Virus record (IMG/VR): IMGVR_UViG_3300008262_003982
Length of the DNA: 64,000 nt
Direction: 5' to 3' (one strand)
Origin: a virus
Lineage: Duplodnaviria > Heunggongvirae > Uroviricota > Caudoviricetes
Position numbers and translations under genes: made by a program
Notes under the pieces: model-generated
What the model saw: only the letters and a program-made list of their open reading frames with translations
Told to the model about the DNA's origin: nothing
Database searches by the model: none
In this document: positions 1-64,000 of the stretch, one piece after another
How the letters are laid out: the number at the start of each line of letters is the position of its first letter
How positions within the stretch are numbered: position 1 is the first letter of the stretch

Positions 1-81
1 TGCTAACTTCATTGCTGAACGCATCGATGCTCATCAAAAGCATGGCTGGATGCTGAGAAGTTACCTGAAAGAAGAAAGAGC

Positions 82-807
82 ATGAGTTCGGACATTAGAT
101 CAATACTGGAACGCCTTGCGGCGGTAGAAGGTAAACTTACGCCAGTAGGCGTCAAGCATGGGCTTAACACACAACAAAAAGGTGTGCCACAGTTGCCTGC
201 GCTGTTCAAGCCTAAATCAGCCAGTCCTGCGTTGCGTGCCAAAAAAGATCCAGCACATCCAATGGATGGATACATGGTGGGTGATTCTGTAGAGCCCAGA
301 AAATCCGCACTAGAAGAAGCCATGCAAGAAGTTGAAGAAGATATGTTGAGCAAGGTCAAGAAGGACCTTACACAATATCTTGATCAGTTGGAACAAAAAG
401 TTCGAGTTGATCGTGAACTCAAAGACAAAGCAGTTGACGCTGTGGAAAAAGGTCAAGCCGAAGAAGAAATTGAAGAAGATGACTACGAGTTGACAGATCC
501 CAGCACAGTGCATGGCATCGAGGACAAAGTAGACACTCAGCTAGGCAACCCACAACAGCCTATCAATGACATGTCAGAAACATCATCTGCTCCGGTAAAA
601 AGTTACGCCATGGAATATGGTGTTACCTTTGAATGTTATGGCAACGAAAAGGATGGATTTGAACTGCGGCAAGGTAATAGATCCATGCCCAGCAAATTTA
701 AAAACCTAGACCATGCTGACATGGCAGTAAAGTTGTTTCAAAAACGCAGAGCAATGAAACAACAGGCTCAACAAACAAGCCAACAAGATTATTTGGATGA
801 ACGCTAA
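82..807 (+). CDS. hypothetical acidic protein (possible scaffold/assembly protein)
   Basis: 241 aa ORF, Glu/Asp/Lys-rich, coiled-coil-like composition. No catalytic motifs recognised. Confidence 0.45.
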   Translation: MSSDIRSILERLAAVEGKLTPVGVKHGLNTQQKGVPQLPALFKPKSASPALRAKKDPAHPMDGYMVGDSVEPRKSALEEAMQEVEEDMLSKVKKDLTQYLDQLEQKVRVDRELKDKAVDAVEKGQAEEEIEEDDYELTDPSTVHGIEDKVDTQLGNPQQPINDMSETSSAPVKSYAMEYGVTFECYGNEKDGFELRQGNRSMPSKFKNLDHADMAVKLFQKRRAMKQQAQQTSQQDYLDER

Positions 808-2341
808 AATGATATACACTGATCTAATCAAACCAACTACCACAATCAACGAGCAACAGCTTGACGAAATTAGCCTGGACCAGGTTGGTCGAGGCATTGG
901 CGGCCTTGTCGGCGGCATTGGTAAAACAGCAGGCGCTGTGGCAGGTATTCCGCAAGGCCTGGGTCGAGCAATTAAAAAAGGTTATCGTGGATCAGTAAAA
1001 GGCATTGGTGGCGAAGATGATGCTGGCAGCACAGTGCCCGGCGCAGCCTATGGTGACACATCTGGCGCCAAGGCCGGCGGTAAAGCAGAAATGCCAATTG
1101 GATCTAATACGATTAATCCTCGTACCGGCAAGCCCTATGTGCCTAGTGATTTTTCTGGGCCGTCAGGTGGTAGTGCAACAGCAACACCTGCACCTGCTGC
1201 TTCTGGCGGTGGCGGTGGCGCAGCAGCCACACGAGATGCTGACACAGTCAAAACAGAACTGCGCAATTTAGATGCAGCCTACAAAACAAGACGCAATGCG
1301 CTAAACAAAGAACTTGAAGCACTGTCATCAACACCTGCTGGTGATGCTGGCACAGAACCTACTGCAGAACCCGCAACCGGTGCATTGGGATCAGCAATTG
1401 CAGGAACCCCAACTGGTGGCAAGCCTGAAACAGTCAGCATTGGTGGACAAAAGATTTCTCCAAGCGATCCGTTGTATGCCAAAATTGCCGCATCACAAGT
1501 GATGCAAAACAAACCTCTAGTGCAATCCATTCAAGCTCTTGACGCCAAGCAGTTGGAAATAGTCAAACAGATATTGTCTAAAAAGGCCGCTGGTGCATTG
1601 GAAGAACGTTTGCCTCCTACAGTCGCACCTGTGGTACCAAACAAAAGCAGAATGAGCCAAGCATACGACATGGGCAAACAAGCTCTAAAAACCACAGGTT
1701 CAGCAATTGCTGCAACACCACGTGCGCTTTCAACTGCTGCTGGTGCCACAAGAGGTGCATTCACTGGAATGTCACAAGCATACGCTAAAGGCAAACAAGC
1801 TGGTACCAAGTATGTAGGGCAAGGCGAATTGAGCTGGGACGATATACAAGTTGAATTGGCCAATCTGTCAGTAGAAGATGCCAAAGCATTGTTGAGTTTT
1901 GTAAATCAACTGGGAGTCACAGCAGCAGAGCCTGCTCCAGCACCAGCGCCAGCACCAGGAGCGACAGCACATGAACCAAGTGATGTTCAAATAGCTAATT
2001 TAGTTAGAGATGTTCAGAAAGGACCTGATGAAGTATTATCCAGATTTGCCGCAAGAACAGATTTACATCCAAAAATGAAAGCAGTTCTTGATGCTGAGAT
2101 AGCAAAAAGAGCTAGTAGACCACCCGCACCTGCTCCAGCAGACGCCTCTGGCTCAGGAGCAGCCGGCAAGGTTCCTGGATACACAGGTCGCAAGGTCAAA
2201 CTGCCTACAAAGCAAACAAAAACTCTGCCCACAAAGACTAAAAAGAAAAAACTAAGAGAGAAGATTGTTGCAGAAACTTTGACTTGGAGCAAAAACTTTG
2301 ATCCAAGCCGCCACCTAATCAAACAAATCCGTCGTACATAA
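797..2341 (+). CDS. hypothetical Ala/Gly/Pro/Thr-rich protein (possible virion structural/internal protein)
   Basis: 514 aa ORF with low-complexity PAPAPAP and GGGG stretches and a basic C-terminus. Confidence 0.45.
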   Translation: MNAKMIYTDLIKPTTTINEQQLDEISLDQVGRGIGGLVGGIGKTAGAVAGIPQGLGRAIKKGYRGSVKGIGGEDDAGSTVPGAAYGDTSGAKAGGKAEMPIGSNTINPRTGKPYVPSDFSGPSGGSATATPAPAASGGGGGAAATRDADTVKTELRNLDAAYKTRRNALNKELEALSSTPAGDAGTEPTAEPATGALGSAIAGTPTGGKPETVSIGGQKISPSDPLYAKIAASQVMQNKPLVQSIQALDAKQLEIVKQILSKKAAGALEERLPPTVAPVVPNKSRMSQAYDMGKQALKTTGSAIAATPRALSTAAGATRGAFTGMSQAYAKGKQAGTKYVGQGELSWDDIQVELANLSVEDAKALLSFVNQLGVTAAEPAPAPAPAPGATAHEPSDVQIANLVRDVQKGPDEVLSRFAARTDLHPKMKAVLDAEIAKRASRPPAPAPADASGSGAAGKVPGYTGRKVKLPTKQTKTLPTKTKKKKLREKIVAETLTWSKNFDPSRHLIKQIRRT

Positions 2342-2473
2342 GAACTCTGGCCTTAGGACCGAGTGGGCGGCTTCTGCCCGGGTCATTGGATTCGCTACCC
2401 AATGATCCAAAACGAGCAACCATACATTGACTTTCTTTAAATAAATCTATATACTATTGTTTTAGGAGGCTCT

Positions 2474-2734
2474 ATGAGCGGCAAAACATTTAACGGCGAG
2501 CAAAAACTCAAACTCACTCAGATCATCAACGAAGGCATGCAAGTCATGCACGAAATTGAAACTCTCAACGGCGGACTTACTGACACCATCAAGGCTGTGG
2601 CTGAAGAACTGGAAATCAAGCCTGCTGTACTTAAAAAAGCAATCAAGCTGGCACACAAAGCTGAATTTGGCAAAGCCAAACAGGATCACGAAACCCTGGA
2701 AACTATTTTAGAAACAGTTGGTAAAACTCTTTGA
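2474..2734 (+). CDS. hypothetical small protein
   Basis: 86 aa ORF. SD-like AGGAGG sits 7 nt upstream of the ATG, and a TTGACT-N17-TATACT promoter sits at 2427..2455. Confidence 0.5.
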   Translation: MSGKTFNGEQKLKLTQIINEGMQVMHEIETLNGGLTDTIKAVAEELEIKPAVLKKAIKLAHKAEFGKAKQDHETLETILETVGKTL

Positions 2735-3795
2735 GCTATCAAGTTTTTCAACACTGGGATCCATTACAGGTATGCGTGGTCGGTATGACGTACCCGCCGG
2801 ATTATTACTATTGGATCCAAGATCGCAACACACGCCAACGTTTCCAAACGTTGGCAGAAGAAACTGAACAAGATTATCAAGCCCTTATTGCACTATTGCA
2901 AAGCCGGTTCGGAATCCGTGTGTTGCGGCCTCAACTGCCTGAGGATCTCAGTGCTTTGAAAATTCATGATCATTGGGTGCCACCGCCTGTAACTCCAAGA
3001 GATTATTTCATCATGATTCATGATGAACTGTGGGTTCCGCAACAGCCAAACAGCTCACATGCTCAAAGAGCATACGCCAATCAAACTGAACTGACTTGGA
3101 CAGAATTTCAACATAGAGATCTTGCACAACATCGTGCTAAATTGAGTTGTTATCAAAACGTCGTTGAGCATGTGTTGTCACAAGGCAACACAGTACGACA
3201 TACAGATCTTGATGTAGTGTCAGGATGCTTTGTGAGTCGCATTGGTCAAGACTTGTATTTTGCCACTCAAAGTTATGATGAAGATCAAACACAACTGTTG
3301 GCCAAAGTCAATCAACTGTTCCCGCGCACACGCAATCGCATTGTGAATGCTGGCGGTCACGGAGATGCTACCTATTGCCCAGTTACTCCTGGATTGATCA
3401 TTAGCCTACGAGATGTGCCAACTTACGCAGACACTTTTCCTGGATGGGAAGTGGTGTACTTGCCACCAAGTGATTATGCAGACACTGCGGAATTTCGAGC
3501 CAGCATGAAGCACAATCGAGGCCGCTGGAACATTCCGGGCTTTGAATCAGATCCTAATCTTGTACACATGGTTGAACATTACTTTGAGTCTTGGGTAGGC
3601 AATGCTAGTGAAACTGTGTTTGATGTCAACATACTTGTGATAGATCAAAAGAACATTGTGGTATCCAGCCACAATGATCAAGTTGAAAAAGCCTGTGCTA
3701 GACACGGTATTGAAGTTCATGTGTCGCCGTTTAGGCATCGTTATTTTTGGGACGCTGGTATACACTGTATCACAAACGACTTGAGTCGAGCATGA
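2731..3795 (+). CDS. hypothetical protein
   Basis: 354 aa ORF whose start overlaps the upstream stop (ATGA). Confidence 0.5.
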   Translation: MSYQVFQHWDPLQVCVVGMTYPPDYYYWIQDRNTRQRFQTLAEETEQDYQALIALLQSRFGIRVLRPQLPEDLSALKIHDHWVPPPVTPRDYFIMIHDELWVPQQPNSSHAQRAYANQTELTWTEFQHRDLAQHRAKLSCYQNVVEHVLSQGNTVRHTDLDVVSGCFVSRIGQDLYFATQSYDEDQTQLLAKVNQLFPRTRNRIVNAGGHGDATYCPVTPGLIISLRDVPTYADTFPGWEVVYLPPSDYADTAEFRASMKHNRGRWNIPGFESDPNLVHMVEHYFESWVGNASETVFDVNILVIDQKNIVVSSHNDQVEKACARHGIEVHVSPFRHRYFWDAGIHCITNDLSRA

Positions 3796-3891
3796 TAAGA
3801 TTTCCTGTCAACACACTGTCTAATATAAATATCTGCGAGTCGCTCTCGTTACGAGCATGAATCATGGCTTACCGGCCACAAACGGAGAACA

Positions 3892-6552
3892 ATGAGTTAT
3901 ATCGACGCACTTTTTGATCGTGAACACGATCGCATACATGTAGTAGAACGCCGCGATGGCGAACGAGTCTACAAGGAATATCCTGCCAACTACATTTTCT
4001 ATTATGACGATCCTAGAGGCAAGTTTCAAAGCATCTACGGCACACCTGTAAATAGATTCTCATCGCGCAACAACAAAGAATTTCGCAAGGAAGTTCGCAG
4101 CCAGTCGGGCAAGCAGTTGTATGAATCAGACATCAATCCTATCTTTAGATGTTTGGAAGAGAACTACAAAGACCAAGATGCTCCAGAACTGCACACAGCA
4201 TTTTTTGACATCGAAGTTGCGTTTGATGCAGAGCGTGGATTCTCGCCTGTGGCAGATCCCTTCAATCCTATCACTGCTATATCTGTATATTTAGATTGGC
4301 TGGATCAGATGATCACACTGGCGGTGCCGCCTAAACATCTAAGCTGGGATACTGCACAAGAGCTGGTGGCCGAGTTTGAAAATACCATCTTGTTTGAGCG
4401 TGAAGAAGACATGATCAAAATGTTCTTGGATGTGATTGAAGGTGCGGATGTACTTACAGGTTGGAACTCAGAAGGTTACGACATTCCTTACACAGTAAAT
4501 CGTACCACAAGAATACTCAGCAAGGATGACACACGACGCTTTTGTTTGTGGGGACAGTTTCCCAAGCAAAGAATGTTTGAACGCTTTGGCGCAGAGAATC
4601 AAACTTACGACTTAGTCGGTCGTGTGCATATGGACTACATGCAGTTGTATCGCAAGTACACATACGAGGAACGCCACTCATATAGTTTGGATGCTATCGG
4701 CGAGTACGAGCTGGGTGAACGCAAAACACAATTTGAAGGCACACTGGATCAGTTGTACAACCAGCACTTCAAAAAGTTTATTGAGTACAACCGCCAAGAC
4801 ACCATGATCATTGCCAAGTTAGACAAGAAATTGCGTTTCTTGGACCTAGCCAATGAACTGGCACACGCCAATACTGTGTTGCTACAAACCACAATGGGTG
4901 CTGTGGCAGTGACTGAACAGGCCATTATCAATGAAGCACACGAGCGTGGAATGGTTGTGCCCAATCGTAAGCAACGCCTTACAGATGATGACACCCAGGC
5001 CGCAGGTGCTTATGTGGCATATCCTAAAAAGGGCCTGCACATGTGGATTGGGTCAGTGGACATCAACAGTCTATATCCATCTGCAATTCGTGCCATGAAC
5101 ATGGGTCCAGAAACTGTGGTGGGCCAATTGCGGCAAACCATGACTGATCAGTTGATCAAATCCAACATGGCCAAGGGACAAAGTTTTGCGGCTGCATGGG
5201 AAGGCTTGTTTGCCAGTTTAGAGTATACTGCTGTGATGGAACAGCAACGTGGTACAGAAATTACCATTGACTGGGAAGGTGGCGAAGAGTCAGTACACTC
5301 TGCTATGGAAATCTGGCACATGATCTTTGACTCAAATCAACCTTGGATCCTTACTGCCAATGGTACCATTCTCACTTACGAGAAGAAAGGTATCATCCCT
5401 GGCCTGCTGGAACGCTGGTATCGTGAACGACAAGAACTGCAAGCCAAGAAGAAGCAGACCAAGGATCCCAAAGAGATTGCGTTCTGGGACAAACGTCAAT
5501 TGGTCAAGAAGATTAACTTGAATAGCTTGTATGGTGCTATTTTGAATCCAGGCTGTAGATTCTTTGACAAGCGTATTGGGCAGTCAACCACACTGGCAGG
5601 TCGAAGTATTGCCAAGCACATGGATGCTCACATCAATGAGTGCATCACAGGCGAATATGATCACACAGGCAAGGCCATCATCTATGGTGATACAGACTCA
5701 TGCTATTTTTCTGCGTGGCCCATACTGGAAAAAGAAGTTGCAGAAGGACGGATGGAATGGTCAAAAGAAATCTGCATCCAACTGTACGACTCAATTGCTG
5801 ATCAAGTGAATGAGAGCTTTCCAGCGTTTATGGAACAGGCGTTCCATTGTCCCCGAGACATGGGTGCGTTGATCAAAGCAGGTCGTGAACTGGTTGCTGA
5901 CCGCAGTTTGTTCATTACCAAGAAGCGTTATGCTGTGAACATCATTGACTTGGAAGGCAAGCGACTGGATGTAGACGGCAAGATTGGCAAGACCAAGGCC
6001 ATGGGCTTGGATCTCAAGCGTTCAGATACCCCCAAAGTAATTCAAGACTTCCTGTTAGAAATTCTAAATAAAGTACTGGCAGGTACACAACGAGATGAGA
6101 TCATTGAACGCATTAGAGAATTCAAGTATGAGTTTAAAGAGCGTCCAGGCTGGGAAAAAGGATCGCCTAAGCGTGTGAACAACTTGACCAAATATGCGGC
6201 AGAGGAAGCACGCCTGGGCAAAGCAAACATGCCAGGACACGTTCGTGCCGCAATGAATTGGAATCAAATGCGTAGAATGAATTCAGACAACTACTCAATG
6301 CAGGTTGTGGATGGTATGAAAACCATTGTGTGCAAACTCAAATCAAATGCACTTGGATGGACATCAATTGGCTATCCTACAGATGAGCAAAGATTGCCTG
6401 CATGGTTTACTGAACTGCCGTTTGACGATGGGCTAATGGAAGCAACTGTTGTGGATCAAAAGGTCGACAACTTGCTGGGTGTGTTGGAATGGGACCTTGC
6501 GTCTGCTACCAACACAGAAAATACTTTTACATCACTATTTTCATTCGAATGA
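3892..6552 (+). CDS. DNA polymerase, family B (with 3'-5' exonuclease domain)
   Basis: 886 aa. Exo I motif FFDIEV, polymerase motif A DINSLYPSAI and motif C YGDTDS. Confidence 0.9.
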   Translation: MSYIDALFDREHDRIHVVERRDGERVYKEYPANYIFYYDDPRGKFQSIYGTPVNRFSSRNNKEFRKEVRSQSGKQLYESDINPIFRCLEENYKDQDAPELHTAFFDIEVAFDAERGFSPVADPFNPITAISVYLDWLDQMITLAVPPKHLSWDTAQELVAEFENTILFEREEDMIKMFLDVIEGADVLTGWNSEGYDIPYTVNRTTRILSKDDTRRFCLWGQFPKQRMFERFGAENQTYDLVGRVHMDYMQLYRKYTYEERHSYSLDAIGEYELGERKTQFEGTLDQLYNQHFKKFIEYNRQDTMIIAKLDKKLRFLDLANELAHANTVLLQTTMGAVAVTEQAIINEAHERGMVVPNRKQRLTDDDTQAAGAYVAYPKKGLHMWIGSVDINSLYPSAIRAMNMGPETVVGQLRQTMTDQLIKSNMAKGQSFAAAWEGLFASLEYTAVMEQQRGTEITIDWEGGEESVHSAMEIWHMIFDSNQPWILTANGTILTYEKKGIIPGLLERWYRERQELQAKKKQTKDPKEIAFWDKRQLVKKINLNSLYGAILNPGCRFFDKRIGQSTTLAGRSIAKHMDAHINECITGEYDHTGKAIIYGDTDSCYFSAWPILEKEVAEGRMEWSKEICIQLYDSIADQVNESFPAFMEQAFHCPRDMGALIKAGRELVADRSLFITKKRYAVNIIDLEGKRLDVDGKIGKTKAMGLDLKRSDTPKVIQDFLLEILNKVLAGTQRDEIIERIREFKYEFKERPGWEKGSPKRVNNLTKYAAEEARLGKANMPGHVRAAMNWNQMRRMNSDNYSMQVVDGMKTIVCKLKSNALGWTSIGYPTDEQRLPAWFTELPFDDGLMEATVVDQKVDNLLGVLEWDLASATNTENTFTSLFSFE

Positions 6553-7493
6553 AACTGAGCGAACTTGTTGATTACTTGAACCACATTGATGAATTTGAGT
6601 TAGGTCAAATTCATCAAGAAGCCCGTCACAGACTTGATGCTGTGATACACAAAATTGCCAACCACAATGTGCAATTTAACAAATTTACACAAGGCATCAT
6701 TGCCAATGGTAACAAAATTAATGAAAGTTTCCAGCAATTCAATCATACCATTGACGCTATACGCAGTCACGTGATTGACGCTATGACTGCACAGCATCCA
6801 GAATACTTGCGTGAAAGTTTGAGATTGTTCCAGCATGAAATGTGTTATGACACTACCGAACACATTCTTAATCGTAGGCTACGTTGCGATCCCGAAAGTG
6901 CTGAACTACTACAAGGTAGAATTTTACGCTACACAGATTGGCGTGTGCCTGGATTGATTTTCAGACCAGCACTGGAACAACACGTGGAGCAATTGGTACC
7001 ATTGGACCCGTTGTACATGATTGACAACAATCTTGAATTGCTAGAACCTGCCTGTCAAGGATTTACTGAAGAATATCGACGTAGACTGAGATTATACACA
7101 GCTGAAGAGATTCTAGGCAAACCAATACTTGCACTGTTGCCAGATGCTCAGTTTGGATATTGCTTTGCTTACAATTACTTCAATTACAAACCATTGGAAT
7201 TGATATGTCAGTACTTGGATGAGCTGTGGAAAAAACTTCGGCCTGGCGGAGTGGTGTTTTTTACCTACAACGACTGTGATCGTGCTCACGGAGTTGCATT
7301 GGCCGAGCGCAGTTACATGTGCTACACTCCAGGATCGTTGATTCAAGAACATGCTGAAACATTGGGATTTGAGCTCATGCATCGTCACAATGGCCCTGCT
7401 GACGTTGCATGGTTTGAGTTCCAAAAACCTGGAGAAATAGATTCGCTTAGAGGCGGACAAACATTAGCCAGAATAGTTGCAAATTCTAAATAA
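6549..7493 (+). CDS. hypothetical protein
   Basis: ATG at 6549 overlaps the polymerase stop (ATGA). 314 aa. Confidence 0.5.
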   Translation: MKLSELVDYLNHIDEFELGQIHQEARHRLDAVIHKIANHNVQFNKFTQGIIANGNKINESFQQFNHTIDAIRSHVIDAMTAQHPEYLRESLRLFQHEMCYDTTEHILNRRLRCDPESAELLQGRILRYTDWRVPGLIFRPALEQHVEQLVPLDPLYMIDNNLELLEPACQGFTEEYRRRLRLYTAEEILGKPILALLPDAQFGYCFAYNYFNYKPLELICQYLDELWKKLRPGGVVFFTYNDCDRAHGVALAERSYMCYTPGSLIQEHAETLGFELMHRHNGPADVAWFEFQKPGEIDSLRGGQTLARIVANSK

Positions 7494-7526
7494 ACCTGTT
7501 AAACTTAAACATTAGGAGTATACAAA

Positions 7527-8249
7527 ATGAGAGATTATCTATTAGACTTAGTACAACACACACACGATCTTGGCTGCATTGATTTGATCAAGATTGTAGG
7601 CGATGACAAAGCCACACAAATTGTAGGCCTTGCTGAAGACATGAGCGTGGTTGTGGAAGGTGAATTCAAAAATCCACATCCAGACTTTGTGGGCACATTT
7701 GGCATGCCAAACTTGGCCAAGATCAAAATTCTGTTGAACTTGCAGGAGTACAAAGAAAACGCCAAACTCAGCTTGAGTCGCCGAGCAGGCGGCGAGCCAG
7801 ATGGCATCAAGTTTGAAAATGCCGCAGGCGATTTTCAAAACAACTATCGTTTCATGGCCGAAGCCATTGTGACTGAAAAACTCAAGACGCCCAAGTTCAA
7901 AGGTGTAAACTGGCACATTGAATTTGAACCCACTGTGGCTGCCATCCAACGCCTGCGTATGCAAGCACAGGCCAATGCTGAAGAACCACATTTCCAGGCC
8001 AAGACTGAAAACGGAGACTTGAAGTTTTTCTTTGGTGATCATAGCACACATGCTGGTAACTTTGTGTTCCACCCAGGTGTAAATGGTCAATTGAAACGTG
8101 CTTGGTCGTGGCCTGCTCAACAAGTCATGAGTATCCTGTCATTGACTGGGGACAAGACCGTTCGTATCAGTGATGATGGTGCTGCCAAGATCACGGTGGA
8201 TAGTGGCATTGCTGTTTACAATTATATCTTACCAGCACAAAGCAAGTGA
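7527..8249 (+). CDS. hypothetical protein (size and position compatible with a sliding clamp, unproven)
   Basis: 240 aa, AGGAG SD upstream, sits downstream of the polymerase. Only vague similarity to T4 gp45-type clamps. Confidence 0.4.
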   Translation: MRDYLLDLVQHTHDLGCIDLIKIVGDDKATQIVGLAEDMSVVVEGEFKNPHPDFVGTFGMPNLAKIKILLNLQEYKENAKLSLSRRAGGEPDGIKFENAAGDFQNNYRFMAEAIVTEKLKTPKFKGVNWHIEFEPTVAAIQRLRMQAQANAEEPHFQAKTENGDLKFFFGDHSTHAGNFVFHPGVNGQLKRAWSWPAQQVMSILSLTGDKTVRISDDGAAKITVDSGIAVYNYILPAQSK

Positions 8250-8250
8250 T

Positions 8251-9009
8251 ATGTTTAAAAAACCAACAGGACCTAAATTTGTTGATGATGGTGATCCGGC
8301 AGGACCTAACCAAGCTGGGAATGGACAAAGCTATTGCATTGTCAAAGATAATCCATCAAGATGTTTGATTTACGTTCACATTCCTAAAAATGCCAGCAGC
8401 TGGACCAAGCATCATACACCGGGATATTTGTTTAACTACCGTACACAAAAATTTTACGAAGATATTCCAACACAATACAATATCAACGTTTCAACATGGT
8501 CAGAACATTTACAGAATGCCCAGTATGCTGTGATACTTAGAGATCCTATCAATCGGTGGGTGACTGGACTAGCACAGTATCTGCAAGGATGGGATCCAGA
8601 ACATCCATTGCATATAAACAATGTTGATTGGGATATGATATTCGATACTGTAATGTTCGACAGTCACACTCAACCACAATGTGATTTTATTAAAGGTATC
8701 GATCATTCTAAGATCACTTGGTTACGGTGTGATGATGAGCTGGCCAAAAACTTTGGCAAGATGATGGAACAGTTTACTGGTACACCGTTTAATCTCACAA
8801 CAGAAGATCAAGATCCTACCAATGTGTTTAATATTACTAAAAAGATCAACCCCACAGTGACAGAATTGTTCACTACAGAGTTACAACAAAATATAGTAGA
8901 TCGTATCAATGAAAAACTTTCAAGCAATCCAGACTATCTAAATAGACTTCGCAGTTTCTATAAAGAGGACTGTGAACTATTTGAAACAGTAAACTTTTAC
9001 CAAGCATGA
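8251..9009 (+). CDS. sulfotransferase-like protein
   Basis: Internal ATG directly after the upstream stop. The HIPKNASSW segment resembles the 5'-PSB PAPS-binding loop of carbohydrate sulfotransferases. Confidence 0.35.
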   Translation: MFKKPTGPKFVDDGDPAGPNQAGNGQSYCIVKDNPSRCLIYVHIPKNASSWTKHHTPGYLFNYRTQKFYEDIPTQYNINVSTWSEHLQNAQYAVILRDPINRWVTGLAQYLQGWDPEHPLHINNVDWDMIFDTVMFDSHTQPQCDFIKGIDHSKITWLRCDDELAKNFGKMMEQFTGTPFNLTTEDQDPTNVFNITKKINPTVTELFTTELQQNIVDRINEKLSSNPDYLNRLRSFYKEDCELFETVNFYQA

Positions 9010-10544
9010 CCCAAGACGACTTAACTGCCAAGCAATCGGACTACGCTGTGTTCCTTCCGGCCATCAGCGGGTTCTATGCCACGTTCATAGGCAAGCAAAG
9101 GAATGAACCATATGTGGATCCGGCGAGATTGCCTCAGGGCCTTAGTGACATGGAGCAACTTAATTGGCTTAACTCTACCAAAGCACTTTTCCCTTACCGT
9201 TGGTCCCTATACTCTGGAGGGCATGCAAATCTCGATCTTGCTAAACAAGACTGGTCAGAAGACATGGTACGGAACAGAGAGCCTGGCACAATCATGCTGG
9301 GCGACTCTGGTGGTTTCCAGATTGCTAAAGGTGTGTGGGAAGGTGATTGGCGAGCCAACTCAGGTTGTGCCAAGGCTCAGGCCAAACGAGAACAAGCACT
9401 AGCCTGGTTAGATGGTATAGCAGACTATGCTATGACACTTGATATTCCAAGTTTTGTTATCAATGAAAAGAATGGATGGAAGTCTGGCATTAGCACTTTG
9501 GATGAGGCAGTCAAGGCAACACATTACAACAACGAATACTTCATGAAACATCGCAAGGGTGTGGCAAACGGTGGTACCAAGTTCTTGAATGTGTTGCAAG
9601 GTGGTAACCATACTCATGCAGAAGAATGGTATCAGATGATGAAGGATTATTGCGATCCACAAAAATATCCAGATACGCATTTCAATGGCTGGGCCATGGG
9701 CGGACAAAACATGTGTGATGTTCACTTGGTACTCAAACGTATTGTGGCATTGCGCTATGACAATTTACTTCAAGAAGGTGTCCATGATTGGATGCACTTC
9801 TTGGGAACCTCCAAACTGGAGTGGGCTGTTTTATTAACTGTAATCCAAAGGGCCGTGAGAAAATATGTCAATCCAAACTTCACAATCTCGTTTGACTGCG
9901 CCAGTCCGTTCCTTGCAACAGCAAACGGACAGGTCTACTTTGAAAATGTCTTTGAAAACAACTCAAAATGGTCGTATCGCATGGCTCCTACAGCCGACGA
10001 CAAAAAGTACGCCACTGACACACGTGCCTGGGGTACAAGTATAGTTGCCGATGGAGTAGTACCACGTTGGGAAGATAGCCCCATAAGCAAACTTCTCAAG
10101 ATGAAAGACATCTGTATCTACAAGCCAGGCGACCTAAATAAAAATGGTAAAGAAGGCAAGACATCGTGGGACAGTTTCTCATATGCTTTACTCATGGGCC
10201 ATAATGTCTGGATGCACTTGACCGCAGTACAAGAAGCCAATAGACGTTTTGATGCAGGAGAACATCCTGCCATGATGCGTCGTAGCACTGGTGACTATGC
10301 TTACTTTGAAGACATTGTGGAAGATATTTTCACTGCACCCACAAGAGAACAAGCCGAATCTATTGTTGAGAAATACAGTACATATTGGATGGAGATTGTG
10401 GGCACACGAGGCTTTAAGGGCAAGAAGACTGTGAATGCTACTACTCAATTCAATGCATTGTTTGAATATGAGGACAGTGAGTCGGAGCCCGACGAAGTAG
10501 ATTTGGACAGTGACAAATTGGACAACCTGAGCACAGAAATATAA
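9006..10544 (+). CDS. dpdA: tRNA-guanine transglycosylase-like protein (DpdA-like DNA 7-deazaguanine transglycosylase candidate)
   Basis: LGDSGGFQ (the TGT substrate-binding motif) and FDCASPF (catalytic Asp region, like TGT MFDCV). No CxCxxC zinc site, as in DpdA-type proteins. Confidence 0.6.
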   Translation: MTQDDLTAKQSDYAVFLPAISGFYATFIGKQRNEPYVDPARLPQGLSDMEQLNWLNSTKALFPYRWSLYSGGHANLDLAKQDWSEDMVRNREPGTIMLGDSGGFQIAKGVWEGDWRANSGCAKAQAKREQALAWLDGIADYAMTLDIPSFVINEKNGWKSGISTLDEAVKATHYNNEYFMKHRKGVANGGTKFLNVLQGGNHTHAEEWYQMMKDYCDPQKYPDTHFNGWAMGGQNMCDVHLVLKRIVALRYDNLLQEGVHDWMHFLGTSKLEWAVLLTVIQRAVRKYVNPNFTISFDCASPFLATANGQVYFENVFENNSKWSYRMAPTADDKKYATDTRAWGTSIVADGVVPRWEDSPISKLLKMKDICIYKPGDLNKNGKEGKTSWDSFSYALLMGHNVWMHLTAVQEANRRFDAGEHPAMMRRSTGDYAYFEDIVEDIFTAPTREQAESIVEKYSTYWMEIVGTRGFKGKKTVNATTQFNALFEYEDSESEPDEVDLDSDKLDNLSTEI

Positions 10545-10566
10545 TACTTTTATTTTAACAATTTGA

Positions 10567-10595
10567 TTGACTCAAAATTGTTCTTGTGTTATAGT
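10567..10595 (+). promoter_or_regulatory. sigma70-type promoter TTGACT-N17-TATAGT
   Basis: Read directly from the sequence, upstream of a TTG-start gene that has an AGGAG SD. Confidence 0.5.
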
Positions 10596-10619
10596 GTGTG
10601 CATTGTAACAACTTAGGAG

Positions 10620-11543
10620 TTGGTTTTGAATATTCAGAAACTACTTGCACAAGATCCCAACAAAGCCGTTCTAAAGGCTATAACGGCCGGTGTAAGATTA
10701 GCATTTATGGCCGGCGACTTGCGAAAATTTGCTAATCATGTTAAAGCCCGCACAATCGAAGAACTCAAAGAATATTGCTATTACAAAAGATTTTTCAATG
10801 GTGGTTTTGCCGCAGGACCTGAATATAACCAGGCGAGCATTTCTGGTGACACTGTGCATTGGAGTAATGGCGGTATCAGAAAATTTCATTCAGATGTTAT
10901 GGGATTACAACATGCTACCGGCAATAGCGGTACAGATCTAATCACTGGCAAGGCCATTGGAAGAATGCATGAGCTAGGGTTGGCCGGTTTATCAGGTGAT
11001 AACTTTGCCAATGAATGGCATTGCGAGCACACATATCCTATTAAACAAATTGAAAAAGATTTAATTCGAGAAGTGATCGAAAACAGCAGGAGAGTCAGCC
11101 CTAAAGACATGGCTAGATATGCAATGAATCATGCTTTAGCAACGACCGTTCATACGTCAGAAAGAACACACGGTGGTCCCACTACTAACGAAAATTTACG
11201 TCCGTTTGAAAAATATAACGACGGAGTGTTACAGTATGTTGACGGAAGATTCATTGACGTAACCAATGCAACAATACAAGAAGTAACCTATAATAGATGG
11301 AATCGTAATTCTTACTACAAGGAATTTATTTGCTTGTTTGAAGATCTTCCTGATTCAAATTTTGAAGATGTTAGGGAAGAAACAAAGCAGAGTCTCTACA
11401 ATATAACTCCTGGTTCGACAGAACGCAAGTTAATCGATTTGACTCCTGAAGCATTAGATGTATTGGCTCAAAATGATCCAATGGAAATTGCAACCAGATG
11501 GTGCCCTGATGCCTTCAAAGATCGTTGGAAAAAGAAGAAGTAA
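10620..11543 (+). CDS. hypothetical protein
   Basis: 307 aa, TTG start with AGGAG SD. Confidence 0.5.
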   Translation: MVLNIQKLLAQDPNKAVLKAITAGVRLAFMAGDLRKFANHVKARTIEELKEYCYYKRFFNGGFAAGPEYNQASISGDTVHWSNGGIRKFHSDVMGLQHATGNSGTDLITGKAIGRMHELGLAGLSGDNFANEWHCEHTYPIKQIEKDLIREVIENSRRVSPKDMARYAMNHALATTVHTSERTHGGPTTNENLRPFEKYNDGVLQYVDGRFIDVTNATIQEVTYNRWNRNSYYKEFICLFEDLPDSNFEDVREETKQSLYNITPGSTERKLIDLTPEALDVLAQNDPMEIATRWCPDAFKDRWKKKK

Positions 11544-11559
11544 CTCTTGCTTTCTCTCT

Positions 11560-11612
11560 CGTGATCCTGTATACTGTTAAATATGTATGCAGGATTTCTT
11601 TATAAGGCAACA
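11560..11612 (+). terminator. putative rho-independent terminator
   Basis: Inverted repeat TCCTGTATAC/GTATGCAGGA followed by a T-rich tract. Confidence 0.35.
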
Positions 11613-11614
11613 AC

Positions 11615-12592
11615 ATGGCACAACTATTTGATATCAACAACAAAAAACTAGTAACAAACCGCATAGGCAGGCAATATTGGATCTGGGACAATGACAAACT
11701 TTATGAACAGCGTATGGCAAGAGAAAACGGTCCATACCAGGCTCGCAATTTGGTAATGAATCGTCGCTTGCTACCTAATGCAAGAACTGTAATTGACATT
11801 GGTGGCAACATTGGCATGAACGCAATTGAATATGCCACCTGGTGCCAACATGTAAAAACCTTTGAGCCCATGCAGTCTAGCATGGAACTAATGAAACTCA
11901 ATGTAGACATTGCAAAAAATGCAAAACTTCAAGGTCGTTATTGGGATAGCAAACTGCAACAAGTAAGACATCAGCCGGATCGTCCAGATGGCTGGTTCAA
12001 GTTCCCCAATGGCACATTTGCCAGTCTTGACTTGATAGGAGAGATTGAGTTTTTTGAATATGCATTAGGTAAAGTCGCTGGAATTATTACCATGGAACAA
12101 AAAACCAACGAGTGCAGTCGCGGTGATGCTGTGTTACTTGATGGCAAAACTACCAACAATCCCACACAGACTGCAGAGCAACGCACACTTGACAGTTTTG
12201 GGTTTGAAAATGTTGATCTTATTAAGATTGATATTGAAGGTTCTGAACTGTTTGCATTAGAAGGTGCAACACAAACCATTGCTAAGTATCAACCCGTGGT
12301 TCAGGTCGAACTGCGAGATACACATTGTAAACGATTTGGGTACACTTGCAATGATATTATCAATCTTATGATGGGGTTAGGTGATTATGTGATGTGTGAT
12401 TTTAACGGCAATGACCTTGGTAAAAGTTATACCAAAGTATCTGGAGTTATGGATCGTTTCTTTGTGCCAAGATCAATTTTTGATGCTACTGAATTTAAAA
12501 ATAAAAAGGTACACCCTGGCATGAAAAAAACTAAGACAGACAAAAAAGCAAACAACAAACATTTATCTAACTTATTTGAGATTACATTATGA
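11615..12592 (+). CDS. FkbM-family SAM-dependent methyltransferase
   Basis: Motif I VIDIGGNIGMN and the FkbM-typical KIDIEGSE. Confidence 0.6.
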   Translation: MAQLFDINNKKLVTNRIGRQYWIWDNDKLYEQRMARENGPYQARNLVMNRRLLPNARTVIDIGGNIGMNAIEYATWCQHVKTFEPMQSSMELMKLNVDIAKNAKLQGRYWDSKLQQVRHQPDRPDGWFKFPNGTFASLDLIGEIEFFEYALGKVAGIITMEQKTNECSRGDAVLLDGKTTNNPTQTAEQRTLDSFGFENVDLIKIDIEGSELFALEGATQTIAKYQPVVQVELRDTHCKRFGYTCNDIINLMMGLGDYVMCDFNGNDLGKSYTKVSGVMDRFFVPRSIFDATEFKNKKVHPGMKKTKTDKKANNKHLSNLFEITL

Positions 12593-13122
12593 ATAGACCC
12601 GGACACGAAGATACCAATTTCTTTGTAGGTACAGAAGTTGAGGCCAGTCCTGTAGCCGGTCACCGTACATTGTTTGTGGTCGGACTGCAAGATGCAGATC
12701 AAATCATGTGGCAACTGGGTGAGTCAGACCACAAGAGTAAAAATCCAATCACACACATCTACTTTGGCGCCAATCAAAGTTTTCCAAACCCCACTATGAA
12801 CGATGCTGGAGTCTGGACTGCCTGGGAACAGATGATTCAACCGTGGCTGGATCGAGGATACTGGTGTACCTTGGATCTTGATTCAAGTGCTGTGGAAGGA
12901 TTGTGCGAAGGTAGCTTGTGCGAACAAGCACAATTTGTTCCTATGATTTCAGTGAAACTGCCTTATATTAAACTGCTAGGCTACAATGCCACTATCAAGC
13001 TAGACGACAAAGATTTCAAAGCAACCAACCCAGGAGTATGGTGTCACAGCCTGCATGACTTGCTGGATAGAAAAACATTTACCTCTTGGGACCAATACAC
13101 AAAGGATGAAGTAATCAAATGA
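12589..13122 (+). CDS. hypothetical protein
   Basis: 177 aa ORF with an ATGA overlap. Confidence 0.5.
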   Translation: MNRPGHEDTNFFVGTEVEASPVAGHRTLFVVGLQDADQIMWQLGESDHKSKNPITHIYFGANQSFPNPTMNDAGVWTAWEQMIQPWLDRGYWCTLDLDSSAVEGLCEGSLCEQAQFVPMISVKLPYIKLLGYNATIKLDDKDFKATNPGVWCHSLHDLLDRKTFTSWDQYTKDEVIK

Positions 13123-13562
13123 TACAAGATGAACGTGAACAAATTGAAAGAATCAAATATGCCGCACAAAGAAGAATCTGGGTTACCTTCCAAAAAGAAG
13201 GCATCCACTTCTACCCCGCAGCCGCAACAGATCCAGCCCTTAAGACGGGCGATGAGTATGATGTTAGTTTCCTTGGTACTCCTCACCGTCATATCTTCCA
13301 CTTCCGGGTGTGGATTGATGTTGTACACAATGATCGAGACATTGAATTCATCCAGTTCAAACGATGGCTACAAAAACTCTACGAGTCAGGAACCGTCCAA
13401 CTCGACTACAAGTCATGTGAAATGATGTCAGACGATTTGTATTTGCAAATTGCCGCACGGTATCCAGAACGCTCAGTCTGGATTGAGGTCTCCGAAGATG
13501 GTGAAAACGGAGCTCTTATTAAGTATGAAACTCACCGCCCTAGTATTAACATTGCTATCTAA
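13119..13562 (+). CDS. hypothetical protein
   Basis: 147 aa ORF with an ATGA overlap. Confidence 0.5.
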   Translation: MIQDEREQIERIKYAAQRRIWVTFQKEGIHFYPAAATDPALKTGDEYDVSFLGTPHRHIFHFRVWIDVVHNDRDIEFIQFKRWLQKLYESGTVQLDYKSCEMMSDDLYLQIAARYPERSVWIEVSEDGENGALIKYETHRPSINIAI

Positions 13563-13573
13563 TAGGAAACAAA

Positions 13574-13801
13574 ATGGCAAAAATCGCTATTAAATCTAAC
13601 CCACGTGTGGCCGAGCTCTTTGAGCATCTTGAGCACTTCCAGGAGTTCTGCCAAGACTACGGTTATCGTTACAACGAAGCCGATTTGTATAACTTTAAGA
13701 GTTATGCCTGGCAGCAGTTCAACAAGTTTTCACAAGGCAAGAATGCCAAGAACATGTGGGACGAAGACACTCGTCGCTTTGCCGGAGCATTTCGTAACTA
13801 A
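13574..13801 (+). CDS. hypothetical small protein
   Basis: 75 aa ORF with an SD-like GGAAACAAAATG. Confidence 0.45.
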   Translation: MAKIAIKSNPRVAELFEHLEHFQEFCQDYGYRYNEADLYNFKSYAWQQFNKFSQGKNAKNMWDEDTRRFAGAFRN

Positions 13802-13808
13802 GTGGCTG

Positions 13809-14516
13809 ATGAAAAAATTTACATACACTGGACCAAGTTGGGCGGCATCTAGTTGGCCGCTGGATGTACCAACAACTAATCTTGCCAAGGAATGGGGGTT
13901 TGAGTTCTATGACCATGCTCAATCTGGAACTAGTGTGTTGGGAAGTTATATTAGATTGGTACGATCGCCTAATGTACCTGTAATTTGGATCTATAATGAA
14001 CCTATTTTGTGTTTACAAGATGCAACTAAGTTAACTTTCAAAGAATTTATTCAGCGTTCAGACTGGAAAGATATTTGGGAAGAATGCAATCAATTTTGTC
14101 TGAACAAAATCAACAGTTTAAATAAACCTGTGTTGTTAATTGGAGCACACAGTGACATTGTTAATTGCAATTATCCAAACATTACTATAGGACATCTTTC
14201 CTGGCAAAAATTTCTAGCAGACAAAGCCGGAATGACTATTAATAATGGGTCGGTTTGTGTTATACTAAACGATGGCACAGAATTTGATATGCATCATTGT
14301 TGGGGTGCTGAAGTTATACACAGGTTCATGCACGAAACCCCTAACATCGATCCAGAACCAAGTTTGGTAGACAGTGTGTGGGACACATTCTTTTTTTGGA
14401 AACAACTTGAAACACAAGATTTGTTCAACAATGTTCATCCAAACTTCAAAGGCAATGTACTGTTTGCAGAACATTTAAAACCCACAGTGATAAAATTTTT
14501 ACAGGAACATCAATGA
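13809..14516 (+). CDS. hypothetical protein (possible SGNH-like hydrolase paralogue)
   Basis: Internal ATG at 13809 right after the upstream stop. 236 aa. Confidence 0.4.
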   Translation: MKKFTYTGPSWAASSWPLDVPTTNLAKEWGFEFYDHAQSGTSVLGSYIRLVRSPNVPVIWIYNEPILCLQDATKLTFKEFIQRSDWKDIWEECNQFCLNKINSLNKPVLLIGAHSDIVNCNYPNITIGHLSWQKFLADKAGMTINNGSVCVILNDGTEFDMHHCWGAEVIHRFMHETPNIDPEPSLVDSVWDTFFFWKQLETQDLFNNVHPNFKGNVLFAEHLKPTVIKFLQEHQ

Positions 14517-15727
14517 GAAAACTATTTTACATGGGCTTGGAAAGTTATGAAGCCCGCTACACACTACAACTCACAGAGTGGAATCGACGTGTGTTTGACC
14601 GCAGAGGTCTTGATGTTGTGTATGTGCCTGGCACTACAATTGACAACACACAAGCTATCTCAGTAGGTCAAGTGTTAGACGCACACGGACGCAGTTTCTT
14701 TGCCATGAGCCAAATGATGAACTTGGTTCAGCTCATGAAGAACGGCGATGTTACCGGTGACGATGTGATCTACTTTGAAGACATGTTCCAGCCGGGCTTT
14801 GAAAGCCTTGGTTACATCATGAATCAGATTCCACAAGAACAATGTCCAAAGATTTATGTTCGTTGTTTGGCACAGGCCATTGATCCTGATGACTTTGTGC
14901 ATGTGTGGGGTATGGCAAAGTGGATGAACTTGTATGAACAAATGGTCAATGAGATGGTGGCTTTCTCGGGGGGTGCAGTATTGGCTACCAATGAAGAAAT
15001 GGTCGCGCACATGCGCATCGCTGGATGGACTGCTCCAATCTACAACATTTCCGGTCTGGCATTTGGAAAATCAGAGGTTCTGGAAAGAATTGGCGGTACA
15101 GAGAATATCACGCCGTTTGCTGAAAGACCGAGACGAGTGGGTTTTGCAGCCCGTTTCGATCAGGAAAAACAACCTGGATTCTTCATGGACCTTATTGAGA
15201 TGTATGGTGAGCTTACCTCCGAACCGTGTGAGTTTGCAATATACAGTGGCGGACCTCTCCGATCCAACAATCCAGACTATATTGAACGTGCCCTCCGTAT
15301 GGAGGCAGAAGGCAAGCTCAAGATCTACGACAATATAAGCAAGAATGAATACTATAGTCATCTCAACAATACTCGTGTGTTGTTTAATTGTGCTTTACAA
15401 GATTGGGTTTCAAACACCGTATCAGAGGCCGATACTGTTGGATGCAATGTGCTATATCCAGCGTATCGCAGTTTTCCTGAAACCTTCGCGAACGATCCCA
15501 ATAGACTGTATATTCCCTGGAGCATAGATGATGCTTATCACAAAATGCAAAACCTACTTCGCGAGCCGCACCACAACATGGGACTTATTTCAGATTGGAA
15601 CAATGCCACTGTGGATCGCGTTATTGATATTATTAGTGGTAGCGGTGAGCAATGGAATAGAGCGGGCAACCGCTATCGTGACCACGCTTCTCACGAAAAA
15701 TATCAAGTTGTAAAGATTGAAAAATGA
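14513..15727 (+). CDS. hypothetical protein (possible glycosyltransferase)
   Basis: 404 aa ORF in the sugar-enzyme block. No firm motif. Confidence 0.4.
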   Translation: MRKLFYMGLESYEARYTLQLTEWNRRVFDRRGLDVVYVPGTTIDNTQAISVGQVLDAHGRSFFAMSQMMNLVQLMKNGDVTGDDVIYFEDMFQPGFESLGYIMNQIPQEQCPKIYVRCLAQAIDPDDFVHVWGMAKWMNLYEQMVNEMVAFSGGAVLATNEEMVAHMRIAGWTAPIYNISGLAFGKSEVLERIGGTENITPFAERPRRVGFAARFDQEKQPGFFMDLIEMYGELTSEPCEFAIYSGGPLRSNNPDYIERALRMEAEGKLKIYDNISKNEYYSHLNNTRVLFNCALQDWVSNTVSEADTVGCNVLYPAYRSFPETFANDPNRLYIPWSIDDAYHKMQNLLREPHHNMGLISDWNNATVDRVIDIISGSGEQWNRAGNRYRDHASHEKYQVVKIEK

Positions 15728-16686
15728 TTGTAATTGTAACTGGATCAGCCGGGTACATTGGTGGTCAGACCATGCTGGCATTGAAAGATGCCGGGCATGA
15801 AGTATACGGCATTGATCGCAGACAGCCTCCTGAACATCTTAGAGGTGTGCCCGATGGATTCTTGTATCAGGACTTTGCAAGTGATGTAGCACTGAGTTGG
15901 ATCATACAAAAGCAACCCAATGCTATCATTCATTGTGCTGGCACCAGCCTTGTGGGGCCTTCAGTACAGAACCCTTCAGAATACTACAACAACAATGTGG
16001 CCAAAACATTGAAGTTGTTGGATATTGTTAAACAAAGCATGCCTCGTTGTAGATTGGTGTTTTCAAGTTCAGCAGCCACATACGGTGAGCCCGTCATGAA
16101 TCCCATACATGAAGTGGATCCCAACGAACCTGTTAGTCCTTATGGCGAATCTAAACTGATGATTGACATGATGCTGGAAAGCTATCACCGGGCATACGGT
16201 CTTGACTATGTTAGTTTTCGCTATTTCAATGCATGTGGTGCAGACCCCAAAGGCAGGCATGGTCAAGAGCCTGGTGCCACACATATTATTGCTAGAGTGC
16301 TTGAAAGCATAAGGGATCAAAAAGATTTTGTGTTAAACGGAAACGATTTCCCCACTGAGGATGGTACATGTGTGCGTGATTACGTGCATGTGGATGATAT
16401 TGCCCGGGCCCACGTTCTGGCGTTATATCACAAAATCCCTGCGGGCGTTTACAATCTTGGCTCCAGCATGGGCACAAGCAATCACGGCATTATTGAAGCC
16501 GCACTTGATGAAACACAACAACCATTGAATGTTGTTGTTGGCAAGCGTAGAGCCGGTGACCCTCCTGTACTTACTGCCAGTTCAGAAAAGTTTAATTTGA
16601 TAGCAGGAGCATGGCGTCATTATGAGCTAGATGACATGATTCAACACGCATGGAACTGGTATGTTCGACAAGATAAAAAAGTTTGA
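15724..16686 (+). CDS. galE: NAD-dependent epimerase/dehydratase (UDP-glucose 4-epimerase-like)
   Basis: N-terminal Rossmann motif VTGSAGYIGG and the catalytic YGESK (YxxxK). Confidence 0.75.
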   Translation: MIVIVTGSAGYIGGQTMLALKDAGHEVYGIDRRQPPEHLRGVPDGFLYQDFASDVALSWIIQKQPNAIIHCAGTSLVGPSVQNPSEYYNNNVAKTLKLLDIVKQSMPRCRLVFSSSAATYGEPVMNPIHEVDPNEPVSPYGESKLMIDMMLESYHRAYGLDYVSFRYFNACGADPKGRHGQEPGATHIIARVLESIRDQKDFVLNGNDFPTEDGTCVRDYVHVDDIARAHVLALYHKIPAGVYNLGSSMGTSNHGIIEAALDETQQPLNVVVGKRRAGDPPVLTASSEKFNLIAGAWRHYELDDMIQHAWNWYVRQDKKV

Positions 16687-17257
16687 AGAAGAACTAGCAG
16701 AGTTCACAGGAGCACCGTATGCAATCATGACTGATTGCTGTACACATGCCATTGAACTTTGCTTGCGATATGATCGAGTACGAGCTTGTAAGTTTACACC
16801 TTACACTTATTTGAGCATTCCTATGACCATGCACAAGTTAGGCATTCACTATGTCTATCACGATATTGACTGGCAGCATTGGGAAGGCGAGTATGAATTC
16901 ACTTACACTAGAATTTGGGACTCAGCTCGCAGATTGGAACAGGATATGTATCGGCCAGGCACCATGCAGTGTTTGAGTTTTGGACATACAAAGCCATTGG
17001 CTATTGGGCATGGTGGTGCTATATTGTTGGATGATAAAAAAGCATATGAAACCATATTGCGCCAACGCTATGATGGCAGAGACTTGACTGTGGCACCTTG
17101 GCAGGACCAAAAGACATTTCATGTGGGCTATCACTACAAGCCCAGTATTGAAGATGCCATTCAAGGTGTGGCATTGCTACAAGGTGTCAAGGAACACAAT
17201 CCTAAACCTGTGTATGTGCCATATCCTGATCTAAGAAATATCAAGATTGTTGAATGA
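16661..17257 (+). CDS. DegT/DnrJ/EryC1-like N-terminal domain protein (truncated aminotransferase-like)
   Basis: FEEELAEFTGAPYAIMTDCCTHAIELCL resembles the N-terminal segment of DegT-family sugar aminotransferases. Only 198 aa. Confidence 0.3.
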   Translation: MFDKIKKFEEELAEFTGAPYAIMTDCCTHAIELCLRYDRVRACKFTPYTYLSIPMTMHKLGIHYVYHDIDWQHWEGEYEFTYTRIWDSARRLEQDMYRPGTMQCLSFGHTKPLAIGHGGAILLDDKKAYETILRQRYDGRDLTVAPWQDQKTFHVGYHYKPSIEDAIQGVALLQGVKEHNPKPVYVPYPDLRNIKIVE

Positions 17258-18255
17258 AGTGGTTTAGTTTTTCAAGACGCAATCTTGTGCATTATGGTGC
17301 ATTGCACATGGCACAATGGTATCTTGATAACCCTGGTCCTAGAGTAGAACAAGATTTAGCAACCAGCGGAATGTCACGAGCCGACTTGCACGGCAAAAAA
17401 CTCATAGTAGATTTTAGAGCCGAAGGCCAGTGTGACAAAGTGATCGGCAATCTAATTACGTATTTGCAAACACTACCAGTTGAAGATATCCTGGTGGTAT
17501 TCAACGCTGTGGTTGACGTTGATGGCCTTTCGTACAAAGCACTGTCGCAACCTACTTTTCTAACAAATTTTGCCGGTTGGTTTGATCGTCTTGATGCGTC
17601 TGGTGCCGCTACTGGCATTGACACAAAGTTTTTGTGTTTGATTCGTAGGCCCAGTATAAGTCGTGCTAGACTTGCTGCTGGGTTGACGGACATCTCTAGT
17701 GTCAGACTCAGCTTTGGTAGCATGGGTGCCAATAACATTACCAACGAATACCGAGAAATTATACCAAGAGAATTGCCGCTGTTGTTGGATGGGATTGTGG
17801 AACGATCAACTGGGCTAGAACATGACCAAACCAACAGCATGTTCAAAACCTGCATGTTCAATATTGTTGCAGAGTCTGGCAGTCAGTCTGATGTTGGCGT
17901 GTGGCGCAGTCATTTTATCAGTGAAAAAACATTCAAGGCATTTGGCTTGAGACAAATTCCAATTTGGTTTGCAGTTCCTGGTCTGGTTGCTGAAGTGCGT
18001 AAACTGGGGTTTGATGTGTTTGATGACATTGTCACACACAGTTATGACAACATCACAGATGAAGATCAGAGATTACATGCTGTGCTGAAAGAAATACACA
18101 GGCTAGATCAATTGACTGTGGGACAATGTTGTGAGTTAAAACAACAGTTGTCCACACGCATTGAAAACAACTATAATCTGTTGAGAGAATATGCACGAGA
18201 CGTAGATGCTTGGTACAGCCGCGTGGAAACAGAGTTTGATAAGAATGATTCATAG
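17254..18255 (+). CDS. hypothetical protein, member of a 3-gene paralogue family (C-terminal LGFDxFDDxVxHSYD motif)
   Basis: C-terminal similarity to 32939..33898(-) and 36086..37201(-). Confidence 0.5.
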   Translation: MKWFSFSRRNLVHYGALHMAQWYLDNPGPRVEQDLATSGMSRADLHGKKLIVDFRAEGQCDKVIGNLITYLQTLPVEDILVVFNAVVDVDGLSYKALSQPTFLTNFAGWFDRLDASGAATGIDTKFLCLIRRPSISRARLAAGLTDISSVRLSFGSMGANNITNEYREIIPRELPLLLDGIVERSTGLEHDQTNSMFKTCMFNIVAESGSQSDVGVWRSHFISEKTFKAFGLRQIPIWFAVPGLVAEVRKLGFDVFDDIVTHSYDNITDEDQRLHAVLKEIHRLDQLTVGQCCELKQQLSTRIENNYNLLREYARDVDAWYSRVETEFDKNDS

Positions 18256-18916
18256 ACTTGCTATTTTAGGAGACAGTTGGGCATATGGTGCAGAACTTGA
18301 GCCAGGCGAAAAATCATTTGGCCAGATCATTGGTGACCGTTTGAATGTGACCAGTGTGGATAATGTTGCAGTACCTGGATCCAGCATTCCTCACACAGTG
18401 TTGCAACTCAAAGGCTTTTTAGACAAGTACCGCACTGAAAGAGAAAATCCAGACAATAGGTACACTGTATTGGTGTTTTTGACTTCTCAACAACGTCACA
18501 TGACCTGGCATGATCGGCTGGTACATTTGCAACCCAACGGAGTGGCTGTGCCCAATGCCAATCCCACAGAACACAATCTAAACGAATTGTATTACAAGTA
18601 TTTTTCTAGCGATGCCGCACACGATTATGCTGTGAACACTGCTATCTTGACTGTGCAAGGAATTTGCAGAGAAGCCAGGGTAAATGCACTATTTGTTGCT
18701 GGCTGGCAAAAGATAAAATTTTGGTCTGAAGTAGACACTAGATACATGTATGAGAATGGCAAGGTAACTTGTGCTGACATACTGGGAGTGAAATTTACCA
18801 GTATGGAACGAGGACATGAATTGTTTAGCAGTAGTGGTGGCCATCCCAATCAACTGGGCCATCAAGTTATAGCAGATAGGTTAATTAGATGGGTCACAAA
18901 TCAATTAATCTATTGA
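18245..18916 (+). CDS. SGNH/GDSL-like hydrolase
   Basis: N-terminal LAILGDSWAYG (GDS block I). Confidence 0.45.
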   Translation: MIHRLAILGDSWAYGAELEPGEKSFGQIIGDRLNVTSVDNVAVPGSSIPHTVLQLKGFLDKYRTERENPDNRYTVLVFLTSQQRHMTWHDRLVHLQPNGVAVPNANPTEHNLNELYYKYFSSDAAHDYAVNTAILTVQGICREARVNALFVAGWQKIKFWSEVDTRYMYENGKVTCADILGVKFTSMERGHELFSSSGGHPNQLGHQVIADRLIRWVTNQLIY

Positions 18917-18983
18917 CAAGTCAATCTAAATAGTTTACAATTAACACATAGACATCCACGTCTTATAACTCGGAGAATAACAA

Positions 18984-19676
18984 TTGGAAAAAAATCTATC
19001 ACAAGTCCTTCGCGAACGCATGAAGGCAGACGGCAAGAGATTCTGGGCTGGTGACAACATCAGTGATTATGTTGCTGAGTCAGATCGTGAACATTTGATT
19101 ATGGAGGCCACTCAAGCATTTGAACAAGTTCTCGATACACTACTAATTGACAGGGAAAATGATCCTAACTCACAAGGCACGGCGCAACGCCTTGCAAAAA
19201 TGTACTTCAATGAAATTATGGCTGGTCGCTATGAGACGAGCCCTAATGCTACGGCTTTCCCAAACGATACGGACGGAGCATACGAAGGTATGCTTGTGGT
19301 GCGTTCAGAGCTTAAGAGCATGTGTTCGCATCATCACCAGCCTGTTACGGGTGTGGCTTATATTGGAATCATTGCTGGCCCCAAACTTATTGGTCTATCC
19401 AAGTATACCAGGATTGCGCAATGGTGTGCCCGTCGAGGCACTCTCCAAGAAGAGCTATGTATGGATATTGCTCGCGAAATTGAATTCGCGACCGGGTCCA
19501 AGGATGTTGCAGTTTATATACAAGCTACCCATGGTTGTTGTGAGAATCGCGGTATCATGGCTCACTCTAGTCTCACCCAAACAACAGTTTTACACGGTGC
19601 GTTTAAATCAGACCAAAGTGTAAAAAAAGAATTCTTTGACAACATCAAACTACAACAGGACTTTGCACCACGATGA
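18984..19676 (+). CDS. folE: GTP cyclohydrolase I
   Basis: CSHHHQP...VAYIG, GLSKYTRIAQW and HGCCENRGI match the FolE active-site blocks. Confidence 0.8.
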   Translation: MEKNLSQVLRERMKADGKRFWAGDNISDYVAESDREHLIMEATQAFEQVLDTLLIDRENDPNSQGTAQRLAKMYFNEIMAGRYETSPNATAFPNDTDGAYEGMLVVRSELKSMCSHHHQPVTGVAYIGIIAGPKLIGLSKYTRIAQWCARRGTLQEELCMDIAREIEFATGSKDVAVYIQATHGCCENRGIMAHSSLTQTTVLHGAFKSDQSVKKEFFDNIKLQQDFAPR

Positions 19677-20083
19677 TATTTTTTCATGCATTACGAGATG
19701 ATCTGATGGTTCAACAACAAATCTCTAACTCATGGGAACACATGGTTGGAGTGATCATGTTGAATCAAACAGGCCGCAAATCTGTAAAAACAACCTTGCC
19801 AGAATTTTTATACTGGTTCCCAACGCCGGAAGCATTGATCGCAGCCGATGAAGATTTTGTAAAAAGCATTATTGCACCATTAGGTATGGCTAATGTAAGA
19901 TACACCAGATTGAAAAAAATGAGTCAAGACTACATGACTTGGAATGGTGATGATGCTACCGATTTGTACGGCATTGGCAAATACGGCAGTGATAGTTATG
20001 AAATTTTTTTCAAGAAGAACTATACTGTAGAACCCAATGACAAAGAACTCAAACGATATCTCAAAGAGGAAGTTTGCGTATGA
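19673..20083 (+). CDS. hypothetical protein with weak HhH-GPD (DNA glycosylase-like) resemblance
   Basis: IMLNQT...LYGIGKYGSDSYEIF is reminiscent of the Nth-like helix-hairpin-helix. Confidence 0.3.
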   Translation: MIFFHALRDDLMVQQQISNSWEHMVGVIMLNQTGRKSVKTTLPEFLYWFPTPEALIAADEDFVKSIIAPLGMANVRYTRLKKMSQDYMTWNGDDATDLYGIGKYGSDSYEIFFKKNYTVEPNDKELKRYLKEEVCV

Positions 20084-20190
20084 TAATTATTACTAATTAT
20101 ACTGGCAACATTCAATTTCCAGTTGAAGAAGGATTGTTGGAATGGTTGCAAGCGAACTATCCCTACTCACAATACCATTTGGAGGAGATC
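20080..20190 (+). CDS. hypothetical small protein (36 aa)
   Basis: ATGA-coupled to the upstream gene. Ends just before the GGAGGAG SD of the next gene. Confidence 0.3.
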
Positions 20191-20193
20191 TAA

Positions 20194-20532
20194 ATGGCCG
20201 GACGAAAACCAATGGTGTCCAAAGCAGAACTATTAGCTCTTGAAGAGTTAAAACTGGAATTTGAAGCACTAACTACATTTACTACAGAGGAAAATCAAAT
20301 GGCAAAATCAAAAGCAAAAACAAAGACTGAAGGGTCTGTAAAAAAACTCAGCGACAAGCTGGTCAAAGTTAACGAAAACTTTAGCATCAACATGTATGAC
20401 AATGGCTACATGATTGAAGTAAGCGGTAGGGACGATGAAGACAACTGGAAAACTTCCAAGATCATCGTTGACACTGTAGACGAACTGTTGGTGTTGGTTC
20501 GTGAAGCAACTGAAATTGAAAGGGCAGAATAA
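20194..20532 (+). CDS. hypothetical protein
   Basis: 112 aa ORF with a strong GGAGGAG SD. Confidence 0.55.
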   Translation: MAGRKPMVSKAELLALEELKLEFEALTTFTTEENQMAKSKAKTKTEGSVKKLSDKLVKVNENFSINMYDNGYMIEVSGRDDEDNWKTSKIIVDTVDELLVLVREATEIERAE

Positions 20533-20705
20533 TGGCTAAGAAAATCACTCCTTATGAACAAGCGCCTTATCAACAAGGCTATGAGCAGGCCAAGGCCGGC
20601 GAAAAATGCCTCAACCCCTATTTGAAACTGGAAGATGCCGAAGCAGATGCTGACGACTTCCAACGTGGATATGACAATGCTATTGAGGCCTTGGATCAAG
20701 AGTGA
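20532..20705 (+). CDS. hypothetical small protein (57 aa)
   Basis: TAATG overlap with the upstream gene. Its stop overlaps the GTG start of the next gene. Confidence 0.4.
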   Translation: MAKKITPYEQAPYQQGYEQAKAGEKCLNPYLKLEDAEADADDFQRGYDNAIEALDQE

Positions 20706-21148
20706 TTAGATATCTGAATCTGCCTAAAATTCCAGTTGAGATTTTAGACAGCCTCAATTACAATTTTGATCAATACTCGTTTAAGGCCAACTATCTTAAC
20801 GGTGCTTACAAGTGGTCAGACGATTTTACCCAACAGATAGATACATGGTGCAAGCAAAATATTTGTGACACTATGCATTGGGGATTTCAGTTTATGAACA
20901 ACGATATCATTGCACACAAAGATGTTGGTACTGAAGTAAAATTAACGTATTTGATTGACGCTGGTGGAAGCAATGTTAGGACCAATTTTTTTGAAGATGA
21001 TAAAACTACCATAACACACAGTTTTGTTATTCCAACACATCAATGGCACATATTGCATGCCAGCAGATATCATAGTGTAGAAGGCATAGAATCTGGACAT
21101 ACTAGATTCAGCTTGACTGGAAGAGTTTTTCCGTTACCAATTGAATGA
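20702..21148 (+). CDS. hypothetical protein
   Basis: 148 aa ORF with a GTG start. Confidence 0.45.
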   Translation: MIRYLNLPKIPVEILDSLNYNFDQYSFKANYLNGAYKWSDDFTQQIDTWCKQNICDTMHWGFQFMNNDIIAHKDVGTEVKLTYLIDAGGSNVRTNFFEDDKTTITHSFVIPTHQWHILHASRYHSVEGIESGHTRFSLTGRVFPLPIE

Positions 21149-21549
21149 AAACTATTATGACTGATTTAGAAATTGCATATCAACAAGATATTGCACCCTG
21201 GGACGACCGTGTGACAGAACTGTCAGACTATCACGTGGCTGTGTTTCGTGATCGTTATCCTGTCACACCCGGTCATTTGTTGTTTGTGCCACAGTACAAT
21301 AACGATGCGGTAATCATGGACTGTTTTGAATCAGCCATGCTGCATGGTCGCAGAATGGTTGTCAATGGCGAATGTGATGCATTTAATATCGGCATCAACA
21401 TGGGTCGTGAAGCAGGTCAAACTGTGATGTATCCACATGTGCATTTGATTCCACGCCGAGCAGGTGACTGTGCTGACCCAGTGGGCGGAGTACGTGGGGT
21501 TATTATTGGACAAGCTAACTACAAAACAGGTAGTTACCAAAAACCATAA
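21145..21549 (+). CDS. HIT-like nucleotide hydrolase/transferase
   Basis: YPHVHLIPR is a degenerate histidine-triad motif. 134 aa. Confidence 0.35.
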   Translation: MKTIMTDLEIAYQQDIAPWDDRVTELSDYHVAVFRDRYPVTPGHLLFVPQYNNDAVIMDCFESAMLHGRRMVVNGECDAFNIGINMGREAGQTVMYPHVHLIPRRAGDCADPVGGVRGVIIGQANYKTGSYQKP

Positions 21550-21554
21550 TTAAC

Positions 21555-22211
21555 ATGCAAAAAAAAATTATATACAAAAAAAAGTATATTTCATTGAGCG
21601 TTGTCAATGATATAAAATCATACTATGAAAAAATAAATGATTCATTGTTAGACTCAGCTGGACCTTATCCTAATCCAAAATCTAAACTGGGATGGGCAAG
21701 TTGTTGGGATCGTCAGTTGCACTATGAACTGCCCCGAAGTCCTATTCATAAAATAGTCAACCAGTTAAAAACAGACTTTGGTGAGTTTATCATCCACGAT
21801 TCCAGTATCCGATATTTGTCAGCACCAATTTTGCCACATAGCGACATTAGAGGAGTCGATTGGCTCAAAGAAAATAAAAGCAAAGGTTTCAAAGAAGGTC
21901 TTACTTTTTTAATTCCTTTGTGGTGGAAAGACGGTCATACTCCTGGTACTGCATTTTATAGTTGTCCAGCCAATTTGAATGAACCATTATATACAGATAT
22001 GCCAAACATCTTGCCAGCGTATTCTGACCAATACACTGAAGAAGCAAGAAATTTCAGTGTAAGAAAAATCATAAAATGGGAGTCACCTGGTGATCTAATT
22101 GCGTTTGAAAGTTTCCAATGGCACGGATCGTGCCAATGGGGCGATGTCACATATGATCGAGAAACTTGGTCTAAAGAGTTTCTTTCAATAGAAACCTGGC
22201 GTGAACCTTAA
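21555..22211 (+). CDS. hypothetical protein
   Basis: 218 aa ORF. Confidence 0.45.
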   Translation: MQKKIIYKKKYISLSVVNDIKSYYEKINDSLLDSAGPYPNPKSKLGWASCWDRQLHYELPRSPIHKIVNQLKTDFGEFIIHDSSIRYLSAPILPHSDIRGVDWLKENKSKGFKEGLTFLIPLWWKDGHTPGTAFYSCPANLNEPLYTDMPNILPAYSDQYTEEARNFSVRKIIKWESPGDLIAFESFQWHGSCQWGDVTYDRETWSKEFLSIETWREP

Positions 22212-22267
22212 CCTCTGTTGATATTTAATATAAGTATTTCTCTAAGCGGCCTGTCCGGCATCATCCC

Positions 22268-22296
22268 GCTATACAAACTCTGCTGCCTATGCTATA
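22268..22296 (+). promoter_or_regulatory. promoter TATACA-N17-TATAAT upstream of queD
   Basis: Sequence motif, followed by an AGGAGG SD. Confidence 0.45.
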
Positions 22297-22313
22297 ATAC
22301 ATAGGAGGACAAT

Positions 22314-22781
22314 ATGGCAACAAATCAACCAGTACAATACAAGTACACCAGCACCAAAGAGTATCATGATGCTTTTCCCTGCGCATACCGTCAATGGCGT
22401 GCCGACAGCCACTGCAATCTAATTCACGGTTACTCATTCTCAATGAAGTTCTACTTTGGCACAGACAACCTGGATGTGCGTAACTGGGCCGCTGACTATG
22501 GCGGTCTCAAAGAACTTAAAAAGACATTAGAAGATCAATTTGATCATACCTTGCTGGTGTCTGCAGATGATCCAGAGCTGGCGACATACAAGCTCTTGCA
22601 AGAGAAAAAAATGGCCAAACTCACAATCCTGCCACGCTTAGGGTGTGAAGGCTTGGCAGACATGCTGTACAAGTATGTGAACGGTGTTTACATTCCGGAC
22701 CTGTGGGGACCGGGTGAAGCAGAGCGTCTCTGGTGCTATCGTGTGGAAGTGCGCGAAACACAGAGCGATCTATTCGTTTAA
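22314..22781 (+). CDS. queD: 6-carboxy-5,6,7,8-tetrahydropterin synthase (QueD/PTPS family)
   Basis: CNLIHGY in place of the usual CxxxHGH, and DYGGLKELKKTLEDQFDHTLL matching the PTPS block DFgdLk...lDHk.LN. Confidence 0.7.
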   Translation: MATNQPVQYKYTSTKEYHDAFPCAYRQWRADSHCNLIHGYSFSMKFYFGTDNLDVRNWAADYGGLKELKKTLEDQFDHTLLVSADDPELATYKLLQEKKMAKLTILPRLGCEGLADMLYKYVNGVYIPDLWGPGEAERLWCYRVEVRETQSDLFV

Positions 22782-22798
22782 TATAACAAGGAAAAATC

Positions 22799-23419
22799 AT
22801 GTTAGATCGAATCTTAAGTGGCGTTGACCGTGCATTGGCCTACAAGCTCATGCTGGCACATATCATTATCATTGCTATCAGCAACTACATTGTGCAATTC
22901 AAATTCTCAGTGTTTGGTGCACCATTGGCAGCAGCCGCATTCACATTCCCACTAGTGGTTGTGTTGACCGACTTGACTGTGCGAATGTTAGGCAAACAAA
23001 CTGGTCGTGCGGTGATTGCATTGGCATTCATCCCTGCTATCATTGTGTCAATGGCAGTGGTCAAACTGGGCGGTGCTCCTGACTCAGTTGCTTTCCGCAT
23101 TGGTCTTGGCTCGGGTGTTGCATACTTTGTGAGCAACTTGCTTGATGTGTACGTGTTCCAATACATTCGTGAAAAGTACGCCACTTGGTGGATTGCTCCT
23201 GCATTGAGTTCAATTGTGAGCACATTCTTTGATACCTATGTGTTCTTCTTTACTGCCTTTGCTGGTGGCGCAAATGAGTTCATGGCTGCTAACTGGCACA
23301 TTGTTGCAACCAACAATTCAATCAGTAAGATCATTGTGAGTCTGTTGGTTATTCTGCCTGCGTATGGTTTCTTGTTGAATCACTTGCAGAAAAAGCTGGC
23401 TGCAGACAATCAAGCATAA
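22799..23419 (+). CDS. yhhQ: queuosine precursor (preQ0/preQ1) transporter, YhhQ/DUF165 family
   Basis: Multi-TM protein with the SNYIVQ, TDLTVR and FMAANW blocks conserved in E. coli YhhQ. Confidence 0.8.
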   Translation: MLDRILSGVDRALAYKLMLAHIIIIAISNYIVQFKFSVFGAPLAAAAFTFPLVVVLTDLTVRMLGKQTGRAVIALAFIPAIIVSMAVVKLGGAPDSVAFRIGLGSGVAYFVSNLLDVYVFQYIREKYATWWIAPALSSIVSTFFDTYVFFFTAFAGGANEFMAANWHIVATNNSISKIIVSLLVILPAYGFLLNHLQKKLAADNQA

Positions 23420-23442
23420 TTACATCAAATTGGTAGGAATTT

Positions 23443-24312
23443 ATGGCACAAGAATTTGATATATCTTTACTGTTGGCCACTCGAGGTCGTACAGAAGCGT
23501 TGGGCAAAAGTGTTCGCAGTTTGTTTGAACTGGCTGACAATCCTCATCGTTTGCAAATCATGTTTGGATTTGACAAAGACGATGACAAAGGCAAAACGTA
23601 CTTCCAAACTGAATTGCAGCCTTGGTTAGACTCACACGGTTATCACTATACCGCCATGTTGTTTGACCCATTGGGATATATCAGATTGCATATCTACAAC
23701 AACAAGATGGCTGAGAAAGCCCTGGCTCCTTGGTTTGTTATTTGGAATGATGATGCCATCATGCAAACCCAGGGGTGGGACAGTGAGATTTTGAAATACA
23801 ATGGCAAGTTTAGATTGCTGGCATTCCATACTCACAACGACCACCCCTACTCAATTTTTCCAATAGTTCCACGCAAATGGTATGAACTGTTGGGATACAT
23901 CAGTCCCCATCCCACACAAGATGGGTGGTTGAGTCAACAGGCATACATGCTGGACATTTGGGAAAGAATTCCAGTATGGGTAGAACATGATCGCCACGAC
24001 TTGACTGGCAACAACGGCGATGAAACATTTAAAAATCGTGCCATGCTAGAAGGTCGCCCCGATGATCCGTTGGACTTTCACAGCGTTCAGCAAATGGACC
24101 TGCGACACCGAGACTGTGCAAAATTGGCCACATACATGCGCAGTGAATTAGGTATGGATCTTTCATTCTTTACCAACGTGTTCAACGGCAGTCAAGATCC
24201 CTGGGAAAAACTAGCACAGAATGATGTAAACAGTCAAATGGTTCAATTTGCCAACCCGCATACACATTTTGCAAAAAAAGATACTGATCAAAAACAAGTA
24301 AATAATGCATGA
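23443..24312 (+). CDS. hypothetical protein (possible GT-A-like glycosyltransferase; WNDDA motif)
   Basis: 289 aa ORF with a DxD-like motif. Weak. Confidence 0.35.
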   Translation: MAQEFDISLLLATRGRTEALGKSVRSLFELADNPHRLQIMFGFDKDDDKGKTYFQTELQPWLDSHGYHYTAMLFDPLGYIRLHIYNNKMAEKALAPWFVIWNDDAIMQTQGWDSEILKYNGKFRLLAFHTHNDHPYSIFPIVPRKWYELLGYISPHPTQDGWLSQQAYMLDIWERIPVWVEHDRHDLTGNNGDETFKNRAMLEGRPDDPLDFHSVQQMDLRHRDCAKLATYMRSELGMDLSFFTNVFNGSQDPWEKLAQNDVNSQMVQFANPHTHFAKKDTDQKQVNNA

Positions 24313-26291
24313 AAAGAAAAATTGCCTGGGTACAACCAAACTTCCAACAAGGTCCTAAAGAACTCAATGCCTACTACCTGCCATACTCAGCAGGTGTGAT
24401 TTGGAGTTATGCAGTTGCGGAACCCAGCATACGTGATGCATGGCAAGTGACTGAATGGGTGTGGCGCCGGGACAACATAGAGCCAATTGCACAACGACTG
24501 GCTGAAAATGATGTTGTGACTTTTAGCACTTATGTGTGGAATCACAATTTCAACTATGCATTGGCTCGCAGGCTCAAGGAGATCAATCCTGGCGTGTTGA
24601 CCATATTTGGCGGTCCCGAACCTGCAATCACAGACAAAGATCTGTTTCGCAAAGAACCATTCATGGACATTGTGATTTGCTACGAAGGTGAAATCACATT
24701 TAGAAATCTCATGCTGGCATATGACAGCAAAGACTGGGAGTCAATACCTGGCTTGCTGATCAATCGAGACGGCGAAGCTATAAGCACAGGTGATGCCAAG
24801 CGCATTGAAACTCTTGAAGATATTCCTAGCCCGTATCTGGCAGGTGTATTTGATGACCTAATGGCTGCAAATCCTGACATCATGTGGCAAGGCACACTAG
24901 AAACTTCTCGTGGTTGCCCATTTGCTTGTACGTTTTGTGACTGGGGTAGCTTGACATACAACAAGGTCAAGAAGTTTGGTTTAGAACGTGTGTACCATGA
25001 GTTGGAATGGATGGCTAAGCACAACTTTGATTTCATATCAATTACTGACGCTAACTTTGGCATGTTTGCCGAACGTGACAGTTTGATTGCAGACAAGATT
25101 ATTGAATGTCAAGAAAAGTATGGTTCTCCGAGAACTTTCTCTGTGGCCTGGGCCAAGAATCAAAAGAAAGAAGTTGTGGACATTGTTAAAAAATTGCTGG
25201 ATGCCCGAGGCTTCAATCAAGGTCTAACGCTGAGTGTGCAAAGTCTTGACTTGGATGTATTGGAAAACATTCGTCGCAAAAACATGGAAATGAACAAGCT
25301 CAACGAAGTATTTGAGCTGTGTGAGCAACGTAACATTCCAACCTACACTGAACTTATCTTGGGCCTACCTGGTGAAAGTCTTGAGTCTTGGAAGAAAAAC
25401 TTTTGGACTTTGTTTGAAATGGGCAATCATACTGGTCTCACGGTGTTCCAGGCTCAGTTGTTGGAAAATGCCGAAATGAACCTGTTGCAGAAGAAGTTGT
25501 TTAAGATTACCAATCAAAGTGTAACAGACTATTTTTCTGGATCATACTCCAACGAACACATTGAAGAAGCCATTGACATTATCACTGGCACCAAAGACAT
25601 GCCGTTTGATGTCATGATGGAAGCACATATTTTTTCATGGTTTATCAATACCTTCCACATCAATGGCATCAGCACACTGTTGAGTCGATTGGTGTTCAAG
25701 TATCAGGGTGTGCCCTACAGCGAGTTTTATGCAGACCTGTTTGAATACGTGCAAGGTCATGAATGGATCCACCGCGAACAAGAAGAAGTTCGCGAGTACT
25801 ATCGCAGTTGGATGACCAATGGCCGAATCAATCATCCCAAGATTGGCATTGAAATTCACGGATGGAACCTCATACACAGAACTGTGTTGAACATGCATGT
25901 GGAAAAACAAAATCACAATATCTTTGACATGTTAGAAAAGTTCATGAGTCGTTATGATTTACCGCCTGTGTTGTTGGAGAACATCATGCGATTCCAACGC
26001 AGATACCATGTGGCTTACGATGCTATGAACACTTATCCTGAGGTTTTAGAATTAGACTACAACATCTGGGAATATCTCAGCTTTGATCACAAACTTGTAC
26101 ATGCGCCAAGAGAATATCAACTGGAGTTTCCAGAAGATAAAACTATGAGCTTTCCACGTTTCTTAGAACTATTTTATTTTGCTAGACGTAGAAATTTTGG
26201 AAAAGCCACAGTTGAATGCTTGAACGCTGACACGCAGGTAGACGTTGCCAAACGCGGAGATGCTGGCGCCAGGGCAAAACTAGCAGCCTAA
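24309..26291 (+). CDS. B12-binding-domain radical SAM enzyme
   Basis: 660 aa. CPFACTFC (CxxxCxxC) lies after an N-terminal cobalamin-binding-like domain. Confidence 0.65.
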   Translation: MKRKIAWVQPNFQQGPKELNAYYLPYSAGVIWSYAVAEPSIRDAWQVTEWVWRRDNIEPIAQRLAENDVVTFSTYVWNHNFNYALARRLKEINPGVLTIFGGPEPAITDKDLFRKEPFMDIVICYEGEITFRNLMLAYDSKDWESIPGLLINRDGEAISTGDAKRIETLEDIPSPYLAGVFDDLMAANPDIMWQGTLETSRGCPFACTFCDWGSLTYNKVKKFGLERVYHELEWMAKHNFDFISITDANFGMFAERDSLIADKIIECQEKYGSPRTFSVAWAKNQKKEVVDIVKKLLDARGFNQGLTLSVQSLDLDVLENIRRKNMEMNKLNEVFELCEQRNIPTYTELILGLPGESLESWKKNFWTLFEMGNHTGLTVFQAQLLENAEMNLLQKKLFKITNQSVTDYFSGSYSNEHIEEAIDIITGTKDMPFDVMMEAHIFSWFINTFHINGISTLLSRLVFKYQGVPYSEFYADLFEYVQGHEWIHREQEEVREYYRSWMTNGRINHPKIGIEIHGWNLIHRTVLNMHVEKQNHNIFDMLEKFMSRYDLPPVLLENIMRFQRRYHVAYDAMNTYPEVLELDYNIWEYLSFDHKLVHAPREYQLEFPEDKTMSFPRFLELFYFARRRNFGKATVECLNADTQVDVAKRGDAGARAKLAA

Positions 26292-26293
26292 CA

Positions 26294-27004
26294 ATGCGCC
26301 GACTGTTTACGTTTGGTTGTAGTTTTACAAACTATCGCTGGAGCACCTGGGCAGATTGTCTTGCTCCAGAATTTGATCACTTTGAAAATTGGGGCCAGGC
26401 AGGAGGAGGAAATCAATATATTTTCAATTCAGTCATGGAGGCTGATCAAAGGCATTGTTTTGGTGACGGAGATACTGTTGTTGTATGCTGGACCAGTTTA
26501 GATCGAGAGGATCGATATGTTGACGGTCGATGGCACACACCCGGAAATGCACACTTCGCAACCAATGTGTTTAACAAAGAATACCTTAAAACACACATGG
26601 ATGAAAGAGGATTCCTAATTAGAGATCTGGCATGCATCAAAGCAGTTAAAACTCTACTGGAATCTCGACACAATCTAAAATGGGAATTTTTGAGTATGGT
26701 AGAATTAATGGCCATGCCATTTCCGTCCGACAATGTTAGCAAACACAGAGATGTCATGCGATTGTACGAAAATGTGGTTTTAAGTATCAAACCAGGGTAT
26801 GACAAAACTGTATTTAAAAACACTGGATATCCTAATAGAAACGGTGACCCACATCCCAGCCCCGAAGAACATTTGGCCTATTTAGATGCAGTATTACCGG
26901 GTTGGGTGACAAAACAATCTACTCGTGTTAAAATGCATGATGAAAGTATCAATCTAAATAAGAATCCCCGCAAGTCGGGAATGTCAAAGGTAACAAGGTT
27001 ATAA
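26294..27004 (+). CDS. hypothetical protein (GCSxT motif; paralogue of 28898..29626)
   Basis: FTFGCSFTNY compared with YVNGCSHTAA in the paralogue. Confidence 0.45.
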   Translation: MRRLFTFGCSFTNYRWSTWADCLAPEFDHFENWGQAGGGNQYIFNSVMEADQRHCFGDGDTVVVCWTSLDREDRYVDGRWHTPGNAHFATNVFNKEYLKTHMDERGFLIRDLACIKAVKTLLESRHNLKWEFLSMVELMAMPFPSDNVSKHRDVMRLYENVVLSIKPGYDKTVFKNTGYPNRNGDPHPSPEEHLAYLDAVLPGWVTKQSTRVKMHDESINLNKNPRKSGMSKVTRL

Positions 27005-27007
27005 ACA

Positions 27008-27853
27008 ATGAAATTAAAAGTAAGTGAACTATTTTATTCTGCTCAGGGCGAAGGACGCTATATTGGAGTTCCTTCTATCTTCTTACGAACCTTCGGTTGC
27101 AACTTTACGTGTTCGGGATTTGGATGCCAACCCGGTGATAAGAGCACTGAGGCAGATGACGTCGCAAAGAGCGTTCATCTCTACAAGACTTTTGAAGAGC
27201 TCCCGTTGGTTAATACAGGATGCGATTCGTATGCAAGTTGGCATCCTGACTTTAAACATCTAAGTCCCACATACACAGCACAAGAGTTAGTTGACAAAAT
27301 GGCTGCGCTGTTGCCCAATGGCCACTGGCAACAACCAAACGGCAATTCAGTGCATCTTGTGATCACAGGTGGCGAGCCATTGCTAGGTTGGCAACGTGCA
27401 TATCCTGAACTGTTGAATCTGTTGCACGAACGTGGACTGCGACACATTACATTTGAAACCAATGGTACTCAAGAACTCACAAGAGAATTCAAACAGTATC
27501 TGTCTGAATGGTTTGGCGAGATCACATTCTCAGTAAGTCCTAAACTTAGTGTCAGTGGTGAAAAGTATGAAGATGCTATCAAACCTGACATTATTTGGGA
27601 TTACGAAACTCACGGTGTTACCTATTTGAAGTTTGTTGTTGGTCACATTGATGATTTCAAAGAGCTTGATCTAGTAGTTGACGACTATCGAACCCGTGGA
27701 TTTAGCGGACCAGTTTTTGTGATGCCTGTTGGCGGTGTTGTGAGTGTGTATGATGGCAATAGAATTCACGTTGCCGACGAAGCACTCAAACGAGGTTATT
27801 GGTACAGCCCACGATTGCATGTGGACCTCTGGGGTAATGGATGGGGCAAATAA
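27008..27853 (+). CDS. queE: 7-carboxy-7-deazaguanine synthase (QueE-like radical SAM)
   Basis: N-terminal ELFYSAQGEG...FGCNFTCSGFGC matches the QueE hallmark SxQGEG plus a Cys cluster. Confidence 0.7.
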   Translation: MKLKVSELFYSAQGEGRYIGVPSIFLRTFGCNFTCSGFGCQPGDKSTEADDVAKSVHLYKTFEELPLVNTGCDSYASWHPDFKHLSPTYTAQELVDKMAALLPNGHWQQPNGNSVHLVITGGEPLLGWQRAYPELLNLLHERGLRHITFETNGTQELTREFKQYLSEWFGEITFSVSPKLSVSGEKYEDAIKPDIIWDYETHGVTYLKFVVGHIDDFKELDLVVDDYRTRGFSGPVFVMPVGGVVSVYDGNRIHVADEALKRGYWYSPRLHVDLWGNGWGK

Positions 27854-27854
27854 C

Positions 27855-28037
27855 ATGTCAGAAACTCATACAAGAACATGGATCCGAACTCTAACTTATC
27901 GAATTGCTGCATTGCTGATTACTGCATTGTGGACCGGACTGGGTGATGCAGTTGCAATCCATATTGTGTTAGCATTCTTGCAATACAGTATGGAACGTAT
28001 TTGGTTAAAAATTAAATGGGGTAGGATTGATGTTTGA
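27855..28037 (+). CDS. hypothetical small membrane protein (60 aa)
   Basis: ATG directly after the queE stop. One hydrophobic helix. Confidence 0.35.
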   Translation: MSETHTRTWIRTLTYRIAALLITALWTGLGDAVAIHIVLAFLQYSMERIWLKIKWGRIDV

Positions 28038-28428
28038 TTGGTTTAAAAAATCTCAAAAGAAACCACCACCTGTGGTAGAAAAAGTCACTAAGCCTAGAGT
28101 TGCCGAACCACCAGCTAAAACTGAAAAACAACTTGCTACTGAAAAGGGAGAACCTTACGTGGCTGTGCTCAGTATGGATGTGGATCCTGACAATCTGCAT
28201 CAAGGTGCATTTGAGTTGGATTGGAATGAAATCTTTGTGGCTCGACTGGTAAAGGCTGGCTATATGATGAAACCTACAGACACTGATGGGGACATTGTTG
28301 ACCGTTGGTTTCAAAATGTATGCCGCCATGTTGTGATGGAAACATGGGAACAAGAACAAGCCATCAAGAACTCCGGCATGTATGTTCAAAAGCGAGATCT
28401 TGGCGATGGCAGGAGCGAGGTATCATGA
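28027..28428 (+). CDS. hypothetical protein
   Basis: 133 aa ORF. Confidence 0.45.
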   Translation: MMFDWFKKSQKKPPPVVEKVTKPRVAEPPAKTEKQLATEKGEPYVAVLSMDVDPDNLHQGAFELDWNEIFVARLVKAGYMMKPTDTDGDIVDRWFQNVCRHVVMETWEQEQAIKNSGMYVQKRDLGDGRSEVS

Positions 28429-28901
28429 TATTCAATCACATCAAACAACTCAAAGCAGAAGGCAAAAAAATTGGCATCACTTTCTCAACCTTTGACATGC
28501 TCCACGCAGGCCACATTGCCATGCTTTCTGAAGCAAAAAATCACTGTGACTACCTCATCTGTGGGCTCCAAACGGACCCAACTATCGATAGGCCTGAGAC
28601 TAAGAATCGTCCGATACAAAGTATTGTGGAGAGACAGATACAGCTGGCTGCATGCCGTTACGTTGATGAAGTTGTTGTGTACCAAACCGAACAAGATCTA
28701 CGTGACCTTCTACTAATTCTGCCATTAGATGTTCGAGTACTGGGAGTAGAATACGAACACAAAGACTTTACCGGTCGCGACGAATGCTATGACCGCGGGA
28801 TTGAACTAGTATTCAACGGCCGAGATCACTCATTCTCATCCAGTAGCCTGCGCAAGCGTGTGGTTGCCGCAGAGACCGAAAAAGTACTGCTACAAAAATG
28901 A
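28425..28901 (+). CDS. cytidylyltransferase-like nucleotidyltransferase (TagD/RfaE domain II-like)
   Basis: FSTFDMLHAGH (HxGH motif). ATGA-coupled internal start. Confidence 0.65.
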   Translation: MIFNHIKQLKAEGKKIGITFSTFDMLHAGHIAMLSEAKNHCDYLICGLQTDPTIDRPETKNRPIQSIVERQIQLAACRYVDEVVVYQTEQDLRDLLLILPLDVRVLGVEYEHKDFTGRDECYDRGIELVFNGRDHSFSSSSLRKRVVAAETEKVLLQK

Positions 28902-29626
28902 TCTTGTATGTAAATGGATGCAGCCATACAGCGGCTGCCGAAGCAGTGGTGCCTGATTGCTTTGCTGTGGATGATGGTAGATATGGCATTGACCGTAGAC
29001 CTCATCCAATCAACTTGGAAGCCAGCTGGGGCAAGCAATTGAGCCGAATGCTCAACACTGAATTTTACTGTGATGCTGAGTCAGCAGCCAGCAATGACCG
29101 CATACTGCGTACCACTAACAAGTGGATTCATGAGAACTATAGCCGTTTGTATGACACTGTGATGGTAATCCAATGGACCACTTGGGAACGAGAAGAATGG
29201 GAGTATGAAGGCCGATGCTATCAAGTAAACGCCAGTGGTGTGGACATGGTACCACCAGAGCTTGAAGATAGGTATCGTCAGTACATTTTGGATGTCAACT
29301 GGACTCAAAAAACAGATGAATGGCATAACAAAATATGGCACCTGCATTGTCGGTTGAAAGATCTAAATGTACGACATTTATTCTACAGTGGCAACAGTAC
29401 ATTTAGTGATTTATTTAATCTAAGAGATTGGCAAGGGCATTACATTGAGCCATATTCAAGAGACCACAGTTGGAATGCCATACTAAAAAACAACGGATTT
29501 GAGCATGTGAATCCCAAAAGTTATCACTTTGGAGCCGATGGTCATAGATTTTGGTCGGAATATGTGTTACAATACTTGAAGGAACACAAACTTCTGGACC
29601 GCCCTAATGAAATATCTACTGATTGA
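28898..29626 (+). CDS. hypothetical protein (GCSHT motif paralogue)
   Basis: 242 aa ORF. Confidence 0.45.
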   Translation: MILYVNGCSHTAAAEAVVPDCFAVDDGRYGIDRRPHPINLEASWGKQLSRMLNTEFYCDAESAASNDRILRTTNKWIHENYSRLYDTVMVIQWTTWEREEWEYEGRCYQVNASGVDMVPPELEDRYRQYILDVNWTQKTDEWHNKIWHLHCRLKDLNVRHLFYSGNSTFSDLFNLRDWQGHYIEPYSRDHSWNAILKNNGFEHVNPKSYHFGADGHRFWSEYVLQYLKEHKLLDRPNEISTD

Positions 29627-30641
29627 TACTGCTAACATGTTTTTCCGTGCCCGCCATTCAGCACACAGGGCCAGCGACACATGGACTAAATTAGGCTTTG
29701 CACTGCACTTGACCATGATGAGTGCAAATAAAGTAGCTAGGCGTTTTGGTGTAGACCATGTGGTTTTTGCACTAGAAGGGCGTAGCTGGCGTAAAGATCA
29801 CTACAAGCCCTACAAAGCTAATCGTGCTGTGGCCCGTGGTGCCATGAGTGAAACTGAAGCAGAAGAGGACAAGTTGTTTTGGGAAACCTATGATGAGCTG
29901 ACTAAATACTTGTCTGAGAAAACAAATTGTAGCGTGATTCGTTGCGCAACAGCAGAAGCGGACGATATCATAGGCCGCTGGATTGCACTACACCCCCAAG
30001 ATGAACATATTATTGTCAGCAGTGATTCAGACTTCGTTCAGTTGGTTGCACCAAATGTGCAATTGTACAATGGCATAAACGACCACCTGTTCAGTATTGA
30101 TGGCGTAACTGATGCCAAAGGCAACAAATTGAGTTTCACAATCGAAAGCAATTCAAAGATCAAAGTAGGCAAAGCCGACCGGAGCTTTGTGGCCCCAACT
30201 GACTATCAGAAATGGGTGCTGTTCTTGAAATGTGTGCGCGGTGATCCCGGCGACAATGTGTTCTCAGCATACCCTGGTGCACCAGTAAAAGGCACAAAGA
30301 ATCGTGTAGGCATTACAGAAGCATTTGAAGATCGCAACAAAAAAGGCTACAATTGGAACAATCTCATGTTGCAACGTTGGACCGACCACGAAGAAAAAGA
30401 ACACAAGGTGCTCGAAGACTACGAACGCAATGTCACACTAATTGACCTTACTGCACAACCACAAGAAGTAAAAGATACTGTGGATGCTGTGATTGGTGAA
30501 CAAGTCAGTAACAAAGACATAGGGATGGTGGGCGCACACTTTCTCAAGTTCTGTGGCAAGTATGAGCTTACCAAGCTGAGTGACCAAGCCGAACCAATTG
30601 GTCGCTGGCTGAATCAAACATATCAAGGAGTGTTAAAATGA
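29607..30641 (+). CDS. 5'-3' exonuclease / flap endonuclease (RNase H-like)
   Basis: N-terminal LLIDTANMFFRARHSA resembles the Pol I 5'-exo/FEN block LLIDGnsLayRAf. Acidic clusters follow. Confidence 0.65.
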   Translation: MKYLLIDTANMFFRARHSAHRASDTWTKLGFALHLTMMSANKVARRFGVDHVVFALEGRSWRKDHYKPYKANRAVARGAMSETEAEEDKLFWETYDELTKYLSEKTNCSVIRCATAEADDIIGRWIALHPQDEHIIVSSDSDFVQLVAPNVQLYNGINDHLFSIDGVTDAKGNKLSFTIESNSKIKVGKADRSFVAPTDYQKWVLFLKCVRGDPGDNVFSAYPGAPVKGTKNRVGITEAFEDRNKKGYNWNNLMLQRWTDHEEKEHKVLEDYERNVTLIDLTAQPQEVKDTVDAVIGEQVSNKDIGMVGAHFLKFCGKYELTKLSDQAEPIGRWLNQTYQGVLK

Positions 30642-31081
30642 TAGTAGCAAAACCGGTAATTGACAATCAATACTGGATACTCAAACAAGACGATGAAAAA
30701 ATTGGCAACGTTCAAGCTGTAGATGGTGGGTTTGCTCTTACCATCCGCAACAAGGTTGCTAAATTTAAAACCATTCGAATGTTGCGCCGACAGGCCAACA
30801 TTGAATTTGCTGAACCAGAACATGTCACGCCTATTCCAAAAGATTGTGTGCATGGTTATCCTACAGGTTGCCGAACACACAATGGCATGTGGAATGTGCA
30901 GTTAAAATTGCCGTTGTTTACCAAAACAACCAAAAGCAAATCATGGTTTGCTGCCGGATGGTATTCGATCAAACAACATCGCAGTTGGAAAGTGCTACAG
31001 AATCCCAAACTAATTGTGCTAGAACGTTATACCTATCAAGGACCATTTTACACCGAGGAGCAAGCAAATGCATCCTTATGA
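30638..31081 (+). CDS. hypothetical protein
   Basis: 147 aa ORF. Confidence 0.45.
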   Translation: MIVAKPVIDNQYWILKQDDEKIGNVQAVDGGFALTIRNKVAKFKTIRMLRRQANIEFAEPEHVTPIPKDCVHGYPTGCRTHNGMWNVQLKLPLFTKTTKSKSWFAAGWYSIKQHRSWKVLQNPKLIVLERYTYQGPFYTEEQANASL

Positions 31082-31694
31082 CTTTAAAGAAGATGTAAAA
31101 ACTGTTACTGGTAATGAGACTGAATATTATAATTTTATAGATGAAAACTATTTGAAGGTATGTGCTAATGCTCGAGTACTTGAAGTAGGGCCGCATGTTG
31201 GAAAACACACTAAATTAATTGCAAAACATGCACCATGTTACTTAGAATGCATTGAAGGGAATATAGTTCACCAATCTACATTAGAAGATATTCCTGGAGT
31301 AGACAAAGTTGTGGTTGATGATGTTTGGCTTATGAGAGATGCTAAACCATTTGATGTTGTAATTTGTTTTGGTGTGTTGTATCATCATCATAGTTCATTG
31401 CATCTGTTGGAACTATTTGTAAATTATAATACACCAAAATACATAATGCTTGATTGTGTAACTGCCGAGCATCCGTTAGCTTATCTACCAGAAGATATTA
31501 ATATCAGCGGGTCGAGACAACTTCGAAAATCTTGGAAGCATTGTGGGGTCAATTTTAAAACTCCCTTCTTTATTATTAATCAATCACTGTCAAATATGGG
31601 ATATGATTTAAAAATATCACATAAATTACAAACCAGTTATTTTCCAAAATCTAATGGCTGGGTAGCACTTTGGGAACTTCGGGAGAACTTATGA
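31068..31694 (+). CDS. class I SAM-dependent methyltransferase
   Basis: Motif I VLEVGPHVG and motif II FDVVICFGVLYH. Confidence 0.55.
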   Translation: MHPYDFKEDVKTVTGNETEYYNFIDENYLKVCANARVLEVGPHVGKHTKLIAKHAPCYLECIEGNIVHQSTLEDIPGVDKVVVDDVWLMRDAKPFDVVICFGVLYHHHSSLHLLELFVNYNTPKYIMLDCVTAEHPLAYLPEDINISGSRQLRKSWKHCGVNFKTPFFIINQSLSNMGYDLKISHKLQTSYFPKSNGWVALWELRENL

Positions 31695-32059
31695 CCAATC
31701 CGTTTAGAGATCAAGAAAAATTTATGAAGGCTTGCGACCAAAGTGTCAACGAGTTTAACAAAGATCAATTTAACTTGTATGTTACATTGATTGAAGAAGA
31801 AGCCAACGAATTGGCTGATGCAATCACAGCACACGACCAAGTCGAAACTGTTGATGCACTTATTGACATTTTGGTTGTTACTATTGGTGCATTACACAGT
31901 ATGGGCGCAGATGCCGAAGGTGCTTGGAAAGAAGTCATGAAAACTAACTTTGCCAAGATTGATCGAGACACCGGCAAGGTTCGCAAGCGCGAAGATGGTA
32001 AGGTACTCAAACCTGTAGGCTGGACGCCACCTGATCTCAACCCATATCTTAAAAAATGA
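31691..32059 (+). CDS. mazG: MazG-like nucleoside triphosphate pyrophosphohydrolase
   Basis: EEEANELADAI...DALIDILVV is the MazG EExxE metal-binding helix pattern. Confidence 0.6.
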   Translation: MTNPFRDQEKFMKACDQSVNEFNKDQFNLYVTLIEEEANELADAITAHDQVETVDALIDILVVTIGALHSMGADAEGAWKEVMKTNFAKIDRDTGKVRKREDGKVLKPVGWTPPDLNPYLKK

Positions 32060-32271
32060 GTTTACACATACACCGATTTGTTGATTCTATCAAGGCGCAT
32101 GAGTCACGCAACCAACGTGATTTTATCATGACACTTCGTGACGCTAAGGATCTGCATGCAGACATTACCAAGCTATTGGTAACTTTGGAAGAACTACGGT
32201 CAAACACTGCTACAAATTCCAATGAAGTGATTACGGTAGAACTCGCAGGCGGAAGCTTCAAAAACACCTAG
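32056..32271 (+). CDS. hypothetical small protein
   Basis: 71 aa ORF. Confidence 0.4.
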   Translation: MSLHIHRFVDSIKAHESRNQRDFIMTLRDAKDLHADITKLLVTLEELRSNTATNSNEVITVELAGGSFKNT

Positions 32272-32289
32272 TTTATTAGATAAATAAAC

Positions 32290-32598
32290 TTGGGAGAAAA
32301 TATGAGTAGACCCAAACCGCTAGTTCTAATTGAGCACACTGAGAAACAAACCTATAAGACCGAACAAGTATTGGCCTCTGAAGGTGTGTGGGCGGTCTTT
32401 TACGATCAAAAGCCAATCAATCTCAAGACTGGTAACATGCTTACGCAATACCCCGGACCCAAGTACAAAAAAGTCAGTTTCTCAAATCCAGGGCATGCTA
32501 AAAATTTGGCAAAAAAATTAAATGCACAGTTCAAGACTGACAAATTCACAGTCATGCTGTTAACACAAGGGGAACAAGTGTACCCCAATGTTAACTAA
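32290..32598 (+). CDS. hypothetical protein
   Basis: 102 aa ORF with a GGGAG SD. Confidence 0.45.
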   Translation: MGENMSRPKPLVLIEHTEKQTYKTEQVLASEGVWAVFYDQKPINLKTGNMLTQYPGPKYKKVSFSNPGHAKNLAKKLNAQFKTDKFTVMLLTQGEQVYPNVN

Positions 32599-32953
32599 AC
32601 AACAGATTACCGAACGCATACTGACAGGTCTTCCGTCGGAAGACCAACTGACCTACGACGAAGCCTGCAAGTCATGGTGGATGAACTTTAGAGATGGCGG
32701 CGGATTCAGACTGACCAATGCTGGATATACAGCAATTGGTACTTGTGACTTAGAAACATACGCATTTGATGCTCCTTCTGACTTGGTTGCTAAACCCAAA
32801 CATTTACTGACCTTGGATAAAAAGTTAGATTGCCCTTACTACATTAAAATTGGCAAGCATCCGCAAATTGTTTTGTTTGGCAGTCAGCAGGCAGTGATGT
32901 TGGCCATGTACGGCGATCTAGAAAAGTGGTTGAAGTTTTTAAATCGCACTTAG
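32588..32953 (+). CDS. hypothetical protein
   Basis: 121 aa ORF. Confidence 0.45.
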   Translation: MLTKQQITERILTGLPSEDQLTYDEACKSWWMNFRDGGGFRLTNAGYTAIGTCDLETYAFDAPSDLVAKPKHLLTLDKKLDCPYYIKIGKHPQIVLFGSQQAVMLAMYGDLEKWLKFLNRT

Positions 32954-33898
32954 TTTTTTAGCCAACTGTTCAACGTCTTGAATGTACCGTTGTTGTGTGC
33001 CAGTTATAAATTCATCAAGCAAAAAACTTCTTTGTTTTTGCAGTCGCTCTTGGTATGGCGCAAGGTTAATTTTTCCCAGTATGAGATCTTGATTTTTCAT
33101 TATGGCTTGTTCGACTCGAACGTCATTGGACATGCTATCATAGCTGGTGTCCACCAGGTCGTCAAACATGTCAAACCCAAGCTCTCTACAGTCTTGCACA
33201 ATACCTTGGTGACCAATCACAATGGGTACCTGCTGTGCAATCATCGCCATCAATGTTTTTTCGCTCACAATGCCTGGCGGCTCATCATACTGTGTTTCAG
33301 TCACAATGTTCACTTGACATTTTGCATATACCGGCAACAGTCGCATGAAGTTATCTTCGTTTTCTGTGCCGCGATAGGTGTCATAAGCCCAAGCATCAAG
33401 TGGAATGTCGTTGCCGTAACTTAACACACCATTAGGCCAATGTTGCAAGATGTCCACAGCACGTCGACGATGCAAGCACATGCGACCATTGAGGCATTGC
33501 CATGCTGAAGTTTTTGCATTTATTGAATTGGTCCATTGTGACTCACGAGCTTGGATAGCAGTCACAGTGGCCATGTTGTGATTGCTGAATTCGATAAGGT
33601 TCACTGGTCCTTGATAGTATTTTTGTAAATTATGACTCCAATAAGTTACCAGCACACGATGTGCATTGGCGCCATAGTGGCGTTCTACTTGTTCCAGTTC
33701 AAGTATGCGACCCTGACATGGTGTTATGAAATCTTGAAAATGCAACAACAGCAGTGTGTTGTGTTTGAATTCAATGTTGGGCAACTTTAACGGCCAACCA
33801 GTTTCTGGACGATATGGCGGATCAAAGCAGTTGTAAACTGCATGCAGATCAAACCCCAAGCCAGAGAGTGTGTTGGCAAACAAAGATGTATAGTCCAT
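32939..33898 (-). CDS. hypothetical protein, paralogue family (LGFDMFDDLVDTSYD)
   Basis: 319 aa. C-terminal motif shared with 17254..18255 and 36086..37201. Confidence 0.5.
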   Translation of the reverse strand: MDYTSLFANTLSGLGFDLHAVYNCFDPPYRPETGWPLKLPNIEFKHNTLLLLHFQDFITPCQGRILELEQVERHYGANAHRVLVTYWSHNLQKYYQGPVNLIEFSNHNMATVTAIQARESQWTNSINAKTSAWQCLNGRMCLHRRRAVDILQHWPNGVLSYGNDIPLDAWAYDTYRGTENEDNFMRLLPVYAKCQVNIVTETQYDEPPGIVSEKTLMAMIAQQVPIVIGHQGIVQDCRELGFDMFDDLVDTSYDSMSNDVRVEQAIMKNQDLILGKINLAPYQERLQKQRSFLLDEFITGTQQRYIQDVEQLAKKLSAI

Positions 33899-34613
33899 GA
33901 CCTATTTACTAAGTAGATCTATGTATTGGAATAATCCTCTTGTGGAATTTCACTGGCCCAGCAAACAAGATCCCATTCAGATCAGTTCAAATCAAGGCAT
34001 GCATTGCTTGTTCTGGAATCCCAGTTGCGAATTTCGACACTTTTCAACCAACCAACGACTGAATGATCTTTGCGAATGGGCCAATCAGTGGCTAGATCAT
34101 GATGGGCCAGCAGGGTTTCTAGCTGAGCCGCGCAATCACTATGACATTGCCAATCTTGTCAAGCTCAACATGTGGATACGAGACATACGAGCACAGGGCA
34201 TTATAAAACCATTTTTGGTGTTAGATCAGGGTGATGGCACATATCTTGCTGGCAATGGAGATTCACGATTGCGATGTCTAGAACGATTGCCCGAAATACA
34301 AACTGTGCCAGGATTTATTACCACACATCACAGTCGAGCACACTTGTATTCAGACTTTGAACCAATCACAACTTTTGATAGATTTGCCAAACTGTGCGGA
34401 GCAGATCCCGGACAGTTGTTTACTTTTAGATTTACAGATTCTCAGGCACCATACGGGTTGTACTGGTATGAATTCAACAGTTCTCGCACTAGGTCAGTGA
34501 CTCCTAGCGAATCACAATGCTTGGATTGGGTTGAAAAATATTTCAAGCAACATCCGCATGTGCGGATAAGTCCTGAGTGGTTTGATCAAGATATTGATTG
34601 GCATAATATCTAA
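33897..34613 (+). CDS. ParB/Sulfiredoxin-like domain protein (DpdB-like candidate)
   Basis: DGTYLAGNGDSRLRCL resembles the ParB N-terminal GxxR box. Confidence 0.35.
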   Translation: MTYLLSRSMYWNNPLVEFHWPSKQDPIQISSNQGMHCLFWNPSCEFRHFSTNQRLNDLCEWANQWLDHDGPAGFLAEPRNHYDIANLVKLNMWIRDIRAQGIIKPFLVLDQGDGTYLAGNGDSRLRCLERLPEIQTVPGFITTHHSRAHLYSDFEPITTFDRFAKLCGADPGQLFTFRFTDSQAPYGLYWYEFNSSRTRSVTPSESQCLDWVEKYFKQHPHVRISPEWFDQDIDWHNI

Positions 34614-36084
34614 ATCCAGTTTTGACAATTTGCTTCCACTGTGGTGCCCGAGCCTGATCTGGCACAGTGAATTTCATCCAAGGCAATGAATCATTGCAAT
34701 GTCCAGTGAATCCTTTTTTGGGAAGTATCATTTCTTCAGGCCAGGAGGCCAAAAACTGTCGACGAATCAAAGGTTTGCCGCGCCTCAGGTGCATGGGAAG
34801 GCCAAGTGCAAACCGAATGATCTTAGGATGCACAAATGGCGAGCGTGGTTCAATGCCATGTGCCATGGTACAAACGTCAATGCCACGCATGTCTATTGCA
34901 CAAATTTGAGTGATATAATCCATCAACAGAGTGGCTGGCTCTGCTTGACCTTGATGTGCATGCAAACATTGTTGCCACAGTTGTTGAGCGTGAGTGTCAT
35001 TGCCAAATGAACTGTAAGGACTTGCACTTGTTTGTGTGGTGTATTCAAGCTGTGAGTAAACGCCATAGCCACCAAACAGTTCATCAGCGCCTACACCAGT
35101 AAACAACACACGTTCTTTGCAGTGTTGAGCAATTATCCACTGGCCAACAAAACTGTAGCTTTGAACTGGCATCAGTGTGCGACGACACACTTGCTCAAAT
35201 GCATCGGCCCATTGCTGTTCTGTAACACCAATGTTGATGATTTTGTCTCGTTGACTGCCTTCCAACATACGTTGAGATTGTTCACTCACTGGGTCTTTGC
35301 CCAGCATGTTGGTGGTATAATAGTGCTGACTTTGTGGAAGACTTTTTGCAACCACGCCAGAATCAAGCCCACCACTGAATGTGCAGGCATAAGATGTTTC
35401 TGGCCGCATGTCAGTGATTACCCGTTCCCACAAGGGTTGATATTCTTCCCAGGCCTGGTCCAATGTTTGAATACTACTGGGTTTGGCCCATGAAAAGATA
35501 CTGTCAATCACTGTGGTGTTGCCCGACTGATCATACATCACACCTGGCACACATCGTTCAATTCCTTGCCAAGGCGTGTTTTGCCAAATTGGATAGTGTT
35601 TGGTTGTGTAATCAATGTCTTGTAATTTTGGTCGGATGTATACCAAAATAGCTGCCACCTCAGAACTCACAATCAGTATGTTGTTGTCTTGATATCTGTA
35701 CAGGCATCTTTCGCCTTGTGGATCAGTGGCATATATCACTTGGTCGCCTTGAGCATACACCCACGCCCACGGTCCTTCAAAGTATTTGAGTTTTTTTACT
35801 GGTGCGTCTTTTACAGCACGATACATCAGCTCAGTGTCGTTGCTGTAGGAACCAAACCAGCGATAGTTGTAGATTTCGCCATTGAATGCAAAAAAATCAT
35901 CTGACTGTCGATTGTAAAATTGTGTGTTGCCAGTGATGTGCAGAACTGTTTGCGCACAGAACACACGACCATGATGTTGGTAACAGGTAAAATCTGGACC
36001 GCGATCTTTTAAAATTTCTAGAGCTTGGTTGTGCTTTTCTAGCGGTATATCAGTGGTGCTTTTTACGTATAGAACACCACACAT
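34543..36084 (-). CDS. asparagine synthetase B-like glutamine amidotransferase with PP-loop ATPase domain (Gat-QueC-like)
   Basis: N-terminal MCGV (Ntn class-II GATase Cys2) and FSGGLDSGVV (the SGGxDS PP-loop). 513 aa. Confidence 0.75.
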   Translation of the reverse strand: MCGVLYVKSTTDIPLEKHNQALEILKDRGPDFTCYQHHGRVFCAQTVLHITGNTQFYNRQSDDFFAFNGEIYNYRWFGSYSNDTELMYRAVKDAPVKKLKYFEGPWAWVYAQGDQVIYATDPQGERCLYRYQDNNILIVSSEVAAILVYIRPKLQDIDYTTKHYPIWQNTPWQGIERCVPGVMYDQSGNTTVIDSIFSWAKPSSIQTLDQAWEEYQPLWERVITDMRPETSYACTFSGGLDSGVVAKSLPQSQHYYTTNMLGKDPVSEQSQRMLEGSQRDKIINIGVTEQQWADAFEQVCRRTLMPVQSYSFVGQWIIAQHCKERVLFTGVGADELFGGYGVYSQLEYTTQTSASPYSSFGNDTHAQQLWQQCLHAHQGQAEPATLLMDYITQICAIDMRGIDVCTMAHGIEPRSPFVHPKIIRFALGLPMHLRRGKPLIRRQFLASWPEEMILPKKGFTGHCNDSLPWMKFTVPDQARAPQWKQIVKTGFRYYANQYLDQTTQDLSAHADVA

Positions 36085-36085
36085 G

Positions 36086-37201
36086 TTATTTGATATGGTC
36101 TATAACAGCCGGCAACCAAGCGGCAAACTCTGCAGGCCAACGAGCACTCATGTCTTTGAGCACCTTTTGATTTTGTCTGCTGGCAGTAAGGCAACGATGT
36201 CGCAGTTCTGTGCGATCCATAGCACTGAGTTTGGTAAATGTATCTGCGCCAGCAAAGATGTATTCAACCAGTTTGTCACCATAGGCAGCAGTTTTGTTTT
36301 CCATCATGACATCGTAACTGTGATTGACAATGTCTTTGAGTGTGTCAAATCCTAGACTTTCCAGATAGGCCACTGCATGGCGGCCAGCATACACTTGCCA
36401 GGGTGCCGGAGTGACCAATGCACGGAATATCTTCTCGCTGAGAGCAATTGAACTGTCACTGGAGTAGGTTTCAATTACCATGTTCACATAAGCACTGAGG
36501 TGTGCCTGCTCAACTGACATGTCATGATTTTTAAATGGCATGGTTTGAGCAATGCGTTCAAAAGTGTCACCATACACTGCTTTGTATTGTGGCTCTAGTT
36601 TTTCGTAGGCATCTCTGAAATTTTGATTGCATCCTTCAGCTGTGGAATTGTCACCTTCCCAACTCCAGCAGTTGAAATTGATAAAGTCCAACGTTTCAGC
36701 ATCTGGATACTTTTCACAACGCAACGCAATTTCCAGCATGGTCAACATGCGTTTGGAATCAATGCGATTGACTGAAAAATTAAATCTGCGTGTGGGATTG
36801 AAATTGGTCAGCTTGGGTTCATAATGATAGATGCCAAAGAAACTGGATGGCAGTTGAAACACCTTGTACAAGGTTGGACTGGTAACATAGTTGTCTGTGA
36901 TCACTGTGGTATTGCGATCAAATCGATATGCCACTGGTGTGTCATAGTCGTATGTGGTAGAGATGTAGTCGTCTACCAGACACAGCACCACAGTACGGTC
37001 TCCACGGCGCCATGTTTTGTGTCCATCTTGCACAGGCTCATATCCCAGTTTGATCAACAAACTGTGAAAGAAATTCATGGTATTATTTTCGTGCCATATG
37101 CATTGGCTGGTGTCAAAAATTTCGCTAGTGTAAATGTCGTGGTAAAGATCAGTGTCCATGCTGTTACTTATAGCCCACACTTTGGTTGACCAAATATTCA
37201 A
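36086..37201 (-). CDS. hypothetical protein, paralogue family (LGFDTLKDIVNHSYD)
   Basis: 371 aa. A TTG start at 37201 lies inside a promoter-like repeat. The alternative ATG at 37159 is more plausible. Confidence 0.45.
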   Translation of the reverse strand: MNIWSTKVWAISNSMDTDLYHDIYTSEIFDTSQCIWHENNTMNFFHSLLIKLGYEPVQDGHKTWRRGDRTVVLCLVDDYISTTYDYDTPVAYRFDRNTTVITDNYVTSPTLYKVFQLPSSFFGIYHYEPKLTNFNPTRRFNFSVNRIDSKRMLTMLEIALRCEKYPDAETLDFINFNCWSWEGDNSTAEGCNQNFRDAYEKLEPQYKAVYGDTFERIAQTMPFKNHDMSVEQAHLSAYVNMVIETYSSDSSIALSEKIFRALVTPAPWQVYAGRHAVAYLESLGFDTLKDIVNHSYDVMMENKTAAYGDKLVEYIFAGADTFTKLSAMDRTELRHRCLTASRQNQKVLKDMSARWPAEFAAWLPAVIDHIK

Positions 37202-37216
37202 TTTTTGCTGAAAAAA

Positions 37217-37258
37217 GTACTACTTTTAGGGCTAAAAAAAGTAGTACTTTTGTTGTAT
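37217..37258. terminator. bidirectional hairpin (16 bp stem AAAAAGTACTACTTTT / AAAAGTAGTACTTTTT)
   Basis: Perfect inverted repeat with A/T runs on both sides, sitting in a divergent intergenic region. Confidence 0.45.
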
Positions 37259-37278
37259 TTTTGCAACAGGCATTTCGG

Positions 37279-37313
37279 TTGACCAAAAATGCCCAAAATG
37301 CTATAATACACAC
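37279..37313 (+). promoter_or_regulatory. conserved early-type promoter GGTTGACCAAAAAT-N-GCTATAAT-ACACACAT (copy 1)
   Basis: TTGACC-N17-TATAAT. Near-identical copies at 37640, 37893 and 58619. Confidence 0.6.
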
Positions 37314-37643
37314 ATGATGAGAAAGAAACGTACTGATCGCAGCCACATAGTGTACATGATCCAAATTGGATTTGAGTACTACATTGGTATTACCGCAAAA
37401 ACCCAGCGCACAATCAACATGTCGCTCCGTAGCCGTGTGAACAAGCACATCTACCGTAGCCGCACAGAAGACAAAGGCTGGAACTTGTACGAAGCAATTC
37501 GCGCAAACGGTACTGAAGCAATGAACGTGGCTATCGTGGACATTGTGCGTGGCAAAGATGCCGCACATAAGTTGGAGCGCGAGTTAATACAAAAGTATGC
37601 ACCTGCGCTGAACACGGACGTTCGCGTGAAGCAAAACGGTTGA
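37314..37643 (+). CDS. GIY-YIG nuclease domain protein
   Basis: HIVYMIQ...YYIGIT...RVNKH fits the GIY-YIG core. 109 aa. Confidence 0.45.
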
Positions 37644-37676
37644 CACCAAATCACCGTTTTGCTATAATACACACAT
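37640..37676 (+). promoter_or_regulatory. conserved promoter copy 2 (TTGACA-N17-TATAAT-ACACACATAGACA)
   Basis: The stop codon TGA of the upstream gene lies inside the -35 box. Confidence 0.55.
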
Positions 37677-37695
37677 AGACAACAGAGGAGCCACC

Positions 37696-37896
37696 ATGCA
37701 CAAGATGATTCGCGGCAAATATGACTCGCTGTGGAAATGGAAGCTCAATCCGGTAGGATTAGCTCGCAAAACACATCGTCAGCGTGGCAAATTTGCCACA
37801 GCCATGCAGTATGCCTGCAGGGTTAAAGGTGGTGTTAAGGCAATACAATACATTCGCGATCAGCCCTGGGAAACCTGGACTGCTCTGCACGGTTGA
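37696..37896 (+). CDS. hypothetical small basic protein
   Basis: 66 aa ORF with a GAGGAG SD. Confidence 0.45.
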   Translation: MHKMIRGKYDSLWKWKLNPVGLARKTHRQRGKFATAMQYACRVKGGVKAIQYIRDQPWETWTALHG

Positions 37897-37930
37897 CCAA
37901 AAATTCCCAATTTGCTATAATACACACATA
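37893..37930 (+). promoter_or_regulatory. conserved promoter copy 3
   Basis: TTGACC-N17-TATAAT-ACACACATAGACA. The upstream stop lies inside the -35 box. Confidence 0.55.
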
Positions 37931-37948
37931 GACACTAAGGAGCTTGAG

Positions 37949-38149
37949 ATGACCACTATAACTGTAGCACAAATGATTGAGGCACTCCGTGCCCTGCCCG
38001 CTGATGCTCGCTTGGTAGTGACCGAGTCTGGTTATTACTCCTACGGTGAGTTTGCGGATATCATGTTGCCGGAAGTGTATACTCCGGAAAATGATTTGAC
38101 GCCAGGCGCACCCGTGTATCGTATCGGACATTCACATCAATCTTATTAA
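37949..38149 (+). CDS. hypothetical small protein
   Basis: ATG after an AAGGAG SD. 66 aa. Confidence 0.45.
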   Translation: MTTITVAQMIEALRALPADARLVVTESGYYSYGEFADIMLPEVYTPENDLTPGAPVYRIGHSHQSY

Positions 38150-38159
38150 GGAGCCCAAC

Positions 38160-38552
38160 ATGACCAACTGGACTGACCCTATCATACACTGGAATCAACT
38201 GCCCGGCACTGAAGTTCGCCGACTACTGGCCACATGGGGCATGGATGAAAAAGCCATTGCCAAGTATGATAAGAAACATGGCTTTGAGCATCGTCCGCTT
38301 GCAGTGCCTGCACCTGCAAAGGCAGTGACAGCAAAGCCTGTGGTGGCCGCAGTGCCTAAAGCACCTGCAAAAAAGGCAGTGCCTGCAAAGCCAGCGGCTC
38401 GTCAAAAGCATACTGGTGCTGACGGTGAAGTGAAGTTTGTGGAGCACCGCAGTCTGTATGTGGGCTTCTGGGGTGGCCGGGTGGTAGTGACCAAGCGCAC
38501 CGAGGCCGCATGTGTGGAGTTTTTGAAAGCCCTGCAGACACAAGGAGAGTAA
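38160..38552 (+). CDS. hypothetical protein with AKP-rich (histone H1-like) repeat segment
   Basis: VPAPAKAVTAKPVVAAVPKAPAKKAVPAKPAA. Confidence 0.45.
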   Translation: MTNWTDPIIHWNQLPGTEVRRLLATWGMDEKAIAKYDKKHGFEHRPLAVPAPAKAVTAKPVVAAVPKAPAKKAVPAKPAARQKHTGADGEVKFVEHRSLYVGFWGGRVVVTKRTEAACVEFLKALQTQGE

Positions 38553-38553
38553 C

Positions 38554-38967
38554 ATGCCCTGTAGAGATTATGCATCAGACAGTTATTCCAGCCCCACTGA
38601 CAGTTGGCAGTATCGCGATCTCAAAGACCGTGCTGACATGCTGGCTCGCATTGCCTGCAAGGCCATGACTGAACTGGAAAACAACAAGATTGAAGATCTG
38701 TTGTTGCTCCGTGATGACGAGGTGCGTGAATGGTGGGCTAAACACAAAGAAGCAGACCGCAAGGCCCGCGAAAAGGAAGAACGCAAACAAGAGCGTCTGC
38801 GCCTGCGGCGTGCGGCCCTGCGTAAACTCACAGCAGAAGAAAAGGTTGCACTAGGACTCAAAAAGAGCACTGACCCAGACACTGCGGAAGATGTCACGCA
38901 AGCCCTGTCGGCAGTGATTGACCCAACAACTTTCAAACGCAAAACAAAAAAGGAATGGCAAATATGA
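38554..38967 (+). CDS. hypothetical protein (Arg/Glu-rich coiled coil)
   Basis: 137 aa ORF. Confidence 0.45.
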   Translation: MPCRDYASDSYSSPTDSWQYRDLKDRADMLARIACKAMTELENNKIEDLLLLRDDEVREWWAKHKEADRKAREKEERKQERLRLRRAALRKLTAEEKVALGLKKSTDPDTAEDVTQALSAVIDPTTFKRKTKKEWQI

Positions 38968-39233
38968 GTAAAGAAATTGAACTGGTGCCTGGTGGTGGCC
39001 GTTACTACCGTGCCATGACATTTCATTGGGTGGTTGTGGCTGTGCTGATTGTGCCTGTGGCGGCAGCACTGATTGTGGCCATTGTGAATCCCTTGTGGTT
39101 CCGCAGTGCCATGTTTGACTGGGTCGAGCGTGGTGTGAACCGACTGAGCCAGTGGCGCAATTATCAAAAGTATCGCATCTACTTGGGCACCGATCCCAAA
39201 ATGTGGCACACCCTGCGTGGCGATTTGAAATGA
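38955..39233 (+). CDS. hypothetical membrane protein
   Basis: Contains a hydrophobic helix VVVAVLIVPVAAALIVAIV. Confidence 0.4.
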   Translation: MANMSKEIELVPGGGRYYRAMTFHWVVVAVLIVPVAAALIVAIVNPLWFRSAMFDWVERGVNRLSQWRNYQKYRIYLGTDPKMWHTLRGDLK

Positions 39234-39340
39234 AGAAATACCCATCATACTGTTGCCAAAATTGCGGTGAACTGATTGGATGGCTTGGTCGTATTATGCC
39301 ATTTCACAAATGTAAAAAACATTTTGGAGTTAAAGAATGA
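39152..39340 (+). CDS. hypothetical small protein ending KKHFGVKE
   Basis: C-terminal motif shared with 39441..39734 and 40101..40328. Uncertain ORF. Confidence 0.25.
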   Translation: MAQLSKVSHLLGHRSQNVAHPAWRFEMKKYPSYCCQNCGELIGWLGRIMPFHKCKKHFGVKE

Positions 39341-39440
39341 TTGAAATTGTTATTGTTATTGCAGTCGTTGTTATTATTGGCATAAATGTGCTAACAACAG
39401 TATCAACAAGATTCCGCCGATGGTTATATAAGGATGTAAA

Positions 39441-39734
39441 ATGAACGAACAAATTAAACTACTTGCGGTTGAGGCTGGCGCAGTATACAGCAATGACCAT
39501 GCTGTTTCATTGTTAGATGACGAAATTGAAAAGTTCGCCGAGTTGATTGTGCGGGAATGTTGCATAGCATTGAATCCCATGTTGCGTGACATGATCAGTC
39601 GCGGTCAGGGAGTAGATTTGATTAAATTGCATTTTGGAATGAATCCCAAAGAAATCACAACTGCTATGCTTGACGCCTCCATTGCTCAATGCGAACAAGA
39701 ATTAGCGAAAAAGAAATTTGGAGTTGAAGAATGA
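39441..39734 (+). CDS. hypothetical protein, paralogue A (FAELIVREC...HFGVEE)
   Basis: Shares the N-terminal MNEqIkxLA, the central KFAELIVREC and the C-terminal HFG(M/V) with 40101..40328. Confidence 0.5.
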   Translation: MNEQIKLLAVEAGAVYSNDHAVSLLDDEIEKFAELIVRECCIALNPMLRDMISRGQGVDLIKLHFGMNPKEITTAMLDASIAQCEQELAKKKFGVEE

Positions 39735-40100
39735 AAGTCTACGGCTATGCTGTTCAAACATTTGACAAAGACAGTGAAGTGCCCGATGTGAGTGTCCGTG
39801 TGTTTGCATCCAGGAACAATTTAGAATACGCACTAGAAAGTCTGGATCTGACAGAAGATCAAGAAATTTCTACTTTTGAAACAGAGGTTGAAGAATGAAC
39901 AAGCGTAAAATCACTACACGGGTTATCTTTGATGGTGCTGTGGATAAAACCTATACACAGATGCGACAAGTGTATACTGATGACAAGGGTGAGTATGTAA
40001 ATTGCAACCGCAATCGGTATCACATTGAGAATGATAGTTTTGATATTGTTTATACTACAGGTCAGGCGATATCGGTTAAAAAATTGTTTGAGGGTATGAT

Positions 40101-40328
40101 ATGAACGAACGAATTCGACAACTTGCTGAACAGGCTGGCTACGAAAAAGATATGTTTGGCATTGGACACTGGGATATGCCAGAGTGTAAAAAATTCGCCG
40201 AGTTGATTGTGAGAGAATGTATTGAACAAGCAAGCATTGGTAACGGGCACGGTAATAATCAATGGGATAGAGCGTTGACCTTTTCTGCAAAGAATATCAA
40301 AGAACATTTTGGAGTTGAAAGTGCCTAA
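40101..40328 (+). CDS. hypothetical protein, paralogue B
   Basis: See 39441..39734. Confidence 0.5.
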   Translation: MNERIRQLAEQAGYEKDMFGIGHWDMPECKKFAELIVRECIEQASIGNGHGNNQWDRALTFSAKNIKEHFGVESA

Positions 40329-40782
40329 ATTGTACATGTTGGTAGGAGTGCCAGGATCAGGCAAAAGCACCTGGATCAAAGACCAGGTCTGGGCCTTGGG
40401 CTTGAGTGTGGTCAGCACAGACCCCTGGGTGGAAGATTATGCCCGGAGCCAAGGCAAGACCTATTCAGAAGTGTTTGAAGAATACATGCCTATTGCTGTT
40501 CGCCTGATGACCAACCATGCGTTGACTGCACAGGCTAACAACAACGACATCATCTGGGATCAGACCAGCACCACACGGGCAAGCCGGGCCAAAAAGTTTC
40601 GCATGTTGCCGGAATACTCGGCCATTGCTGTGGTATTTCGAACGCCCGAGCCTGAAGAATTGGCTAGACGATTGGCCGGCCGTCCGGGCAAAACAATCCC
40701 ATCTGAGGTGATTGCTCGCATGATTCGGGACTGGGAAGAGCCAGACTTGTCGGAAGGTTTTGAAGAAATTTGGAGAGTGTGA
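40309..40782 (+). CDS. P-loop NTPase / nucleotide kinase-like (AAA_33/zeta-toxin-like fold)
   Basis: Walker A GVPGSGKST. 157 aa. Confidence 0.55.
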   Translation: MELKVPKLYMLVGVPGSGKSTWIKDQVWALGLSVVSTDPWVEDYARSQGKTYSEVFEEYMPIAVRLMTNHALTAQANNNDIIWDQTSTTRASRAKKFRMLPEYSAIAVVFRTPEPEELARRLAGRPGKTIPSEVIARMIRDWEEPDLSEGFEEIWRV

Positions 40783-40958
40783 TGATTAGAATCCTATTGG
40801 CTTTTGTTGTTGTGTTTGGCATGTTCTTTTTCGGCATTCAGTACCTACGGAACATGTCCGGAAAAGAATCGTGGAGTTTGGTAAAACTCTTGACTTACAG
40901 TGCATTTTGTGCTATACTTACTTTTGGTAGTCTACTTGCCCTTGTGGTACTTTTTTAA
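40770..40958 (+). CDS. small membrane protein (2 TM)
   Basis: 62 aa with two hydrophobic helices. Confidence 0.4.
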   Translation: MESVMIRILLAFVVVFGMFFFGIQYLRNMSGKESWSLVKLLTYSAFCAILTFGSLLALVVLF

Positions 40959-40967
40959 GGAAATAAA

Positions 40968-41762
40968 ATGAAACGTATTTTGACTCTCTCCGTTCTTGCC
41001 GCGGCTGTGCTGGCAACAGGTTGTACTCGTATCGAAACAGGTGAAGTTGGTGTACGTGTTGGCTTTGATAAACAAGTCCAGCAAGGTGAATTAATGCCTG
41101 GCTCGTTTAATCAAACCTTTTGGGGTGATGTTCTTACATTCCCAATCAAGGACGTTAATGTCAAACTGGAGGACATGACACCTGTTGCTAAAGATAACTC
41201 AACAATGAAAGACTTTGATGCAGTGGTTATCTATAACATCAATCAAGCACAGGTAGCCGAGTTGTATAGCCAAAAGAGTCAAGCATTCCATGCTCGGCAC
41301 AACGGCGACATCTACTTGATGTACAACTATATGGTTCAAACCACTCGTAATGCCATCTACAAAGAAGCCCGAAAGTACGAGGCACTAGACATGGCTGATA
41401 ATCGCCAAGTGATGGAACAAGCAATTAAAGAACAAATTCAAAAGAGTTTGGCTGATGAAAAACTTGATGGTAGTTTGGTTGTTGGTCAAGTGTTGATTCG
41501 GAATATTGTACCTGCAGATTCTGTGGTTGCGAGTGCAAATGAGTTGGTTCGTGCCAAGAATGAATTGAAACAAAAAGAAGTTGAAGTTAAGACTGCTAAG
41601 ATGGAAGCAGAACGTATGCAAGCATTGAGTAATCAAGGTGCTCAGTCAATTGCTTACATGCAAGCGCAGGCTATGATGAATATCTCAGAAGGTATCAAGA
41701 ACGGTCGTGTGCAAACAATTGTTGTTCCTGCAAACTTCAATGCGCTGATGATGCAAAAATGA
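40968..41762 (+). CDS. lipoprotein with SPFH/band-7 (prohibitin/stomatin-like) domain
   Basis: Signal peptide plus lipobox LATGC. VGQVLIRNIVPADSVVASANELVRAKNELKQ resembles the HflK/C-stomatin core. Confidence 0.5.
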   Translation: MKRILTLSVLAAAVLATGCTRIETGEVGVRVGFDKQVQQGELMPGSFNQTFWGDVLTFPIKDVNVKLEDMTPVAKDNSTMKDFDAVVIYNINQAQVAELYSQKSQAFHARHNGDIYLMYNYMVQTTRNAIYKEARKYEALDMADNRQVMEQAIKEQIQKSLADEKLDGSLVVGQVLIRNIVPADSVVASANELVRAKNELKQKEVEVKTAKMEAERMQALSNQGAQSIAYMQAQAMMNISEGIKNGRVQTIVVPANFNALMMQK

Positions 41763-42055
41763 ACCGATTTAGACCACAAGATATATCTAAAAAGTATATC
41801 ATGCAAGAACGCCGAATGGGTGTCTGGGTAAACTACAATTGGCAAACTCGCGACAAATGGTATCCTGCAGGCTGGAAGCCCAATCACATCAGCATTGGGC
41901 GCAGATTTGGCCACTTGCATTATCTTGCTTGCCATGCGCCAGCACCTGTCCAAAAGCGTTGGCGTGCGGCATACCAACGGTTCTGTAATCAGCACATTCC
42001 CAGCCGTGCCAGCATGCGATATCTTGCTGCCTTCACTTATGATTCCAGGCTATGA
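41759..42055 (+). CDS. hypothetical protein
   Basis: 98 aa ORF. Confidence 0.4.
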   Translation: MNRFRPQDISKKYIMQERRMGVWVNYNWQTRDKWYPAGWKPNHISIGRRFGHLHYLACHAPAPVQKRWRAAYQRFCNQHIPSRASMRYLAAFTYDSRL

Positions 42056-42209
42056 ATACTGAACTTGAACGCCTGGTGCGGGCCGCTGGCGCACCCGAAG
42101 AAGCGATGGACCAACTTTGGTTTGCTATCTTCTGTCAGCAATTTGCTGACCTGCTGATTACCGAAATGGAAATGGATCAAGAGGCTGACCTACTGCAAGT
42201 AGATGCATA
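42054..42209 (+). CDS. hypothetical small acidic protein (51 aa)
   Basis: ATGA-coupled ORF MNTELERLVRAAGAPEEAMDQLW... Confidence 0.3.
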
Positions 42210-42218
42210 AGTATCTGC

Positions 42219-42983
42219 ATGAAAAAGAAAAACTGGTTTGTGCCTTCGCACAACGAAATGATTGCATACAGTGCCTGTCTACATGTGATCCTGGTCTACT
42301 TTATCTTCAACAGTGAAGCATGGCAGTGGGCAATATGTCTGTTGGTCTACTATATCAAGATGGTAGTCGGAACTGTAACAGTTCATCGGCTGATCACCCA
42401 TCGTTCTTTTCAAGCACCAAAATGGTTTGAATATCTAGGAACATTGATTGCTATTCCTGGCACAACTTTACCAATGTTGTATTGGGTAGCAATACATCGA
42501 GCGCATCATAGACACTCTGACACAAAAGATGATCCGCACTCACCTGCGGTATACGGTTATCTAGCCGTGCAATTTAGACTCACACCTGCTACTCCAAAAT
42601 TAAGTTATGCTCCAGAGATTGTGAAATCCAAATTTCACATGCACATGTACTACAATCATTGGTTGTACACTATCTTGGTCGGGGTGGCAGTTTACATGAT
42701 AGATCCTTATGCAGTAGTGTATGCTTATTTGGTTCCGTCACTATTGTTGCAACATGCCAGTTCACTGACCAACTCTCTCACTCACAGTCCATCAGGATAT
42801 AGAAATTTTGACACACGTGATCAAAGTTCAAATAACCTGCTGGTAGGATATTTGACTGGTGGAGAGGGCTGGCACAACAATCATCACGCCGCTGCCGCAG
42901 ATCCACAGTTTGGCAAAAAATGGTGGGAATTTGATCCTGGATACCGCTTAATTCAATTGGTAAGAACTGACAAAGACCGTTGA
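42219..42983 (+). CDS. membrane fatty-acid (acyl-lipid/acyl-CoA delta-9-type) desaturase, paralogue 1
   Basis: Three His boxes: HRLITHRSF, HRAHHRHSD and GEGWHNNHHA. Multiple TM helices. Confidence 0.8.
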   Translation: MKKKNWFVPSHNEMIAYSACLHVILVYFIFNSEAWQWAICLLVYYIKMVVGTVTVHRLITHRSFQAPKWFEYLGTLIAIPGTTLPMLYWVAIHRAHHRHSDTKDDPHSPAVYGYLAVQFRLTPATPKLSYAPEIVKSKFHMHMYYNHWLYTILVGVAVYMIDPYAVVYAYLVPSLLLQHASSLTNSLTHSPSGYRNFDTRDQSSNNLLVGYLTGGEGWHNNHHAAAADPQFGKKWWEFDPGYRLIQLVRTDKDR

Positions 42984-43008
42984 CAAACACTTAGCATTTT
43001 TGTATAAT
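42980..43008 (+). promoter_or_regulatory. promoter TTGACA-N17-TATAAT
   Basis: Sequence motif upstream of 43038. Confidence 0.5.
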
Positions 43009-43037
43009 AATTCTATACAAAATAGAAAGGGTATGCT

Positions 43038-43418
43038 ATGGAATTTCTTCCAGTATTAGAACTAATTGATCGACTCTGCATTGCCAGAGTAAAACATGCA
43101 CGAACCAAAGGCGCCAACCAAGTTGAACTTGATTGGTACGAGGACAAGTTTCGACAACTACCACAAAGCGCAGAACTAGATGAGGACATTCAAGCAATGA
43201 CCGACATCCATCATGCTATCTGGGATCTAGAATGGCAGCTCAAATCAGGCGTGGAGCAAATGTTGAGCCTTCAGGAGATTGGTCGCCGAGCCATTGCCAT
43301 TAGAGATCATAACAACAAACGTATTGCTTACAAAAATTCTGTTGCCAGCATTTTAGGGCATCCTGTAAAAGAAATCAAACATGACCACCTGGCCGACGGA
43401 ACAGTTGACACTAAATAG
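43038..43418 (+). CDS. hypothetical protein
   Basis: 126 aa ORF with an AAAGGG SD. Confidence 0.45.
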   Translation: MEFLPVLELIDRLCIARVKHARTKGANQVELDWYEDKFRQLPQSAELDEDIQAMTDIHHAIWDLEWQLKSGVEQMLSLQEIGRRAIAIRDHNNKRIAYKNSVASILGHPVKEIKHDHLADGTVDTK

Positions 43419-43441
43419 TTTTCCTGCTACAATGTAGCACA

Positions 43442-43513
43442 GGGCCAATAGCTTAATGGTAAAGCAACCGACTCATAATCGGTCGAGTCTTGGTTCAATT
43501 CCAAGTTGGCCCA
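43442..43513 (+). tRNA. tRNA-Met (anticodon CAT)
   Basis: Acceptor GGGCCAA/TTGGCCC, anticodon loop cuCAUaa, T-loop TTCAATT, CCA encoded. Confidence 0.8.
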
Positions 43514-43521
43514 CCAAACAT

Positions 43522-43593
43522 CTGGCGTTCGTTCAACGGATAGGACATGATTCTTCTAAAGTCATTATAGAGGTTCGATTCCTCTACGCCGGA
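43522..43593 (+). tRNA. tRNA-Arg (TCT)
   Basis: Acceptor CTGGCGT/ACGCCGG, anticodon loop cuUCUaa, T-arm AGAGGTTCGATTCCTCT. Confidence 0.75.
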
Positions 43594-43614
43594 CCATGTA
43601 TTAAATAACGCAAA

Positions 43615-43697
43615 GCCAGAGTGGTGGAATGGTATACACAGCAGACTTAAAATCTGCCGCTTGCAAGGGCATACGGGTTCGAGTCCCGTCTCTGGTA
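43615..43697 (+). tRNA. tRNA-Leu (TAA), type II
   Basis: Acceptor GCCAGAG/CTCTGGT, anticodon loop cuUAAaa, long variable arm, T-arm ACGGGTTCGAGTCCCGT. Confidence 0.8.
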
Positions 43698-43706
43698 CCA
43701 AACATT

Positions 43707-44240
43707 ATGAACAAAAGTCCTACTCGCGGAACCTTTCACAGTCAATGCAGAATTGAAGATGTCATTGCGGAAGGAGGAGATCCTGCCACTGACGAAGATG
43801 TTCAACGAGCTTTAGATCTTGAACGCATGATCAACGAACATCAGGCTCAACGCGAAGCCGACGAACGGTGGCGAGAAAACAATCTTGAATATGATTTGCG
43901 TAGCACCAAGTGGGTTTGCGACAAAGCCAAGGCCAGCGATACCTACGCTCAAAACATCTACGCAGCCTTGTGCAATCAAGACTGGCAACGCAACGAAGTA
44001 TGGCCTTTGCTAAAGGGAGAGACCTACAGTTGTTCGTGGCGCTATGCCGGGGGTATTGTTGCCGACATGCGTGAACAAGGTGACTATATTGATTGGTACT
44101 GTTCGGGCATAGGCGATGGACTGGGCAATGGTGATGCTGACGGTGTTAAAAGATATGTACCCGAAGGACATGTCACAGAAGAAATCCAGGAAGACTTTTT
44201 TAAGTTGGGCTGGATCCCAGTAGATAGCGGGGATGAATAA
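43707..44240 (+). CDS. hypothetical protein
   Basis: The listed ORF starts inside tRNA-Leu. The first ATG after the tRNA is at 43707. 177 aa. Confidence 0.45.
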   Translation: MNKSPTRGTFHSQCRIEDVIAEGGDPATDEDVQRALDLERMINEHQAQREADERWRENNLEYDLRSTKWVCDKAKASDTYAQNIYAALCNQDWQRNEVWPLLKGETYSCSWRYAGGIVADMREQGDYIDWYCSGIGDGLGNGDADGVKRYVPEGHVTEEIQEDFFKLGWIPVDSGDE

Positions 44241-44390
44241 ATAGGTATGTGCTCAATCCCATAAAAAAACTACAAGAAAATCTAGCCCGAGACTTGGTCA
44301 GTCTGGAGGACACAGACTTGGTGTCGGAACAACAACTAGACAAAATTACTGATGCATACGCACAAGTGTATGACATCATCTCCAAAGCAG

Positions 44391-44419
44391 TTGACAAGCC
44401 CAAAGAATAAATATATACT
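44391..44419 (+). promoter_or_regulatory. promoter TTGACA-N17-TATACT driving tmRNA precursor
   Basis: Sequence motif immediately upstream of the acceptor piece. Confidence 0.5.
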
Positions 44420-44455
44420 GCGAGTTATTGCTGTATGAAGCCGAGAGAAAAGTGT

Positions 44456-44490
44456 TCTGGACGGGGGTGCGAATCCCCCCAGGTCCACCA
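44456..44490 (+). ncRNA. ssrA: tmRNA acceptor piece 3' end (T-arm plus 3' acceptor strand plus CCA)
   Basis: T-stem GGGGG/CCCCC with loop TGCGAAT. CAGGTCC pairs with GGGCCTG at 44706, with one G·U. Discriminator A and an encoded CCA. Confidence 0.7.
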
Positions 44491-44705
44491 TAAGGAAGTT
44501 TAATGATAGGTTATGTTTTATTTTTGTTATTTTGGTTAGTGTTTGGTGTATTTTATTTTACACGTGATACCACATTGGACGAAGAGAAAATAAAAAACTG
44601 TGAGTTATGGTAATATGGAAAATTTAGCAAAATTTTTATTAATTGTTTTTCCAATATTATGCTTGTTGTTAACAACATTAAGCGTAGATTAAGTTTCTTT
44701 ATGAT

Positions 44706-44866
44706 GGGCCTGACCTAGATTCGACAGGGCAAAGAGTAACAGAGTGGACAGCACGGTAGGCGATGACCGTAAATCAAGCAAAACTTTTATCTGCAAATGA
44801 TGAAAAATTCTTGATGGCCGCTTAAGGTCGTCTAGGGTAGGAAATACCTCGTAACAGAAACCACCA
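44706..44866 (+). ncRNA. ssrA: tmRNA coding piece (5' acceptor strand, D-like GAUUCGAC, tag ORF)
   Basis: GGGCCUGACCUAGAUUCGACAGGG matches the tmRNA 5' consensus GGGGCUGAUUCUGGAUUCGACGGG. Tag frame GCA AAT GAT GAA AAA TTC TTG ATG GCC GCT TAA gives ANDEKFLMAA. Confidence 0.7.
44793..44825 (+). other. tmRNA tag-peptide reading frame (A)NDEKFLMAA-stop
   Basis: Resume codon GCA. The ...AA-stop ending is typical of SsrA degradation tags. Confidence 0.65.
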
Positions 44867-44894
44867 AAATGGCTGCGAAAGTAGCCATTTTCTT
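44867..44894 (+). terminator. rho-independent terminator
   Basis: AAAATGGCT-GCGAAAGT-AGCCATTTT hairpin followed by TTTCTTT. Confidence 0.6.
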
Positions 44895-44921
44895 TGACAT
44901 TCTCAGTGTTTGTGCTATATA
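44893..44921 (+). promoter_or_regulatory. promoter TTGACA-N17-(T)ATATAAT for porin gene
   Basis: Sequence motif. Confidence 0.5.
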
Positions 44922-44971
44922 ATACTCTATGATCGACATTTGATCATTTCATTAACAAGGAAAAATTACTT

Positions 44972-45862
44972 ATGAAGAAAGTTCTAATTGCGTTGACCCT
45001 GGCAGTTGCTGGTGTTGCAAGCGCACAAGTTGGTATCTATGGTCGTGTTGGCACTTACCTTGACAACACCAAAACTGGTGCTTCCACCGTGCAAGGCATG
45101 GCCAATGACTTGAGTCACTTTGGCATTCGTGCTACTGAAAACTTAGGTGGCGGATTAACAGCTCGTGCCACATACGAGACCGGCATCCAAGCCAACAGCC
45201 CAGACACTGGTACTGACACTAGACTTGGCGATCGCCAAAGCACCGTGGGTATTGCTCACAAAATGGGTAGCGTTGATCTTGGTCGCAATGTTCACACTCA
45301 CTTCTTGGCCATCAGCGACAATGATCCATTTGGCACATTGATTGGTAGCTCAGCTGCCGACGTGCATAACCTGCGTGGTTTGCGTTTGAGCAATGCCGCT
45401 TTCACTTCTGTGAACTTTGGCAATGTCTCTGCTAACTTTGATCGTAGCACTGGTGCTGTTGGCACTGCCGCTGATCCTTATGCCGCATCCGTGATTGCCG
45501 CAGTTGGACCTGCTGTGTTGACTTATGCTCGTTACGAAGCTGGCGCAGAAACCAGTGACGTGTTGGCTGCTCGTGCTAAATTTGGTGCAACCACTGTGTT
45601 TGCCAGCGCAAGCGACAACAAAGGCGTTGCTGCCAACACCAACCGTGCTCAGTTGGTCGGCGTGGCACACAAACTTGGTGGACCAGTCACAGTGAAGGCC
45701 AGCTATGGTCGCATTGAAAATGGCATCAAGAGTTACAACGTAGGTGCTGAGTATGCTTTCAGCAAAAAGACCTATGCACAAGTTTTGTATCGTACAGTTG
45801 AGGGAACCTCAGCAGCCACTGATGTCAAACAAGTAGCAGGCGGGTTGGTCGTACAGTTCTAA
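44972..45862 (+). CDS. outer-membrane general porin (Gram-negative Porin_4-like beta-barrel)
   Basis: Signal peptide MKKVLIALTLAVAGVASA. AQVGIYGRVGTYLDN...ATENLGGGL matches the N-terminal strands of Neisseria/Burkholderia-type porins. C-terminal ...VVQF (terminal Phe). Confidence 0.7.
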   Translation: MKKVLIALTLAVAGVASAQVGIYGRVGTYLDNTKTGASTVQGMANDLSHFGIRATENLGGGLTARATYETGIQANSPDTGTDTRLGDRQSTVGIAHKMGSVDLGRNVHTHFLAISDNDPFGTLIGSSAADVHNLRGLRLSNAAFTSVNFGNVSANFDRSTGAVGTAADPYAASVIAAVGPAVLTYARYEAGAETSDVLAARAKFGATTVFASASDNKGVAANTNRAQLVGVAHKLGGPVTVKASYGRIENGIKSYNVGAEYAFSKKTYAQVLYRTVEGTSAATDVKQVAGGLVVQF

Positions 45863-45884
45863 AACAGAAGTAGTACAAACCAAA

Positions 45885-45913
45885 AAACCCGCCAAGTAGG
45901 CGGGTTTTTTTAT
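45885..45913 (+). terminator. rho-independent terminator
   Basis: AAACCCGCC-AAGTA-GGCGGGTTTTTTT. Confidence 0.8.
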
Positions 45914-45928
45914 GGCAGTAGACCAATA

Positions 45929-46070
45929 ATTGGATTGGTGCTATACTAGACACAAGTTAGAAAAACAGCGAAGTTTGTAAAGACCCTGCAACAAGGCGGG
46001 GCATTTACAAAACAAGTTGACCAGTAAAGCAGGAGATGCTATACTAGAGACTAGTTAGAAAACAAAGGCA
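45929..46070 (+). promoter_or_regulatory. tandem repeated promoter-like elements (...GGTGCTATACTAGACACAAGTTAGAAAAACA / TTGACC-N17-GATGCTATACTAGAGACTAGTTAGAAAACA)
   Basis: Two copies of about 30 nt starting GCTATACTAGA. Each is followed by a strong hairpin (46001..46038 and 46106..46140). Confidence 0.4.
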
Positions 46071-46380
46071 GTTGATCGAAACTACTTTGAAGTTCGTTAA
46101 AAATTTAATTTTGTATAGTGCCCCAGATTAAGTTCTGGGCACTATATGTAAACACATTAGGGTTACCTAGTCCGTTAGGGGTGAACAAAGGCTGATTCGA
46201 GCCGGATACCCATGAAGCAGGAGGGCCTAAGAGTAGCGCGAGACACCATCGAGCGTGAGGGATAAGGCTACACCAAACTCCAGGAAGGCGGCGGAACTAC
46301 TGGGCCTGTAATGAGGTCTTGATGCAAGTTGGTGATGCGTGTCAAGAACTTCCCTAATGTGTTTTCATATAGTGAACTAT

Positions 46381-46452
46381 GGAGCGTTCGTCTATCGGTT
46401 AGGACACAAGCCTTTCACGCCTGTAAGAGGGGTTCGATTCCCCTACGCTCTA
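46381..46452 (+). tRNA. tRNA-Glu (TTC)
   Basis: Acceptor GGAGCGT/ACGCTCT, anticodon loop cuUUCac (one mismatch in the anticodon stem), T-arm AGGGGTTCGATTCCCCT, CCA encoded. Confidence 0.6.
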
Positions 46453-46658
46453 CCAAATCCCGTTACTACTTTCGTTAAAGTAGCGTTTGATTAGCGATAG
46501 AGATCCGGTGGCAGAAGACCGTAAGCGTAAGGATGGAGACTACCCTTACAGACTCTGATAGGCAGAATCTCACTGCACACAGACTTTGAATAAATGAGAT
46601 GGACAGAGTAACTGCTCAATTAAGGGCTGGCGTGGAACCCAGTAGCTTATCCTAATTT

Positions 46659-46730
46659 GGTCTCAAGGTGTTCATGGACGCACACAGCACTGTCACTGCT
46701 GAGGAGGGGGATCGTTACCCCCTGGGACCG
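46659..46730 (+). tRNA. tRNA-Asp (GTC)
   Basis: Acceptor GGTCTCA/TGGGACC, anticodon stem CAGCA/TGCTG with loop cuGUCac. T-loop is the unusual ATCGTTA. CCA encoded. Confidence 0.6.
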
Positions 46731-46740
46731 CCAAGTTTAT

Positions 46741-46828
46741 GGACATGATGTGTCAATTACCTGAGGCTGGTATGAAACTTCGTAATAGCATACGAGGAAG
46801 AAGTGGGTTAGATTCCCATTGTTGTCCA
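46741..46828 (+). ncRNA. tRNA-like element (T-arm plus 3' acceptor plus CCA recognisable; non-canonical body)
   Basis: 3' end GTGGGTTAGATTCCCATTGTTGTCCACCA followed by the same AAGTTTATGG tail as tRNA-Asp. The 5' strand GGACATG pairs only 5 of 7. Confidence 0.3.
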
Positions 46829-46839
46829 CCAAGTTTATG

Positions 46840-46928
46840 GCGTCATAGGATGTAACGGAGTGTGGTTTGCTTCAACCTTGAATGATCATCAAGGTTTTCT
46901 TGCGTGGGTTCGAATCCCACATGATGCC
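46840..46928 (+). ncRNA. tRNA-like element (89 nt; acceptor GCGTCAT/ATGATGC and T-arm GTGGGTTCGAATCCCAC present; body contains 23-nt perfect palindrome)
   Basis: AACCTTGAATGATCATCAAGGTT palindrome at 46866..46888 where the anticodon arm should be. No clean D-arm. Confidence 0.3.
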
Positions 46929-47532
46929 TCAAGTTTGAAGCCACATCGCCTGGACACTTCCTCGCAAGAGCACTAGGTCCTGCAACCGTGGCTTCTCCCC
47001 GACGTTCCGCTTGGTTAGCGGATACTGTGACCCGCAGGATAAGAAGTGAGGTGACTCTCAAGGGTGGTAGTCTTCTTACCGAAAGGCCGTTAGCAACACG
47101 ATAGCGGTCCCTGTCGGGAAGCGGGTGGAAGGTGTGTGAGAATTGCGGGGCAACCCAAGAGATGATGCACTACAATTACCGCCGGGGGATGCAGAGCAAC
47201 TAATTTTCCTGATGCTGGGCAGGACAAGGCCCAGCAGTCCTATCCCAAGGATCACCTGAGCCAGAACTCAGGGCCGATGAGCATCGCAAGCCCTACCACG
47301 GGTGCCGATGGACGATAAATTGGGAAGCAGTAGTTAGCAGTGGGAGGATTTGATTTTCAAATCCGAACTTTTAGTTTTTATAGTCAAGCACCGATAAAGG
47401 TATCGTGTAAGGACGCTTACGCTATTCGGGTCCAACCGGCCGGGAACGGATCCTAATATAACTGCTATCGGCTATTGCACTCTTAGCGGAGGACGCATAA
47501 ATTGAGCATCTCTCGGTGCTTGACTATAGAAT

Positions 47533-48504
47533 CTATTCAATGTCAATTTGGCAAAAACTGTTTTTGCCGCCAAATCCAAAATTGGCCTTGAGTATGCGTT
47601 TGCCCGGAAACGGCACAGCATCTACGATGATCCTTGAATCTTTGACTATGAGATCACCAGCTAACACATTGGGTCTTAGGGTTTTTGCACGGTAATCGTC
47701 AAAACTCATGCACATTTCAATGGCGCCGCTGGCTGAGATACAGTGCCCTATGCGGCTTTTGTAGCTGACAATAGGTATGTCTTTGTGAACTAAAGAATTA
47801 AAAACATTGTACTCAAATTGATCTCCCACTGGAGTGCCTGTTGCATGTGCATTCCAAAAATCAATGGTGTCAAAATTGATGCCAGAAATATCTCTGGCCA
47901 ATTGGTGCGCATCACCTGGATTGGCTATGAGTGTGGGGTTGGTACGAAAGATATAATTGCTGATTGTGGCAAATGCACTCATGTTGAATTTTACACTTGG
48001 ATGTTTTATCAACATTGCAGCCATGCCTCTACCCATTCGAAATCCAGTACTGGTTGAGTCAAATGCTCTTCCTGAGGATTGATCCAATGCACCCATACTG
48101 GCAAATCGCCACATGTGAAGTTCGTCATCAACTAAATTATCAGCACAAAAAACAATCACTGGTAATTGGTGTTGCAAGCTCACCATGGATGCAGTGTACA
48201 AGGCATGCATGCTTCCACTGCATTCTGCTACCACATTCGTAACAAATCCGTTGAGATGCAATTTTGTTGCCACAAGACTGACCAAGGCGTCAATGGTACT
48301 GTTCCTAAGTTCAGTAGGACGTCCTCGTTTTTTATTGAGCTCAAAAAAGTCTCGGCTGGGTTTATTTGTTGGTATCAATCCTCCTTTGGAAGAAGTTACC
48401 ATTGGCCAGTGTGGCTGAACAATGTTTGCTAGACATGTGCTATCAACGAATTGTTCAATGTTCCAGTCGAGACTGTGGTGATAGGTTAAGATTTCAGTGA
48501 TCAT
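47533..48504 (-). CDS. beta-ketoacyl-(ACP) synthase-like condensing enzyme (KAS; thiolase fold)
   Basis: FWNAHATGTPVGD (the HGTGT-type His motif), C-terminal NFGFGGKNS (the GFGG motif), and a candidate active-site Cys in AECSGS. 323 aa, shorter than FabF. Confidence 0.65.
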   Translation of the reverse strand: MITEILTYHHSLDWNIEQFVDSTCLANIVQPHWPMVTSSKGGLIPTNKPSRDFFELNKKRGRPTELRNSTIDALVSLVATKLHLNGFVTNVVAECSGSMHALYTASMVSLQHQLPVIVFCADNLVDDELHMWRFASMGALDQSSGRAFDSTSTGFRMGRGMAAMLIKHPSVKFNMSAFATISNYIFRTNPTLIANPGDAHQLARDISGINFDTIDFWNAHATGTPVGDQFEYNVFNSLVHKDIPIVSYKSRIGHCISASGAIEMCMSFDDYRAKTLRPNVLAGDLIVKDSRIIVDAVPFPGKRILKANFGFGGKNSFCQIDIE

Positions 48505-48595
48505 GTGGGGTACTTATTTGCCCACTGTAACACGACTGCAGAAAACTGTTACAGACTATTTTGGATAGATAAACAACAAATTTATCCAAAACTGT

Positions 48596-48624
48596 TTGAC
48601 AACAAAAGACGTTTGTCTTACAAT
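48596..48624 (+). promoter_or_regulatory. promoter TTGACA-N17-TACAAT
   Basis: Sequence motif. Transcribes into the ORF-poor GC-rich region. Confidence 0.5.
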
Positions 48625-48625
48625 A

Positions 48626-49620
48626 GATACATAGGGCAGTTTATTGTCCTGTGCAGTATGGTTCGCCCAGCTGTACGAAGAATAACTGGGGTGACCCAGC
48701 CAAAGGATGTATGCCTACATAAGTCCGCCAGCAATGGTTCATGTAAACAAGCCTGCTCAGGTCCGTGAGGATCCGATCACTGATAAGACCGGTGGTTGTA
48801 ACAATGACGCTGGGAGTATAGGAAAGAGCTGTAACTTACCGGCCCGCAAGGGTAACCGGAGTTGCAGAAAAGTAACAGGTGGTGCTGACTTCTATACAAA
48901 ACCAGCCCAGTTAATTGGTATGAGAAAGGGTAGCGTATCGGTCCGAGGGGTTGCACCCAAGGGCTCGTATGCAGTTTGAGTGGTTGGTGGAGGTACGCGA
49001 AAGCCGAGACCCGACACTGATCGCAAAAGACGTCTGAGTAGTTCGCAAGACAAAAGGAACGTGGTGTGTTGTATTTTGTATTCCAAAAGAGTATGAAGCA
49101 ACTGAGTCAGCACATCGCAGTAGGTTGATATAGCTCATCGTAGAGCAATTCCCTGTTAAGGAATAGGCTGTGGCTTCAAAACCACTATCTAACATAAAAG
49201 CAAAGACTGACTCGGTCATGTGTGAAAAGTATCTAATGCTGTAGCCGCAAGGCAATACAGTCAGACGTAACTCGCAAGGTGAAATCTGTTTATACTGGAA
49301 GTTTCGTAACTGTTTAGCGACAGTGAATGGCTCTAAAGGTCAACGGGATAGATGGTGTAGAGTAGCATGTGATGACAAGACTACTGCCTGTCTTTAAAAA
49401 CGGCGATACTGGTAACAGACTGTGATACATAGCAATATGGTTGCAGTGGAAATCGGAAGAAAGCAGACTCGCAAGGTTTGTAATAATGTCCGAGGTGTTA
49501 CTGGGTTAGGATGTATTCTCAGTCCGCCACTTTATATACAAACGCACTCCGTACCCGTTGGTGGTTGCTCAATTCAATGAATTGTTCCCCAAGCATAGAG
49601 TGTGTTTCTATATAAATAAT
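48626..49620 (+). ncRNA. candidate large structured ncRNA (about 1 kb, GNRA tetraloop-rich)
   Basis: Sits downstream of the promoter at 48596. No credible ORF. Repeated cGCAAg/cGAAAg hairpins: CCCGCAAGGG, GCGAAAGC, GCCGCAAGGC and CTCGCAAGG, the last occurring twice. Confidence 0.4.
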
Positions 49621-49624
49621 TCAA

Positions 49625-49696
49625 TCGCGGGGTACGTCAGCGGTAGACCACCAGGCTCATAACCTGGGAGACGGAGGTTCGATTCCTTCCCCCGCA
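49625..49696 (+). tRNA. tRNA-fMet (initiator-like, CAT)
   Basis: C1·A72 mismatch (CGCGGGG/CCCCGCA), which is typical of bacterial initiators. Anticodon arm CCAGG-cuCAUaa-CCTGG. CCA encoded. Confidence 0.7.
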
Positions 49697-49735
49697 ACCA
49701 ATTCAGCCGAAAGGCTAAATAACTTTAACACAGTG

Positions 49736-49764
49736 GTTGACCTCAAAAGGTAAATACTGTACAA
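49736..49764 (+). promoter_or_regulatory. promoter TTGACC-N17-TACAAT
   Basis: Sequence motif. Confidence 0.5.
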
Positions 49765-49765
49765 T

Positions 49766-49946
49766 AGGACTTATGATGAAAACACAATATTGTTCACTGC
49801 TACCCAAGTTTGCCCAGACACCAGTTTGGTCACACGCCTATGGTCGCATGAATAGCATTCCAGGAGGCAGAGGGTCCTAAGTAGTATACAACCGTATCTT
49901 ACCCAAGGACCCAGGCGTAAAAACCCTGGGTTTTTTCATTTAGTGC
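49766..49946 (+). ncRNA. candidate small RNA (promoter-to-terminator unit, about 180 nt)
   Basis: Bounded by the promoter at 49736 and the terminator hairpin CCCAGG-CGTAAAAA-CCCTGGGTTTTTT at 49918..49946. Could alternatively encode a 35-aa peptide starting MMKTQYCS... Confidence 0.4.
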
Positions 49947-50118
49947 AACGGCAACGCGAGCCTGTATCACTCTAAACTACAAATGGGCGGCCTCGGGGAT
50001 GGCTTATGTTCTTGTACATAAAAAAATCCGAGCGTATTAAAACATTCTTTACAAACAGGCAGCCTAAGTAGTTTAGAATGTTTTAATACACACATTCGCA
50101 AGAGTGTGTTAAAATTAT

Positions 50119-50189
50119 GTCTCGGTGGTGTAATGGCAGCATGACGGTCTCCAAAACCGTTCGTGGGGGTTCGAGTCCCTCCCGGGATG
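50119..50189 (+). tRNA. tRNA-Trp (CCA)
   Basis: Anticodon arm ACGGT-cuCCAaa-ACCGT, T-arm GGGGGTTCGAGTCCCTC, acceptor GTCTCGG/CCGGGAT. Confidence 0.75.
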
Positions 50190-50198
50190 CCAAAATTT

Positions 50199-50270
50199 GG
50201 GCTGGTAGTGATAATGGGAGCACAGGGGCTTTGCAAGCCTTTAGTCGGGGTTCGATCCCCCGCCGGTCCA
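50199..50270 (+). tRNA. tRNA-Ala (TGC)
   Basis: Acceptor GGGCTGG/CCGGTCC, anticodon loop uuUGCaa, T-arm CGGGGTTCGATCCCCG. Confidence 0.75.
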
Positions 50271-50278
50271 CCAAATAT

Positions 50279-50368
50279 GGAGCAATTGATGCTATGGCGT
50301 GTGCATCGGCGGACTGTAAATCCGTCCCCTCGTGGTAAACATTCTTGGTTCGACTCCAAGTTGCTCCA
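50279..50368 (+). tRNA. tRNA-Tyr (GTA), type II
   Basis: Acceptor GGAGCAA/TTGCTCC, anticodon loop cuGUAaa, long variable arm, T-arm CTTGGTTCGACTCCAAG. Confidence 0.8.
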
Positions 50369-50411
50369 CCATATTTTTGTAGTAGGCTCGAGTGCCTACT
50401 AAGTAGATTAT

Positions 50412-50484
50412 TCCCTAGTAGCACAGCGGTAGTTGCACTTGACTGTTAATCAAGGTGTCCGTGGTTCGATCCCACGCTGGGGAG
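50412..50484 (+). tRNA. tRNA-Asn (GTT)
   Basis: Anticodon arm CTTGA-cuGUUaa-TCAAG, T-arm CGTGGTTCGATCCCACG. Confidence 0.8.
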
Positions 50485-50492
50485 CCAAGTCA

Positions 50493-50579
50493 GGAAGACG
50501 GGCAGGACGGTAATGCAGCAGATTGCTAATCTGTAGATTCTAGTAATAGGGTCATAGGGTTCGACTCCCTAGTCTTCCA
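50493..50579 (+). tRNA. tRNA-Ser (GCT), type II
   Basis: Acceptor GGAAGAC/GTCTTCC, anticodon loop uuGCUaa, long variable arm. Confidence 0.75.
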
Positions 50580-50588
50580 CCACAATTC

Positions 50589-50659
50589 GCCCTACTAGTA
50601 CAATGGTAGTACACTGGTTTTGTAATCCTGTGATGGCAGTTCGATTCTGTCGTGGGGCA
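50589..50659 (+). tRNA. tRNA-Thr (TGT) (anticodon stem with two mismatches)
   Basis: Acceptor GCCCTAC/GTGGGGC, D-arm GTAC/GTAC, loop uuUGUaa, T-arm GGCAGTTCGATTCTGTC. Confidence 0.55.
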
Positions 50660-50873
50660 CCAAGTTTTGAGAGTGTCAGCAAGAGAAAGACACGCTAGGA
50701 AGATTCTTCGAAGGTCAACCTAGTGTAAAGCACGGGCGGCGTGATTCCGTACACAACTAAGTAATCAATCTGTGTGTTAAGTATTCCAAGTGACGTATCA
50801 CCCTCCCGGCCGGCTTTATTACACGGGTCAATGGTAGCAATAACAGTGATGCTACTACTCTCAAATTCAATAC

Positions 50874-50948
50874 ACCACCTTAGCTCATTTGGATTAGAGC
50901 ACTGTGCTACGAACGCAGGGGCGGGGAGTTCGAATCTCTCAGGTGGTA
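50874..50948 (+). tRNA. tRNA-Arg (ACG)
   Basis: Acceptor ACCACCT/AGGTGGT, anticodon loop cuACGaa, T-arm GGGAGTTCGAATCTCTC. Confidence 0.75.
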
Positions 50949-50991
50949 CCAACACATAGCCATACTCTCCCTTGACGAGTTAGGTCCCTGG

Positions 50992-52116
50992 CTATTGTAT
51001 AACTTCTTGCGCTAAATTTTCTAGCACACCAAACACTGAGTTGATTGTGTGTTGTGTGATGTTGCGCAGTCGAATCAGCTGGCTTGTTCGAGACACAAAC
51101 TGTTCTCGTTGAGCAGGTGAGTGCTGTATTGTTTCTAGCATACTACATGTATCAGTCATTAACTGTTTTTGTGTTTTGGTAAGTTTTGCAACTGTTAGTT
51201 GTTTTTGTATAACTGCAATCAACTGCTGACGTTCGAGAGTGGTAAGCACTTCTGACTGTAGCCAAACAGGATAAGATAAAGGGATCACATTAAATGGCAG
51301 TCGACGGACATTGGCGTATTCAAACAGTTCAATGATATTTTGCAAATTTAAAAATTGCAACACTGCCGACAAATGTATCTTTGCTCCGGGCAATGCCTGT
51401 TGTAGTGCAACAATGTTTGATTGCACAACTGACCATTGTGCCGGATAGCGTAAAAATTCAAATGTTGGCCCAGTACCGTCTACACTAACCATCACATCAA
51501 GGTCAGATATTTTTTGTAACCGCTCAAGATGTTTTTTGGTTAGTTGAGTGGCATTGGTAATAATTCGTGTTTTAAGATTTTTTTCAATAACCGCATCGAG
51601 CAATTCAATATTGTGTTTGGTTACAAAAAATTCGCCGCCAATAAAACCTATTGATTTAAGGTCTGGCAACTGTTTAATAACTTCAAGTGCATGATCTTCG
51701 TGATTGATCACTATTGATTGTTTAATCCATCCAAGTTTGGCATATTCCTGACCTGATTTGGTACTATGAGAAGGATTGCACGACAAGCAACTGAGATTAC
51801 ATGCGTTGCCAGGGAAAATTTCCAAGTCAACAATTTTAGTTTTGGTTTCATGCTCAAACACTTTAATATACTTGTTTCGGATACTAGGCAAGTTATTATC
51901 TTCGTCTACTTTGCATGCCTTGCATCCATCTGGCAATGATTCTTTTGTAAGCAAATGTTGCTGAAGAGACGCTAGTTCAGATGATTGCAAATAATCATTA
52001 ATCGTTGCGTACTGCTTGATAGGTTTGTAATTGCAACAAGGCCTAACAGTTGGATTGAGATCTTTATCAGTATACATATGAATACTAACAAATGGTTTTG
52101 GACAATATTTGTTCAT
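50992..52116 (-). CDS. radical SAM protein (additional N-terminal Cys cluster; function unknown)
   Basis: CNLSCLSC (CxxxCxxC) plus an N-terminal CPKPF...RPCC. 374 aa. Confidence 0.6.
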   Translation of the reverse strand: MNKYCPKPFVSIHMYTDKDLNPTVRPCCNYKPIKQYATINDYLQSSELASLQQHLLTKESLPDGCKACKVDEDNNLPSIRNKYIKVFEHETKTKIVDLEIFPGNACNLSCLSCNPSHSTKSGQEYAKLGWIKQSIVINHEDHALEVIKQLPDLKSIGFIGGEFFVTKHNIELLDAVIEKNLKTRIITNATQLTKKHLERLQKISDLDVMVSVDGTGPTFEFLRYPAQWSVVQSNIVALQQALPGAKIHLSAVLQFLNLQNIIELFEYANVRRLPFNVIPLSYPVWLQSEVLTTLERQQLIAVIQKQLTVAKLTKTQKQLMTDTCSMLETIQHSPAQREQFVSRTSQLIRLRNITQHTINSVFGVLENLAQEVIQ

Positions 52117-52177
52117 TCAAATACTTATTTTAAAAAGGAGAGTCTGTCATGAATAGTGACAAGAGTGACAAGATACC

Positions 52178-52249
52178 GGGGGTGTGGTGAAACGGTATCA
52201 CAGCAGACTTTTAATCTGCCAATTTCGGGTTCGAATCCCGGCGCCCCTA
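52178..52249 (+). tRNA. tRNA-Lys (TTT)
   Basis: Anticodon arm GCAGA-cuUUUaa-TCTGC, T-arm TCGGGTTCGAATCCCGG. Confidence 0.8.
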
Positions 52250-52340
52250 CCATATAAAAACACATTCAACTAATGACACGGGTGGTAGCCGTGTATCTTA
52301 GTGGGCTAACGAACTACTACGCCTGAGTGTGTTCCTATAT

Positions 52341-52412
52341 GGTGACGTTAGTTTAGTGGCAAAACCGCGGGTTGTGATTCCGCTGTCATGAGTTCGATTC
52401 TCATACGACACC
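52341..52412 (+). tRNA. tRNA-His (GTG) with encoded G-1
   Basis: The extra 5' G pairs with discriminator C. Anticodon arm GCGGG-uuGUGau-TCCGC. D-stem GTTT/AAAC. Confidence 0.75.
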
Positions 52413-52420
52413 CCAGACAT

Positions 52421-52509
52421 GCCCCTATAGTTTAATGGTAAAACGGCGGATTTATATCCCGTAAGCAACAGATAATTGGTTCATCTGGGTTCGACTCCCG
52501 GTGGGGGTA
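52421..52509 (+). tRNA. type-II tRNA, anticodon uncertain (possibly TAT)
   Basis: Acceptor GCCCCTA/TGGGGGT and T-arm CTGGGTTCGACTCCCGG are good. The anticodon arm is irregular. Confidence 0.4.
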
Positions 52510-52517
52510 CCAAACAT

Positions 52518-52589
52518 GGATGTATAGCATAATGGTAGTGCGCCTCCTTCATACGGAGTCAAGTGGTAGTTCGACTCTACTTACATCCA
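52518..52589 (+). tRNA. tRNA with CAT anticodon (elongator Met or Ile2/lysidine type)
   Basis: Acceptor GGATGTA/TACATCC, loop uuCAUac, T-arm GGTAGTTCGACTCTACT. Confidence 0.7.
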
Positions 52590-52604
52590 CCAAATAGTTT
52601 TTGT

Positions 52605-52675
52605 TCGGGTATAGTGTAATGGTAACACTACAGACTTTGACTCTGTCATTCTAGGTTCGAGCCCTAGTACCCGTG
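52605..52675 (+). tRNA. tRNA-Gln (TTG)
   Basis: Anticodon arm ACAGA-cuUUGac-TCTGT, D-stem GTGT/ACAC, T-arm CTAGGTTCGAGCCCTAG. U1·U72 mismatch. Confidence 0.7.
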
Positions 52676-52685
52676 CCAAGTTTTT

Positions 52686-52752
52686 GCCGTGTAGCTCAGA
52701 GGAAGAGCAATCGCTTGATAAGCGATAGGTCGACATTTCGAAACAAGCGGCT
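52686..52752 (+). tRNA. tRNA-Ile (GAT)-like with aberrant T-arm (possible pseudogene)
   Basis: Acceptor 5' strand, D-arm GCTC/GAGC and anticodon arm ATCGC-uuGAUaa-GCGAT are canonical. No pairable T-stem. Confidence 0.35.
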
Positions 52753-52794
52753 GTATTCTTAGCTGGTAGTATTTTGACAGCAATAGGATTTGTA

Positions 52795-52950
52795 GTGATT
52801 GTGGCGGCGGCTGTTGCTGTCAACAACATCATAAGTCGTTACTGGAAGCCTGTAAAAATTTTCACAGCAGACAGTTGGAATCTGGGCCACGGCACAAGAT
52901 TTGCTGAACCCCATGAACTTGACAAAAGTCAAGAACCCAAAGTAAAATAA
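52795..52950 (+). CDS. possible small hydrophobic peptide (about 52 aa, GTG start)
   Basis: An AGGA SD lies 6 nt upstream of the GTG. Hydrophobic N-terminal segment VIVAAAVAVNNII. Lies between tRNAs. Confidence 0.2.
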   Translation: MIVAAAVAVNNIISRYWKPVKIFTADSWNLGHGTRFAEPHELDKSQEPKVK

Positions 52951-52956
52951 AATACA

Positions 52957-53030
52957 CGGAGTATAGCACAGCCTGGTAGTGCGCCTGGTTTGGGACCAGG
53001 AGGTCCGAGGTTCGAACCCTCGTACTCCGA
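52957..53030 (+). tRNA. tRNA-Pro (TGG)
   Basis: Acceptor CGGAGTA/TACTCCG, anticodon arm CCTGG-uuUGGga-CCAGG. Confidence 0.8.
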
Positions 53031-53039
53031 CCAATAGAT

Positions 53040-53112
53040 GTAGGTGTGTGCCGAATGGCTAGGCGCCGGATTGCAAATCCGTATAATGCAGGTTCGAGTC
53101 CTGTCACCTACT
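53040..53112 (+). tRNA. tRNA-Cys (GCA)
   Basis: Acceptor GTAGGTG/CACCTAC, loop uuGCAaa. Confidence 0.7.
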
Positions 53113-53309
53113 CCAAGTTTAGAAAAGATGTGTGAAAAACTCATTGACTATGGGCCCAACTGCTAGGGACCTTAACGTTATCCAGGTGCCGCTGGGATTA
53201 AGTTCCAGACTGCTAGTCACAGTCGAACCATGTGCCAGGAAGGATGTGAGCTACCCGAAAGGATGTTCAGTACCTTTAAACGCAAAGCAGTATCTTTTTT
53301 AATTTTTTA

Positions 53310-53397
53310 GGAAGTGTGGCAGAGTTGGTTGATTGCAGCAGTCTTGAAAACTGCCGGCTCCGAAAGGGGTCCGTGAGTTCGAATCTCACCACTTCCA
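53310..53397 (+). tRNA. tRNA-Ser (TGA), type II
   Basis: Acceptor GGAAGTG/CACTTCC, anticodon arm GCAGT-cuUGAaa-ACTGC, long variable arm. Confidence 0.8.
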
Positions 53398-53405
53398 CCA
53401 TATAC

Positions 53406-53477
53406 GGGTGATTAGCTCAGCGGTAGAGTCGCTGCCTTACACGCAGTTTGTCGGGAGTTCGATCCTCTCATCACCCA
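53406..53477 (+). tRNA. tRNA-Val (TAC)
   Basis: Acceptor GGGTGAT/ATCACCC, loop cuUACac. Confidence 0.7.
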
Positions 53478-53485
53478 CCATTCAT

Positions 53486-53558
<73 letters not shown>

Positions 53559-53562
53559 CCAG

Positions 53563-53766
53563 TTAGATTTTAGGTGTAAGATGTTTGATGCGTTGATTCA
53601 CCACATGCTCGACTGAATTGTCGTTGTAGGCCATAGCAGCCAGCAAGCCTGTTAGATATCCGCGCTCGTAGGCCAACTGTTGTTGTTTGGTCACAAACGT
53701 TTTGCCCAATGTTTCCATTGCAAGCAAACGCTCTATTTTTTTGATGGAGTCTTGTTTGGTTTGCAT
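53563..53766 (-). CDS. hypothetical small protein (67 aa)
   Basis: Minus-strand ATG at 53766. The longer listed ORF runs across a tRNA. Confidence 0.3.
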   Translation of the reverse strand: MQTKQDSIKKIERLLAMETLGKTFVTKQQQLAYERGYLTGLLAAMAYNDNSVEHVVNQRIKHLTPKI

Positions 53767-53777
53767 GATGTATTTAA

Positions 53778-53851
53778 GCCCCGGTGACGGAATTGGTATA
53801 CGTGTTGGTCTTAGAAGCCAAATTTTAGGAGTTCGAGTCTCCTCTGGGGCA
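53778..53851 (+). tRNA. tRNA with Leu anticodon TAG but short (type-I) variable loop
   Basis: 74 nt. Acceptor GCCCCGG/CTGGGGC, anticodon arm TTGGT-cuUAGaa-GCCAA, discriminator A. Paralogue of the tRNA at 55057. Confidence 0.6.
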
Positions 53852-53892
53852 CCAAATTTAATGTAGCTTGCACAGACTTTTAAATACACTGT

Positions 53893-54666
53893 ATGGCTAC
53901 AATTACTCAAATAGAACAGTACTGGGATCAACAACCTTGTAATATAAAGCATGGGTTGGCACCAGAAGGCACAGAAGAATTTTGGAACAACATCAATCGT
54001 CGTAGATGGTTTGTTGGGCCGCATTTGTGGCAGTTGGCCGACTTTGAAAACTGCAAGGGACGGCGGGTGCTAGAACTAGGATGCGGCATTGGATCTGATG
54101 CTGAACAATTTGTACGGCATGGTGCTGAATACGTTGGGATTGATCTTAGCAGTCGTAGCATAGAACTTTGTGAGCAGAGATTTACTGTTATGGGATTAGA
54201 TGCTGAATTCTATCACATGGACGCAGGCGACAGTCAGCGTGTTGCAGGGCTAGGACAATTTGATATGGTGTATGCTTGTGGTGTATTGCATCACTATCCC
54301 AATGTAGAACAAGTGGTCAGCAATGCTTACGCAAGTCTAGCATCTGATGGGGAGTTTCGTTTCCTAGTGTATGCTCGCAACAGTTGGAAATGGGCAATGA
54401 TTCAGTCTGGGCTGGACCAGTTTGAAGCGCAAGACAACTGCCCATATGCCAGAGTTTACAGTCAAGGAGAAATACAAAAACTGCTGGACGTACACTTTGA
54501 TATCAAAAGCATCAAGCAAGATTACTGTTTTATGTACAATGTAGAGCAGTACAAACAAGGAAATTATGTGTTGGAACCATGGTTTGCTGCCATGAGCGAT
54601 GCACAACGCCAGGCTGTCAATCAACAGCTAGGTTGGCATTTAAGCGTGATTGCCGCAAAGCAATAA
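53893..54666 (+). CDS. class I SAM-dependent methyltransferase
   Basis: Motif I VLELGCGIGSD. 257 aa. Confidence 0.6.
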   Translation: MATITQIEQYWDQQPCNIKHGLAPEGTEEFWNNINRRRWFVGPHLWQLADFENCKGRRVLELGCGIGSDAEQFVRHGAEYVGIDLSSRSIELCEQRFTVMGLDAEFYHMDAGDSQRVAGLGQFDMVYACGVLHHYPNVEQVVSNAYASLASDGEFRFLVYARNSWKWAMIQSGLDQFEAQDNCPYARVYSQGEIQKLLDVHFDIKSIKQDYCFMYNVEQYKQGNYVLEPWFAAMSDAQRQAVNQQLGWHLSVIAAKQ

Positions 54667-54685
54667 ATACAAAAAGGAGATTATT

Positions 54686-54985
54686 ATGGCTATAGTTGCT
54701 AAAACTGTGTTGGTGTATGCGTCTGTAGAAGATCGAGAAACAGCAAGAACTATTATCCCTTGGAGTAATTATTTACAAATTGTTGGAGACGGTGGGCATG
54801 ATGACTTTACTGTGGTTGGTACCGCAGGTCTCGACCCGTCAGAACTAGGTCCCACCCATTTAACTGTAACTCGAAAATGGGAAAACAAAAAAAATGCAGA
54901 AGACTTTGTTGAATGGATGACTGCACAACTTTCAACTTTTAGTGTTGTTCCTGTGTCATTTACTGTAGAAGATTATACAGAATAA
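54686..54985 (+). CDS. hypothetical protein
   Basis: ATG after an AAGGAG SD. 99 aa. Confidence 0.45.
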   Translation: MAIVAKTVLVYASVEDRETARTIIPWSNYLQIVGDGGHDDFTVVGTAGLDPSELGPTHLTVTRKWENKKNAEDFVEWMTAQLSTFSVVPVSFTVEDYTE

Positions 54986-55016
54986 CGCATGATCAGATTG
55001 TCTGACACAAGTTATA

Positions 55017-55050
55017 AAAACAGTAGGCCAGTCCTACTGTTTTTTTTTTT
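55017..55050 (+). terminator. rho-independent terminator
   Basis: ACAGTAGG-CCAGT-CCTACTGT followed by eleven T residues. Confidence 0.75.
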
Positions 55051-55056
55051 GCAAAT

Positions 55057-55130
55057 GCCCCGGTGACGGAACTGGAATACGTGTCTCTCTCAAAAGGAGA
55101 ATTCTGAGGGTTCGAATCCCTCCTGGGGTA
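55057..55130 (+). tRNA. tRNA with Leu anticodon CAA, type-I body (paralogue of 53778)
   Basis: The first 27 nt are almost identical to 53778. Anticodon arm TCTCT-cuCAAaa-GGAGA, discriminator A. Confidence 0.6.
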
Positions 55131-55156
55131 CCACTATCAATAAATATTTTTGAAAG

Positions 55157-55633
55157 TTGAAAATGAAAAAGCTCGATATAGCATCAGTAGCAGAATTTAT
55201 CCAGAAACAAACGCCCGAAACTCGCATCTACCTTGGCTGCGACTCTGAACGAATCAAAATTGACGGTACCTGGTATGCCGACTATGTGTTGGCCATTGTG
55301 GTACACATCAACGGCAACAACGGCTGCAAACTGTTTGGCGAAGTTCAACGCGAGCGTGTGTGGGACGTGAAACCAGGCAAACCTGCCATGCGTTTGATGA
55401 CCGAAGTGTACAAGGTTTCAGAACTGTATTTGAAACTGGCTGACGTACTAGAAGGCCGTCAAGTTGAAGTTCACTTGGACATCAACCCAGACGAACAATA
55501 CGGTTCAAGTTGTGTGATCTCGCAAGCTGTGGGCTACATCAAAGGAACATGCAATGTGATTCCGTTTGTGAAGCCAGAAGCATTTGCAGCATCATACGCG
55601 GCAGATAGATTTAAGAGTTTACGAGCTGCCTAA
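55157..55633 (+). CDS. hypothetical protein
   Basis: 158 aa ORF. Confidence 0.45.
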   Translation: MKMKKLDIASVAEFIQKQTPETRIYLGCDSERIKIDGTWYADYVLAIVVHINGNNGCKLFGEVQRERVWDVKPGKPAMRLMTEVYKVSELYLKLADVLEGRQVEVHLDINPDEQYGSSCVISQAVGYIKGTCNVIPFVKPEAFAASYAADRFKSLRAA

Positions 55634-55646
55634 TAAGTAACGGAAT

Positions 55647-55717
55647 GCAGGATTAGTTTAGGGGTAAAATAGAACCTTGCCAAGGTCCAGTCACCAGTTC
55701 GATTCTGGTATCCTGCT
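55647..55717 (+). tRNA. tRNA-Gly (GCC)
   Basis: Acceptor GCAGGAT/ATCCTGC, loop uuGCCaa, T-arm ACCAGTTCGATTCTGGT. Confidence 0.65.
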
Positions 55718-55724
55718 CCACTTA

Positions 55725-55795
55725 GCTCTCATAGTATAAAGGCATTACACTACATTGGTAATGTAGAAACACTGGATCGTTACCAGTTGGGAGCA
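55725..55795 (+). tRNA. tRNA-Thr (GGT)
   Basis: Anticodon arm CTACA-uuGGUaa-TGTAG. T-loop is the unusual ATCGTTA. Confidence 0.65.
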
Positions 55796-55803
55796 CCAAT
55801 TCT

Positions 55804-55875
55804 CGGCCCTTGGTGAAATGGATATCATGCTTGTCTTCGAAACAAGCGGTGGGAGTTCGATCCTCTCAGGGCCGG
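55804..55875 (+). tRNA. tRNA-Arg (TCG)
   Basis: Acceptor CGGCCCT/AGGGCCG, anticodon arm CTTGT-cuUCGaa-ACAAG. Confidence 0.75.
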
Positions 55876-55924
55876 CCAATAAAAAACCTCAAACTCCGTC
55901 ATAGAAAAATACAATAGCAAAATG

Positions 55925-55955
55925 CCTTGACTTAGGTATGTTCTATACTATATAC
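55925..55955 (+). promoter_or_regulatory. promoter TTGACT-N16/18-TATATA/TATACT
   Basis: Sequence motif upstream of the rubrerythrin gene, followed by an AGGAGG SD. Confidence 0.45.
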
Positions 55956-55980
55956 TAGTGATGTCACTATAGGAGGAAAC

Positions 55981-56418
55981 ATGACACAATCTGTAAAAGG
56001 TACCCGTACCGAAGAAAACTTGAAGGCGGCATTTGCCGGAGAATCGCAAGCCAATCGTCGATACTTGTATTTCGCAAACATGGCCGACGTAGCAGGCGAC
56101 AATGACGTTGCTGCCTTGTTCCGTTCAACTGCCGAAGGCGAAACTGGACATGCACACGGTCATATGGAATACTTGATCGAAGGTGGTGCTGGAGATCCCG
56201 CCACTGGCATGAGTGCCAAATCTGTTGAGCAGGCTCTGGAAAGTGCTATTCATGGCGAAACACATGAATACACTGACATGTATCCTGGCATGGCCAAAAC
56301 TGCCAGAGACGAAGGCTTAGACGAGATTGCTGACTGGTTTGAAACACTGGCCAAAGCCGAACGCTCACATGCCAATCGTTTCACCAAAGCCCTGGCTGCT
56401 CACAAAGAAGCACAATAA
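55981..56418 (+). CDS. rubrerythrin ferritin-like di-iron domain protein
   Basis: N-terminal [23 protein letters not shown] is the rubrerythrin signature. ExxH pairs are present ([13 protein letters not shown]). Confidence 0.7.
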
Positions 56419-56428
56419 GGAGACGGAA

Positions 56429-56557
56429 ATGGAATACGTATGCACTGTATGTGGCCATGTCCACAATGAAGAGACAGATGGTAAATTTGACGATTTGCCA
56501 AAATACTATAACTGTCCAGAGTGTGGTTGCGGTAAGGAAGAATTCCAGGCAATGTAA
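56429..56557 (+). CDS. rubredoxin-like zinc/iron-ribbon protein (42 aa)
   Basis: CTVCGH...NCPECGC gives two CxxC pairs. AGGAG SD. Corresponds to the C-terminal domain of fused rubrerythrins. Confidence 0.55.
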   Translation: MEYVCTVCGHVHNEETDGKFDDLPKYYNCPECGCGKEEFQAM

Positions 56558-56558
56558 C

Positions 56559-56590
56559 TTGACAACAATGTAGAACTGTGTTATACTGGT
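56559..56590 (+). promoter_or_regulatory. promoter TTGACA-N17-TATACT overlapped by an 11 bp perfect inverted repeat (candidate operator)
   Basis: ACAATGTAGAAC-N12-GTTCTACATTG spans the -35 to -10 region. Confidence 0.45.
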
Positions 56591-56596
56591 TCTACA

Positions 56597-56785
56597 TTGT
56601 TAAATAGTTATATGAACGATCCAAAATCTTCCAAACTCACTGACGCTGTGCGAGAGGCTCTTGCCAAAAAGCATGAGGCTGCTCGACCCACAGTAAAAAC
56701 CAAAACTACCAAGACCAAACAAAACTACGGCGCACCAATGATCAAAGGAGCACCTGTTAGAAAAGCCAGCGGAAGAGGTGGCTGA
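56597..56785 (+). CDS. hypothetical small basic protein
   Basis: 62 aa, Lys/Thr-rich. Confidence 0.4.
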   Translation: MLNSYMNDPKSSKLTDAVREALAKKHEAARPTVKTKTTKTKQNYGAPMIKGAPVRKASGRGG

Positions 56786-57090
56786 TGGCTAACGACTTTG
56801 CTAAATTCAAAAACTCAGCTCGCCGTCATAAAACAGATGTTGCAATTGCTAGACAAGTCAAAATTGCCAAAAGTCATAGCACCTACAACTTACGAAGCAT
56901 TAGGCAAACACATCGCCTGGCCAAACATCATGCCATGGACTGCGGCAATCCTGCATGTTACTTGTGTGGCAATCCACGTAAGACACATAAAGACAAACTT
57001 ACAGCCCAAGAGAAAAAACTATTTCAAGATTTAGATTCCCTCAACCACCATCACTCAAACGGAAACAACAATGAAAATTATTCACAGTAA
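56785..57090 (+). CDS. hypothetical protein with Cys4 zinc-ribbon (CGNPACYLCGNP)
   Basis: 101 aa ORF. Confidence 0.4.
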   Translation: MANDFAKFKNSARRHKTDVAIARQVKIAKSHSTYNLRSIRQTHRLAKHHAMDCGNPACYLCGNPRKTHKDKLTAQEKKLFQDLDSLNHHHSNGNNNENYSQ

Positions 57091-57340
57091 CGACAGAACA
57101 GCCGGGTTGACCAGCGAAGCCGCAGTAGCCGCAATTGGCAATCGCTATGACTTGGTGCTAGTGGCTTCTCGACGATTGCGCGAACTCAATCGCGGCGACA
57201 TGCGAAAAGTTGCAAGTAAAAACAGCAACTCAGTGGCAGTACTTGAAGAAATTGAACAAGGCAAAATCACAAGAGACTATCTCTATCGCGAACAAGATTT
57301 AGAACCCCGACGTAGACGTAGAACCAATGGATCTATCTAA
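57071..57340 (+). CDS. rpoZ: DNA-directed RNA polymerase omega subunit (RpoZ) homologue
   Basis: AVAAIGNRYDLVLVASRRLRELN...VAVLEEIEQGKI aligns with E. coli RpoZ [22 protein letters not shown]...VIALREIEEGLI. Confidence 0.7.
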   Translation: MKIIHSNDRTAGLTSEAAVAAIGNRYDLVLVASRRLRELNRGDMRKVASKNSNSVAVLEEIEQGKITRDYLYREQDLEPRRRRRTNGSI

Positions 57341-57752
57341 AGAAGACGGAGATAGAAGAAACAGTCTGCCTTACCCAATGGAGTTGGGCAGTCCTGCGTT
57401 TGCCCCTGTTCCTGTTGAACGAGAAAAAGATGTCATACTCAATGTAGGGCGAATGCATGCTCAACAAGAATATGACAGGATCATGCAACAAGTTGAAGTG
57501 TTAAAACAACAGGCCGACGCACTTCAACAACGCCTGCATGTTAGTGAGATCATGCACGGCGTCAAGTACGGCTTACAACCTCGACATGGTAAAACTTACT
57601 ATGTGTATTTTAACTCAATAAAAAACGAGCATTGGTTGAGTATGAATCATCCGCATCACTGGTGCGCTGGCCCTGGAGAACAGCACACCTACGTGATGGC
57701 AGTTAAAATGCTCGGCGACTCGACCTGGCAAGAAGTGCAATTAGACACATGA
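57327..57752 (+). CDS. hypothetical protein
   Basis: 141 aa ORF. Confidence 0.4.
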   Translation: MDLSKEDGDRRNSLPYPMELGSPAFAPVPVEREKDVILNVGRMHAQQEYDRIMQQVEVLKQQADALQQRLHVSEIMHGVKYGLQPRHGKTYYVYFNSIKNEHWLSMNHPHHWCAGPGEQHTYVMAVKMLGDSTWQEVQLDT

Positions 57753-58618
57753 AAATACAACTACACGAAAATGGTTGGACTTCAATCATTACTGATATTG
57801 ATTTACGTTCTGCTTCACAGCAAGAGATGAATACCATTGCTTGGCTTGCTGCCAAAGACACCGTGGTTGTGATACGCGATCAACACCTTTTGCCCGGAGA
57901 CGAAGTTGACATCTGTGAAAAAATTGGTGCATGTGAGCAAGTGGCGCCGGCTAATACGCCAACACCGGGCACAAAATTAGTACAAGGCGGGCGTGGTAAA
58001 ATTGTCAGAGTAGGTGGCGGTGGTCACCATCATGGACAACCAGGTGTGTTTGAACATGTGAGTGATCTAGATTGGCACTGCAATAGAACCGGTAGTGAAG
58101 ACCGAGATCCGTTGATTTGGTTGTATTCAGTAAAAGATTCTGTTGGCAGCCGAACCAGTTGGATCAACAACATTTTGAGTTATCAAGATCTTGACCAAGA
58201 ACTCAAAGAACAAATCAAAGATTTAAAACTGGTCATGGGGTTTGATGCTAGGGTGATCTCTGAAGACACTTACACAATCACCAGTCGAGATTCAAATGCC
58301 ATCAACCACAATTGGTATCCAAGTTTGTTACACACCAACCAGGCTGGTGTCACAGGCATGTTTTTTTCGTTTTTACAAATTCATCAGATACTGGGTTTTG
58401 ACAAAGACAAAAGCGATGCCCTAATTCAAAAATTACGACAACATGTGGAGCAAGAAAAATACACATATCACCACGATTGGCAAGACGGTGACATTGTGTT
58501 AAGTGAACAATGGTTAAGTATTCACAAAAGATGGCGCTGTGAAAACATTCAGAATCGAGTGGTGCATCGCATTGCTCTTAACTTTGATCACTGCAACATT
58601 TCTAATACTTTAGTGTGA
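57749..58618 (+). CDS. TauD/TfdA-family Fe(II)/2-oxoglutarate dioxygenase-like, paralogue 1
   Basis: DWHCNRTG compares with TauD WHTD. The C-terminal HHDWQDGDIVLSEQWLSIHKR compares with TauD RxxWxxGDlvxWDNRxxxHRA. Confidence 0.5.
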   Translation: MKIQLHENGWTSIITDIDLRSASQQEMNTIAWLAAKDTVVVIRDQHLLPGDEVDICEKIGACEQVAPANTPTPGTKLVQGGRGKIVRVGGGGHHHGQPGVFEHVSDLDWHCNRTGSEDRDPLIWLYSVKDSVGSRTSWINNILSYQDLDQELKEQIKDLKLVMGFDARVISEDTYTITSRDSNAINHNWYPSLLHTNQAGVTGMFFSFLQIHQILGFDKDKSDALIQKLRQHVEQEKYTYHHDWQDGDIVLSEQWLSIHKRWRCENIQNRVVHRIALNFDHCNISNTLV

Positions 58619-58650
58619 TTGACCAAAAATTCCTGATCTGCTATAATTAC
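58619..58650 (+). promoter_or_regulatory. conserved promoter copy 4 (TTGACC-N17-TATAAT)
   Basis: The upstream stop TGA lies inside the -35 box, as in the copies near 37.3–37.9 kb. Confidence 0.55.
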
Positions 58651-58673
58651 ACATTAACAGAAAGGAGTGCAAA

Positions 58674-58907
58674 ATGAGAATTGAAACTGTAAACGGTCGC
58701 AACCTTGTTTGTGGCCACTTCTTCCCGGCCGACGAGCTTGCAAGCGGTCAACGCTGGGCACCTGCCGACGGCAGTAACCGCGAAGTCAAAATTGTCACAG
58801 TAGACGGTGACTGGATTGAATACGAATGGCAAGACAATGGTGAGAGAAAAACTCATCAAAAATTAGCATTTGCATTTCAGTGCCGTTATTGTAAAGTAGT
58901 AGAATAA
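58674..58907 (+). CDS. hypothetical small protein
   Basis: 77 aa ORF with a GGAG SD. Confidence 0.45.
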   Translation: MRIETVNGRNLVCGHFFPADELASGQRWAPADGSNREVKIVTVDGDWIEYEWQDNGERKTHQKLAFAFQCRYCKVVE

Positions 58908-58918
58908 AAAGGAGGCAC

Positions 58919-59539
58919 ATGATGCCAGCAACATTTTTGGTAAGCGACACGCATTTTGGTCATGTTGGCGTGTGCAAGTTTACACACCCAGATGATGACA
59001 CTGTGAAATTGCGTCCGTGGGATGATCCTGCAGAGATGGATGAGGAAATGATCCGCCGTTGGAACGACCGTGTTCGTCCATCAGACAAGGTCTACCATTT
59101 GGGTGACGTGGTTATTAACCGCAAGGCATTGCCTACGTTACATCGCTTGAACGGCGACAAGGTATTGATCCGCGGCAACCATGATATCTTCCGTGATGAT
59201 GAGTACCGCAGGTACTTTCGTGAATTGCGAGCATATCATGTGTTGAACGGAATGATCTTGAGTCACATTCCTGTGCATGAATCTAGCTTGGGTCGCTTTG
59301 GTGTAAACATCCACGGACACTTGCACGCCACTCGAGTTAAGAAAGCTCGTGGTGTTGATGCCCGTACAGGAGAGATCTTGTATGGCACAGAACTGGATGT
59401 GCGGTATCATTGCGTATGTGTGGAGCAGACTGATTTTGCGCCTATCTTGTTGGAAGATGTGTACAAACGCATTGAAGCAGAAGGTGGACGGATTGGCTTG
59501 CAAAACGGCAATTTCAAAACTGAGCATCATGTAGATTAA
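58919..59539 (+). CDS. calcineurin-like metallophosphoesterase (Ser/Thr phosphatase-like)
   Basis: Motifs DTHFGH, HLGDVV and RGNHD. Confidence 0.7.
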   Translation: MMPATFLVSDTHFGHVGVCKFTHPDDDTVKLRPWDDPAEMDEEMIRRWNDRVRPSDKVYHLGDVVINRKALPTLHRLNGDKVLIRGNHDIFRDDEYRRYFRELRAYHVLNGMILSHIPVHESSLGRFGVNIHGHLHATRVKKARGVDARTGEILYGTELDVRYHCVCVEQTDFAPILLEDVYKRIEAEGGRIGLQNGNFKTEHHVD

Positions 59540-59658
59540 AGGCGGCTTTCTGCCTAGCCCTCTGCTTGTGAAAGTATGGTGAAGTGATAGGGTACAGATC
59601 AGAACGGCTGACACCATAGTTCAGCACCGGAGTCGTAACCGGTAATTTTATTACAATT

Positions 59659-60570
59659 ATGAAATTAACTTTAGATCCAAACGGCTGGGTAGTGCATGTA
59701 GATCAACTAAACGTGCTAGATGTAAACAGCACCGAACGCGATCAATTAAGAACGCTACCTTATACCAACTTGCTGGTTGTAATCCATAACACGCAACCGT
59801 TAACCATTGATCAATATCATCAATTTACTTCTGGTGTGTTTGATGATCTCAATAACGATCTTCCAGCCAAAGAAAAAATATTTGTCGAACAAACCAACAA
59901 AGAAATTATCAGAGTCACTGGTAAGAAAGATGTCCACGGTGAAATCACTGGATTATTTGGCATGCCAGATGATTTGCCTTGGCACTGCAACGAACCAGGA
60001 AGAACTGCCGCAGAACGTCCCGATGCTTTGTGTTTGTACGGGGTAGAACATACTGAAGGCAGCATCACAGGATTTACCAACAGCATACAAGCATTAAACG
60101 ATCTTAGGCAAGCAACCGATACACCAGTTGGACTATTAAGAAGTCTGGATCAGCTCATGTGTTATTACAATTACTCAGGCAGTACAGATAACGGGCCTAT
60201 GGCTGCAGACGTTAACTATCAAGGCAGAACAGGATTTAACAAATTTGTTACTCAAAACAAATCAGGGGCCACGGGCATCCATTGGTCACCCATGCAAAAT
60301 CCAATATTCTATATTGGCAAAACACCAGTTCCAAACGCTGGACAACAAGCATGGTTCAGTTATCTGTACAAATTTCTAACTCAGCCCAAGTACCAGTACG
60401 CTCATCATTGGCAAGACTATGAAATAATTATCAATTGCCAGTGGTTGAGCATGCATGCTCGTCCTGCATTTGAAAATATTGAAAACCGTCTGTTGTGGAG
60501 AGCCATGGGCTATGTTAGCCCATTTGATGGGTCAGCGATTGATACTGGCCAGCTTGAATTGCGCCAGTAG
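59659..60570 (+). CDS. TauD/TfdA-family dioxygenase-like, paralogue 2
   Basis: Paralogue of 57749..58618: PWHCNEPG and the C-terminal YAHHWQDYEIIINCQWLSMHAR. Confidence 0.5.
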   Translation: MKLTLDPNGWVVHVDQLNVLDVNSTERDQLRTLPYTNLLVVIHNTQPLTIDQYHQFTSGVFDDLNNDLPAKEKIFVEQTNKEIIRVTGKKDVHGEITGLFGMPDDLPWHCNEPGRTAAERPDALCLYGVEHTEGSITGFTNSIQALNDLRQATDTPVGLLRSLDQLMCYYNYSGSTDNGPMAADVNYQGRTGFNKFVTQNKSGATGIHWSPMQNPIFYIGKTPVPNAGQQAWFSYLYKFLTQPKYQYAHHWQDYEIIINCQWLSMHARPAFENIENRLLWRAMGYVSPFDGSAIDTGQLELRQ

Positions 60571-61314
60571 TTCAATTATTCTGGCAGGTGGGTCAATTTC
60601 ATACCAGCGTTGACTGAATCTATAGTTGGCTGCATTTTGATGATGGTTCTTGTGCCAAGCTTCGCCATTGTTGATGTTTAATAACACCATCAGCACACTG
60701 TTACTGCTGGTGTCATCATTGTGTATAGGTAGCAAGAACCAAGGTGTGCGATGACACAATGAATTGATTGTGTGAAGTTTGAACACTGTGAGTCCAATTA
60801 CTGCTATCCATAATCCTACCAGGGCAGGATCAATTGCAAATAACAATGCAAACCAAACTATGTTGAGGGCCCAGTACCAATGATAAAACCAAAGATGGCG
60901 AGAATCTCTACCAAGGTCCACAATGTATTTGGTTTTGACTTGATTGAAATAGCTCAAAAATTGAATAGCCCACCGACTCTTATGATATGGAGAATGTGGA
61001 TCACGGTCAGTGTCACAATGTGCATGATGTTCGCGATGAATTCCCACCCATCCAATGCTGTTGCCTACTAGGCACAAGGTAAATACAACAAGTCCATACA
61101 AATCAACTACTGAACTAGGTTTCCAGGCGCGATGACACCAGGCGCGATGCGCAAACATAGTGATGTGAATTCCCATAAACCAACTGGTCAATAGCACAAC
61201 AAAAAATGTAGTCCATGACCAGTTTATTGTCAACCAGATCACTGTCCAAATTGGAAATAACATGCCAACGGAACTGAGTGCCACTGGGTCGATCAAGGAG
61301 CGAGAGATTTTCAT
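60532..61314 (-). CDS. membrane fatty-acid desaturase, paralogue 2
   Basis: His boxes HRAWCHRAW, HREHHAHCDTDRDPHSP and EAWHKNHHQ. Confidence 0.75.
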   Translation of the reverse strand: MKISRSLIDPVALSSVGMLFPIWTVIWLTINWSWTTFFVVLLTSWFMGIHITMFAHRAWCHRAWKPSSVVDLYGLVVFTLCLVGNSIGWVGIHREHHAHCDTDRDPHSPYHKSRWAIQFLSYFNQVKTKYIVDLGRDSRHLWFYHWYWALNIVWFALLFAIDPALVGLWIAVIGLTVFKLHTINSLCHRTPWFLLPIHNDDTSSNSVLMVLLNINNGEAWHKNHHQNAANYRFSQRWYEIDPPARIIELLAQFKLASINR

Positions 61315-61355
61315 ATGAAATATTTATTTGCTCGCACACTAACTTAAATAATCGC

Positions 61356-62057
61356 ATGCACAAACCAATTGTTTTTTTAGGCACCAGTACAAACTTAGAA
61401 ATTTTTATAAGAGTGTGTACTCTTCGTAACATACCCGTTGCAGGTATTGTTGACAGTGATTATTACAGGAACACTGATACTAAAAATGGATTGCCTGTGA
61501 TTGGAAGCGAAGACTCGTTTGATTTTGAGGCTGCTCGAGACCAGTATGATTTTTTTGTTGGAATGTCTTGGTCAAGTCTTGATCTAAGATCGAAATCCAA
61601 AAGACTTGCGTATATTGATCTGATTGATCAACATAAACTCAACTGTGCAACGCTGATACATCCAGCCAGTGAGGTGTATGACGAAGCAGAAATTGGCCCA
61701 GGGTGCTATATTGGATTCAACGCCGGAGTAGCACATTATACAAAGATTGGTGCTCACAGCCGAATACATAATTCTACTACTGTTGCGCATCATACCACTA
61801 TTGGAAAAAATTGCATCCTACATGAATTTGTAAAAATTTGTAGTAGAGTAACATTAGGTGACAATGTGTTAATTCACCCTGACACTGCAATTGTAGGGTA
61901 CGGCAAATTTAACAATGAGCGCGGACCAAATATTGGTAGTAATGCTGAACTACATCCTCGAATCACTGTTACTAGAGATGTAGAACCGGGAGAGATTGTT
62001 TCTTTGGCTGGTGGCAACAACACTAGAAGAATCTATGGCGAGGTAGTAAGATCATGA
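61356..62057 (+). CDS. NeuD/PglD-family hexapeptide-repeat sugar O-/N-acetyltransferase
   Basis: The N-terminal Rossmann-like IVFLGTSTN...GIVDSD followed by left-handed beta-helix repeats, for example IGKNCILHEFVKICSRVTLGDNVLI. Confidence 0.6.
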   Translation: MHKPIVFLGTSTNLEIFIRVCTLRNIPVAGIVDSDYYRNTDTKNGLPVIGSEDSFDFEAARDQYDFFVGMSWSSLDLRSKSKRLAYIDLIDQHKLNCATLIHPASEVYDEAEIGPGCYIGFNAGVAHYTKIGAHSRIHNSTTVAHHTTIGKNCILHEFVKICSRVTLGDNVLIHPDTAIVGYGKFNNERGPNIGSNAELHPRITVTRDVEPGEIVSLAGGNNTRRIYGEVVRS

Positions 62058-62785
62058 AACGCATAAACTGGTTGTTTGTTTTTCAAACCATGTGCATAGC
62101 TGCCTTGGTGTGCCTAATGGTGAATGGTGAATGGTGGCAATGGGCCGTAGCGTTTGGCGTATACGTTGTAACTGGCAGTATTGGTGCCAGTGCAACTTTT
62201 CACAGACTATTGAGTCATAGAAGTTATAAAGCACCTGCTTGGTGGGAATACCTTGGCACCATAATTGGCACTCTCGGTGGAGTGGGCTCTAGTATTGCTT
62301 GGGTTGCCATACATCGTGAACATCATAAATTTGTGGATACCGAACGCGATCCCCACAGTCCCTTGCACAAAGGATTCTTCCGTGTGCAATTTTTAATCAT
62401 GTTCAATCAGCCCAGTCTTAGAATGGTTACTGATCTCATGCGCAGTAGATTTCATGCATTCATGCACAATTACTATTGGGCCATACACGGTGCGTATGCT
62501 GTGATACTGTATGCTATAGATCCAATGGCTGTGGTCTATGCTCACTTGGTGCCTGCTTTGTTTTTATTCCATGCAGGCGGTTTGATCAACAACATTGGTC
62601 ACACCATAGGCTGGCAAGATTATCCTGGCAAAGATACCAGTGTTAACAATCCTATTTTAGGTGTACTTGTGTGGGGCGAAGGATGGCACAACAATCATCA
62701 TGCCAATCCCAGTGACTGGCGCTTTGGACTAAAGTGGTGGCAAATTGATGTTGCTGGATATTTAATTAGACTGGTCAAACAATGA
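62054..62785 (+). CDS. membrane fatty-acid desaturase, paralogue 3
   Basis: His boxes HRLLSHRSY, HREHHKFVDTERDPHSP and GEGWHNNHHANP. Confidence 0.8.
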   Translation: MKRINWLFVFQTMCIAALVCLMVNGEWWQWAVAFGVYVVTGSIGASATFHRLLSHRSYKAPAWWEYLGTIIGTLGGVGSSIAWVAIHREHHKFVDTERDPHSPLHKGFFRVQFLIMFNQPSLRMVTDLMRSRFHAFMHNYYWAIHGAYAVILYAIDPMAVVYAHLVPALFLFHAGGLINNIGHTIGWQDYPGKDTSVNNPILGVLVWGEGWHNNHHANPSDWRFGLKWWQIDVAGYLIRLVKQ

Positions 62786-63513
62786 AAACACGAAAACAAC
62801 TTCCAGCGTTTGGCTATCTGAACAATTTTCACATAGACACACCACAATTGATCAAACACTTGAAAGACAACAGTCTCCTAGACTGGGATCACTATGTTGA
62901 TGTCAAGGCCAGTACTGATGGTGCATTCACTCCATTCATCAAAGCCAACCAATGGACCTTGGATAATTTGTTTAAAGAAGCAGATGCACCCAGTTTGGAA
63001 AGTGAAAAATTTAGACAGATACAACTTACTGAGTTTGACAAAACAAAAAGCCGTGGGCCTGTGGAAGTTAAAGCCACAACCATGATAGAACGAGTCAAGC
63101 GTCAGGATCCCAATGATCCTCGGTATGTGCCCGAAGCTGACGATCTCAACTACGGAGTACGCACCAACATGGTGACTGGTGAGATTGAACGGATTTTTGA
63201 CATGTTTACCAGTCGAATTACTAGAGCAAGACTGGCATACCTAGGAGCAGGTCACGAAATCAAACCGCACTTTGATTATGACCCCAGTTATGTCACAAGG
63301 TTTCACATTCCTGTGCTGACTCACCCTGACGTCAGTATGTTTATGCTAACCAAACAAGGCATACAAGAACAGCACCTACCAGCAGACGGTCGTGTTTATT
63401 TTTTCAACGCAGGTCTAAAGCACTGGGTAAAAAATAACAGCCCACATCCAAGACTGCACTTTATCATTGATGTGCATGGGCAAAGCGAGCTGGAGCATTT
63501 GATCCCAATGTAA
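62782..63513 (+). CDS. cupin-type 2OG-Fe(II) oxygenase-like (aspartyl/asparaginyl beta-hydroxylase-like) protein
   Basis: HEIKPHFDYD...RFHIPV...GLKHWVKN fits a loose HxD...H pattern. Weak. Confidence 0.3.
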   Translation: MKTRKQLPAFGYLNNFHIDTPQLIKHLKDNSLLDWDHYVDVKASTDGAFTPFIKANQWTLDNLFKEADAPSLESEKFRQIQLTEFDKTKSRGPVEVKATTMIERVKRQDPNDPRYVPEADDLNYGVRTNMVTGEIERIFDMFTSRITRARLAYLGAGHEIKPHFDYDPSYVTRFHIPVLTHPDVSMFMLTKQGIQEQHLPADGRVYFFNAGLKHWVKNNSPHPRLHFIIDVHGQSELEHLIPM

Positions 63514-63558
63514 TACTAGAGTACTACATTTCAAAAGGTAATACTCAAGTGTTACAAT

Positions 63559-63590
63559 AGCCCTACAACATGTAGGGCTTTTTTTTTGGT
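63559..63590 (+). terminator. rho-independent terminator
   Basis: AGCCCTACA-ACATG-TAGGGCT followed by nine T residues. Confidence 0.75.
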
Positions 63591-63619
63591 TTGACCAATA
63601 AATCCCTATCTGCTACAAT
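63591..63619 (+). promoter_or_regulatory. promoter TTGACC-N17-TACAAT
   Basis: Sequence motif, then an AAGGAG SD before 63650. Confidence 0.5.
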
Positions 63620-63649
63620 AGTGGCATACAAAGCAAAAAGGAGCCTGGA

Positions 63650-63913
63650 ATGAAGCAACTAAATGAAAGTCAAAAACGCGATATCCACATGTATGGCATG
63701 ACCGAAGCAGAATTGCGCGAAGAAGTTGAGCAAGACCTGATCTATCGTTATTCTAGTCCTGCTACGTTGGTAGCCAGTTTGATGAGTGATGCCCAGGAAA
63801 TGATCGACTCGGAATATGGTAAGGTTAACGCCAAGCGTGCCGACTATGCTCGTCAATTTTTGAACCGCGCCAAGTGGGTTTTGTTTGAATATTGCATGAA
63901 GGAGACTGCATAA
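63650..63913 (+). CDS. hypothetical protein
   Basis: 87 aa ORF. Confidence 0.5.
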   Translation: MKQLNESQKRDIHMYGMTEAELREEVEQDLIYRYSSPATLVASLMSDAQEMIDSEYGKVNAKRADYARQFLNRAKWVLFEYCMKETA

Positions 63914-64000
63914 TGAGTAATTTTTCTGAACTAAGAGATTTCTACGTGGAGCTGGTCACACAGACGCATTTTTACGATCCTTACACTCGCCTTGTCAAGG

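Follow-up and report, generated by a model that had tools for sequence, protein, structure and literature searches.

Promoter-early stem-loop (PeSL) cassettes have been described in the T4-like phages RB49/phi1, T4/PST and KVP40/nt-1 (Arbiol et al. 2010, PMC2839356; Comeau et al. 2014, PMC4122927). They are defined by a stem-loop or terminator, the upstream stop codon lies in an AT-rich tract before the -35 box, and gene content changes at these elements between relatives (PMC2839356, PMC4122927). Besides complete copies, nt-1 has degraded 'half' elements with the -35 box only, and the sequencing of PeSL mini-circles placed the crossovers between the -10 box and the Shine-Dalgarno sequence (PMC2839356, PMC4122927). 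In the literature that we searched, PeSLs are reported in T4-likes only, plus a passing mention in a cyanophage study.

The stretch of 64,000 nucleotides analyzed here (the window) comes from an uncultivated jumbo phage, whose DNA polymerase is about 50% identical to those of Phosso (51%) and Atu_ph07 (47%). It holds 28 tRNAs; the relatives of the phage are many and come from lake water, and one related contig measures 346.9 kb. The first-pass annotation of the window had likened a set of its repeats to the PeSL cassettes of T4-type phages. The likeness holds for the promoter, the Shine-Dalgarno sequence and the gene turnover at the cassettes, but neither for a consistent stem-loop nor for the carrier, which the DNA polymerase places in a distant jumbo lineage near Atu_ph07 and Phosso, outside the T4 subfamily. 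As in PeSLs, a repeated near-consensus sigma70-like promoter is followed by a Shine-Dalgarno sequence and a start codon, the elements are placed among the small ORFan genes of a hyperplastic region, and close relatives differ by indels, replacements and displacements whose junctions fall within the element. A degraded half element keeping the -35 box only, like those of nt-1, is found at 37184, and crossovers between the -10 box and the Shine-Dalgarno sequence, as in the PeSL mini-circles, are here read from sequence comparison. Unlike in PeSLs, a stem-loop or terminator accompanies the jumbo-phage cassette only inconsistently, the upstream stop codon is usually inside the -35 box or the spacer, and the start-site and leader region is conserved far more strongly, with a 22-mer that is exact in more than 110 contigs.

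Other known systems share parts of this arrangement. The morons of lambdoid phages are autonomous promoter-gene-terminator units between genes, with unrelated promoters and their own terminators. The cassettes likewise accompany single small accessory genes with their own promoter, present or absent between syntenic relatives, but here one conserved promoter is repeated, terminators are mostly missing and the repeat itself is the junction. The early promoters of T4 are conserved beyond the -35 and -10 boxes and outcompete host promoters; conserved positions outside both hexamers are also found in the cassette, for which an early role is presumed. Whereas the -35 box of the T4 promoters is of the GTTTAC type and their UP region is A-rich, the hexamers of the cassette are the canonical TTGAC(A/C) and TATAAT, to which TGn, an upstream GG and a conserved start region, CATAGACA, are added. 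Integron gene cassettes, which are promoterless genes bounded by attC, offer an analogy only, that of single-gene units bounded by a short conserved exchange site, the unit being circularly permuted with respect to the site. In contrast to integrons, there is no integrase or attC-like folded site here, the conserved site is a promoter, and each cassette either comes with a promoter of its own or is given one.

Anatomy of the repeated cassette

The cassette is a predicted strong bacterial-type promoter with its leader, about 55 bp in all, repeated ahead of small genes (Table 1). The 5' part of its consensus is formed by GG-TTGAC(C/A), an A/T-rich 17-bp spacer (cAATAATTCCCAATT) and TGC-TATAAT, and the 3' part by ACACA-CATAGACA, an A/C-rich leader, AAGGAGC(C), 4–6 nt and ATG. 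The four copies initially proposed, at 37279, 37640, 37893 and 58619, were all confirmed, with a perfect TTGAC(A/C)-N17-TATAAT at each (TTGACA at 37640, TTGACC at the other three), a TGn extended -10 in all four and 0 mismatches to TTGACNNNNNNNNNNNNNNNTGNTATAAT in 4/4. The copies thus described carry every sequence hallmark expected of strong sigma70-type promoters with an extended -10, including a predicted purine start 6–8 nt past the -10 box and a TTGACA-like -35 box at 17 ± 1 bp. The small + strand genes said to lie downstream are indeed there, their Shine-Dalgarno sequence and start codon directly following the repeats at the 3' end of P2, P3, P4 and P5, while P1 is leaderless instead. 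The near-identity over about 40 bp stands only in part: the family is real, but the full GCTATAATACACACATAGACA is limited to two copies (37661 and 37914), and GGTTGACCAAAAAT is exact in two (37277 and 37891), with one mismatch at 58617 and 37184 and three at 37638. The copy at 37279 reads ...ACACACATGATGA, because the ATG of its gene begins there, and that at 58619 reads ...TTACACATTAACA.

The repeats are not confined to these sites. With up to two mismatches to TTGACNNNNNNNNNNNNNNNTGNTATAAT there are 18 matches in the window (16 of them on the + strand), compared to 2.8 ± 1.4 in shuffles, and an independent repeat search recovers the family as D4 (seven copies of 29 nt) and D5 (five copies of 46 nt). 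Looser members of the family are found at 63591, 42980 and 18913. The degenerate fifth copy suggested at 37178 exists, but it starts at 37184, where GGTTGACC and the spacer are kept and the -10 box is lost; its sequence is that of a deletion scar, the remnant of a promoter-plus-gene unit. Most strong copies are found at 37–64 kb, among tRNAs and ORFs of 35–150 aa without Pfam matches, and few in the replication module (1–32 kb); other sigma70-type promoters precede tRNAs and the tmRNA. As a separate candidate, TATAAGTA, located upstream of a minus-strand gene, was considered as a recurrent late-type promoter and rejected, not being over-represented.

Table 1. Coordinates of the cassette copies and neighboring features in the window.
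Feature	Position	Strand	Details
Degenerate cassette, GGTTGACCAAATATTCAATTTTTGCT then GAAAA	37184..37213	+	-35 box and spacer kept, -10 box lost; D4, 72% identical
AT-rich 14-bp hairpin AAAGTACTACTTTT/AAAAGTAGTACTTT, then T-rich tract	37214..37251	.	About 28 nt upstream of P1
P1	37277..37313	+	GG; -35 37279-84; TGn; -10 37302-07; 7th base after -10 is the A of ATG 37314
GIY-YIG-domain-only gene, 109 aa	37314..37643	+	Stop TGA 37641-43 doubles as the TGA in the -35 box of P2
P2	37638..37695	+	GG; -35 37640-45; -10 37663-68; invariant core 37660-81
P2 leader		+	Predicted +1 A37675; Shine-Dalgarno GAGGAG 37685-90; ATG 37696
g2, 66-aa gene	37696..37896	+	Stop TGA 37894-96 inside the P3 -35 box
P3	37891..37948	+	GG; -35 37893-98; -10 37916-21; core 37913-34
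P3 leader		+	Predicted +1 A37928; Shine-Dalgarno AAGGAG 37937-42; ATG 37949
g3, 66-aa gene	37949..38149	+	P3 upstream as putative promoter
TTGACA-N17-TATAAT promoter	42980..43008	+	12/12 hexamer positions; no TGn
P4	58617..58673	+	-35 58619-24; -10 58642-47; Shine-Dalgarno AAGGAG; ATG 58674
77-aa gene downstream of P4	58674-58907	+	
Terminator and promoter composite	63559..63649	+	9-bp GC hairpin 63559-79, then T9
63591 promoter		+	-35 63591-96; -10 TACAAT 63614-19; alternative leader AGTGGCATACAAAGCAA; Shine-Dalgarno; ATG 63650
Outlying family member, TTGACA-N17-TACAAT then TAACACATAGACA	18913..18953	+	Inside the replication module

It had also been stated that in three cases the TGA stop codon of the preceding ORF is that of the -35 box. 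This is right for two of the four named copies, 37640 and 37893, in which the ORFs 37314-37643 and 37696-37896 end within the box, but not for 58619, where the stop TGA (58616-18) of a TauD-like gene abuts the 5' side of TTGACC and is adjacent, not embedded; at 37279 an upstream + strand gene is absent. A third embedded case is provided by 42980, in which the stop codon of ORF 42219-42983 lies within the -35 box. Family-wide, the inside of the -35 box is the commonest stop position (53/237 unique sites), a further 28/237 having the stop elsewhere inside the promoter, and the consensus spacer and leader hold TAA and TAG in the two remaining frames.

The gene downstream of P1 had been annotated as a GIY-YIG domain protein. 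The call is well founded for the family, as 10 of 15 homologues match PF01541 (best E = 6.5e-6) and Y14, Y23-I24-G25, R41, E88 and N100 are invariant in the 15, but it is weak for the window protein alone (E = 1.6e-3, below the cut-off). The family profile gave no significant match to solved structures. There is one copy in the window; its paralogues are frequent in cassette-rich loci, each with a leaderless promoter and a downstream cassette overlapping its 3' end. At 15 orthologous P1 loci and most paralogues the ATG is found exactly 7 nt past the -10 box, with no Shine-Dalgarno sequence, and this spacing holds across relatives down to about 45% identity. A leaderless mRNA is thus predicted for the gene at 37314-37643. 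The cI transcript made from PRM of lambda is a leaderless phage mRNA of comparable design, but the arrangement described here holds throughout a whole family of paralogues in many phages, and is known from sequence.

Stem-loops are found at a minority of copies. The hairpin upstream of P1 has a folding z of -4.6 (0/200 shuffles fold as well) and is kept in most relatives, its arms not being complementary in two of them (L058 and L065). The corresponding motif AAAGTAnTACTTT has two matches in the window against 0.2 expected, but these are the two arms at 37214 and 37238, and its role as a recurring operator was rejected. At P2, a weak hairpin of 8–10 bp (AAAACGG...CCGTTTT, z = -2.1) encloses the -35 box, and the terminator hairpin upstream of 63591 has z = -2.6; judged by its sequence, this composite is the sole copy in the window with the classical PeSL architecture. 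Folding of the sites at 37893, 58619 and 42980 gave no hairpin. Across the family, terminator-like hairpins are found at 16/247 sites versus 5/247 controls, and hairpins of -10 kcal/mol or better spanning the -35 box at 30% of sites versus 15% of controls (p = 1e-4). A stem-loop as a constant part of the element was rejected for the family as for the window, and the cassette is PeSL-like rather than a strict PeSL because its stem-loops are inconsistent.

Conservation of the cassette and gene content around it

The invariant 22-mer core TGCTATAATACACACATAGACA has more than 110 exact matches in IMG/VR, in about 50 distinct gene contexts. Sites selected by the core have TTGAC exactly 17 bp upstream in 80/89 unique cases (90%), GG before it in 73/89, and a Shine-Dalgarno sequence with a start codon downstream in 85/89 (96%); sites picked without the core still give the consensus TATAATA.a.aCATA.acA. 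Clustered by context, the flanks of 119 core sites form 50 groups on the upstream side and 46 on the downstream side, among which there are 10 recombinant joins, and the core is exact across lineages whose neighboring 357-aa protein is just 45–54% identical. Spacers and leaders are significantly more similar within loci than between them (0.40 vs 0.33 and 0.49 vs 0.43, respectively), an excess that could come from lineage-specific promoter variants, not from gene conversion. An alternative leader variant, TATAATAGTGGCATAGAAAGCAA, gave 0 exact matches in IMG/VR. A nucleotide search of the region and the cassette consensus against 50,697 phage records returned nothing useful and no cultured relative with the motif, and the core sequence did not turn up when the literature was searched for it. 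The scan of genome contigs retrieved two freshwater MAG contigs only, probably mis-binned phage, and therefore the core is not a host chromosomal motif; nor did the scan point to a host.

The comparison of cassette content across related phages, which the first-pass annotation had proposed, was performed on loci of relatives (L-numbers), all of them assembled metagenomic contigs, and gene content was found to switch exactly at the cassettes. The P2 core and its upstream half are kept in 12 relatives, among which the downstream gene varies. After the 3' end of the GIY-YIG gene and the P2 core, there is g2 in the window, g3 in L058, L065, L077 and L090, and g4 in L020, L021, L040 and L067, while L010/L024 and L026 have two other genes after the core. 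In the loci with g3 this gene comes directly after the GIY-YIG gene, and it is missing in those with g4. Against L020, nucleotide identity falls from 96.8% to 83.8% within about 40 nt of P2.

The gene g2 is missing from all syntenic relatives, and the extra segment of the window amounts to exactly one cassette period, the 253 bp that separate P2 from P3. The gene has 18 clusters of homologues elsewhere, which are found in unrelated contexts between cassettes, and in three other genomic contexts there is a cassette on both sides every time. The leader accompanies the gene, the window and L122 sharing ACAACA(G/A)AGGAGCCACC-ATG, and so do the -35 box and spacer downstream of it; in L122 the repeats that flank g2 are identical over about 55 bp. 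In these sequence comparisons, g2 behaves as a mobile cassette. L077 is a P2/P3 hybrid, in which the upstream half of P2 is joined to a P3-like leader, and there is another gene indel bounded by promoters, which 6 loci have and 15 lack. At the position of the 37184 scar, four relatives (L112, L113, L114 and L067) have, ahead of P1, a complete promoter, one more small gene and a hairpin or terminator. Moreover, both flanks of P4 are rearrangement junctions, its orthologue in L129 being located after a different gene and directly ahead of the 58919 gene. The anatomy of the repeats, their conservation and their coincidence with synteny breakpoints are thus seen directly. Nevertheless, the whole of the 37–44 kb region is hyperplastic, almost every gene junction being broken in some relative, and therefore an excess of breakpoints at cassettes over other junctions is not demonstrable.

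Promoter, crossover point or both

We think that the repeats are probably copies of one conserved regulatory cassette, at the same time promoter and crossover point, which functionally amounts to a PeSL mechanism. Its activity as a promoter, its timing early in infection and its start site are inferred, and so is the view that the rearrangements are caused by the repeats rather than merely marked by them. The cassette would be a strong extended -10 promoter for the RNA polymerase of the host with its primary sigma factor, most likely early in infection, with the A of the conserved CAT(A), 7 nt past the -10 box, as the first transcribed base; each small gene would thereby gain its own transcription and translation start. 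The conserved leaderless ATG of the GIY-YIG genes, at this very distance, lends indirect support to initiation there. The TGA in the -35 box, together with TAA and TAG in the other frames, would let the cassette close the preceding ORF, and because of this genes could abut it without an intergenic spacer. As the same 22–55 bp recur within and across related genomes, the copies may act as crossover points. The mobile unit would then consist of leader, gene, and the next -35 box and spacer, with the exchange falling in the invariant -10/start-site core, and genes could be inserted, deleted or swapped with their expression signals kept. Such a mechanism would be that of the PeSLs of T4-like phages in function, largely without the stem-loop. 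One point against a role in recombination is the identical block between P2 and P3, just 22–24 bp long, which is short for homologous recombination.

The repeats might also be ordinary strong promoters only, whose copies are held by selection near the optimum for the host polymerase. Viable indels would have to keep the downstream promoter, and selection would trim them to its edge, which would also yield stop codons inside the -35 box. The deletion of the gene upstream of 42980 in L065 fits this: it stops exactly at the -35 box, its left end is without homology, and the truncated ORF again ends in GGT TGA, so that it looks like an illegitimate deletion that selection has cut back to the edge of the promoter. 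Furthermore, the majority of the indels in the 37–44 kb region are not cassette-bounded (between the window and L065, 2/6 touch a cassette), and at orthologous P1 sites GGTTGAC, TATAATA and CATG alone are invariant, with drift in spacer and discriminator. However, spacer and leader, which are minor for sigma70 recognition, are common to copies in unrelated contexts, and g2 brings the same leader and downstream spacer into different genomes. Neither the long identity of the repeats around g2 in L122, nor the clean hybrid in L077, nor an indel of exactly one repeat period is expected from promoters alone, and the alternative leader has no IMG/VR match where the core has more than 110. We therefore consider promoter function alone unlikely.

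A bolder reading, which we regard as doubtful, is that the 22-bp core is the crossover site of an active, integron-like cassette exchange in uncultivated jumbo phages that form a large freshwater clade. Units would be excised and inserted, possibly as mini-circles, and the small, leaderless, cassette-bounded GIY-YIG nucleases might give aid. If this were true, the element would at once stop translation in three frames, act as a promoter and supply a ribosome-binding module, and any captured ORF would be expressed at once.

It is improbable that the core is the target of an active sequence-specific mobility system, either a homing-like GIY-YIG nuclease or a recombinase such as that acting at integron attC. 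The frequency of GIY-YIG paralogues in cassette-rich loci, where a leaderless promoter and a downstream cassette delimit each of them, would agree with it, as would the mapping of the crossovers on either side of g2 to the same short invariant block and the exactness of the core across the diverged lineages mentioned above. On the other hand, the GIY-YIG protein, of about 105 aa and with no recognizable DNA-binding domain, is too small for known homing endonucleases and has a single copy in the window, no recombinase was found adjoining the cassettes, and promoter and start-site function adequately explains the conservation of the core.

We give very little credence to the idea that an RNA polymerase encoded by the phage uses the block as its promoter, or a phage regulator uses it as an operator or RNA site, instead of its being a host sigma70 promoter. 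Conservation from about -15 to +7 has an extent similar to that of single-subunit polymerase promoters, and it goes beyond the classical sigma70 elements to the GG ahead of the -35 box and the leader CATAGACA; yet the 17-bp distance of TTGAC from TATAAT in 90% of core-selected sites, together with TGn, is a primary sigma signature, promoters of the same type precede the tRNAs and the tmRNA, and a non-exhaustive look at the window revealed no phage RNA polymerase gene. By eye, the core was dismissed as a single-subunit polymerase promoter, ATAG alone being shared. Least credible of all is that the shuffling is an artefact of chimeric contigs joined at a shared repeat: the relatives are metagenomic assemblies with junctions at repeated sequence, but each arrangement is seen in 2–6 independent samples (recurring in L058/L065/L077, L010/L024, L122-L124, L125-L127, and L120 from ENA with L121 from JGI), the shared exact blocks, mostly of 22–45 bp, are shorter than the usual final assembly k-mers, and the flanks diverge gradually with no abrupt switch of identity.

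Significance for accessory-gene turnover

Rapid turnover of accessory genes in large phages is only partly understood, and PeSLs are one of the few mechanisms proposed for it. The same logic would now be found in a distant clade of uncultivated lake jumbo phages, with a repeated cassette whose conservation exceeds that of the T4-like cases. Public metagenomes already contain dozens of natural 'before and after' arrangements, and the boundaries of the units can be read to the base pair. In our opinion, long-read viromes would permit testing whether the repeats cause or merely mark the rearrangements, and whether the exchange needs just about 22–55 bp of homology or a dedicated enzyme. From a practical point of view, the cassette is a compact natural part that joins a stop codon, a putative strong promoter, a leader and a Shine-Dalgarno sequence, and its consensus could help to annotate the early regions of this phage group and possibly to identify its hosts. 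On the evidence of sequence, the cassette marks the points at which these phages gain, lose or swap genes, as a stem-loop-poor variant of the PeSL.

Probable promoter cassettes in the window and its relatives

The four near-identical cassettes that the first-pass annotation had reported at 37279, 37640, 37893 and 58619 (P1 to P4) are confirmed by inspection of 36900-38400 and 58400-58900, the pattern TTGAC-N15-TGnTATAAT being matched at all four with no mismatch. The whole-window consensus search that it had proposed gives, with up to two mismatches, 18 matches (16 on the + strand), against 2.8 ± 1.4 in shuffles. Independent repeat detection returned a family D4 with seven 29-nt copies (37186, 37279, 37640, 37893, 42980, 58619, 63591) and a family D5 with five 46-nt copies. 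Exact copies of the 21-mer GCTATAATACACACATAGACA occur at 37661 and 37914 only; in P1 the ATG of the gene replaces the rest of it after ACACAC, and the leader of P4 is TACACATTAACA. The degenerate fifth copy also exists, although it starts at 37184 and not at 37178; it retains GGTTGACC and the spacer, and its -10 is gone.

The cassette is widespread and conserved far better than its surroundings. IMG/VR contains its invariant 22-mer core, TGCTATAATACACACATAGACA, in exact form more than 110 times at the least, counting the matches listed, and two freshwater MAG contigs are its only non-viral matches. The consensus from the flanks reads GGTTGACC-aataattcccaatt-TGCTATAATACACACATAGACA-gcaa(c)aaa-AGGAGCc-N4-6-ATG. 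At 89 unique sites chosen by the core alone, i.e., without selecting for a -35 box, TTGAC lies exactly 17 bp upstream of TATAAT in 80, GG precedes TTGAC in 73, and a Shine-Dalgarno-like sequence with a start codon is found within 40 nt in 85. A further 350 unique sites, chosen only by TTGAC-N18-TAnAAT and lacking the exact core, give the consensus ggTTGAC...tgnTATAATAnanaCATAnacA. The sequence contexts of the 119 fully flanked core sites number about 50 on the upstream and 46 on the downstream side, and the core persists even where the contig's version of the neighbouring 357-aa protein has only 45–54% identity to its orthologue in the window. The alternative leader variant of 63591, L120 and L125 (L handles denote loci on related metagenome contigs) has no exact match in IMG/VR.

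A T4-superfamily-like replication module occupies the + strand at 1–32 kb. The nearest DNA polymerases are those of two jumbo phages, Sinorhizobium Phosso (51%) and Agrobacterium Atu_ph07 (47%), there is no nucleotide match to the window among 50,697 deposited phage genomes, and a related IMG/VR contig measures 346.9 kb, which together mark this virus as an uncultivated jumbo phage.

Coordinates of features in the window
Feature	Position	Strand	Details
Three minus-strand genes	32.9-37.2 kb	-	short block 32939-37159, divergent from the cassette region
Asparagine-synthase-like gene, in that block	34543-36084	-	PF00733 + glutamine amidotransferase domain; no Pfam matches in either neighbour
Small genes, 28 tRNAs, tmRNA	37-64 kb	+	
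Hairpin upstream of P1	37214-37251		AT-rich, 14 bp, with T tract; z = -4.6
Hairpin at P2	37640		8-10 bp around -35 box; z = -2.1; absent from more distant orthologues
Terminator upstream of 63591	63559-79		canonical; z = -2.6
TGA in -35 box	37640	+	ORF 37314-37643, end AAC GGT TGA
TGA in -35 box	37893	+	ORF 37696-37896, end CAC GGT TGA
TGA in -35 box	42980	+	ORF 42219-42983
Paralogous small genes	39441-39734, 40101-40328		common 5' end, repeat D15 (39424-39479, 40084-40139), 73% identical
Sigma70-like promoters	43405-43442, 52919-52957	+	end ~8 nt before tRNA-Met (43442) and tRNA-Pro (52957)
Permuted (two-piece) tmRNA	44387-44868	+	RF04321 115 bits, alpha_tmRNA 57 bits; tag per ARAGORN ANDEKFLMAA
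Promoter at tmRNA 5' end	44391		TTGACA-N17-TATACT
Terminator and promoter-like copies	45882-46073	+	bidirectional terminator 45882-45910; copies 45919 and 46017, 98 nt apart
GOLLD RNA, full-length	49061-49525	+	within tRNA region; RF02032, 204 bits (gathering score 150), model positions 1-416
Rfam tRNA match nested in GOLLD RNA	49124-49194		no ARAGORN call
Sigma70-like promoter	48596		~440 nt upstream of GOLLD RNA
12-bp perfect palindrome	56552-56613	+	ACAATGTAGAAC / GTTCTACATTGT either side of -10 of promoter 56559
TauD-family dioxygenase gene	57749-58618		
TauD paralogue	59659-60570		

Predicted promoter function and embedded stop codons

Two hexamers at 17-bp spacing and a TGn are textbook determinants of an extended -10 promoter for the primary sigma factor. 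Judging from the sequence, the repeats are very probably host-type promoters, and promoters of the same type adjoin tRNA genes and the tmRNA in the window. Counted from the -10, base 7 is an A within a conserved CA, and at P1 the ATG of the GIY-YIG gene (109 aa), which has no Shine-Dalgarno sequence, begins with this A. An ATG 7 nt after the -10, again with no Shine-Dalgarno sequence, is found at 15 of 15 orthologous loci and in most GIY-YIG paralogues (for example, TATAATACACACATGG, TATAATATACGCATGG and TATAATCAATGCATGA). Since a leaderless geometry conserved over such divergence is otherwise hard to explain, transcription would start at that A, which belongs to a conserved CAT(A).

The leaderless arrangement, at 37302-37316 in the window, is consistent within the GIY-YIG family (L003, L013, L022, L038, L050, L057, L060, L075, L092, L112-L114); a leader with a Shine-Dalgarno sequence occurs only in its two most distant paralogues, L007 and L071. 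The 3' ends of the family's genes overlap the next promoter. Promoter 49737, with an ATG 8 nt after its -10, is possibly leaderless too. Almost no 5' leader is predicted for the tRNA-Met and tRNA-Pro cluster transcripts, because their promoters end so close upstream. The copies at 45919 and 46017, alike downstream (TGCTATACTAGAsACwAGTTAGAAAA) and with no obvious ORF, could represent small RNAs located before tRNA-Glu (46381), the palindrome around promoter 56559 looks like an operator-like arrangement, and the permuted tmRNA may hint at the host lineage.

Three stop codons had been described as embedded in the -35 box of the four cassettes. This holds for P2 and P3, and also for 42980, but at P4 the upstream TGA is only adjacent, immediately 5' of TTGACC, and P1 has no + strand gene upstream, as it lies in a divergent intergenic region where the coding sequence of the minus-strand gene ends at 37159. 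Family-wide, the TGA of TTGAC is the commonest stop position (53 of 237 unique sites, for ORFs of at least 50 codons), and at another 28 of the 237 the ORF stops elsewhere inside the promoter. Read from its sequence, the consensus cassette has a stop in each of the three frames: the TGA of the -35 box, the TAA of CAATAAT and the TAG of CATAGACA.

Gene-content changes at the cassettes

Comparison of cassette content across relatives, which the first-pass annotation had recommended, reveals that gene content changes at the cassettes. Conservation in 12 relatives covers the 3' end of the GIY-YIG gene, the -35 box and spacer of P2, and the core, but the next gene varies: it is g2 (66 aa) in the window only, g3 (66 aa, 37949-38149, after P3 in the window) in L058, L065, L077 and L090, g4 in L020, L021, L040 and L067, and two other genes in L010/L024 and L026. 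L077 carries a hybrid of the upstream half of P2 and a P3-like leader, and the DNA that the window has in addition measures 253 bp, exactly one period from promoter to promoter. In L020, which has neither g2 nor g3, identity to the window is 96.8% on the upstream side of P2 and 83.8% on the downstream side, and the drop starts, as judged by eye, about 40 nt or less 5' of the -35 box.

Homologues of g2 form 18 clusters in metagenomes. The gene is preceded by a porin-like gene and followed by a DNA ligase in L122-L127, and stands in another context again in L120/L121, in every case with a cassette on both sides and with its stop inside the next promoter, as GGT TGA or as TAA in the spacer. The leader (ACAACA(G/A)AGGAGCCACC) and the downstream -35 box and spacer move with g2, whereas the upstream -35 box and spacer and the downstream leader are the resident genes' own. 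From these travelling and resident parts, we infer that the exchanged unit consists of the leader, the gene, and the -35 box and spacer that follow, and that the core holds both crossovers. In L122, the repeats flanking g2 are identical over ~55 bp.

A second unit of gene and promoter, between near-identical cassettes, is present at 6 loci and absent from 15 with the same flanks. At 37184, only the -35 box and spacer are left in the window, L020 and L111, where L112, L113, L114 and L067 have an intact promoter driving an extra small gene, then a hairpin/terminator, and then P1. In L129, another gene precedes the P4-orthologous promoter, which drives the 58919 gene directly; the window differs by a translocated TauD-like gene, whose junction is ~20 nt upstream of the P4 -35 box, and by a 77-aa gene inserted behind the leader and the Shine-Dalgarno sequence.

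The TauD-family gene differs in position from that of the two closest relatives, L128 and L129, where it lies between the orthologues of 61278-62057 and 62054-62785; the match to their gene stops ~20 nt before P4. Homologues of the D15-type genes form tandem arrays of 2–3 copies in L017, L021, L063 and L103.

Of the 6 indels that separate the window from L065 at 37-44 kb, only 2 touch a cassette, and hardly any gene junction there is intact in all relatives, so that the coincidence of cassettes and junctions does not amount to a demonstrable statistical excess. We lean towards the view that the repeats themselves mediate the exchange. A selection filter, which lets deletions run as far as the promoter edge, is also at work, as indicated by the L065 deletion upstream of 42980, which stops exactly at the -35 box, joins a truncated ORF to GGT TGA and shows no homology at the opposite end; this filter may account for many embedded stops. 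All relatives are metagenome assemblies, but chimeric assembly of the arrangements is unlikely, since each is found repeatedly in independent samples and the exact blocks in common are short.

Comparison with promoter-early stem-loop elements

Promoter-early stem-loop (PeSL) elements are composites of a promoter and a stem-loop (PMC2839356, PMC4122927). Folding of the window sites gave no stem-loop at P3, P4 or 42980. Among 247 unique sites, terminator-like hairpins lie just upstream of 16, versus 5 in controls, and hairpins of -10 kcal/mol or better span the -35 box in 30%, versus 15% of controls (p = 1e-4), a modest enrichment. Taken with the window folding, these counts make the stem-loop an occasional companion rather than a constituent.

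PeSLs are the closest known system. The likeness noted in the first pass stands as regards the promoter, the Shine-Dalgarno sequence and start codon, the setting among small accessory genes, the half-elements and the behaviour at junctions; the 37184 scar, with its -35 box and spacer only, has its counterpart in the half-PeSLs that Comeau et al. (PMC4122927) described. Differences lie in the stem-loop, which is inconsistent here, and in the carrier, a jumbo phage lineage that is not T4-type. Two further differences are the position of the stop codon, within the promoter, and a start-site/leader core that is much better conserved. The searchable literature holds no description of PeSLs outside T4-like phages and no mention of the core sequence. 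The mechanism is already known, and the finding is its extension: an unusually clean natural comparative series, which carries a PeSL-type phenomenon into a large uncultivated phage clade.

Follow-up and report, generated by a model that had tools for sequence, protein, structure and literature searches.

Introduction

The cyanomyophage enzymes vFAD-I and vFAD-II were Δ9 C16 desaturases when assayed in yeast, and the original prediction for the DNA studied here was correct that phage desaturases are known from cyanophages (Roitman et al. 2018, PMC5776448). These vFADs are single genes near host DesC clades. The Arctic cryopeg-brine viruses carry five vFAD copies per virus, which fall in clades that contain no microbial sequences (Zhong et al. 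2020, PMC7300359). In the cultured T4-like Pelagibacter phage Mosig EXVC030M (MT647606), an Asp_Arg_Hydrox gene adjoins an FA_desaturase gene. This accessory cluster also has TauD, methylase, N-acetyltransferase and radical SAM genes and adjoins the tail-fibre genes.

We analysed a stretch of 64,000 nt (the window). It was viral and not host DNA, with a T4-type DNA polymerase, 28 tRNAs, a tmRNA and a GOLLD RNA, and loci orthologous to its genes were present in IMG/VR. The source of the window is a large uncultured phage, and its host is probably a Gram-negative betaproteobacterium. Four ORFs noted earlier, three desaturases (Des1, Des2 and Des3) and a β-ketoacyl synthase (KAS), were all present where they had been placed (Table 1). 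Like the vFADs, Des1-3 are phage-borne membrane desaturases of the SCD/DesC class with three His boxes. As in Mosig, a desaturase gene adjoined an Asp_Arg_Hydrox gene. However, Mosig has one desaturase and no KAS, and its proteins were only 32% (desaturase) and 25% (oxygenase) identical to those of the window. Multi-copy phage desaturases are already known, whereas their near-obligatory pairing with a hydroxylase gene is undescribed. A search of the viral desaturase literature found no published description of the compact KAS, of the AspH-like partner or of the operon that joins LβH, desaturase and oxygenase genes.

Table 1. Positions of the features discussed, numbered from the first letter of the window
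Feature	Position	Strand	Match or detail
SPFH/Band 7 membrane-scaffold protein	40968..41762	+	Pfam Band_7, E 7e-18
Des1, SCD/DesC-class membrane di-iron acyl desaturase, 254 aa	42219..42983	+	Pfam FA_desaturase, 8.5e-18
Compact KAS I/II-type β-ketoacyl synthase, 323 aa	47533..48504	-	Pfam/NCBIfam fabF-like
Rubrerythrin, directly before rubredoxin gene	55981-56418		E 8.6e-26
Rubredoxin, 42 aa	56429..56557	+	Pfam Rubredoxin, 33.3 bits (cut-off 23)
TauD/TfdA-family 2OG oxygenase 1	57749..58618	+	Pfam TauD, 2.9e-24
TauD/TfdA-family 2OG oxygenase 2	59659..60570	+	Pfam TauD, 5.8e-19
Des2, desaturase, 260 aa	60532..61314	-	NCBIfam DesA_fam, 6.3e-18
LβH (hexapeptide) acyl/acetyl-transferase, NeuD/PglD/LpxD type	61356..62057	+	Pfam Hexapep, 1.3e-17
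Des3, desaturase, 243 aa	62054..62785	+	Pfam FA_desaturase, 3.9e-16
AspH/LpxO-superfamily (PF05118) 2OG/Fe(II) oxygenase, 243 aa, soluble	62782..63513	+	Pfam Asp_Arg_Hydrox, 5e-8
Intrinsic-terminator-like hairpin + T8	63559..63587	+	9-bp stem with 5 GC pairs, then TTTTTTTT

Identity of the three desaturases

The three predicted desaturase ORFs were real, and their coordinates, His boxes and matches to Pfam, NCBIfam and SCD1 were confirmed. The boxes were HRLITH (56-61), HRAHH (93-97) and HNNHH (219-223) in Des1, HRAWCH, HREHH and HKNHH in Des2, and HRLLSH, HREHH and HNNHH in Des3. Beyond the three boxes reported earlier, each protein had an NxxxH motif (NSLTH at 185-189 in Des1, NSLCH in Des2, NNIGH in Des3), which completed the ligand set of nine His and one Asn of SCD1. 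In the alignment the full set HHHHHNHHHH was present in Des1, and likewise in Des2 and Des3, in the same order as in SCD1 (PDB 4YMK, 4ZYO). Ten positions (H50, H55, H87, H90, H91, N179, H183, H212, H215 and H216) were invariant in 19 members of the desaturase family. Des1 matched SCD1 (4ymk) at E 5.9e-11 with all boxes aligned, and Des2 matched SCD1 (4zyo) at E 2e-7; a Pfam search gave no FA_desaturase match for Des2. Hydrophobic segments flanked the boxes as in the SCD topology, with helices preceding box 1 and separating box 2 from box 3. Des1-3 were shorter than SCD1 (243-260 aa against 318-339 aa), with trimming at both termini, and neither a cytochrome b5 nor a ferredoxin was fused to them or encoded beside them.

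Grouping with carotenoid ketolases/hydroxylases or with alkane hydroxylases was rejected. The desaturase-family profile had SCD1 as its sole match in the PDB (E 1e-30), with no match to AlkB at E <= 10, and the DesA-family model was the sole NCBIfam match for the His-box proteins. These results indicated, at the level of sequence, that Des1-3 are enzymes of the stearoyl-CoA/DesC-type (Δ9-class) membrane desaturase family. Pairwise identities were 44% (Des1/Des3), 31% (Des1/Des2) and 38% (Des2/Des3). The paralogues had been called clearly diverged, which these values bore out, Des2 being the most diverged. Neofunctionalisation is common in the membrane desaturase superfamily. The desaturase fold might perform other chemistry, as a hydroxylase, a UndB-like 1-alkene-forming decarboxylase or an acetylenase, or some copies might be inactive. 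The low identity among Des1-3 would fit this, as would the alignment of the sampled loci, where 29 of 131 viral homologues missed the full ligand set. However, every SCD1 ligand was kept in all three window proteins, their profile and model matches pointed to desaturases alone, and yeast assays of the cyanophage relatives showed them to be Δ9 desaturases (PMC5776448). We regard such other chemistry, or inactive copies, as very improbable.

Relatives and copy number

The closest cellular relatives were 31-39% identical and came from Cyanobacteria, Acidobacteriota and Planctomycetota. None of the cellular desaturases found exceeded 39% identity to the window proteins, which differs from the cyanophage vFADs with their nearby host clades. 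In a neighbour-joining tree of the sampled loci, built without bootstrap, all cellular sequences (81/81) formed one pure clade, and Des1-3 lay inside a virus-only clade of 94 leaves. The distance from Des2 to Des3 equalled that from Des2 to its nearest cellular sequence. A protein identical to Des1 was on record on contigs of 0.2-1 Mb, and an orthologue of Des2 in viral locus L009 showed 66% identity. Des3 was under strong purifying selection, with dN/dS of 0.05-0.06 against its orthologues in L008 and L009. When GenBank phages were searched by tblastn with Des1 alone, the matches were confined to Pelagibacter phage Mosig and one Acinetobacter phage.

Related viral loci carried 2-7 desaturase copies in 31 of 80 cases, some with a KAS, and a single copy in the other 49, although these and the other IMG/VR counts overstate independence because near-duplicates are included. 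The multi-copy, virus-only pattern resembled that of the cryopeg vFADs. The description of the lipid gene set as unusually large for a phage did not hold, given these copy numbers and the published five per virus (PMC7300359).

The Des3 operon and desaturase-oxygenase pairing

Des3 was the middle gene of three, with 4-nt start/stop overlaps at 62054-62057 and 62782-62785, and the hairpin at 63559 ended the operon. This arrangement in the sequence indicated that Des3 shares a transcript with, and is translationally coupled to, the LβH acyltransferase and the AspH-like oxygenase. The same triad was found in L002 and L008-L016. The start of the LβH gene was read from the sequence as a probable ATG at 61356, the mechanical ORF beginning with GTG at 61278.

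LpxO and OlsC are bacterial PF05118 members and act as lipid acyl 2-hydroxylases. The window oxygenase shared PF05118 and the invariant HxD...H and Arg with LpxO, OlsC and human AspH, and human AspH was among its structural matches with a common DSBH core. The PF05118 match covered the catalytic half, in which H163, D165, H214 and R224 were invariant. The AF2 model (pLDDT 91.4) had the DSBH core, and the nearest solved folds were small-molecule and protein hydroxylases (TMq <= 0.47), so a lipid substrate was not indicated structurally. In contrast to LpxO, OlsC and AspH, the N-terminal 130 residues had no solved counterpart (TMq <= 0.47). The family was retrieved solely from metagenomic and viral contigs. 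Identity with LpxO itself was rejected, since the LpxO model gave 15.5 bits (cut-off 500) and the protein, unlike LpxO, had no transmembrane anchor.

The pairing was close to obligatory from the oxygenase side. Among 62 viral loci found with the oxygenase as seed, 59 also contained a desaturase, which was adjacent in 37. In desaturase-seeded viral loci, the oxygenase lay within 10 kb in 44/80 and was adjacent in 24/80. No AspH-like oxygenase was found in the 80 cellular desaturase loci, and the pairing appears to be virus-specific. The coupling of Des3, together with this pairing and its absence beside the closest cellular desaturases, suggested multi-step acyl tailoring and not stand-alone fluidity genes.

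We propose, with about an even chance of being right, that the gene set of the window performs O2-dependent tailoring of acyl chains (desaturation and hydroxylation) on host envelope lipids. What we infer beyond the enzyme family rests on gene context. During infection, the desaturases would sit in the host inner membrane and use O2 and host reductant of the ferredoxin/flavodoxin type, or possibly the phage rubredoxin. Their action would introduce cis double bonds into the long acyl chains carried by host envelope lipids or by the acyl-ACP/CoA precursors of these, and each of Des1-3 may have its own specificity for position, chain length or carrier. The AspH-like oxygenase would hydroxylate the chains on which the desaturases act, in the manner of its bacterial relatives LpxO and OlsC, and the KAS would use host malonyl-ACP to provide or lengthen acyl chains. 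Overall, the envelope would be altered chemically by unsaturated and hydroxylated acyl chains, beyond a mere gain in fluidity.

The original prediction had favoured remodelling of membrane fluidity, the published model for viral FADs (PMC5776448, PMC7300359, PMC7678222). Each desaturase would then act alone on bulk phospholipid chains and raise fluidity (cold, stress, lysis timing), the KAS would merely boost fatty-acid supply, and the neighbouring oxygenases and acyltransferase would be unrelated cargo. The many loci with a lone desaturase agree with this, as do the 36 of 80 without an oxygenase within the flanks, and Des1 was not beside an oxygenase. However, it leaves unexplained that the AspH-like gene hardly ever occurs without a desaturase and is often adjacent and overlapping, that phages keep up to seven diverged copies, and that KAS and TauD recur in those neighbourhoods. 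The fluidity reading is probably incomplete, and as a full account we consider it possible though doubtful.

The compact KAS and neighbouring genes

The claim of a FabF/FabB-like synthase held, with an intact Cys-His-His-Lys set and a thiolase-fold model. The protein was about 90 aa shorter than FabF (323 aa against ~410 aa), a detail absent from the original prediction, and its alignment began near FabF residue 102-113; the first ~60 residues were family-specific compared with FabF/FabB. It shared with them the Cys-His-His triad, the conserved Lys, the C-terminal GFGG motif and the thiolase fold. Pfam matched Ketoacyl-synt_C (1.3e-14) and the C-terminal part of ketoacyl-synt (8.6e-7). The NCBIfam fabF match (7e-25) reached 87.5 bits against a cut-off of 493.75, and the protein was below every NCBIfam cut-off. 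About 50 homologue clusters of ~320 aa were found at E <= 2.5e-69. C95, H220, K249 and H254 were invariant in a 22-sequence alignment that included two less closely related proteins (314 and 319 aa). The AF2 model (pLDDT 92.7) matched FabF/FabB/KS by Foldseek with TMq 0.77-0.79. The sequence and model indicated a shortened FabF/FabB-type condensing enzyme with its catalytic set and whole thiolase fold intact. The compact family has so far come only from viral and metagenomic contigs, and the cultured-phage records held no relative apart from ordinary host-like FabF/FabB-type genes.

The KAS gene was placed between tRNA genes, 12 kb from the Des3 operon and on the opposite strand. Six of the 10 viral loci with a compact KAS had a desaturase less than or equal to 10 kb away, and in L176 the KAS stop overlapped the desaturase start. 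Full-length KAS genes abutted desaturase arrays in L058, L059 and L075, and a full-length KAS was directly followed by a TauD pair in six other viral loci. In the window, TauD/TfdA oxygenase 2 was convergent with Des2, with an overlap of 39 nt.

On viral contigs, KAS, desaturase, AspH-like, LβH and radical SAM genes and TauD pairs repeatedly occur together in changing order, which could also reflect a dedicated pathway that makes a specialised lipid or an acylated sugar. In it, the KAS would build a chain on host ACP, the LβH protein would acylate an amino sugar or an amine, and the desaturases, TauD and AspH-like enzyme would tailor it. Such a pathway might yield, for example, an altered lipid A or aminolipid, a surface sugar with an N-acyl group, or a small lipid effector that alters the cell surface or acts against competitors. 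The L180 operon (DegT aminotransferase, GT8, SDR, KAS, TauD, TauD), the L075 island (Rieske, cupin, KAS, six to seven desaturases, rSAM) and the Mosig genes by the tail fibres (AspH, desaturase, aminotransferase, FMN reductase, TauD, methylase, N-acetyltransferase, AspH) are consistent with such a pathway. The window itself encodes GalE, a DegT fragment, a sulfotransferase and an FkbM methyltransferase. The LβH protein had a match in a NeuD/PglD-like N-terminal domain. Its top PDB sequence matches were LpxD and LpxA, and it matched NCBIfam NeuD_NnaD at 1.9e-26 (92.9 bits, cut-off 160.8). Since its top score was to a NeuD/PglD-type sugar N-acetyltransferase, sugar chemistry fitted it better than lipid chemistry. 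However, these components were drawn from separate contigs, and in the window itself 12-45 kb separated the KAS and sugar genes from the operon. The window yielded no ACP, acyl-activating enzyme, thioesterase or glycolipid transferase. SCD-class enzymes are known to act on long-chain acyl-CoA or acyl-lipid and are not known to act on sugar-linked acyl groups. We consider a dedicated pathway of this kind unlikely.

Speaking against the proposed acyl tailoring, the window had no ACP, ferredoxin or flavodoxin that the analysis could find. The phage rubredoxin is a possible electron donor for the desaturases; rubredoxin was close to a desaturase in just one other viral locus. The SPFH/Band 7 gene was the first of a tightly spaced run (with 98-aa and 52-aa ORFs) of which Des1 was the last, with 4-nt overlaps and an 8-nt gap in the gene calls of an identical contig (L001). 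A porin gene lay 2 kb downstream, and together with this run it forms a membrane theme.

Three diverged desaturases of the SCD class

The four lipid-related open reading frames, three membrane desaturases (Des1, Des2 and Des3) and a ketoacyl synthase (KAS), were present where the original prediction had placed them. The three histidine boxes that it reported were found in each of Des1, Des2 and Des3 in the order HxxxxH, HxxHH and HxxHH, the third being H(N/K)NHH. These boxes were invariant, with all ten ligand positions fixed, in a 19-member family alignment. An NxxxH motif was located between the second and third boxes (NSLTH, NSLCH and NNIGH) and aligned with NSAAH of SCD1, which holds Asn265 and His269 in the mouse enzyme. 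Aligned to mouse SCD1 by phmmer, the motifs coincided with the known ligands. Pfam detected Des1 and Des3 and missed Des2, which matched NCBIfam DesA_fam (6e-18) and human SCD1 (2e-7). The sole NCBIfam match was DesA_fam_desat, under its equivalog cut-off of 400. In a crude hydropathy scan, Kyte-Doolittle peaks lay where the four transmembrane helices of SCD are expected (one pair ahead of box 1, the other pair between box 2 and NxxxH). The paralogues were clearly diverged, as had been claimed, with pairwise identities of 31-44%. These sequence features identified Des1-3 as members of the SCD/DesC class (Δ9-type) of membrane di-iron acyl desaturases.

Chemistry other than desaturation was considered, since histidine-box proteins might instead group with ketolases/hydroxylases or alkane hydroxylases. 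The desaturase-family profile matched 4ymk (1.2e-30) and 4zyo (2.8e-29) in the PDB, with no other real match at E ≤ 10. Because SCD1 alone was found, and no alkane hydroxylase, this grouping did not occur and the desaturase reading survived. An AlkB, CrtW or CrtZ identity was dropped: neither the family profile nor Des2 found an AlkB chain at E ≤ 10, NCBIfam models of these types gave no match to the Des proteins at E ≤ 0.01, and Pfam FA_hydroxylase (CrtZ type) gave none. Non-desaturase chemistry was thus considered highly improbable.

Copy number and origin of the desaturases

Scanning IMG/VR with Des3 gave 129 relatives, from which 80 loci were retained. At least two desaturase ORFs were present in 31 of the 80; three loci had four, one had five and one had seven. 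The original prediction had called this lipid gene set unusually large for a phage. This did not hold, because multiple copies were common in related viral loci and five copies per virus have been published (PMC7300359). Zhong et al. described five vFAD copies in each of two viruses from cryopeg brine, in clades without microbial members (PMC7300359). Desaturases were correctly said to be known from cyanophages, as cyanomyophages carry single vFADs that act as Δ9 C16 desaturases in yeast (PMC5776448), and Nitrospirota phages likewise carry single vFADs (PMC7678222). Phage desaturases, multi-copy sets included, are therefore already known.

When one genome was scanned per species, the best cellular proteins were 31-39% identical (Cyanobacteria, Acidobacteriota, Planctomycetota and others). 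A neighbour-joining tree, built from 215 sequences without bootstrap, placed the 81 cellular proteins in one pure clade and Des1-3 inside a 94-leaf virus-only clade. Des2 was nearly as distant from its paralogue Des3 as from the closest cellular protein. Since the cellular clade was pure and all three paralogues fell in the virus-only clade, the tree argued more for divergence inside viruses than for three independent captures from hosts.

Des3 was under strong purifying selection (dN/dS 0.05-0.06). Its protein was 90-91% identical to the orthologues of two related loci (L008 and L009), and the flanking Des2, LβH acyltransferase and oxygenase were only 58-66% identical. This mosaic conservation reflects either recent exchange of Des3 or far stronger constraint on it. 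Des1 was preceded by an SPFH/Band 7 gene and may be the paralogue nearest to a plain membrane role. Homologues of an acidic 203-aa protein encoded downstream of Des1 adjoined desaturase genes in 15 of the 80 viral loci, often immediately upstream; no domain was recognised in the protein, and the mechanically called ORF overlaps a tRNA-Leu.

Apparently virus-specific pairing of desaturase and oxygenase

Des3 was the middle gene of three. The stop of the hexapeptide acyltransferase gene (LβH) overlapped its start, and its own stop overlapped the start of a PF05118 oxygenase gene. A strong hairpin followed by T8 lay 3' of this operon. The same triad was found in a 697-kb contig and nine IMG/VR loci. 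Among the 80 desaturase-seeded viral loci, the oxygenase was within 10 kb in 44 and directly adjacent in 24. When viral loci were seeded with the oxygenase, a desaturase was present in 59 of 62, adjacent in 37. None of 80 cellular desaturase loci had this oxygenase, the LβH transferase, TauD or radical SAM genes nearby, and a second desaturase occurred in only one of them. In the sampled loci the pairing was found on viral contigs only, and it appears to be virus-specific. A comparable gene cluster was seen in the cultured Pelagibacter phage Mosig.

The oxygenase matched PF05118 with 33.4 bits against a cut-off of 22.6. In its family, H163, D165, H214 and R224 were invariant, corresponding to HxD...H plus Arg. 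The AF2 model was confident and showed a DSBH; its structural matches included AspH, with no close solved relative (TMq ≤ 0.47). The protein was soluble by hydropathy, with a maximum of 0.75 over 19 aa and no transmembrane segment. Identity as the lipid A 2-hydroxylase LpxO was dropped, as NF033391 gave 15.5 bits (cut-off 500) and the membrane anchor was missing. LβH scored 92.9 bits against TIGR03570 (NeuD/PglD/VioB type; cut-off 160.8) in an alignment covering both domains (model positions 3-170 of 202). Its best PDB sequence matches were LpxD and LpxA, in the LβH part only.

A compact ketoacyl synthase

A FabF/FabB-like ketoacyl synthase had been proposed here, and family, motifs and fold all fitted. 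The protein matched both Pfam ketoacyl-synthase domains; its FabF alignment began only at about residue 102. Against TIGR03150 (fabF) it scored 87.5 bits (cut-off 493.75), aligned from model position 101. It is shorter than standard FabB/FabF, with 323 aa versus ~400-430 aa. It was not a fragment, since about 50 homologue clusters at E ≤ 2.5e-69 (39-93% identity) were also ~320 aa, save a few truncated entries. In a 22-sequence alignment that took in two less similar relatives of 314 and 319 aa (30-32% identity), C95, H220, K249 and H254 were invariant and aligned with the ACS, HGTGT and KSxxGH motifs of FabF/KS. The AF2 model (pLDDT 92.7, pTM 0.91) had a predicted thiolase fold. In Foldseek it matched FabF, FabB and PKS/FAS KS domains over its whole length (E ~1e-17, TMq 0.77-0.79; TMt only ~0.6). 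The invariant active site, the homologue lengths and the confident full-length fold together indicated that KAS is, as predicted from sequence and model, a minimised and catalytically complete enzyme of the KAS I/II type.

The compact family was recovered only from metagenomic and viral contigs. KAS matches in GenBank "phage" records did not belong to it; they were ordinary FabF/FabB-type proteins (23-31% identity), mostly in unannotated records. A desaturase lay within 10 kb in 6 of 10 compact-KAS viral loci, and no phage ACP was found in KAS loci. One locus (L176) had the order desaturase, oxygenase, DUF932, KAS, desaturase; there the stop of KAS overlapped the start of the desaturase that follows it.

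Neighbouring enzymes and possible functions

The features of the window and of two other viral loci are listed in the table.

Genes and RNA elements of the window and of two other viral loci
Feature	Coordinates	Strand	Remarks
Sulfotransferase-like gene	8170-9009		
FkbM methyltransferase	11615-12592		
GalE	15724-16686		Exceeds NCBIfam cut-off
DegT aminotransferase	16661-17257		Short fragment
GTP cyclohydrolase I	18984-19676		
YhhQ/Vut_1 queuosine-precursor transporter	22799-23419		
Asparagine-synthase-like glutamine amidotransferase	34543-36084	-	TIGR01536 137.7 bits, under cut-off; amid unknown genes
Des1	42219-42983	+	
Acidic 203-aa protein	43629-44240	+	
Permuted (two-piece) tmRNA	44398-44916	+	RF04321 115 bits; ARAGORN tag ANDEKFLMAA; inside tRNA array
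Gram-negative porin	44972-45862	+	Pfam Porin_4 E 2.8e-25
Compact KAS	47533-48504	-	
GOLLD RNA, full-length	49061-49525	+	Rfam RF02032, 204 bits, gathering score 150, E 3.5e-56
Twitch-domain radical SAM	50992-52116	-	NCBIfam N_Twi_rSAM 198.7 bits, cut-off 170 exceeded; inside tRNA array
SAM methyltransferase	53893-54666		
Rubrerythrin, then 42-aa rubredoxin	55981-56557	+	Few kb upstream of oxygenase-rich block
TauD	57749-58618	+	
TauD	59659-60570	+	
Des2	60532-61314	-	
LβH acyltransferase	61356-62057	+	
Des3	62054-62785	+	
PF05118 oxygenase	62782-63513	+	
L075 island	1-14409 (IMGVR_UViG_3300023179_000086)		Six to seven desaturases, full-length KAS, Rieske, cupin, possible GNAT, radical SAM
L180 operon	4394-11959 (IMGVR_UViG_3300025120_008179)		DegT, unknown, GT8, unknown, 68-aa ORF, SDR, full-length KAS, TauD, TauD

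Des1-3 would desaturate long acyl chains using O2 and host reductant. The partner oxygenase would hydroxylate these chains, by analogy with LpxO/OlsC, and KAS would use host malonyl-ACP. The window yielded no cytochrome b5, and a search there with approximate query sequences for ACP, ferredoxin and flavodoxin found none, which is a weak negative. The rubrerythrin and rubredoxin genes form a pair of the oxidative-stress or electron-transfer kind. A rubredoxin lay near a desaturase in just one other viral locus, and on that ground a role as conserved, dedicated electron donor was rejected. The SAM methyltransferase, of a generic class I fold, scored only 26.8 bits as a cyclopropane fatty-acid synthase (cut-off 400), and that identity was dropped.

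Tailoring of acyl chains in host envelope lipids was given about an even chance as the role of this gene set. The current view treats viral desaturases as simple genes for membrane fluidity. If only extra monoenes result, the window is an ordinary further case of a known auxiliary gene class. The near-obligatory and seemingly virus-specific pair of desaturase and hydroxylase, with the recurring compact KAS and other oxygenases beside it, suggested that this view is incomplete, and fluidity by itself, as originally suggested, was judged rather doubtful; the interpretation first given was thus supported in part.

A dedicated pathway for a specialised lipid or acyl-sugar was regarded as unlikely. 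Full-length KAS abutted desaturase arrays in three loci (L058, L059 and L075), with Rieske, cupin and radical SAM genes; L058 and L059 hold islands akin to that of L075. In six other loci (L179-L183 and L187) full-length KAS was followed by two TauD genes, and the L180 operon looks like a biosynthetic cassette for an acylated amino-sugar or lipid. In the window, two TauD genes lay just upstream of Des2. Radical SAM genes were present in 24 of the 80 desaturase-bearing viral loci.

We also tentatively propose a bolder reading, possible though somewhat on the improbable side, in which large environmental phages have a virus-specific modular pathway for making or modifying, in the infected cell, a specialised lipid of the envelope or an acylated sugar of the surface, with the aim of altering the cell surface, not fluidity. 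Its parts would be compact KAS, several neofunctionalised desaturase paralogues, an obligate AspH-like hydroxylase partner, LβH, TauD and radical SAM. Its products might be, for instance, acyl chains both hydroxylated and unsaturated, carried by lipid A, an aminolipid or an amino sugar, and the altered surface would serve superinfection exclusion, receptor masking or lysis control. The results suggested that certain large phages carry out lipid chemistry of several steps inside the host cell, the products of which have never been sought. In the literature searched, no description was found of the conserved desaturase-hydroxylase module, of the LβH-Des-oxygenase operon or of the compact KAS family. 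They include two uncharacterised enzyme families, the 323-aa minimal KAS and the 245-aa soluble PF05118 oxygenase, and the three-gene operon is a concrete unit open to cloning.

Apart from the lipid genes, a block of sugar and nucleotide-modification genes occupied 8170-23419. Its YhhQ/Vut_1 transporter suggested 7-deazaguanine metabolism.

Viral setting and host

The window encoded a T4-type DNA polymerase (phrog_262, E 4e-193) and 28 tRNA genes covering nearly all amino acids, in an array at 43442-55878. The exact Des1 protein was recorded on many metagenomic contigs, including four blocks of 0.2-1 Mb. Relatives of Des3 lay on contigs of 466 kb and 697 kb whose gene content was phage-like. 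Megablast of a 21.6-kb region against GenBank phages matched only a tRNA, so it had no close annotated relative there. Host contamination or misassembly was ruled out, because the region was interleaved with tRNAs, tmRNA and GOLLD RNA, orthologous loci existed in IMG/VR, and no cellular homologue exceeded 39% identity.

The porin pointed to the host. In tblastn against a plasmid collection, all 154 matches were Burkholderiales records, and this sequence evidence hints at a Gram-negative betaproteobacterium. The porin is possibly a surface-remodelling gene.

The GOLLD RNA is encoded on the strand opposite to KAS, immediately upstream of that gene, with a tRNA-like element embedded at 49124-49194. 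The ORF-free stretch at 48505-49060 may be its variable 5' half, so that GOLLD possibly starts at ~48505. Another stretch of ~0.8 kb (46740-47530) had no ORF and contained two T-arm-like motifs, GGGUUAGAUUCCC and GUGGGUUCGAAUCCCAC. Rfam gave nothing for it at E ≤ 0.1. Its predicted RNA structure was stronger than that of shuffles (z = -2.66), and degenerate or atypical tRNA-like genes, or some other structured RNA, may lie within it.

Follow-up and report, generated by a model that had tools for sequence, protein, structure and literature searches.

Outside animal mitochondria, tRNA-Leu is said to carry a class-II variable arm universally, and the same review of the E. coli LeuRS identity set reports this arm to be dispensable for that enzyme (PMC9976931). 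The S. coelicolor tRNA-Leu(CAA), which is type I, is leucylated, and a variable loop of exactly five nucleotides matters for charging in that system, but E. coli LeuRS failed to charge this tRNA (PMC6614811), which shows that acceptance of type-I tRNA-Leu is not universal among LeuRS enzymes. For AUA-reading tRNAs, E. coli IleRS is 360-fold worse on a UAU anticodon than on LAU (PMC3575796). Our search of the literature found no paper describing arm-less phage Leu tRNAs or AUA-reading Ile tRNAs with an additional arm, the two shapes that we describe below.

The window analysed here is a 64,000-nucleotide stretch of Caudoviricetes DNA, in which ARAGORN called 28 tRNA genes and a permuted tmRNA, all on the + strand, as is every other feature annotated below, in a 12.4-kb block (43442-55878). 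The tRNA set spans all 20 amino acids and CCA is encoded. The Rfam tRNA model scored above its gathering threshold for 26 of the 28 tRNAs and for one tRNA-like element within a GOLLD RNA; tRNA-Asp was reached solely in the E-value search (36.2 bits), and tRNA-Tyr matched the tRNA model in neither the gathering nor the E-value search. Besides tRNAs, the block holds a two-piece tmRNA, the GOLLD RNA, conserved structured RNAs and a few ORFs, which were searched against Pfam. PolB and auxiliary metabolic genes are also present in the window, related contigs are up to 343 kb long, and the region is a translation island of a large phage. Its host is probably a betaproteobacterium, a judgement based on a porin gene and the type of tmRNA. 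With a window G+C content of 43.7% and TTG as its commonest Leu codon, the island would supply a near-complete tRNA set biased to the A/T-rich codons of the phage (Leu TAA, TAG and CAA, tRNA(UAU) for AUA, Arg TCT). The sequence-only reading of this DNA had proposed an island of at least 27 canonical tRNAs with several atypical members, which our calls bear out. Its list of atypical members was incomplete, lacking a 92-nt tRNA(UAU), a 93-nt tRNA-Tyr, the tmRNA, the GOLLD RNA with its tRNA-like element and the structured RNAs between tRNAs, and the most unusual member of all, the five-armed tRNA(UAU), had been counted as canonical.

Several tRNAs are ordinary or nearly so. ARAGORN found three CAT tRNAs, as predicted, and these fall into three sequence classes that the phage family conserves, in keeping with an initiator, an elongator Met and an Ile2 tRNA. 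The initiator-type gene (49626-49700, its start lying one nucleotide from the 49625 first given) does carry the C1×A72 mismatch, together with G11-C24 and two of the three anticodon-stem G-C pairs in its fold, and its class is conserved as CGCGGG..CCCGCAACCA. The elongator tRNA-Met (52518-52592) has the loop TTCATAC, and the Ile2-like tRNA of the lysidine type (43442-43516) has the anticodon arm CGACTCATAATCG with C4-G69 and C5-G68, both assignments resting on ARAGORN, folding and the family classes; the latter gene also gives an antisense match to the Rfam plastid trnI-CAU-overlapping motif (50.2 bits, below threshold). The genome-encoded G-1 reported for tRNA-His(GTG) (52341-52415) is present at 52341 and faces C73 in the sequence, the ARAGORN call and the fold. 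The tRNA-Leu(TAA) (43615-43700) is an ordinary type-II molecule of 86 nt with a paired variable arm (ARAGORN and fold). The ARAGORN-called tRNA-Tyr(GTA) (50279-50371, 93 nt) is a variant form; its D arm has a stem of 5 bp and a loop of 10 nt, and its sole Rfam match is to tRNA-Sec (29.8 bits, below threshold). Three related loci (L063, L079 and L080) have kept it, with a compensatory change in the D stem.

Two Leu-anticodon genes depart from the type-II form: tRNA-Leu(TAG) (53778-53854, variable loop ATTTT) and tRNA-Leu(CAA) (55057-55133, variable loop ATTCT, G1-U72). Both are 77 nt long and encode CCA, and their short (5-nt) variable loops and A73 agree with the earlier description. They are not the near-identical paralogues they were taken for, as only 58 of 77 positions are identical and the acceptor and D arm alone are in common. 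Nor is the premise that phage and bacterial tRNA-Leu are normally type II valid here: type-I forms are common in this lineage, in bacterial tRNA arrays (Acidobacteria among them) and in several cultured coliphages, TrudiRoth and 4MG carrying the same 77-nt tRNA-Leu(UAG). Among related loci, 76-78-nt forms account for 25/54 TAG, 9/16 GAG and 7/7 AAG tRNAs and are also seen with CAA, TAA and CAG anticodons, the CAA tRNAs forming a continuum of lengths from 76 to 85 nt. When cases are counted by locus and anticodon, the short form is the sole gene in 68, the long form alone is present in 84, and both occur in 4. We aligned 26 short Leu sequences from related phages without gaps (alignment A1). 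In this alignment 98.5% of the cells are paired and 17 of 20 pairs have changed on both sides, a value attained by none of 500 shuffles, with slid controls giving 33-48%. The invariant columns (T8, A14, A15, G18, G19, A21, which is equivalent to A20a, T49, which corresponds to U48, and A73) match the E. coli LeuRS identity set (PMC9976931); CCA is invariant too. The nearest D-arm neighbours are Leu tRNAs in 52 of 60 cases for TAG and 41 of 60 for CAA. Considering (i) the ARAGORN calls in the normal anticodon register, (ii) the Rfam tRNA scores of 59.6 and 53.2 bits, (iii) the Leu-type D arms and folds, (iv) the strong covariation, and (v) the orthologous replacement of type-II genes, these genes are, on sequence criteria, genuine type-I tRNA-Leu and neither pseudogenes nor another isotype.

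The short genes probably descend from type-II genes that lost their variable arm, and they retain every element reported to be read by E. coli-type LeuRS (A73, U8-A14, A15-U48, G18G19, A20a and a T54:A58 T-loop). As these elements are kept and the arm is reported dispensable, we infer that host LeuRS charges the short tRNAs with leucine, and that CUA/CUG and UUG are read. The variable arm is used by SerRS and bacterial TyrRS. In the same phages Ser and Tyr tRNAs always retain it, being 84-95 nt and 83-93 nt long, respectively, without exception.

Two further oddities of the island have different explanations. The T-loop ATCGTTA is, as had been noted, common to tRNA-Asp(GTC) (46659-46733) and tRNA-Thr(GGT) (55725-55798), both called by ARAGORN and supported by folding, but it is not private to them: it belongs to a family-wide, covarying 54:58 swap spread over many isotypes (T54/A58 in 949 tRNAs, A54/T58 in 56, A54/A58 in 15 and T/T in none). 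Such A54:U58 loops are probably a tolerated exchange of the T54:A58 pair, its two positions covarying. As for the Ile(GAT)-like gene (52685-52746; Rfam 27.3 bits, below the 29-bit threshold), it does lack a T stem, yet it is no odd tRNA but the 5′-terminal 62 nt of what was a normal tRNA-Ile(GAU), the rest having been lost to a deletion. Comparison with related loci (L064, L034, L035 and L026) places the junction at GACATTTCGAAAC|AAGCGGCTG and shows that tRNA-Gly(UCC) went with the same deletion, as did the beginning of a small ORF for a membrane protein, the remnant of which (52747-52950) lacks its first 4-5 codons. The gene is a dead, 3′-truncated scar, and the commonest family tRNAs absent from the window are Gly(TCC) and Ile(GAT).

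The presence of one real pseudogene in the island, the absence of an arm said to be universal, and the stepwise shortening of the CAA lineage from 85 to 76 nt, which could resemble decay, might suggest that the short Leu genes are themselves decaying pseudogenes or chance tRNA-likes with no role in translation. This reading is strongly disfavoured and barely credible given the compensatory pairing of 26 diverged sequences, the invariance of the identity nucleotides and CCA, the cases in which the short gene is the only one for its anticodon, the Rfam scores, and the occurrence of the same form in cultured lytic coliphages. It is also very unlikely that the odd tRNAs are recoding tools that carry non-cognate amino acids, so that CUA, UUG or AUA is reread in phage proteins. 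The model for such a system is the class-II nev-tRNA(UAU) of nematodes, which is leucylated and not isoleucylated (PMC3333845); LeuRS ignores the anticodon (PMC9976931), and the armed tRNA(UAU) described below has A73 in 130 of 130 sequences, like Leu and Tyr tRNAs. However, the D arm of the armed tRNA is of a generic class-I kind without the Leu-type signature, whereas the short Leu tRNAs show the full Leu signature. Across 2285 ORFs from 201 loci, moreover, ATA columns cannot be told apart from ATT and ATC columns (I35 V20 L15 for ATA versus I36 V23 L15 for ATT), and CTA and TTG columns (both L56) behave like those of other Leu codons, a test that reports selection on codons and not the amino acid carried by these particular tRNAs. 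In these columns AUA is treated as Ile and both CUA and UUG as Leu, so there is no recoding. An explanation with nearly even odds is that arm loss in tRNA-Leu and the A54:U58 T-loops reflect neutral drift and deletion bias in fast-evolving mobile tRNA sets, the changes bringing no benefit and being tolerated since they fall in parts that the cognate enzymes ignore. The length continuum of the CAA lineage, the dispensability of the arm for E. coli LeuRS and the scatter of the T-loop swap across isotypes are consistent with drift. An identical 5-nt end state in many anticodon lineages and in carriers as distant as Acidobacteria arrays and coliphages argues against it, as does the importance for charging of a loop of exactly five nucleotides in S. 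coelicolor. Drift is compatible with functional tRNAs and differs from the reading we prefer solely on benefit.

The five-armed tRNA(UAU) (52421-52512; ARAGORN Ile(tat), Rfam tRNA 53.7 bits) has a normal class-I body and an extra arm (52466-52478), in which a CAA/TTG stem closes the loop CAGATAA. The cloverleaf with this arm folds at −21.0 kcal/mol, versus −20.9 kcal/mol for the MFE structure, and RNAalifold recovers the arm from the family, where it consists of a covarying 3-5-bp stem and a 7-nt loop, YAGAUWA. In 130 unique armed sequences, the three loop-proximal pairs are paired in 100%, 99% and 97%, with 4-6 pair types each, and none of 2000 shuffles attains the observed covariation. In 80 related loci, all 17 TAT tRNAs called by ARAGORN and three more found by a regular expression have the arm (90-95 nt), and no tRNA other than TAT does. 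The pattern was also found in at least 120 viral contigs and in about 100 bacterial genome contigs among the 120 matches listed, sets that are biased for the arm-loop sequence by construction, the 80-locus set alone being unbiased. The carriers include T5-like vibriophages, a 54-kb Acinetobacter phage, jumbo phages and bacterial chromosomes. Phage tRNA(UAU) genes without the arm are common as well (85 genuine cases among the 120 matches listed); the arm is not a requirement for a UAU tRNA of a phage.

The tRNA(UAU) would decode AUA as Ile. The arm loop resembles the anticodon loop of tRNA-Ile(GAU), namely its G34-A35-U36(-A37)-A38 face, which tentatively suggests that the arm may give host IleRS the determinants absent from the UAU anticodon; we consider this mimicry possible but on the doubtful side. 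In its favour, loop positions 3-5 form an invariant core that reads exactly G-A-U, the arm is confined to tRNAs reading an Ile codon, and A38, a determinant for IleRS, is relaxed in the true anticodon loop of armed tRNAs but not of arm-less ones (present in 43 of 130 armed versus 65 of 85 arm-less tRNAs); a 31-39 mismatch likewise occurs in 33 of 130 armed and in none of the 85 arm-less sequences. An alternative of similar standing, short of even odds, is that the arm serves as a handle for a U34-modifying enzyme or phage protein, blocks AUG misreading, or acts as a shield or decoy against anticodon nucleases. Most loops (CAGAUUA, 59%) have U where IleRS prefers (t6)A37, and all have A33 in place of U33; an arm of just 3-5 bp does not obviously reach the IleRS anticodon-binding site, and arm-less UAU tRNAs serve many phages. 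A UAU tRNA misreads AUG on E. coli ribosomes (PMC3575796), a second problem beyond charging, and phage tRNAs have been proposed to evade tRNA-targeting defences (PMC10264068). Against a phage-encoded partner, a co-occurring phage gene is implausible across carriers as diverse as phages and bacterial chromosomes.

The remaining unusual RNAs are tRNA-like or of other structured types. Two tRNA-like units, neither called by ARAGORN nor matched by Rfam at E≤1, have the acceptor and T arm ascribed to them. In the fold of the unit at 46741-46832, which ends in CCA, an internal 7-bp hairpin replaces the D and anticodon arms; its one homologue (L073, 1939-2030) has one compensatory hairpin change. The unit at 46838-46931 folds with an acceptor of 8 bp, a weak hairpin, another stem of 8 bp and a perfect T arm, and ends in TCAA instead of CCA; its single homologue (L134, 95% over 88 nt) carries a compensatory change from A-U to G-C. 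What had been taken in this unit for a 23-nt perfect palindrome is an inverted repeat that pairs over 8 bp and encloses a 7-nt loop, ATGATCA. These conserved acceptor/T-arm mimics might be processing punctuation or decoys. The two-piece tmRNA (44377-44916) encodes the tag ANDEKFLMAA according to ARAGORN and matches Rfam tmRNA_permuted (115 bits) and beta_tmRNA (111.5 bits). The conserved 3′ domain of GOLLD (RF02032, 204 bits) lies at 49061-49525, its conserved 5′ part reaching upstream to about 48580, a block kept in 13 loci. Embedded in it is an Asn(GTT)-like tRNA-like element (49124-49194; Rfam tRNA 50.6 bits and fold) that has two acceptor mismatches, lacks CCA and is not called by ARAGORN. 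Between tRNA-Cys and tRNA-Ser(TGA), a structured RNA (53116-53309) with homologues in 23 loci yields 44 RNAalifold pairs, 18 with compensatory changes, and matches no Rfam family at E≤1.

Taken together, the explanation we favour, with a probability of about 0.7, is that most atypical members would be functional tRNAs of a phage translation island, their architectures being under selection across a large lineage of phages as well as in bacterial arrays of tRNA genes. Their benefit may lie, for example, in escape from host tRNA-targeting nucleases. The two shapes, tRNA-Leu without its variable arm and the AUA-reading tRNA-Ile with an additional one, are met with repeatedly in hundreds of phages and in bacterial tRNA arrays, where selection maintains them.

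The island (43442-55878) holds 28 tRNA genes and a permuted tmRNA, all called on the + strand by ARAGORN, and 26 of the 28 tRNAs exceeded the gathering threshold of the Rfam tRNA model in the first scan. Its anticodons cover all 20 amino acids, and every tRNA gene of the window ends in an encoded CCA. The open reading frames (ORFs) in or beside the island include those for a porin, a KAS-like protein, radical-SAM enzymes, a methyltransferase, an RNase-H-like protein and rubrerythrin; outside it, the window encodes a family-B DNA polymerase and metabolic genes. In its dense, same-strand packing of 20-30 or more genes, the island resembles the tRNA clusters of phages T4, T5 and XacN1 and the prokaryotic tRNA arrays of Tran et al. 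2016 (PMC4758250), with which it also shares coverage of most amino acids and interspersed small ORFs and homing endonucleases. It goes beyond this kind of array in carrying a tmRNA, a GOLLD RNA and other structured RNAs. The two-piece tmRNA (44377-44916, + strand) is of the betaproteobacterial type, has an AT-rich spacer between its pieces and encodes the tag ANDEKFLMAA; in the related locus L134 the tag is ANDSQFALAA. The GOLLD RNA (49061-49525, + strand; Rfam RF02032, 204 bits, 3′ domain) has a conserved 5′ extension from about 48580 and encloses an Asn(GTT)-like tRNA-like sequence without CCA (49124-49194, + strand; Rfam tRNA model). Weinberg and colleagues reportedly described in 2009 that GOLLD adjoins tRNAs in phages and may contain one; the window RNA is like known GOLLD RNAs (RF02032) in both its tRNA neighbors and the tRNA-like sequence within.

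A megablast search of 50,697 phage records returned no close cultured relative of the island, the sole match being a tRNA-Ser. With the RNase-H-like ORF as query, we collected 80 related IMG/VR loci, all of which have a similar island, from contigs as long as 343 kb. As these loci were chosen without regard to tRNA features, they constitute an unbiased comparison set.

The tRNA(UAU) gene at 52421-52512 (92 nt; ARAGORN ‘Ile tat’; Rfam 53.7 bits) carries a fifth arm. It has an acceptor, a class-I D arm and a 5-bp anticodon arm with the loop TTTATAT, after which AAG-CAA-[CAGATAA]-TTG-GTTCAT leads into a normal T arm, A73 and CCA. The cloverleaf-plus-arm fold and the minimum free energy structure are equally stable (−21.0 and −20.9 kcal/mol, respectively). 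In the 80-locus set, all 17 TAT tRNAs called by ARAGORN and three further ones found by a regular expression are 90-95 nt long and carry a short stem with YAGATWA as its loop, an element that none of the other tRNAs in this set has. A pattern scan of IMG/VR yielded at least 120 contigs with an armed tRNA(UAU). Genuine tRNAs account for 134 of the 135 unique armed sequences from viral loci and the window and for about 100 of the 120 matches listed in GTDB genomes; such pattern-derived sets carry a built-in bias for loop sequence. The bacterial carriers among the matches listed include Acidobacteriaceae, Xanthomonas, Pseudoxanthomonas, Stenotrophomonas, Microbulbifer, Marinobacter and Rhodobacterales, with some armed genes in arrays of 20-31 genes and others single (e.g. 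in Xanthomonas, Microbulbifer and Marinobacter). Cultured carriers include Vibrio phage Thalassa (T5-like; 78904-78996) and Acinetobacter phage vB_AbaS_qsb1, where the gene bears the annotation ‘tRNA-Ile’, and, by BLAST match, Vibrio phage henriette 12B8.

The stem of the arm, 3-5 bp long, covaries. Across 130 unique sequences, pairing at its three loop-proximal positions reaches 100%, 99% and 97%, and each of these positions shows 4-6 pair types, a result that none of 2000 shuffles equaled; RNAalifold recovers the arm from a structural alignment. The arm loop is CAGAUUA in 77 sequences, CAGAUAA in 38 and UAGAUAA in 15, and it places G-A-U where a 7-nt anticodon loop has its anticodon, A standing in for U33. 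A paired arm of the class-II type is here combined with a TAT anticodon throughout, and not with Leu, Ser, Tyr or Sec identity. Separately, among the tRNA(UAU) genes of loci L001-L442, a G1-U72 wobble tops the acceptor of 73 of the 130 armed ones and of 31 of 85 arm-less phage ones among the matches listed; the window Leu(CAA) has it too. Another class-I isotype gaining an arm is an 83-nt tRNA-Thr(TGT) of a related locus (L010, 897-979), with the paired variable arm GGG-AAA-CCC.

E. coli IleRS is 360-fold less efficient on a UAU than on a lysidine anticodon (PMC3575796). In the arm loop, the determinants of the tRNA-Ile(GAU) anticodon loop recur, and the arm is seen only on the Ile tRNA whose true anticodon, UAU, IleRS disfavors. 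The true anticodon loop, for its part, is relaxed in the armed class: compared with the 85 arm-less phage tRNA(UAU) among the matches listed, A38 is rarer (43/130 versus 65/85), U32 is more frequent (45/130 versus 6/85) and a 31-39 mismatch occurs in 33/130 versus 0/85. The likeness of the loop to that of the GAU tRNA, its restriction to the UAU tRNA and the relaxed anticodon loop lend a measure of support to the arm being an identity mimic for IleRS, an idea that we hold tentatively and at well below even odds. In the full mechanism, the fifth arm would carry a transplanted imitation of the anticodon loop of tRNA-Ile(GAU), allowing an ordinary TilS-type IleRS to charge a tRNA whose UAU anticodon it rejects. 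The identity loop and the decoding loop would thus be held on two separate arms, and mobile elements would thereby gain host-independent reading of AUA without lysidine. We give this reading as a whole, lysidine-free AUA decoding included, a probability of about 0.3.

Against mimicry stand the shortness of the arm, the A at the place of U33, a U at the A37 equivalent in most arm loops and the fact that arm-less tRNA(UAU) are common in other phages. The arm may alternatively be a handle for a modification enzyme, a means of nuclease evasion or a control on misreading, since a UAU tRNA misreads AUG on E. coli ribosomes (PMC3575796). The proposition that phage UAU tRNAs require an arm was discarded, as 85 of the 120 matches listed for an arm-less pattern are genuine class-I tRNA(UAU); T4 is not an example of these, its tRNA-Ile anticodon being CAU. 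Also rejected was a loop acting as a ‘self-codon’, in which its AUA pairs with the tRNA’s own anticodon: four such pairs are feasible only for CAGAUAA and UAGAUAA, and the majority loop CAGAUUA (77/130) is unable to form them. Mycoplasma mobile tRNA-Ile2(UAU) is like the phage tRNA(UAU) in that AUA is decoded by an unmodified-type UAU anticodon in place of lysidine, but M. mobile altered its enzyme (IleRS R865) and its ribosome, whereas the phage tRNA carries an added arm (PMC3575796). Unlike M. mobile, the armed carriers infect or inhabit TilS-type bacteria, and the window also retains a CAU Ile2-like gene.

Charging with leucine has a precedent in the nematode nev-tRNA, a class-II tRNA(UAU) derived from tRNA-Leu that is charged with Leu (PMC3333845). 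In an all-against-all comparison of 2285 ORFs from 201 loci, we counted which residues align with each codon, leaving out subject positions with the same codon as the query. The residues aligned with ATA (I35 V20 L15) resemble those of ATT (I36 V23 L15), the ATC profile also equals that of ATA, and CTA (L56 I12) and TTG (L56 I9) match the remaining four Leu codons. This indicates that none of ATA, CTA and TTG is reassigned in these phages. The nev-tRNA-Ile(UAU) shares with the phage tRNA a UAU anticodon, a base-paired variable arm and A73, but the body of the phage tRNA is class I, its 7-nt arm loop is conserved in sequence (YAGAUWA), and AUA behaves as Ile in phage proteomes, in contrast to the Leu charging of nev-tRNAs. 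The nearest D-arm neighbors of the armed tRNA(UAU) are Gly, Val, Ile, Thr and Met tRNAs, not Leu. The codon columns and this generic class-I D arm speak against a nev-tRNA-like origin and Leu charging.

The island also contains two tRNA-Leu genes without the long arm. As the sequence-only reading had stated, Leu(TAG) (53778-53854) and Leu(CAA) (55057-55133), each 77 nt long, have short type-I variable loops: both are 5 nt (ATTTT and ATTCT, respectively) in a standard cloverleaf fold, and the class-II arm (>10 nt with a stem) present in the window Leu(TAA) is absent from both. ARAGORN, one of the suggested checks, and Rfam identify them as tRNAs in the normal anticodon register (Rfam, 59.6 and 53.2 bits versus a 29-bit threshold), with 7-nt, U33-containing anticodon loops CTTAGAA and CTCAAAA. 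The two had been called near-identical, yet they agree at only 58 of 77 positions. The premise that phage and bacterial tRNA-Leu are normally type II breaks down in this lineage, in bacterial tRNA arrays and in several cultured coliphages, type I being common there. In the 80 related loci, genes of 76-78 nt make up 25/54 with TAG, 9/16 with GAG, 7/7 with AAG, 3/35 with TAA, 1/1 with CAG and 23/56 with CAA, the last with all lengths from 76 to 85 nt represented. Type-II genes of sister phages share the acceptor stem and anticodon arm with the short genes, and the locus-by-anticodon cases comprise 68 with the short form alone, 84 with the long form alone and four with both. An ungapped alignment of 26 diverged short genes has 98.5% of its cells paired (slid controls, 33-48%) and compensatory changes in 17 of 20 pairs, and none of 500 shuffles equaled the observed values.

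All 26 short genes have T8, A14, A15, G18, G19, the A20a equivalent, U48 and A73 (alignment columns A21 and T49 being the A20a equivalent and U48), and their T-loops read TTCGAGT or TTCGAAT, i.e. T54:A58. They retain all identity nucleotides of an E. coli-type LeuRS as listed in a 2023 review (A73, U8-A14, A15-U48, G18G19, A20a and T54:A58), according to which E. coli LeuRS needs neither the anticodon nor the long arm and still charges a minimal arm-less tRNA-Leu, and the long arm is found on Leu and Ser tRNAs everywhere but in animal mitochondria (PMC9976931). The arm is never missing from the Ser (84-95 nt) and Tyr (83-93 nt) tRNAs of the related phages. SerRS and bacterial TyrRS use the long arm, so the pattern agrees with the synthetase rules. 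The type-I tRNA-Leu(CAA) of S. coelicolor, a bacterial exception studied in 2019, is charged by its own LeuRS but not by that of E. coli (PMC6614811). Like it and like mitochondrial tRNA-Leu, the phage genes combine a Leu anticodon with a variable loop of 5 nt; as in S. coelicolor, type-I and type-II tRNA-Leu coexist with a single LeuRS, and U8-A14 and the elbow are retained. Unlike in S. coelicolor, the phage and array genes cover six anticodons and clearly derive repeatedly from type-II genes, and A73, which ScoLeuRS ignores (PMC6614811), is invariant in the phage short genes.

A 77-nt tRNA-Leu(UAG), annotated as a plain tRNA-Leu, is present in Escherichia phages TrudiRoth (T5-like, 78677-78753) and 4MG, and ungapped matches of 70-72 nt were found in phages PVP-SE1 (Salmonella), GAP31 (Cronobacter), KB57 (Klebsiella) and X1 (Xanthomonas). 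Leu genes of 77-78 nt also occur in the tRNA arrays of an Acidobacteriota MAG (L203) and a Rariloculaceae MAG (L207). These 8-kb loci hold 31 and 23 genes, respectively, and each has both an armed tRNA(UAU) and 77-78-nt Leu tRNAs, which joins phage islands and chromosomal arrays into one mobile-tRNA pool. Relatives contain, in addition, a Leu-like long-arm tRNA-like family (L064 7508-7598, L065 502-592, L073 4742-4832, L080 9491-9579) that has a 6-nt loop, GTTATA or GTTATG, lacks CCA and is labeled ‘tRNA-???’ by ARAGORN. Others have tRNAs with the amber-reading anticodon CTA (L008 4189-4267, L036 1880-1972, L037 1879-1971), which may be suppressor tRNAs.

The Ile(GAT)-like sequence at 52685-52746 does lack a T-stem, as first noted, but the gene order of relatives identifies it as a deletion scar and not an odd tRNA gene. 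That order is Gln, Ile(GAT), Gly(TCC), a small membrane ORF (MDMDQAAVFLAG...) and Pro; in the window, the first 62 nt of the Ile gene are fused directly to codon 5 of the small membrane ORF, the deletion running from the Ile T-loop to this codon. Of the family tRNAs absent from the window, none is more common than Gly(TCC) and Ile(GAT). Recombination with the Arg(TCG) anticodon arm, to which the Ile(GAT)-like gene is identical over 14 nt (TTCGAAACAAGCGG), was rejected: a simple deletion is what relatives reveal, and 64 kb should contain about eight 14-mer matches by chance. Two tRNA-like units, at 46741-46832 and 46838-46931, have one homologue each among more than 300 loci (in L073 and L134, respectively), so that covariation is limited to one compensatory change in the internal hairpin of each. 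An Rfam search at E ≤ 1 gave no match for either, and the second lacks CCA in both copies. Both are conserved tRNA-like elements. The reported 23-nt perfect palindrome is actually an 8-bp inverted repeat around the loop ATGATCA. After its homologue of the second unit, L134 has an acceptor/T-arm-only tRNA-like sequence with an encoded CCA (reverse strand, 1310-1385), and acceptor/T-arm mimics recur in related islands.

Other peculiarities read from the sequence alone held up in the comparison. The three CAT tRNAs belong to three sequence classes kept across the phage family: an initiator type with C1×A72 (CGCGGG..CCCGCAACCA), an elongator type (GGATGTA..TTCATAC) and an Ile2-like type whose anticodon arm, CGACTCATAATCG, recurs in related loci. 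The initiator gene, at 49626-49700, has the expected C1×A72 mismatch and two of the three canonical anticodon-stem G-C pairs (A29-U41, G30-C40, G31-C39); a GGG/CCC stem is present in four unique family initiator sequences (e.g. in L012, L029 and L051). The Ile2-like tRNA(CAU) at 43442-43516 has C4-G69 and C5-G68, pairs that Ikeuchi et al. are said to have identified in 2005 as E. coli TilS determinants. The tRNA-His gene encodes its G-1 (52341, opposite C73), and Asp and Thr(GGT) indeed have the T-loop ATCGTTA in common. This loop is a swap found family-wide: positions 54/58 are T/A in 949, A/T in 56, A/A in 15 and T/T in none of 1025 parsed unique tRNAs, and the A54/T58 tRNAs span Asp, Ile, Thr, Glu, Val, Lys, His and others. 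The T-loop of the eukaryotic initiator tRNA, with A54 and A60, is likewise a natural departure from T54, but the phage loops swap both partners (A54 with U58), and do so in elongators of many isotypes. A 93-nt tRNA-Tyr variant (50279-50371), whose D arm consists of a 5-bp stem and a 10-nt loop, has no match to the Rfam tRNA model, its only Rfam match being tRNA-Sec (29.8 bits); it is kept in L063, L079 and L080 with one compensatory D-stem change. The tRNA-Gln(TTG) (52605-52678) has a U1×U72 mismatch and G73.

Between tRNA-Cys and tRNA-Ser(TGA) lies a conserved non-coding element (53116-53309, + strand) with homologues in 23 related loci. RNAalifold predicts 44 pairs from 12 copies, 18 of them with compensatory changes, and no Rfam family matches at E ≤ 1, making the element a candidate new structured RNA. 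Five further non-coding blocks (45860-46380, 46455-46660, 46930-47530, 49700-50118 and 50662-50874), conserved in 4 to 30 related loci by blastn and with neither long ORFs nor Rfam matches, probably represent more structured RNAs that are transcribed together with the tRNAs. A common trailer, CCAAGTTT, follows many tRNAs (46730, 46829, 50659, 52675, 53112 and others) and may be a 3′-processing signal. In L073 (1424-1935), an HNH-type endonuclease ORF follows tRNA-Glu and precedes a duplicated 3′ half of that gene, which looks like homing-endonuclease traffic within tRNA islands.

Already known are tRNA islands in phages, type-I tRNA-Leu in Streptomyces and mitochondria, and tRNA-Ile of the UAU type. 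We could not find descriptions of the prevalence and selective maintenance of type-I Leu in phages and arrays, or of the armed tRNA(UAU) architecture: the full text searchable without subscription contained none of a phage type-I tRNA-Leu and none of a long-arm tRNA-Ile(UAU) in bacteria or phages. The armed tRNA(UAU), carried by Vibrio and Acinetobacter phages, jumbo phages and Xanthomonas, Acidobacteria and Rhodobacterales genomes, is apparently a very widespread architecture that has gone undescribed.

For annotation, 77-nt Leu and 90-95-nt Ile(TAT) genes are to be expected in phages and should not be scored as pseudogenes or intron-containing genes. Arm-less tRNA-Leu is both frequent and maintained by selection across a large phage lineage, bacterial arrays and cultured coliphages; it amounts to a natural deletion experiment on LeuRS identity, for which coliphages TrudiRoth and 4MG are ready laboratory systems. 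Should the arm of tRNA(UAU) act as an identity mimic, it would represent a new mode of specifying aminoacylation, would explain lysidine-free AUA decoding by mobile elements and may provide a design principle for orthogonal tRNAs and AUA reassignment.
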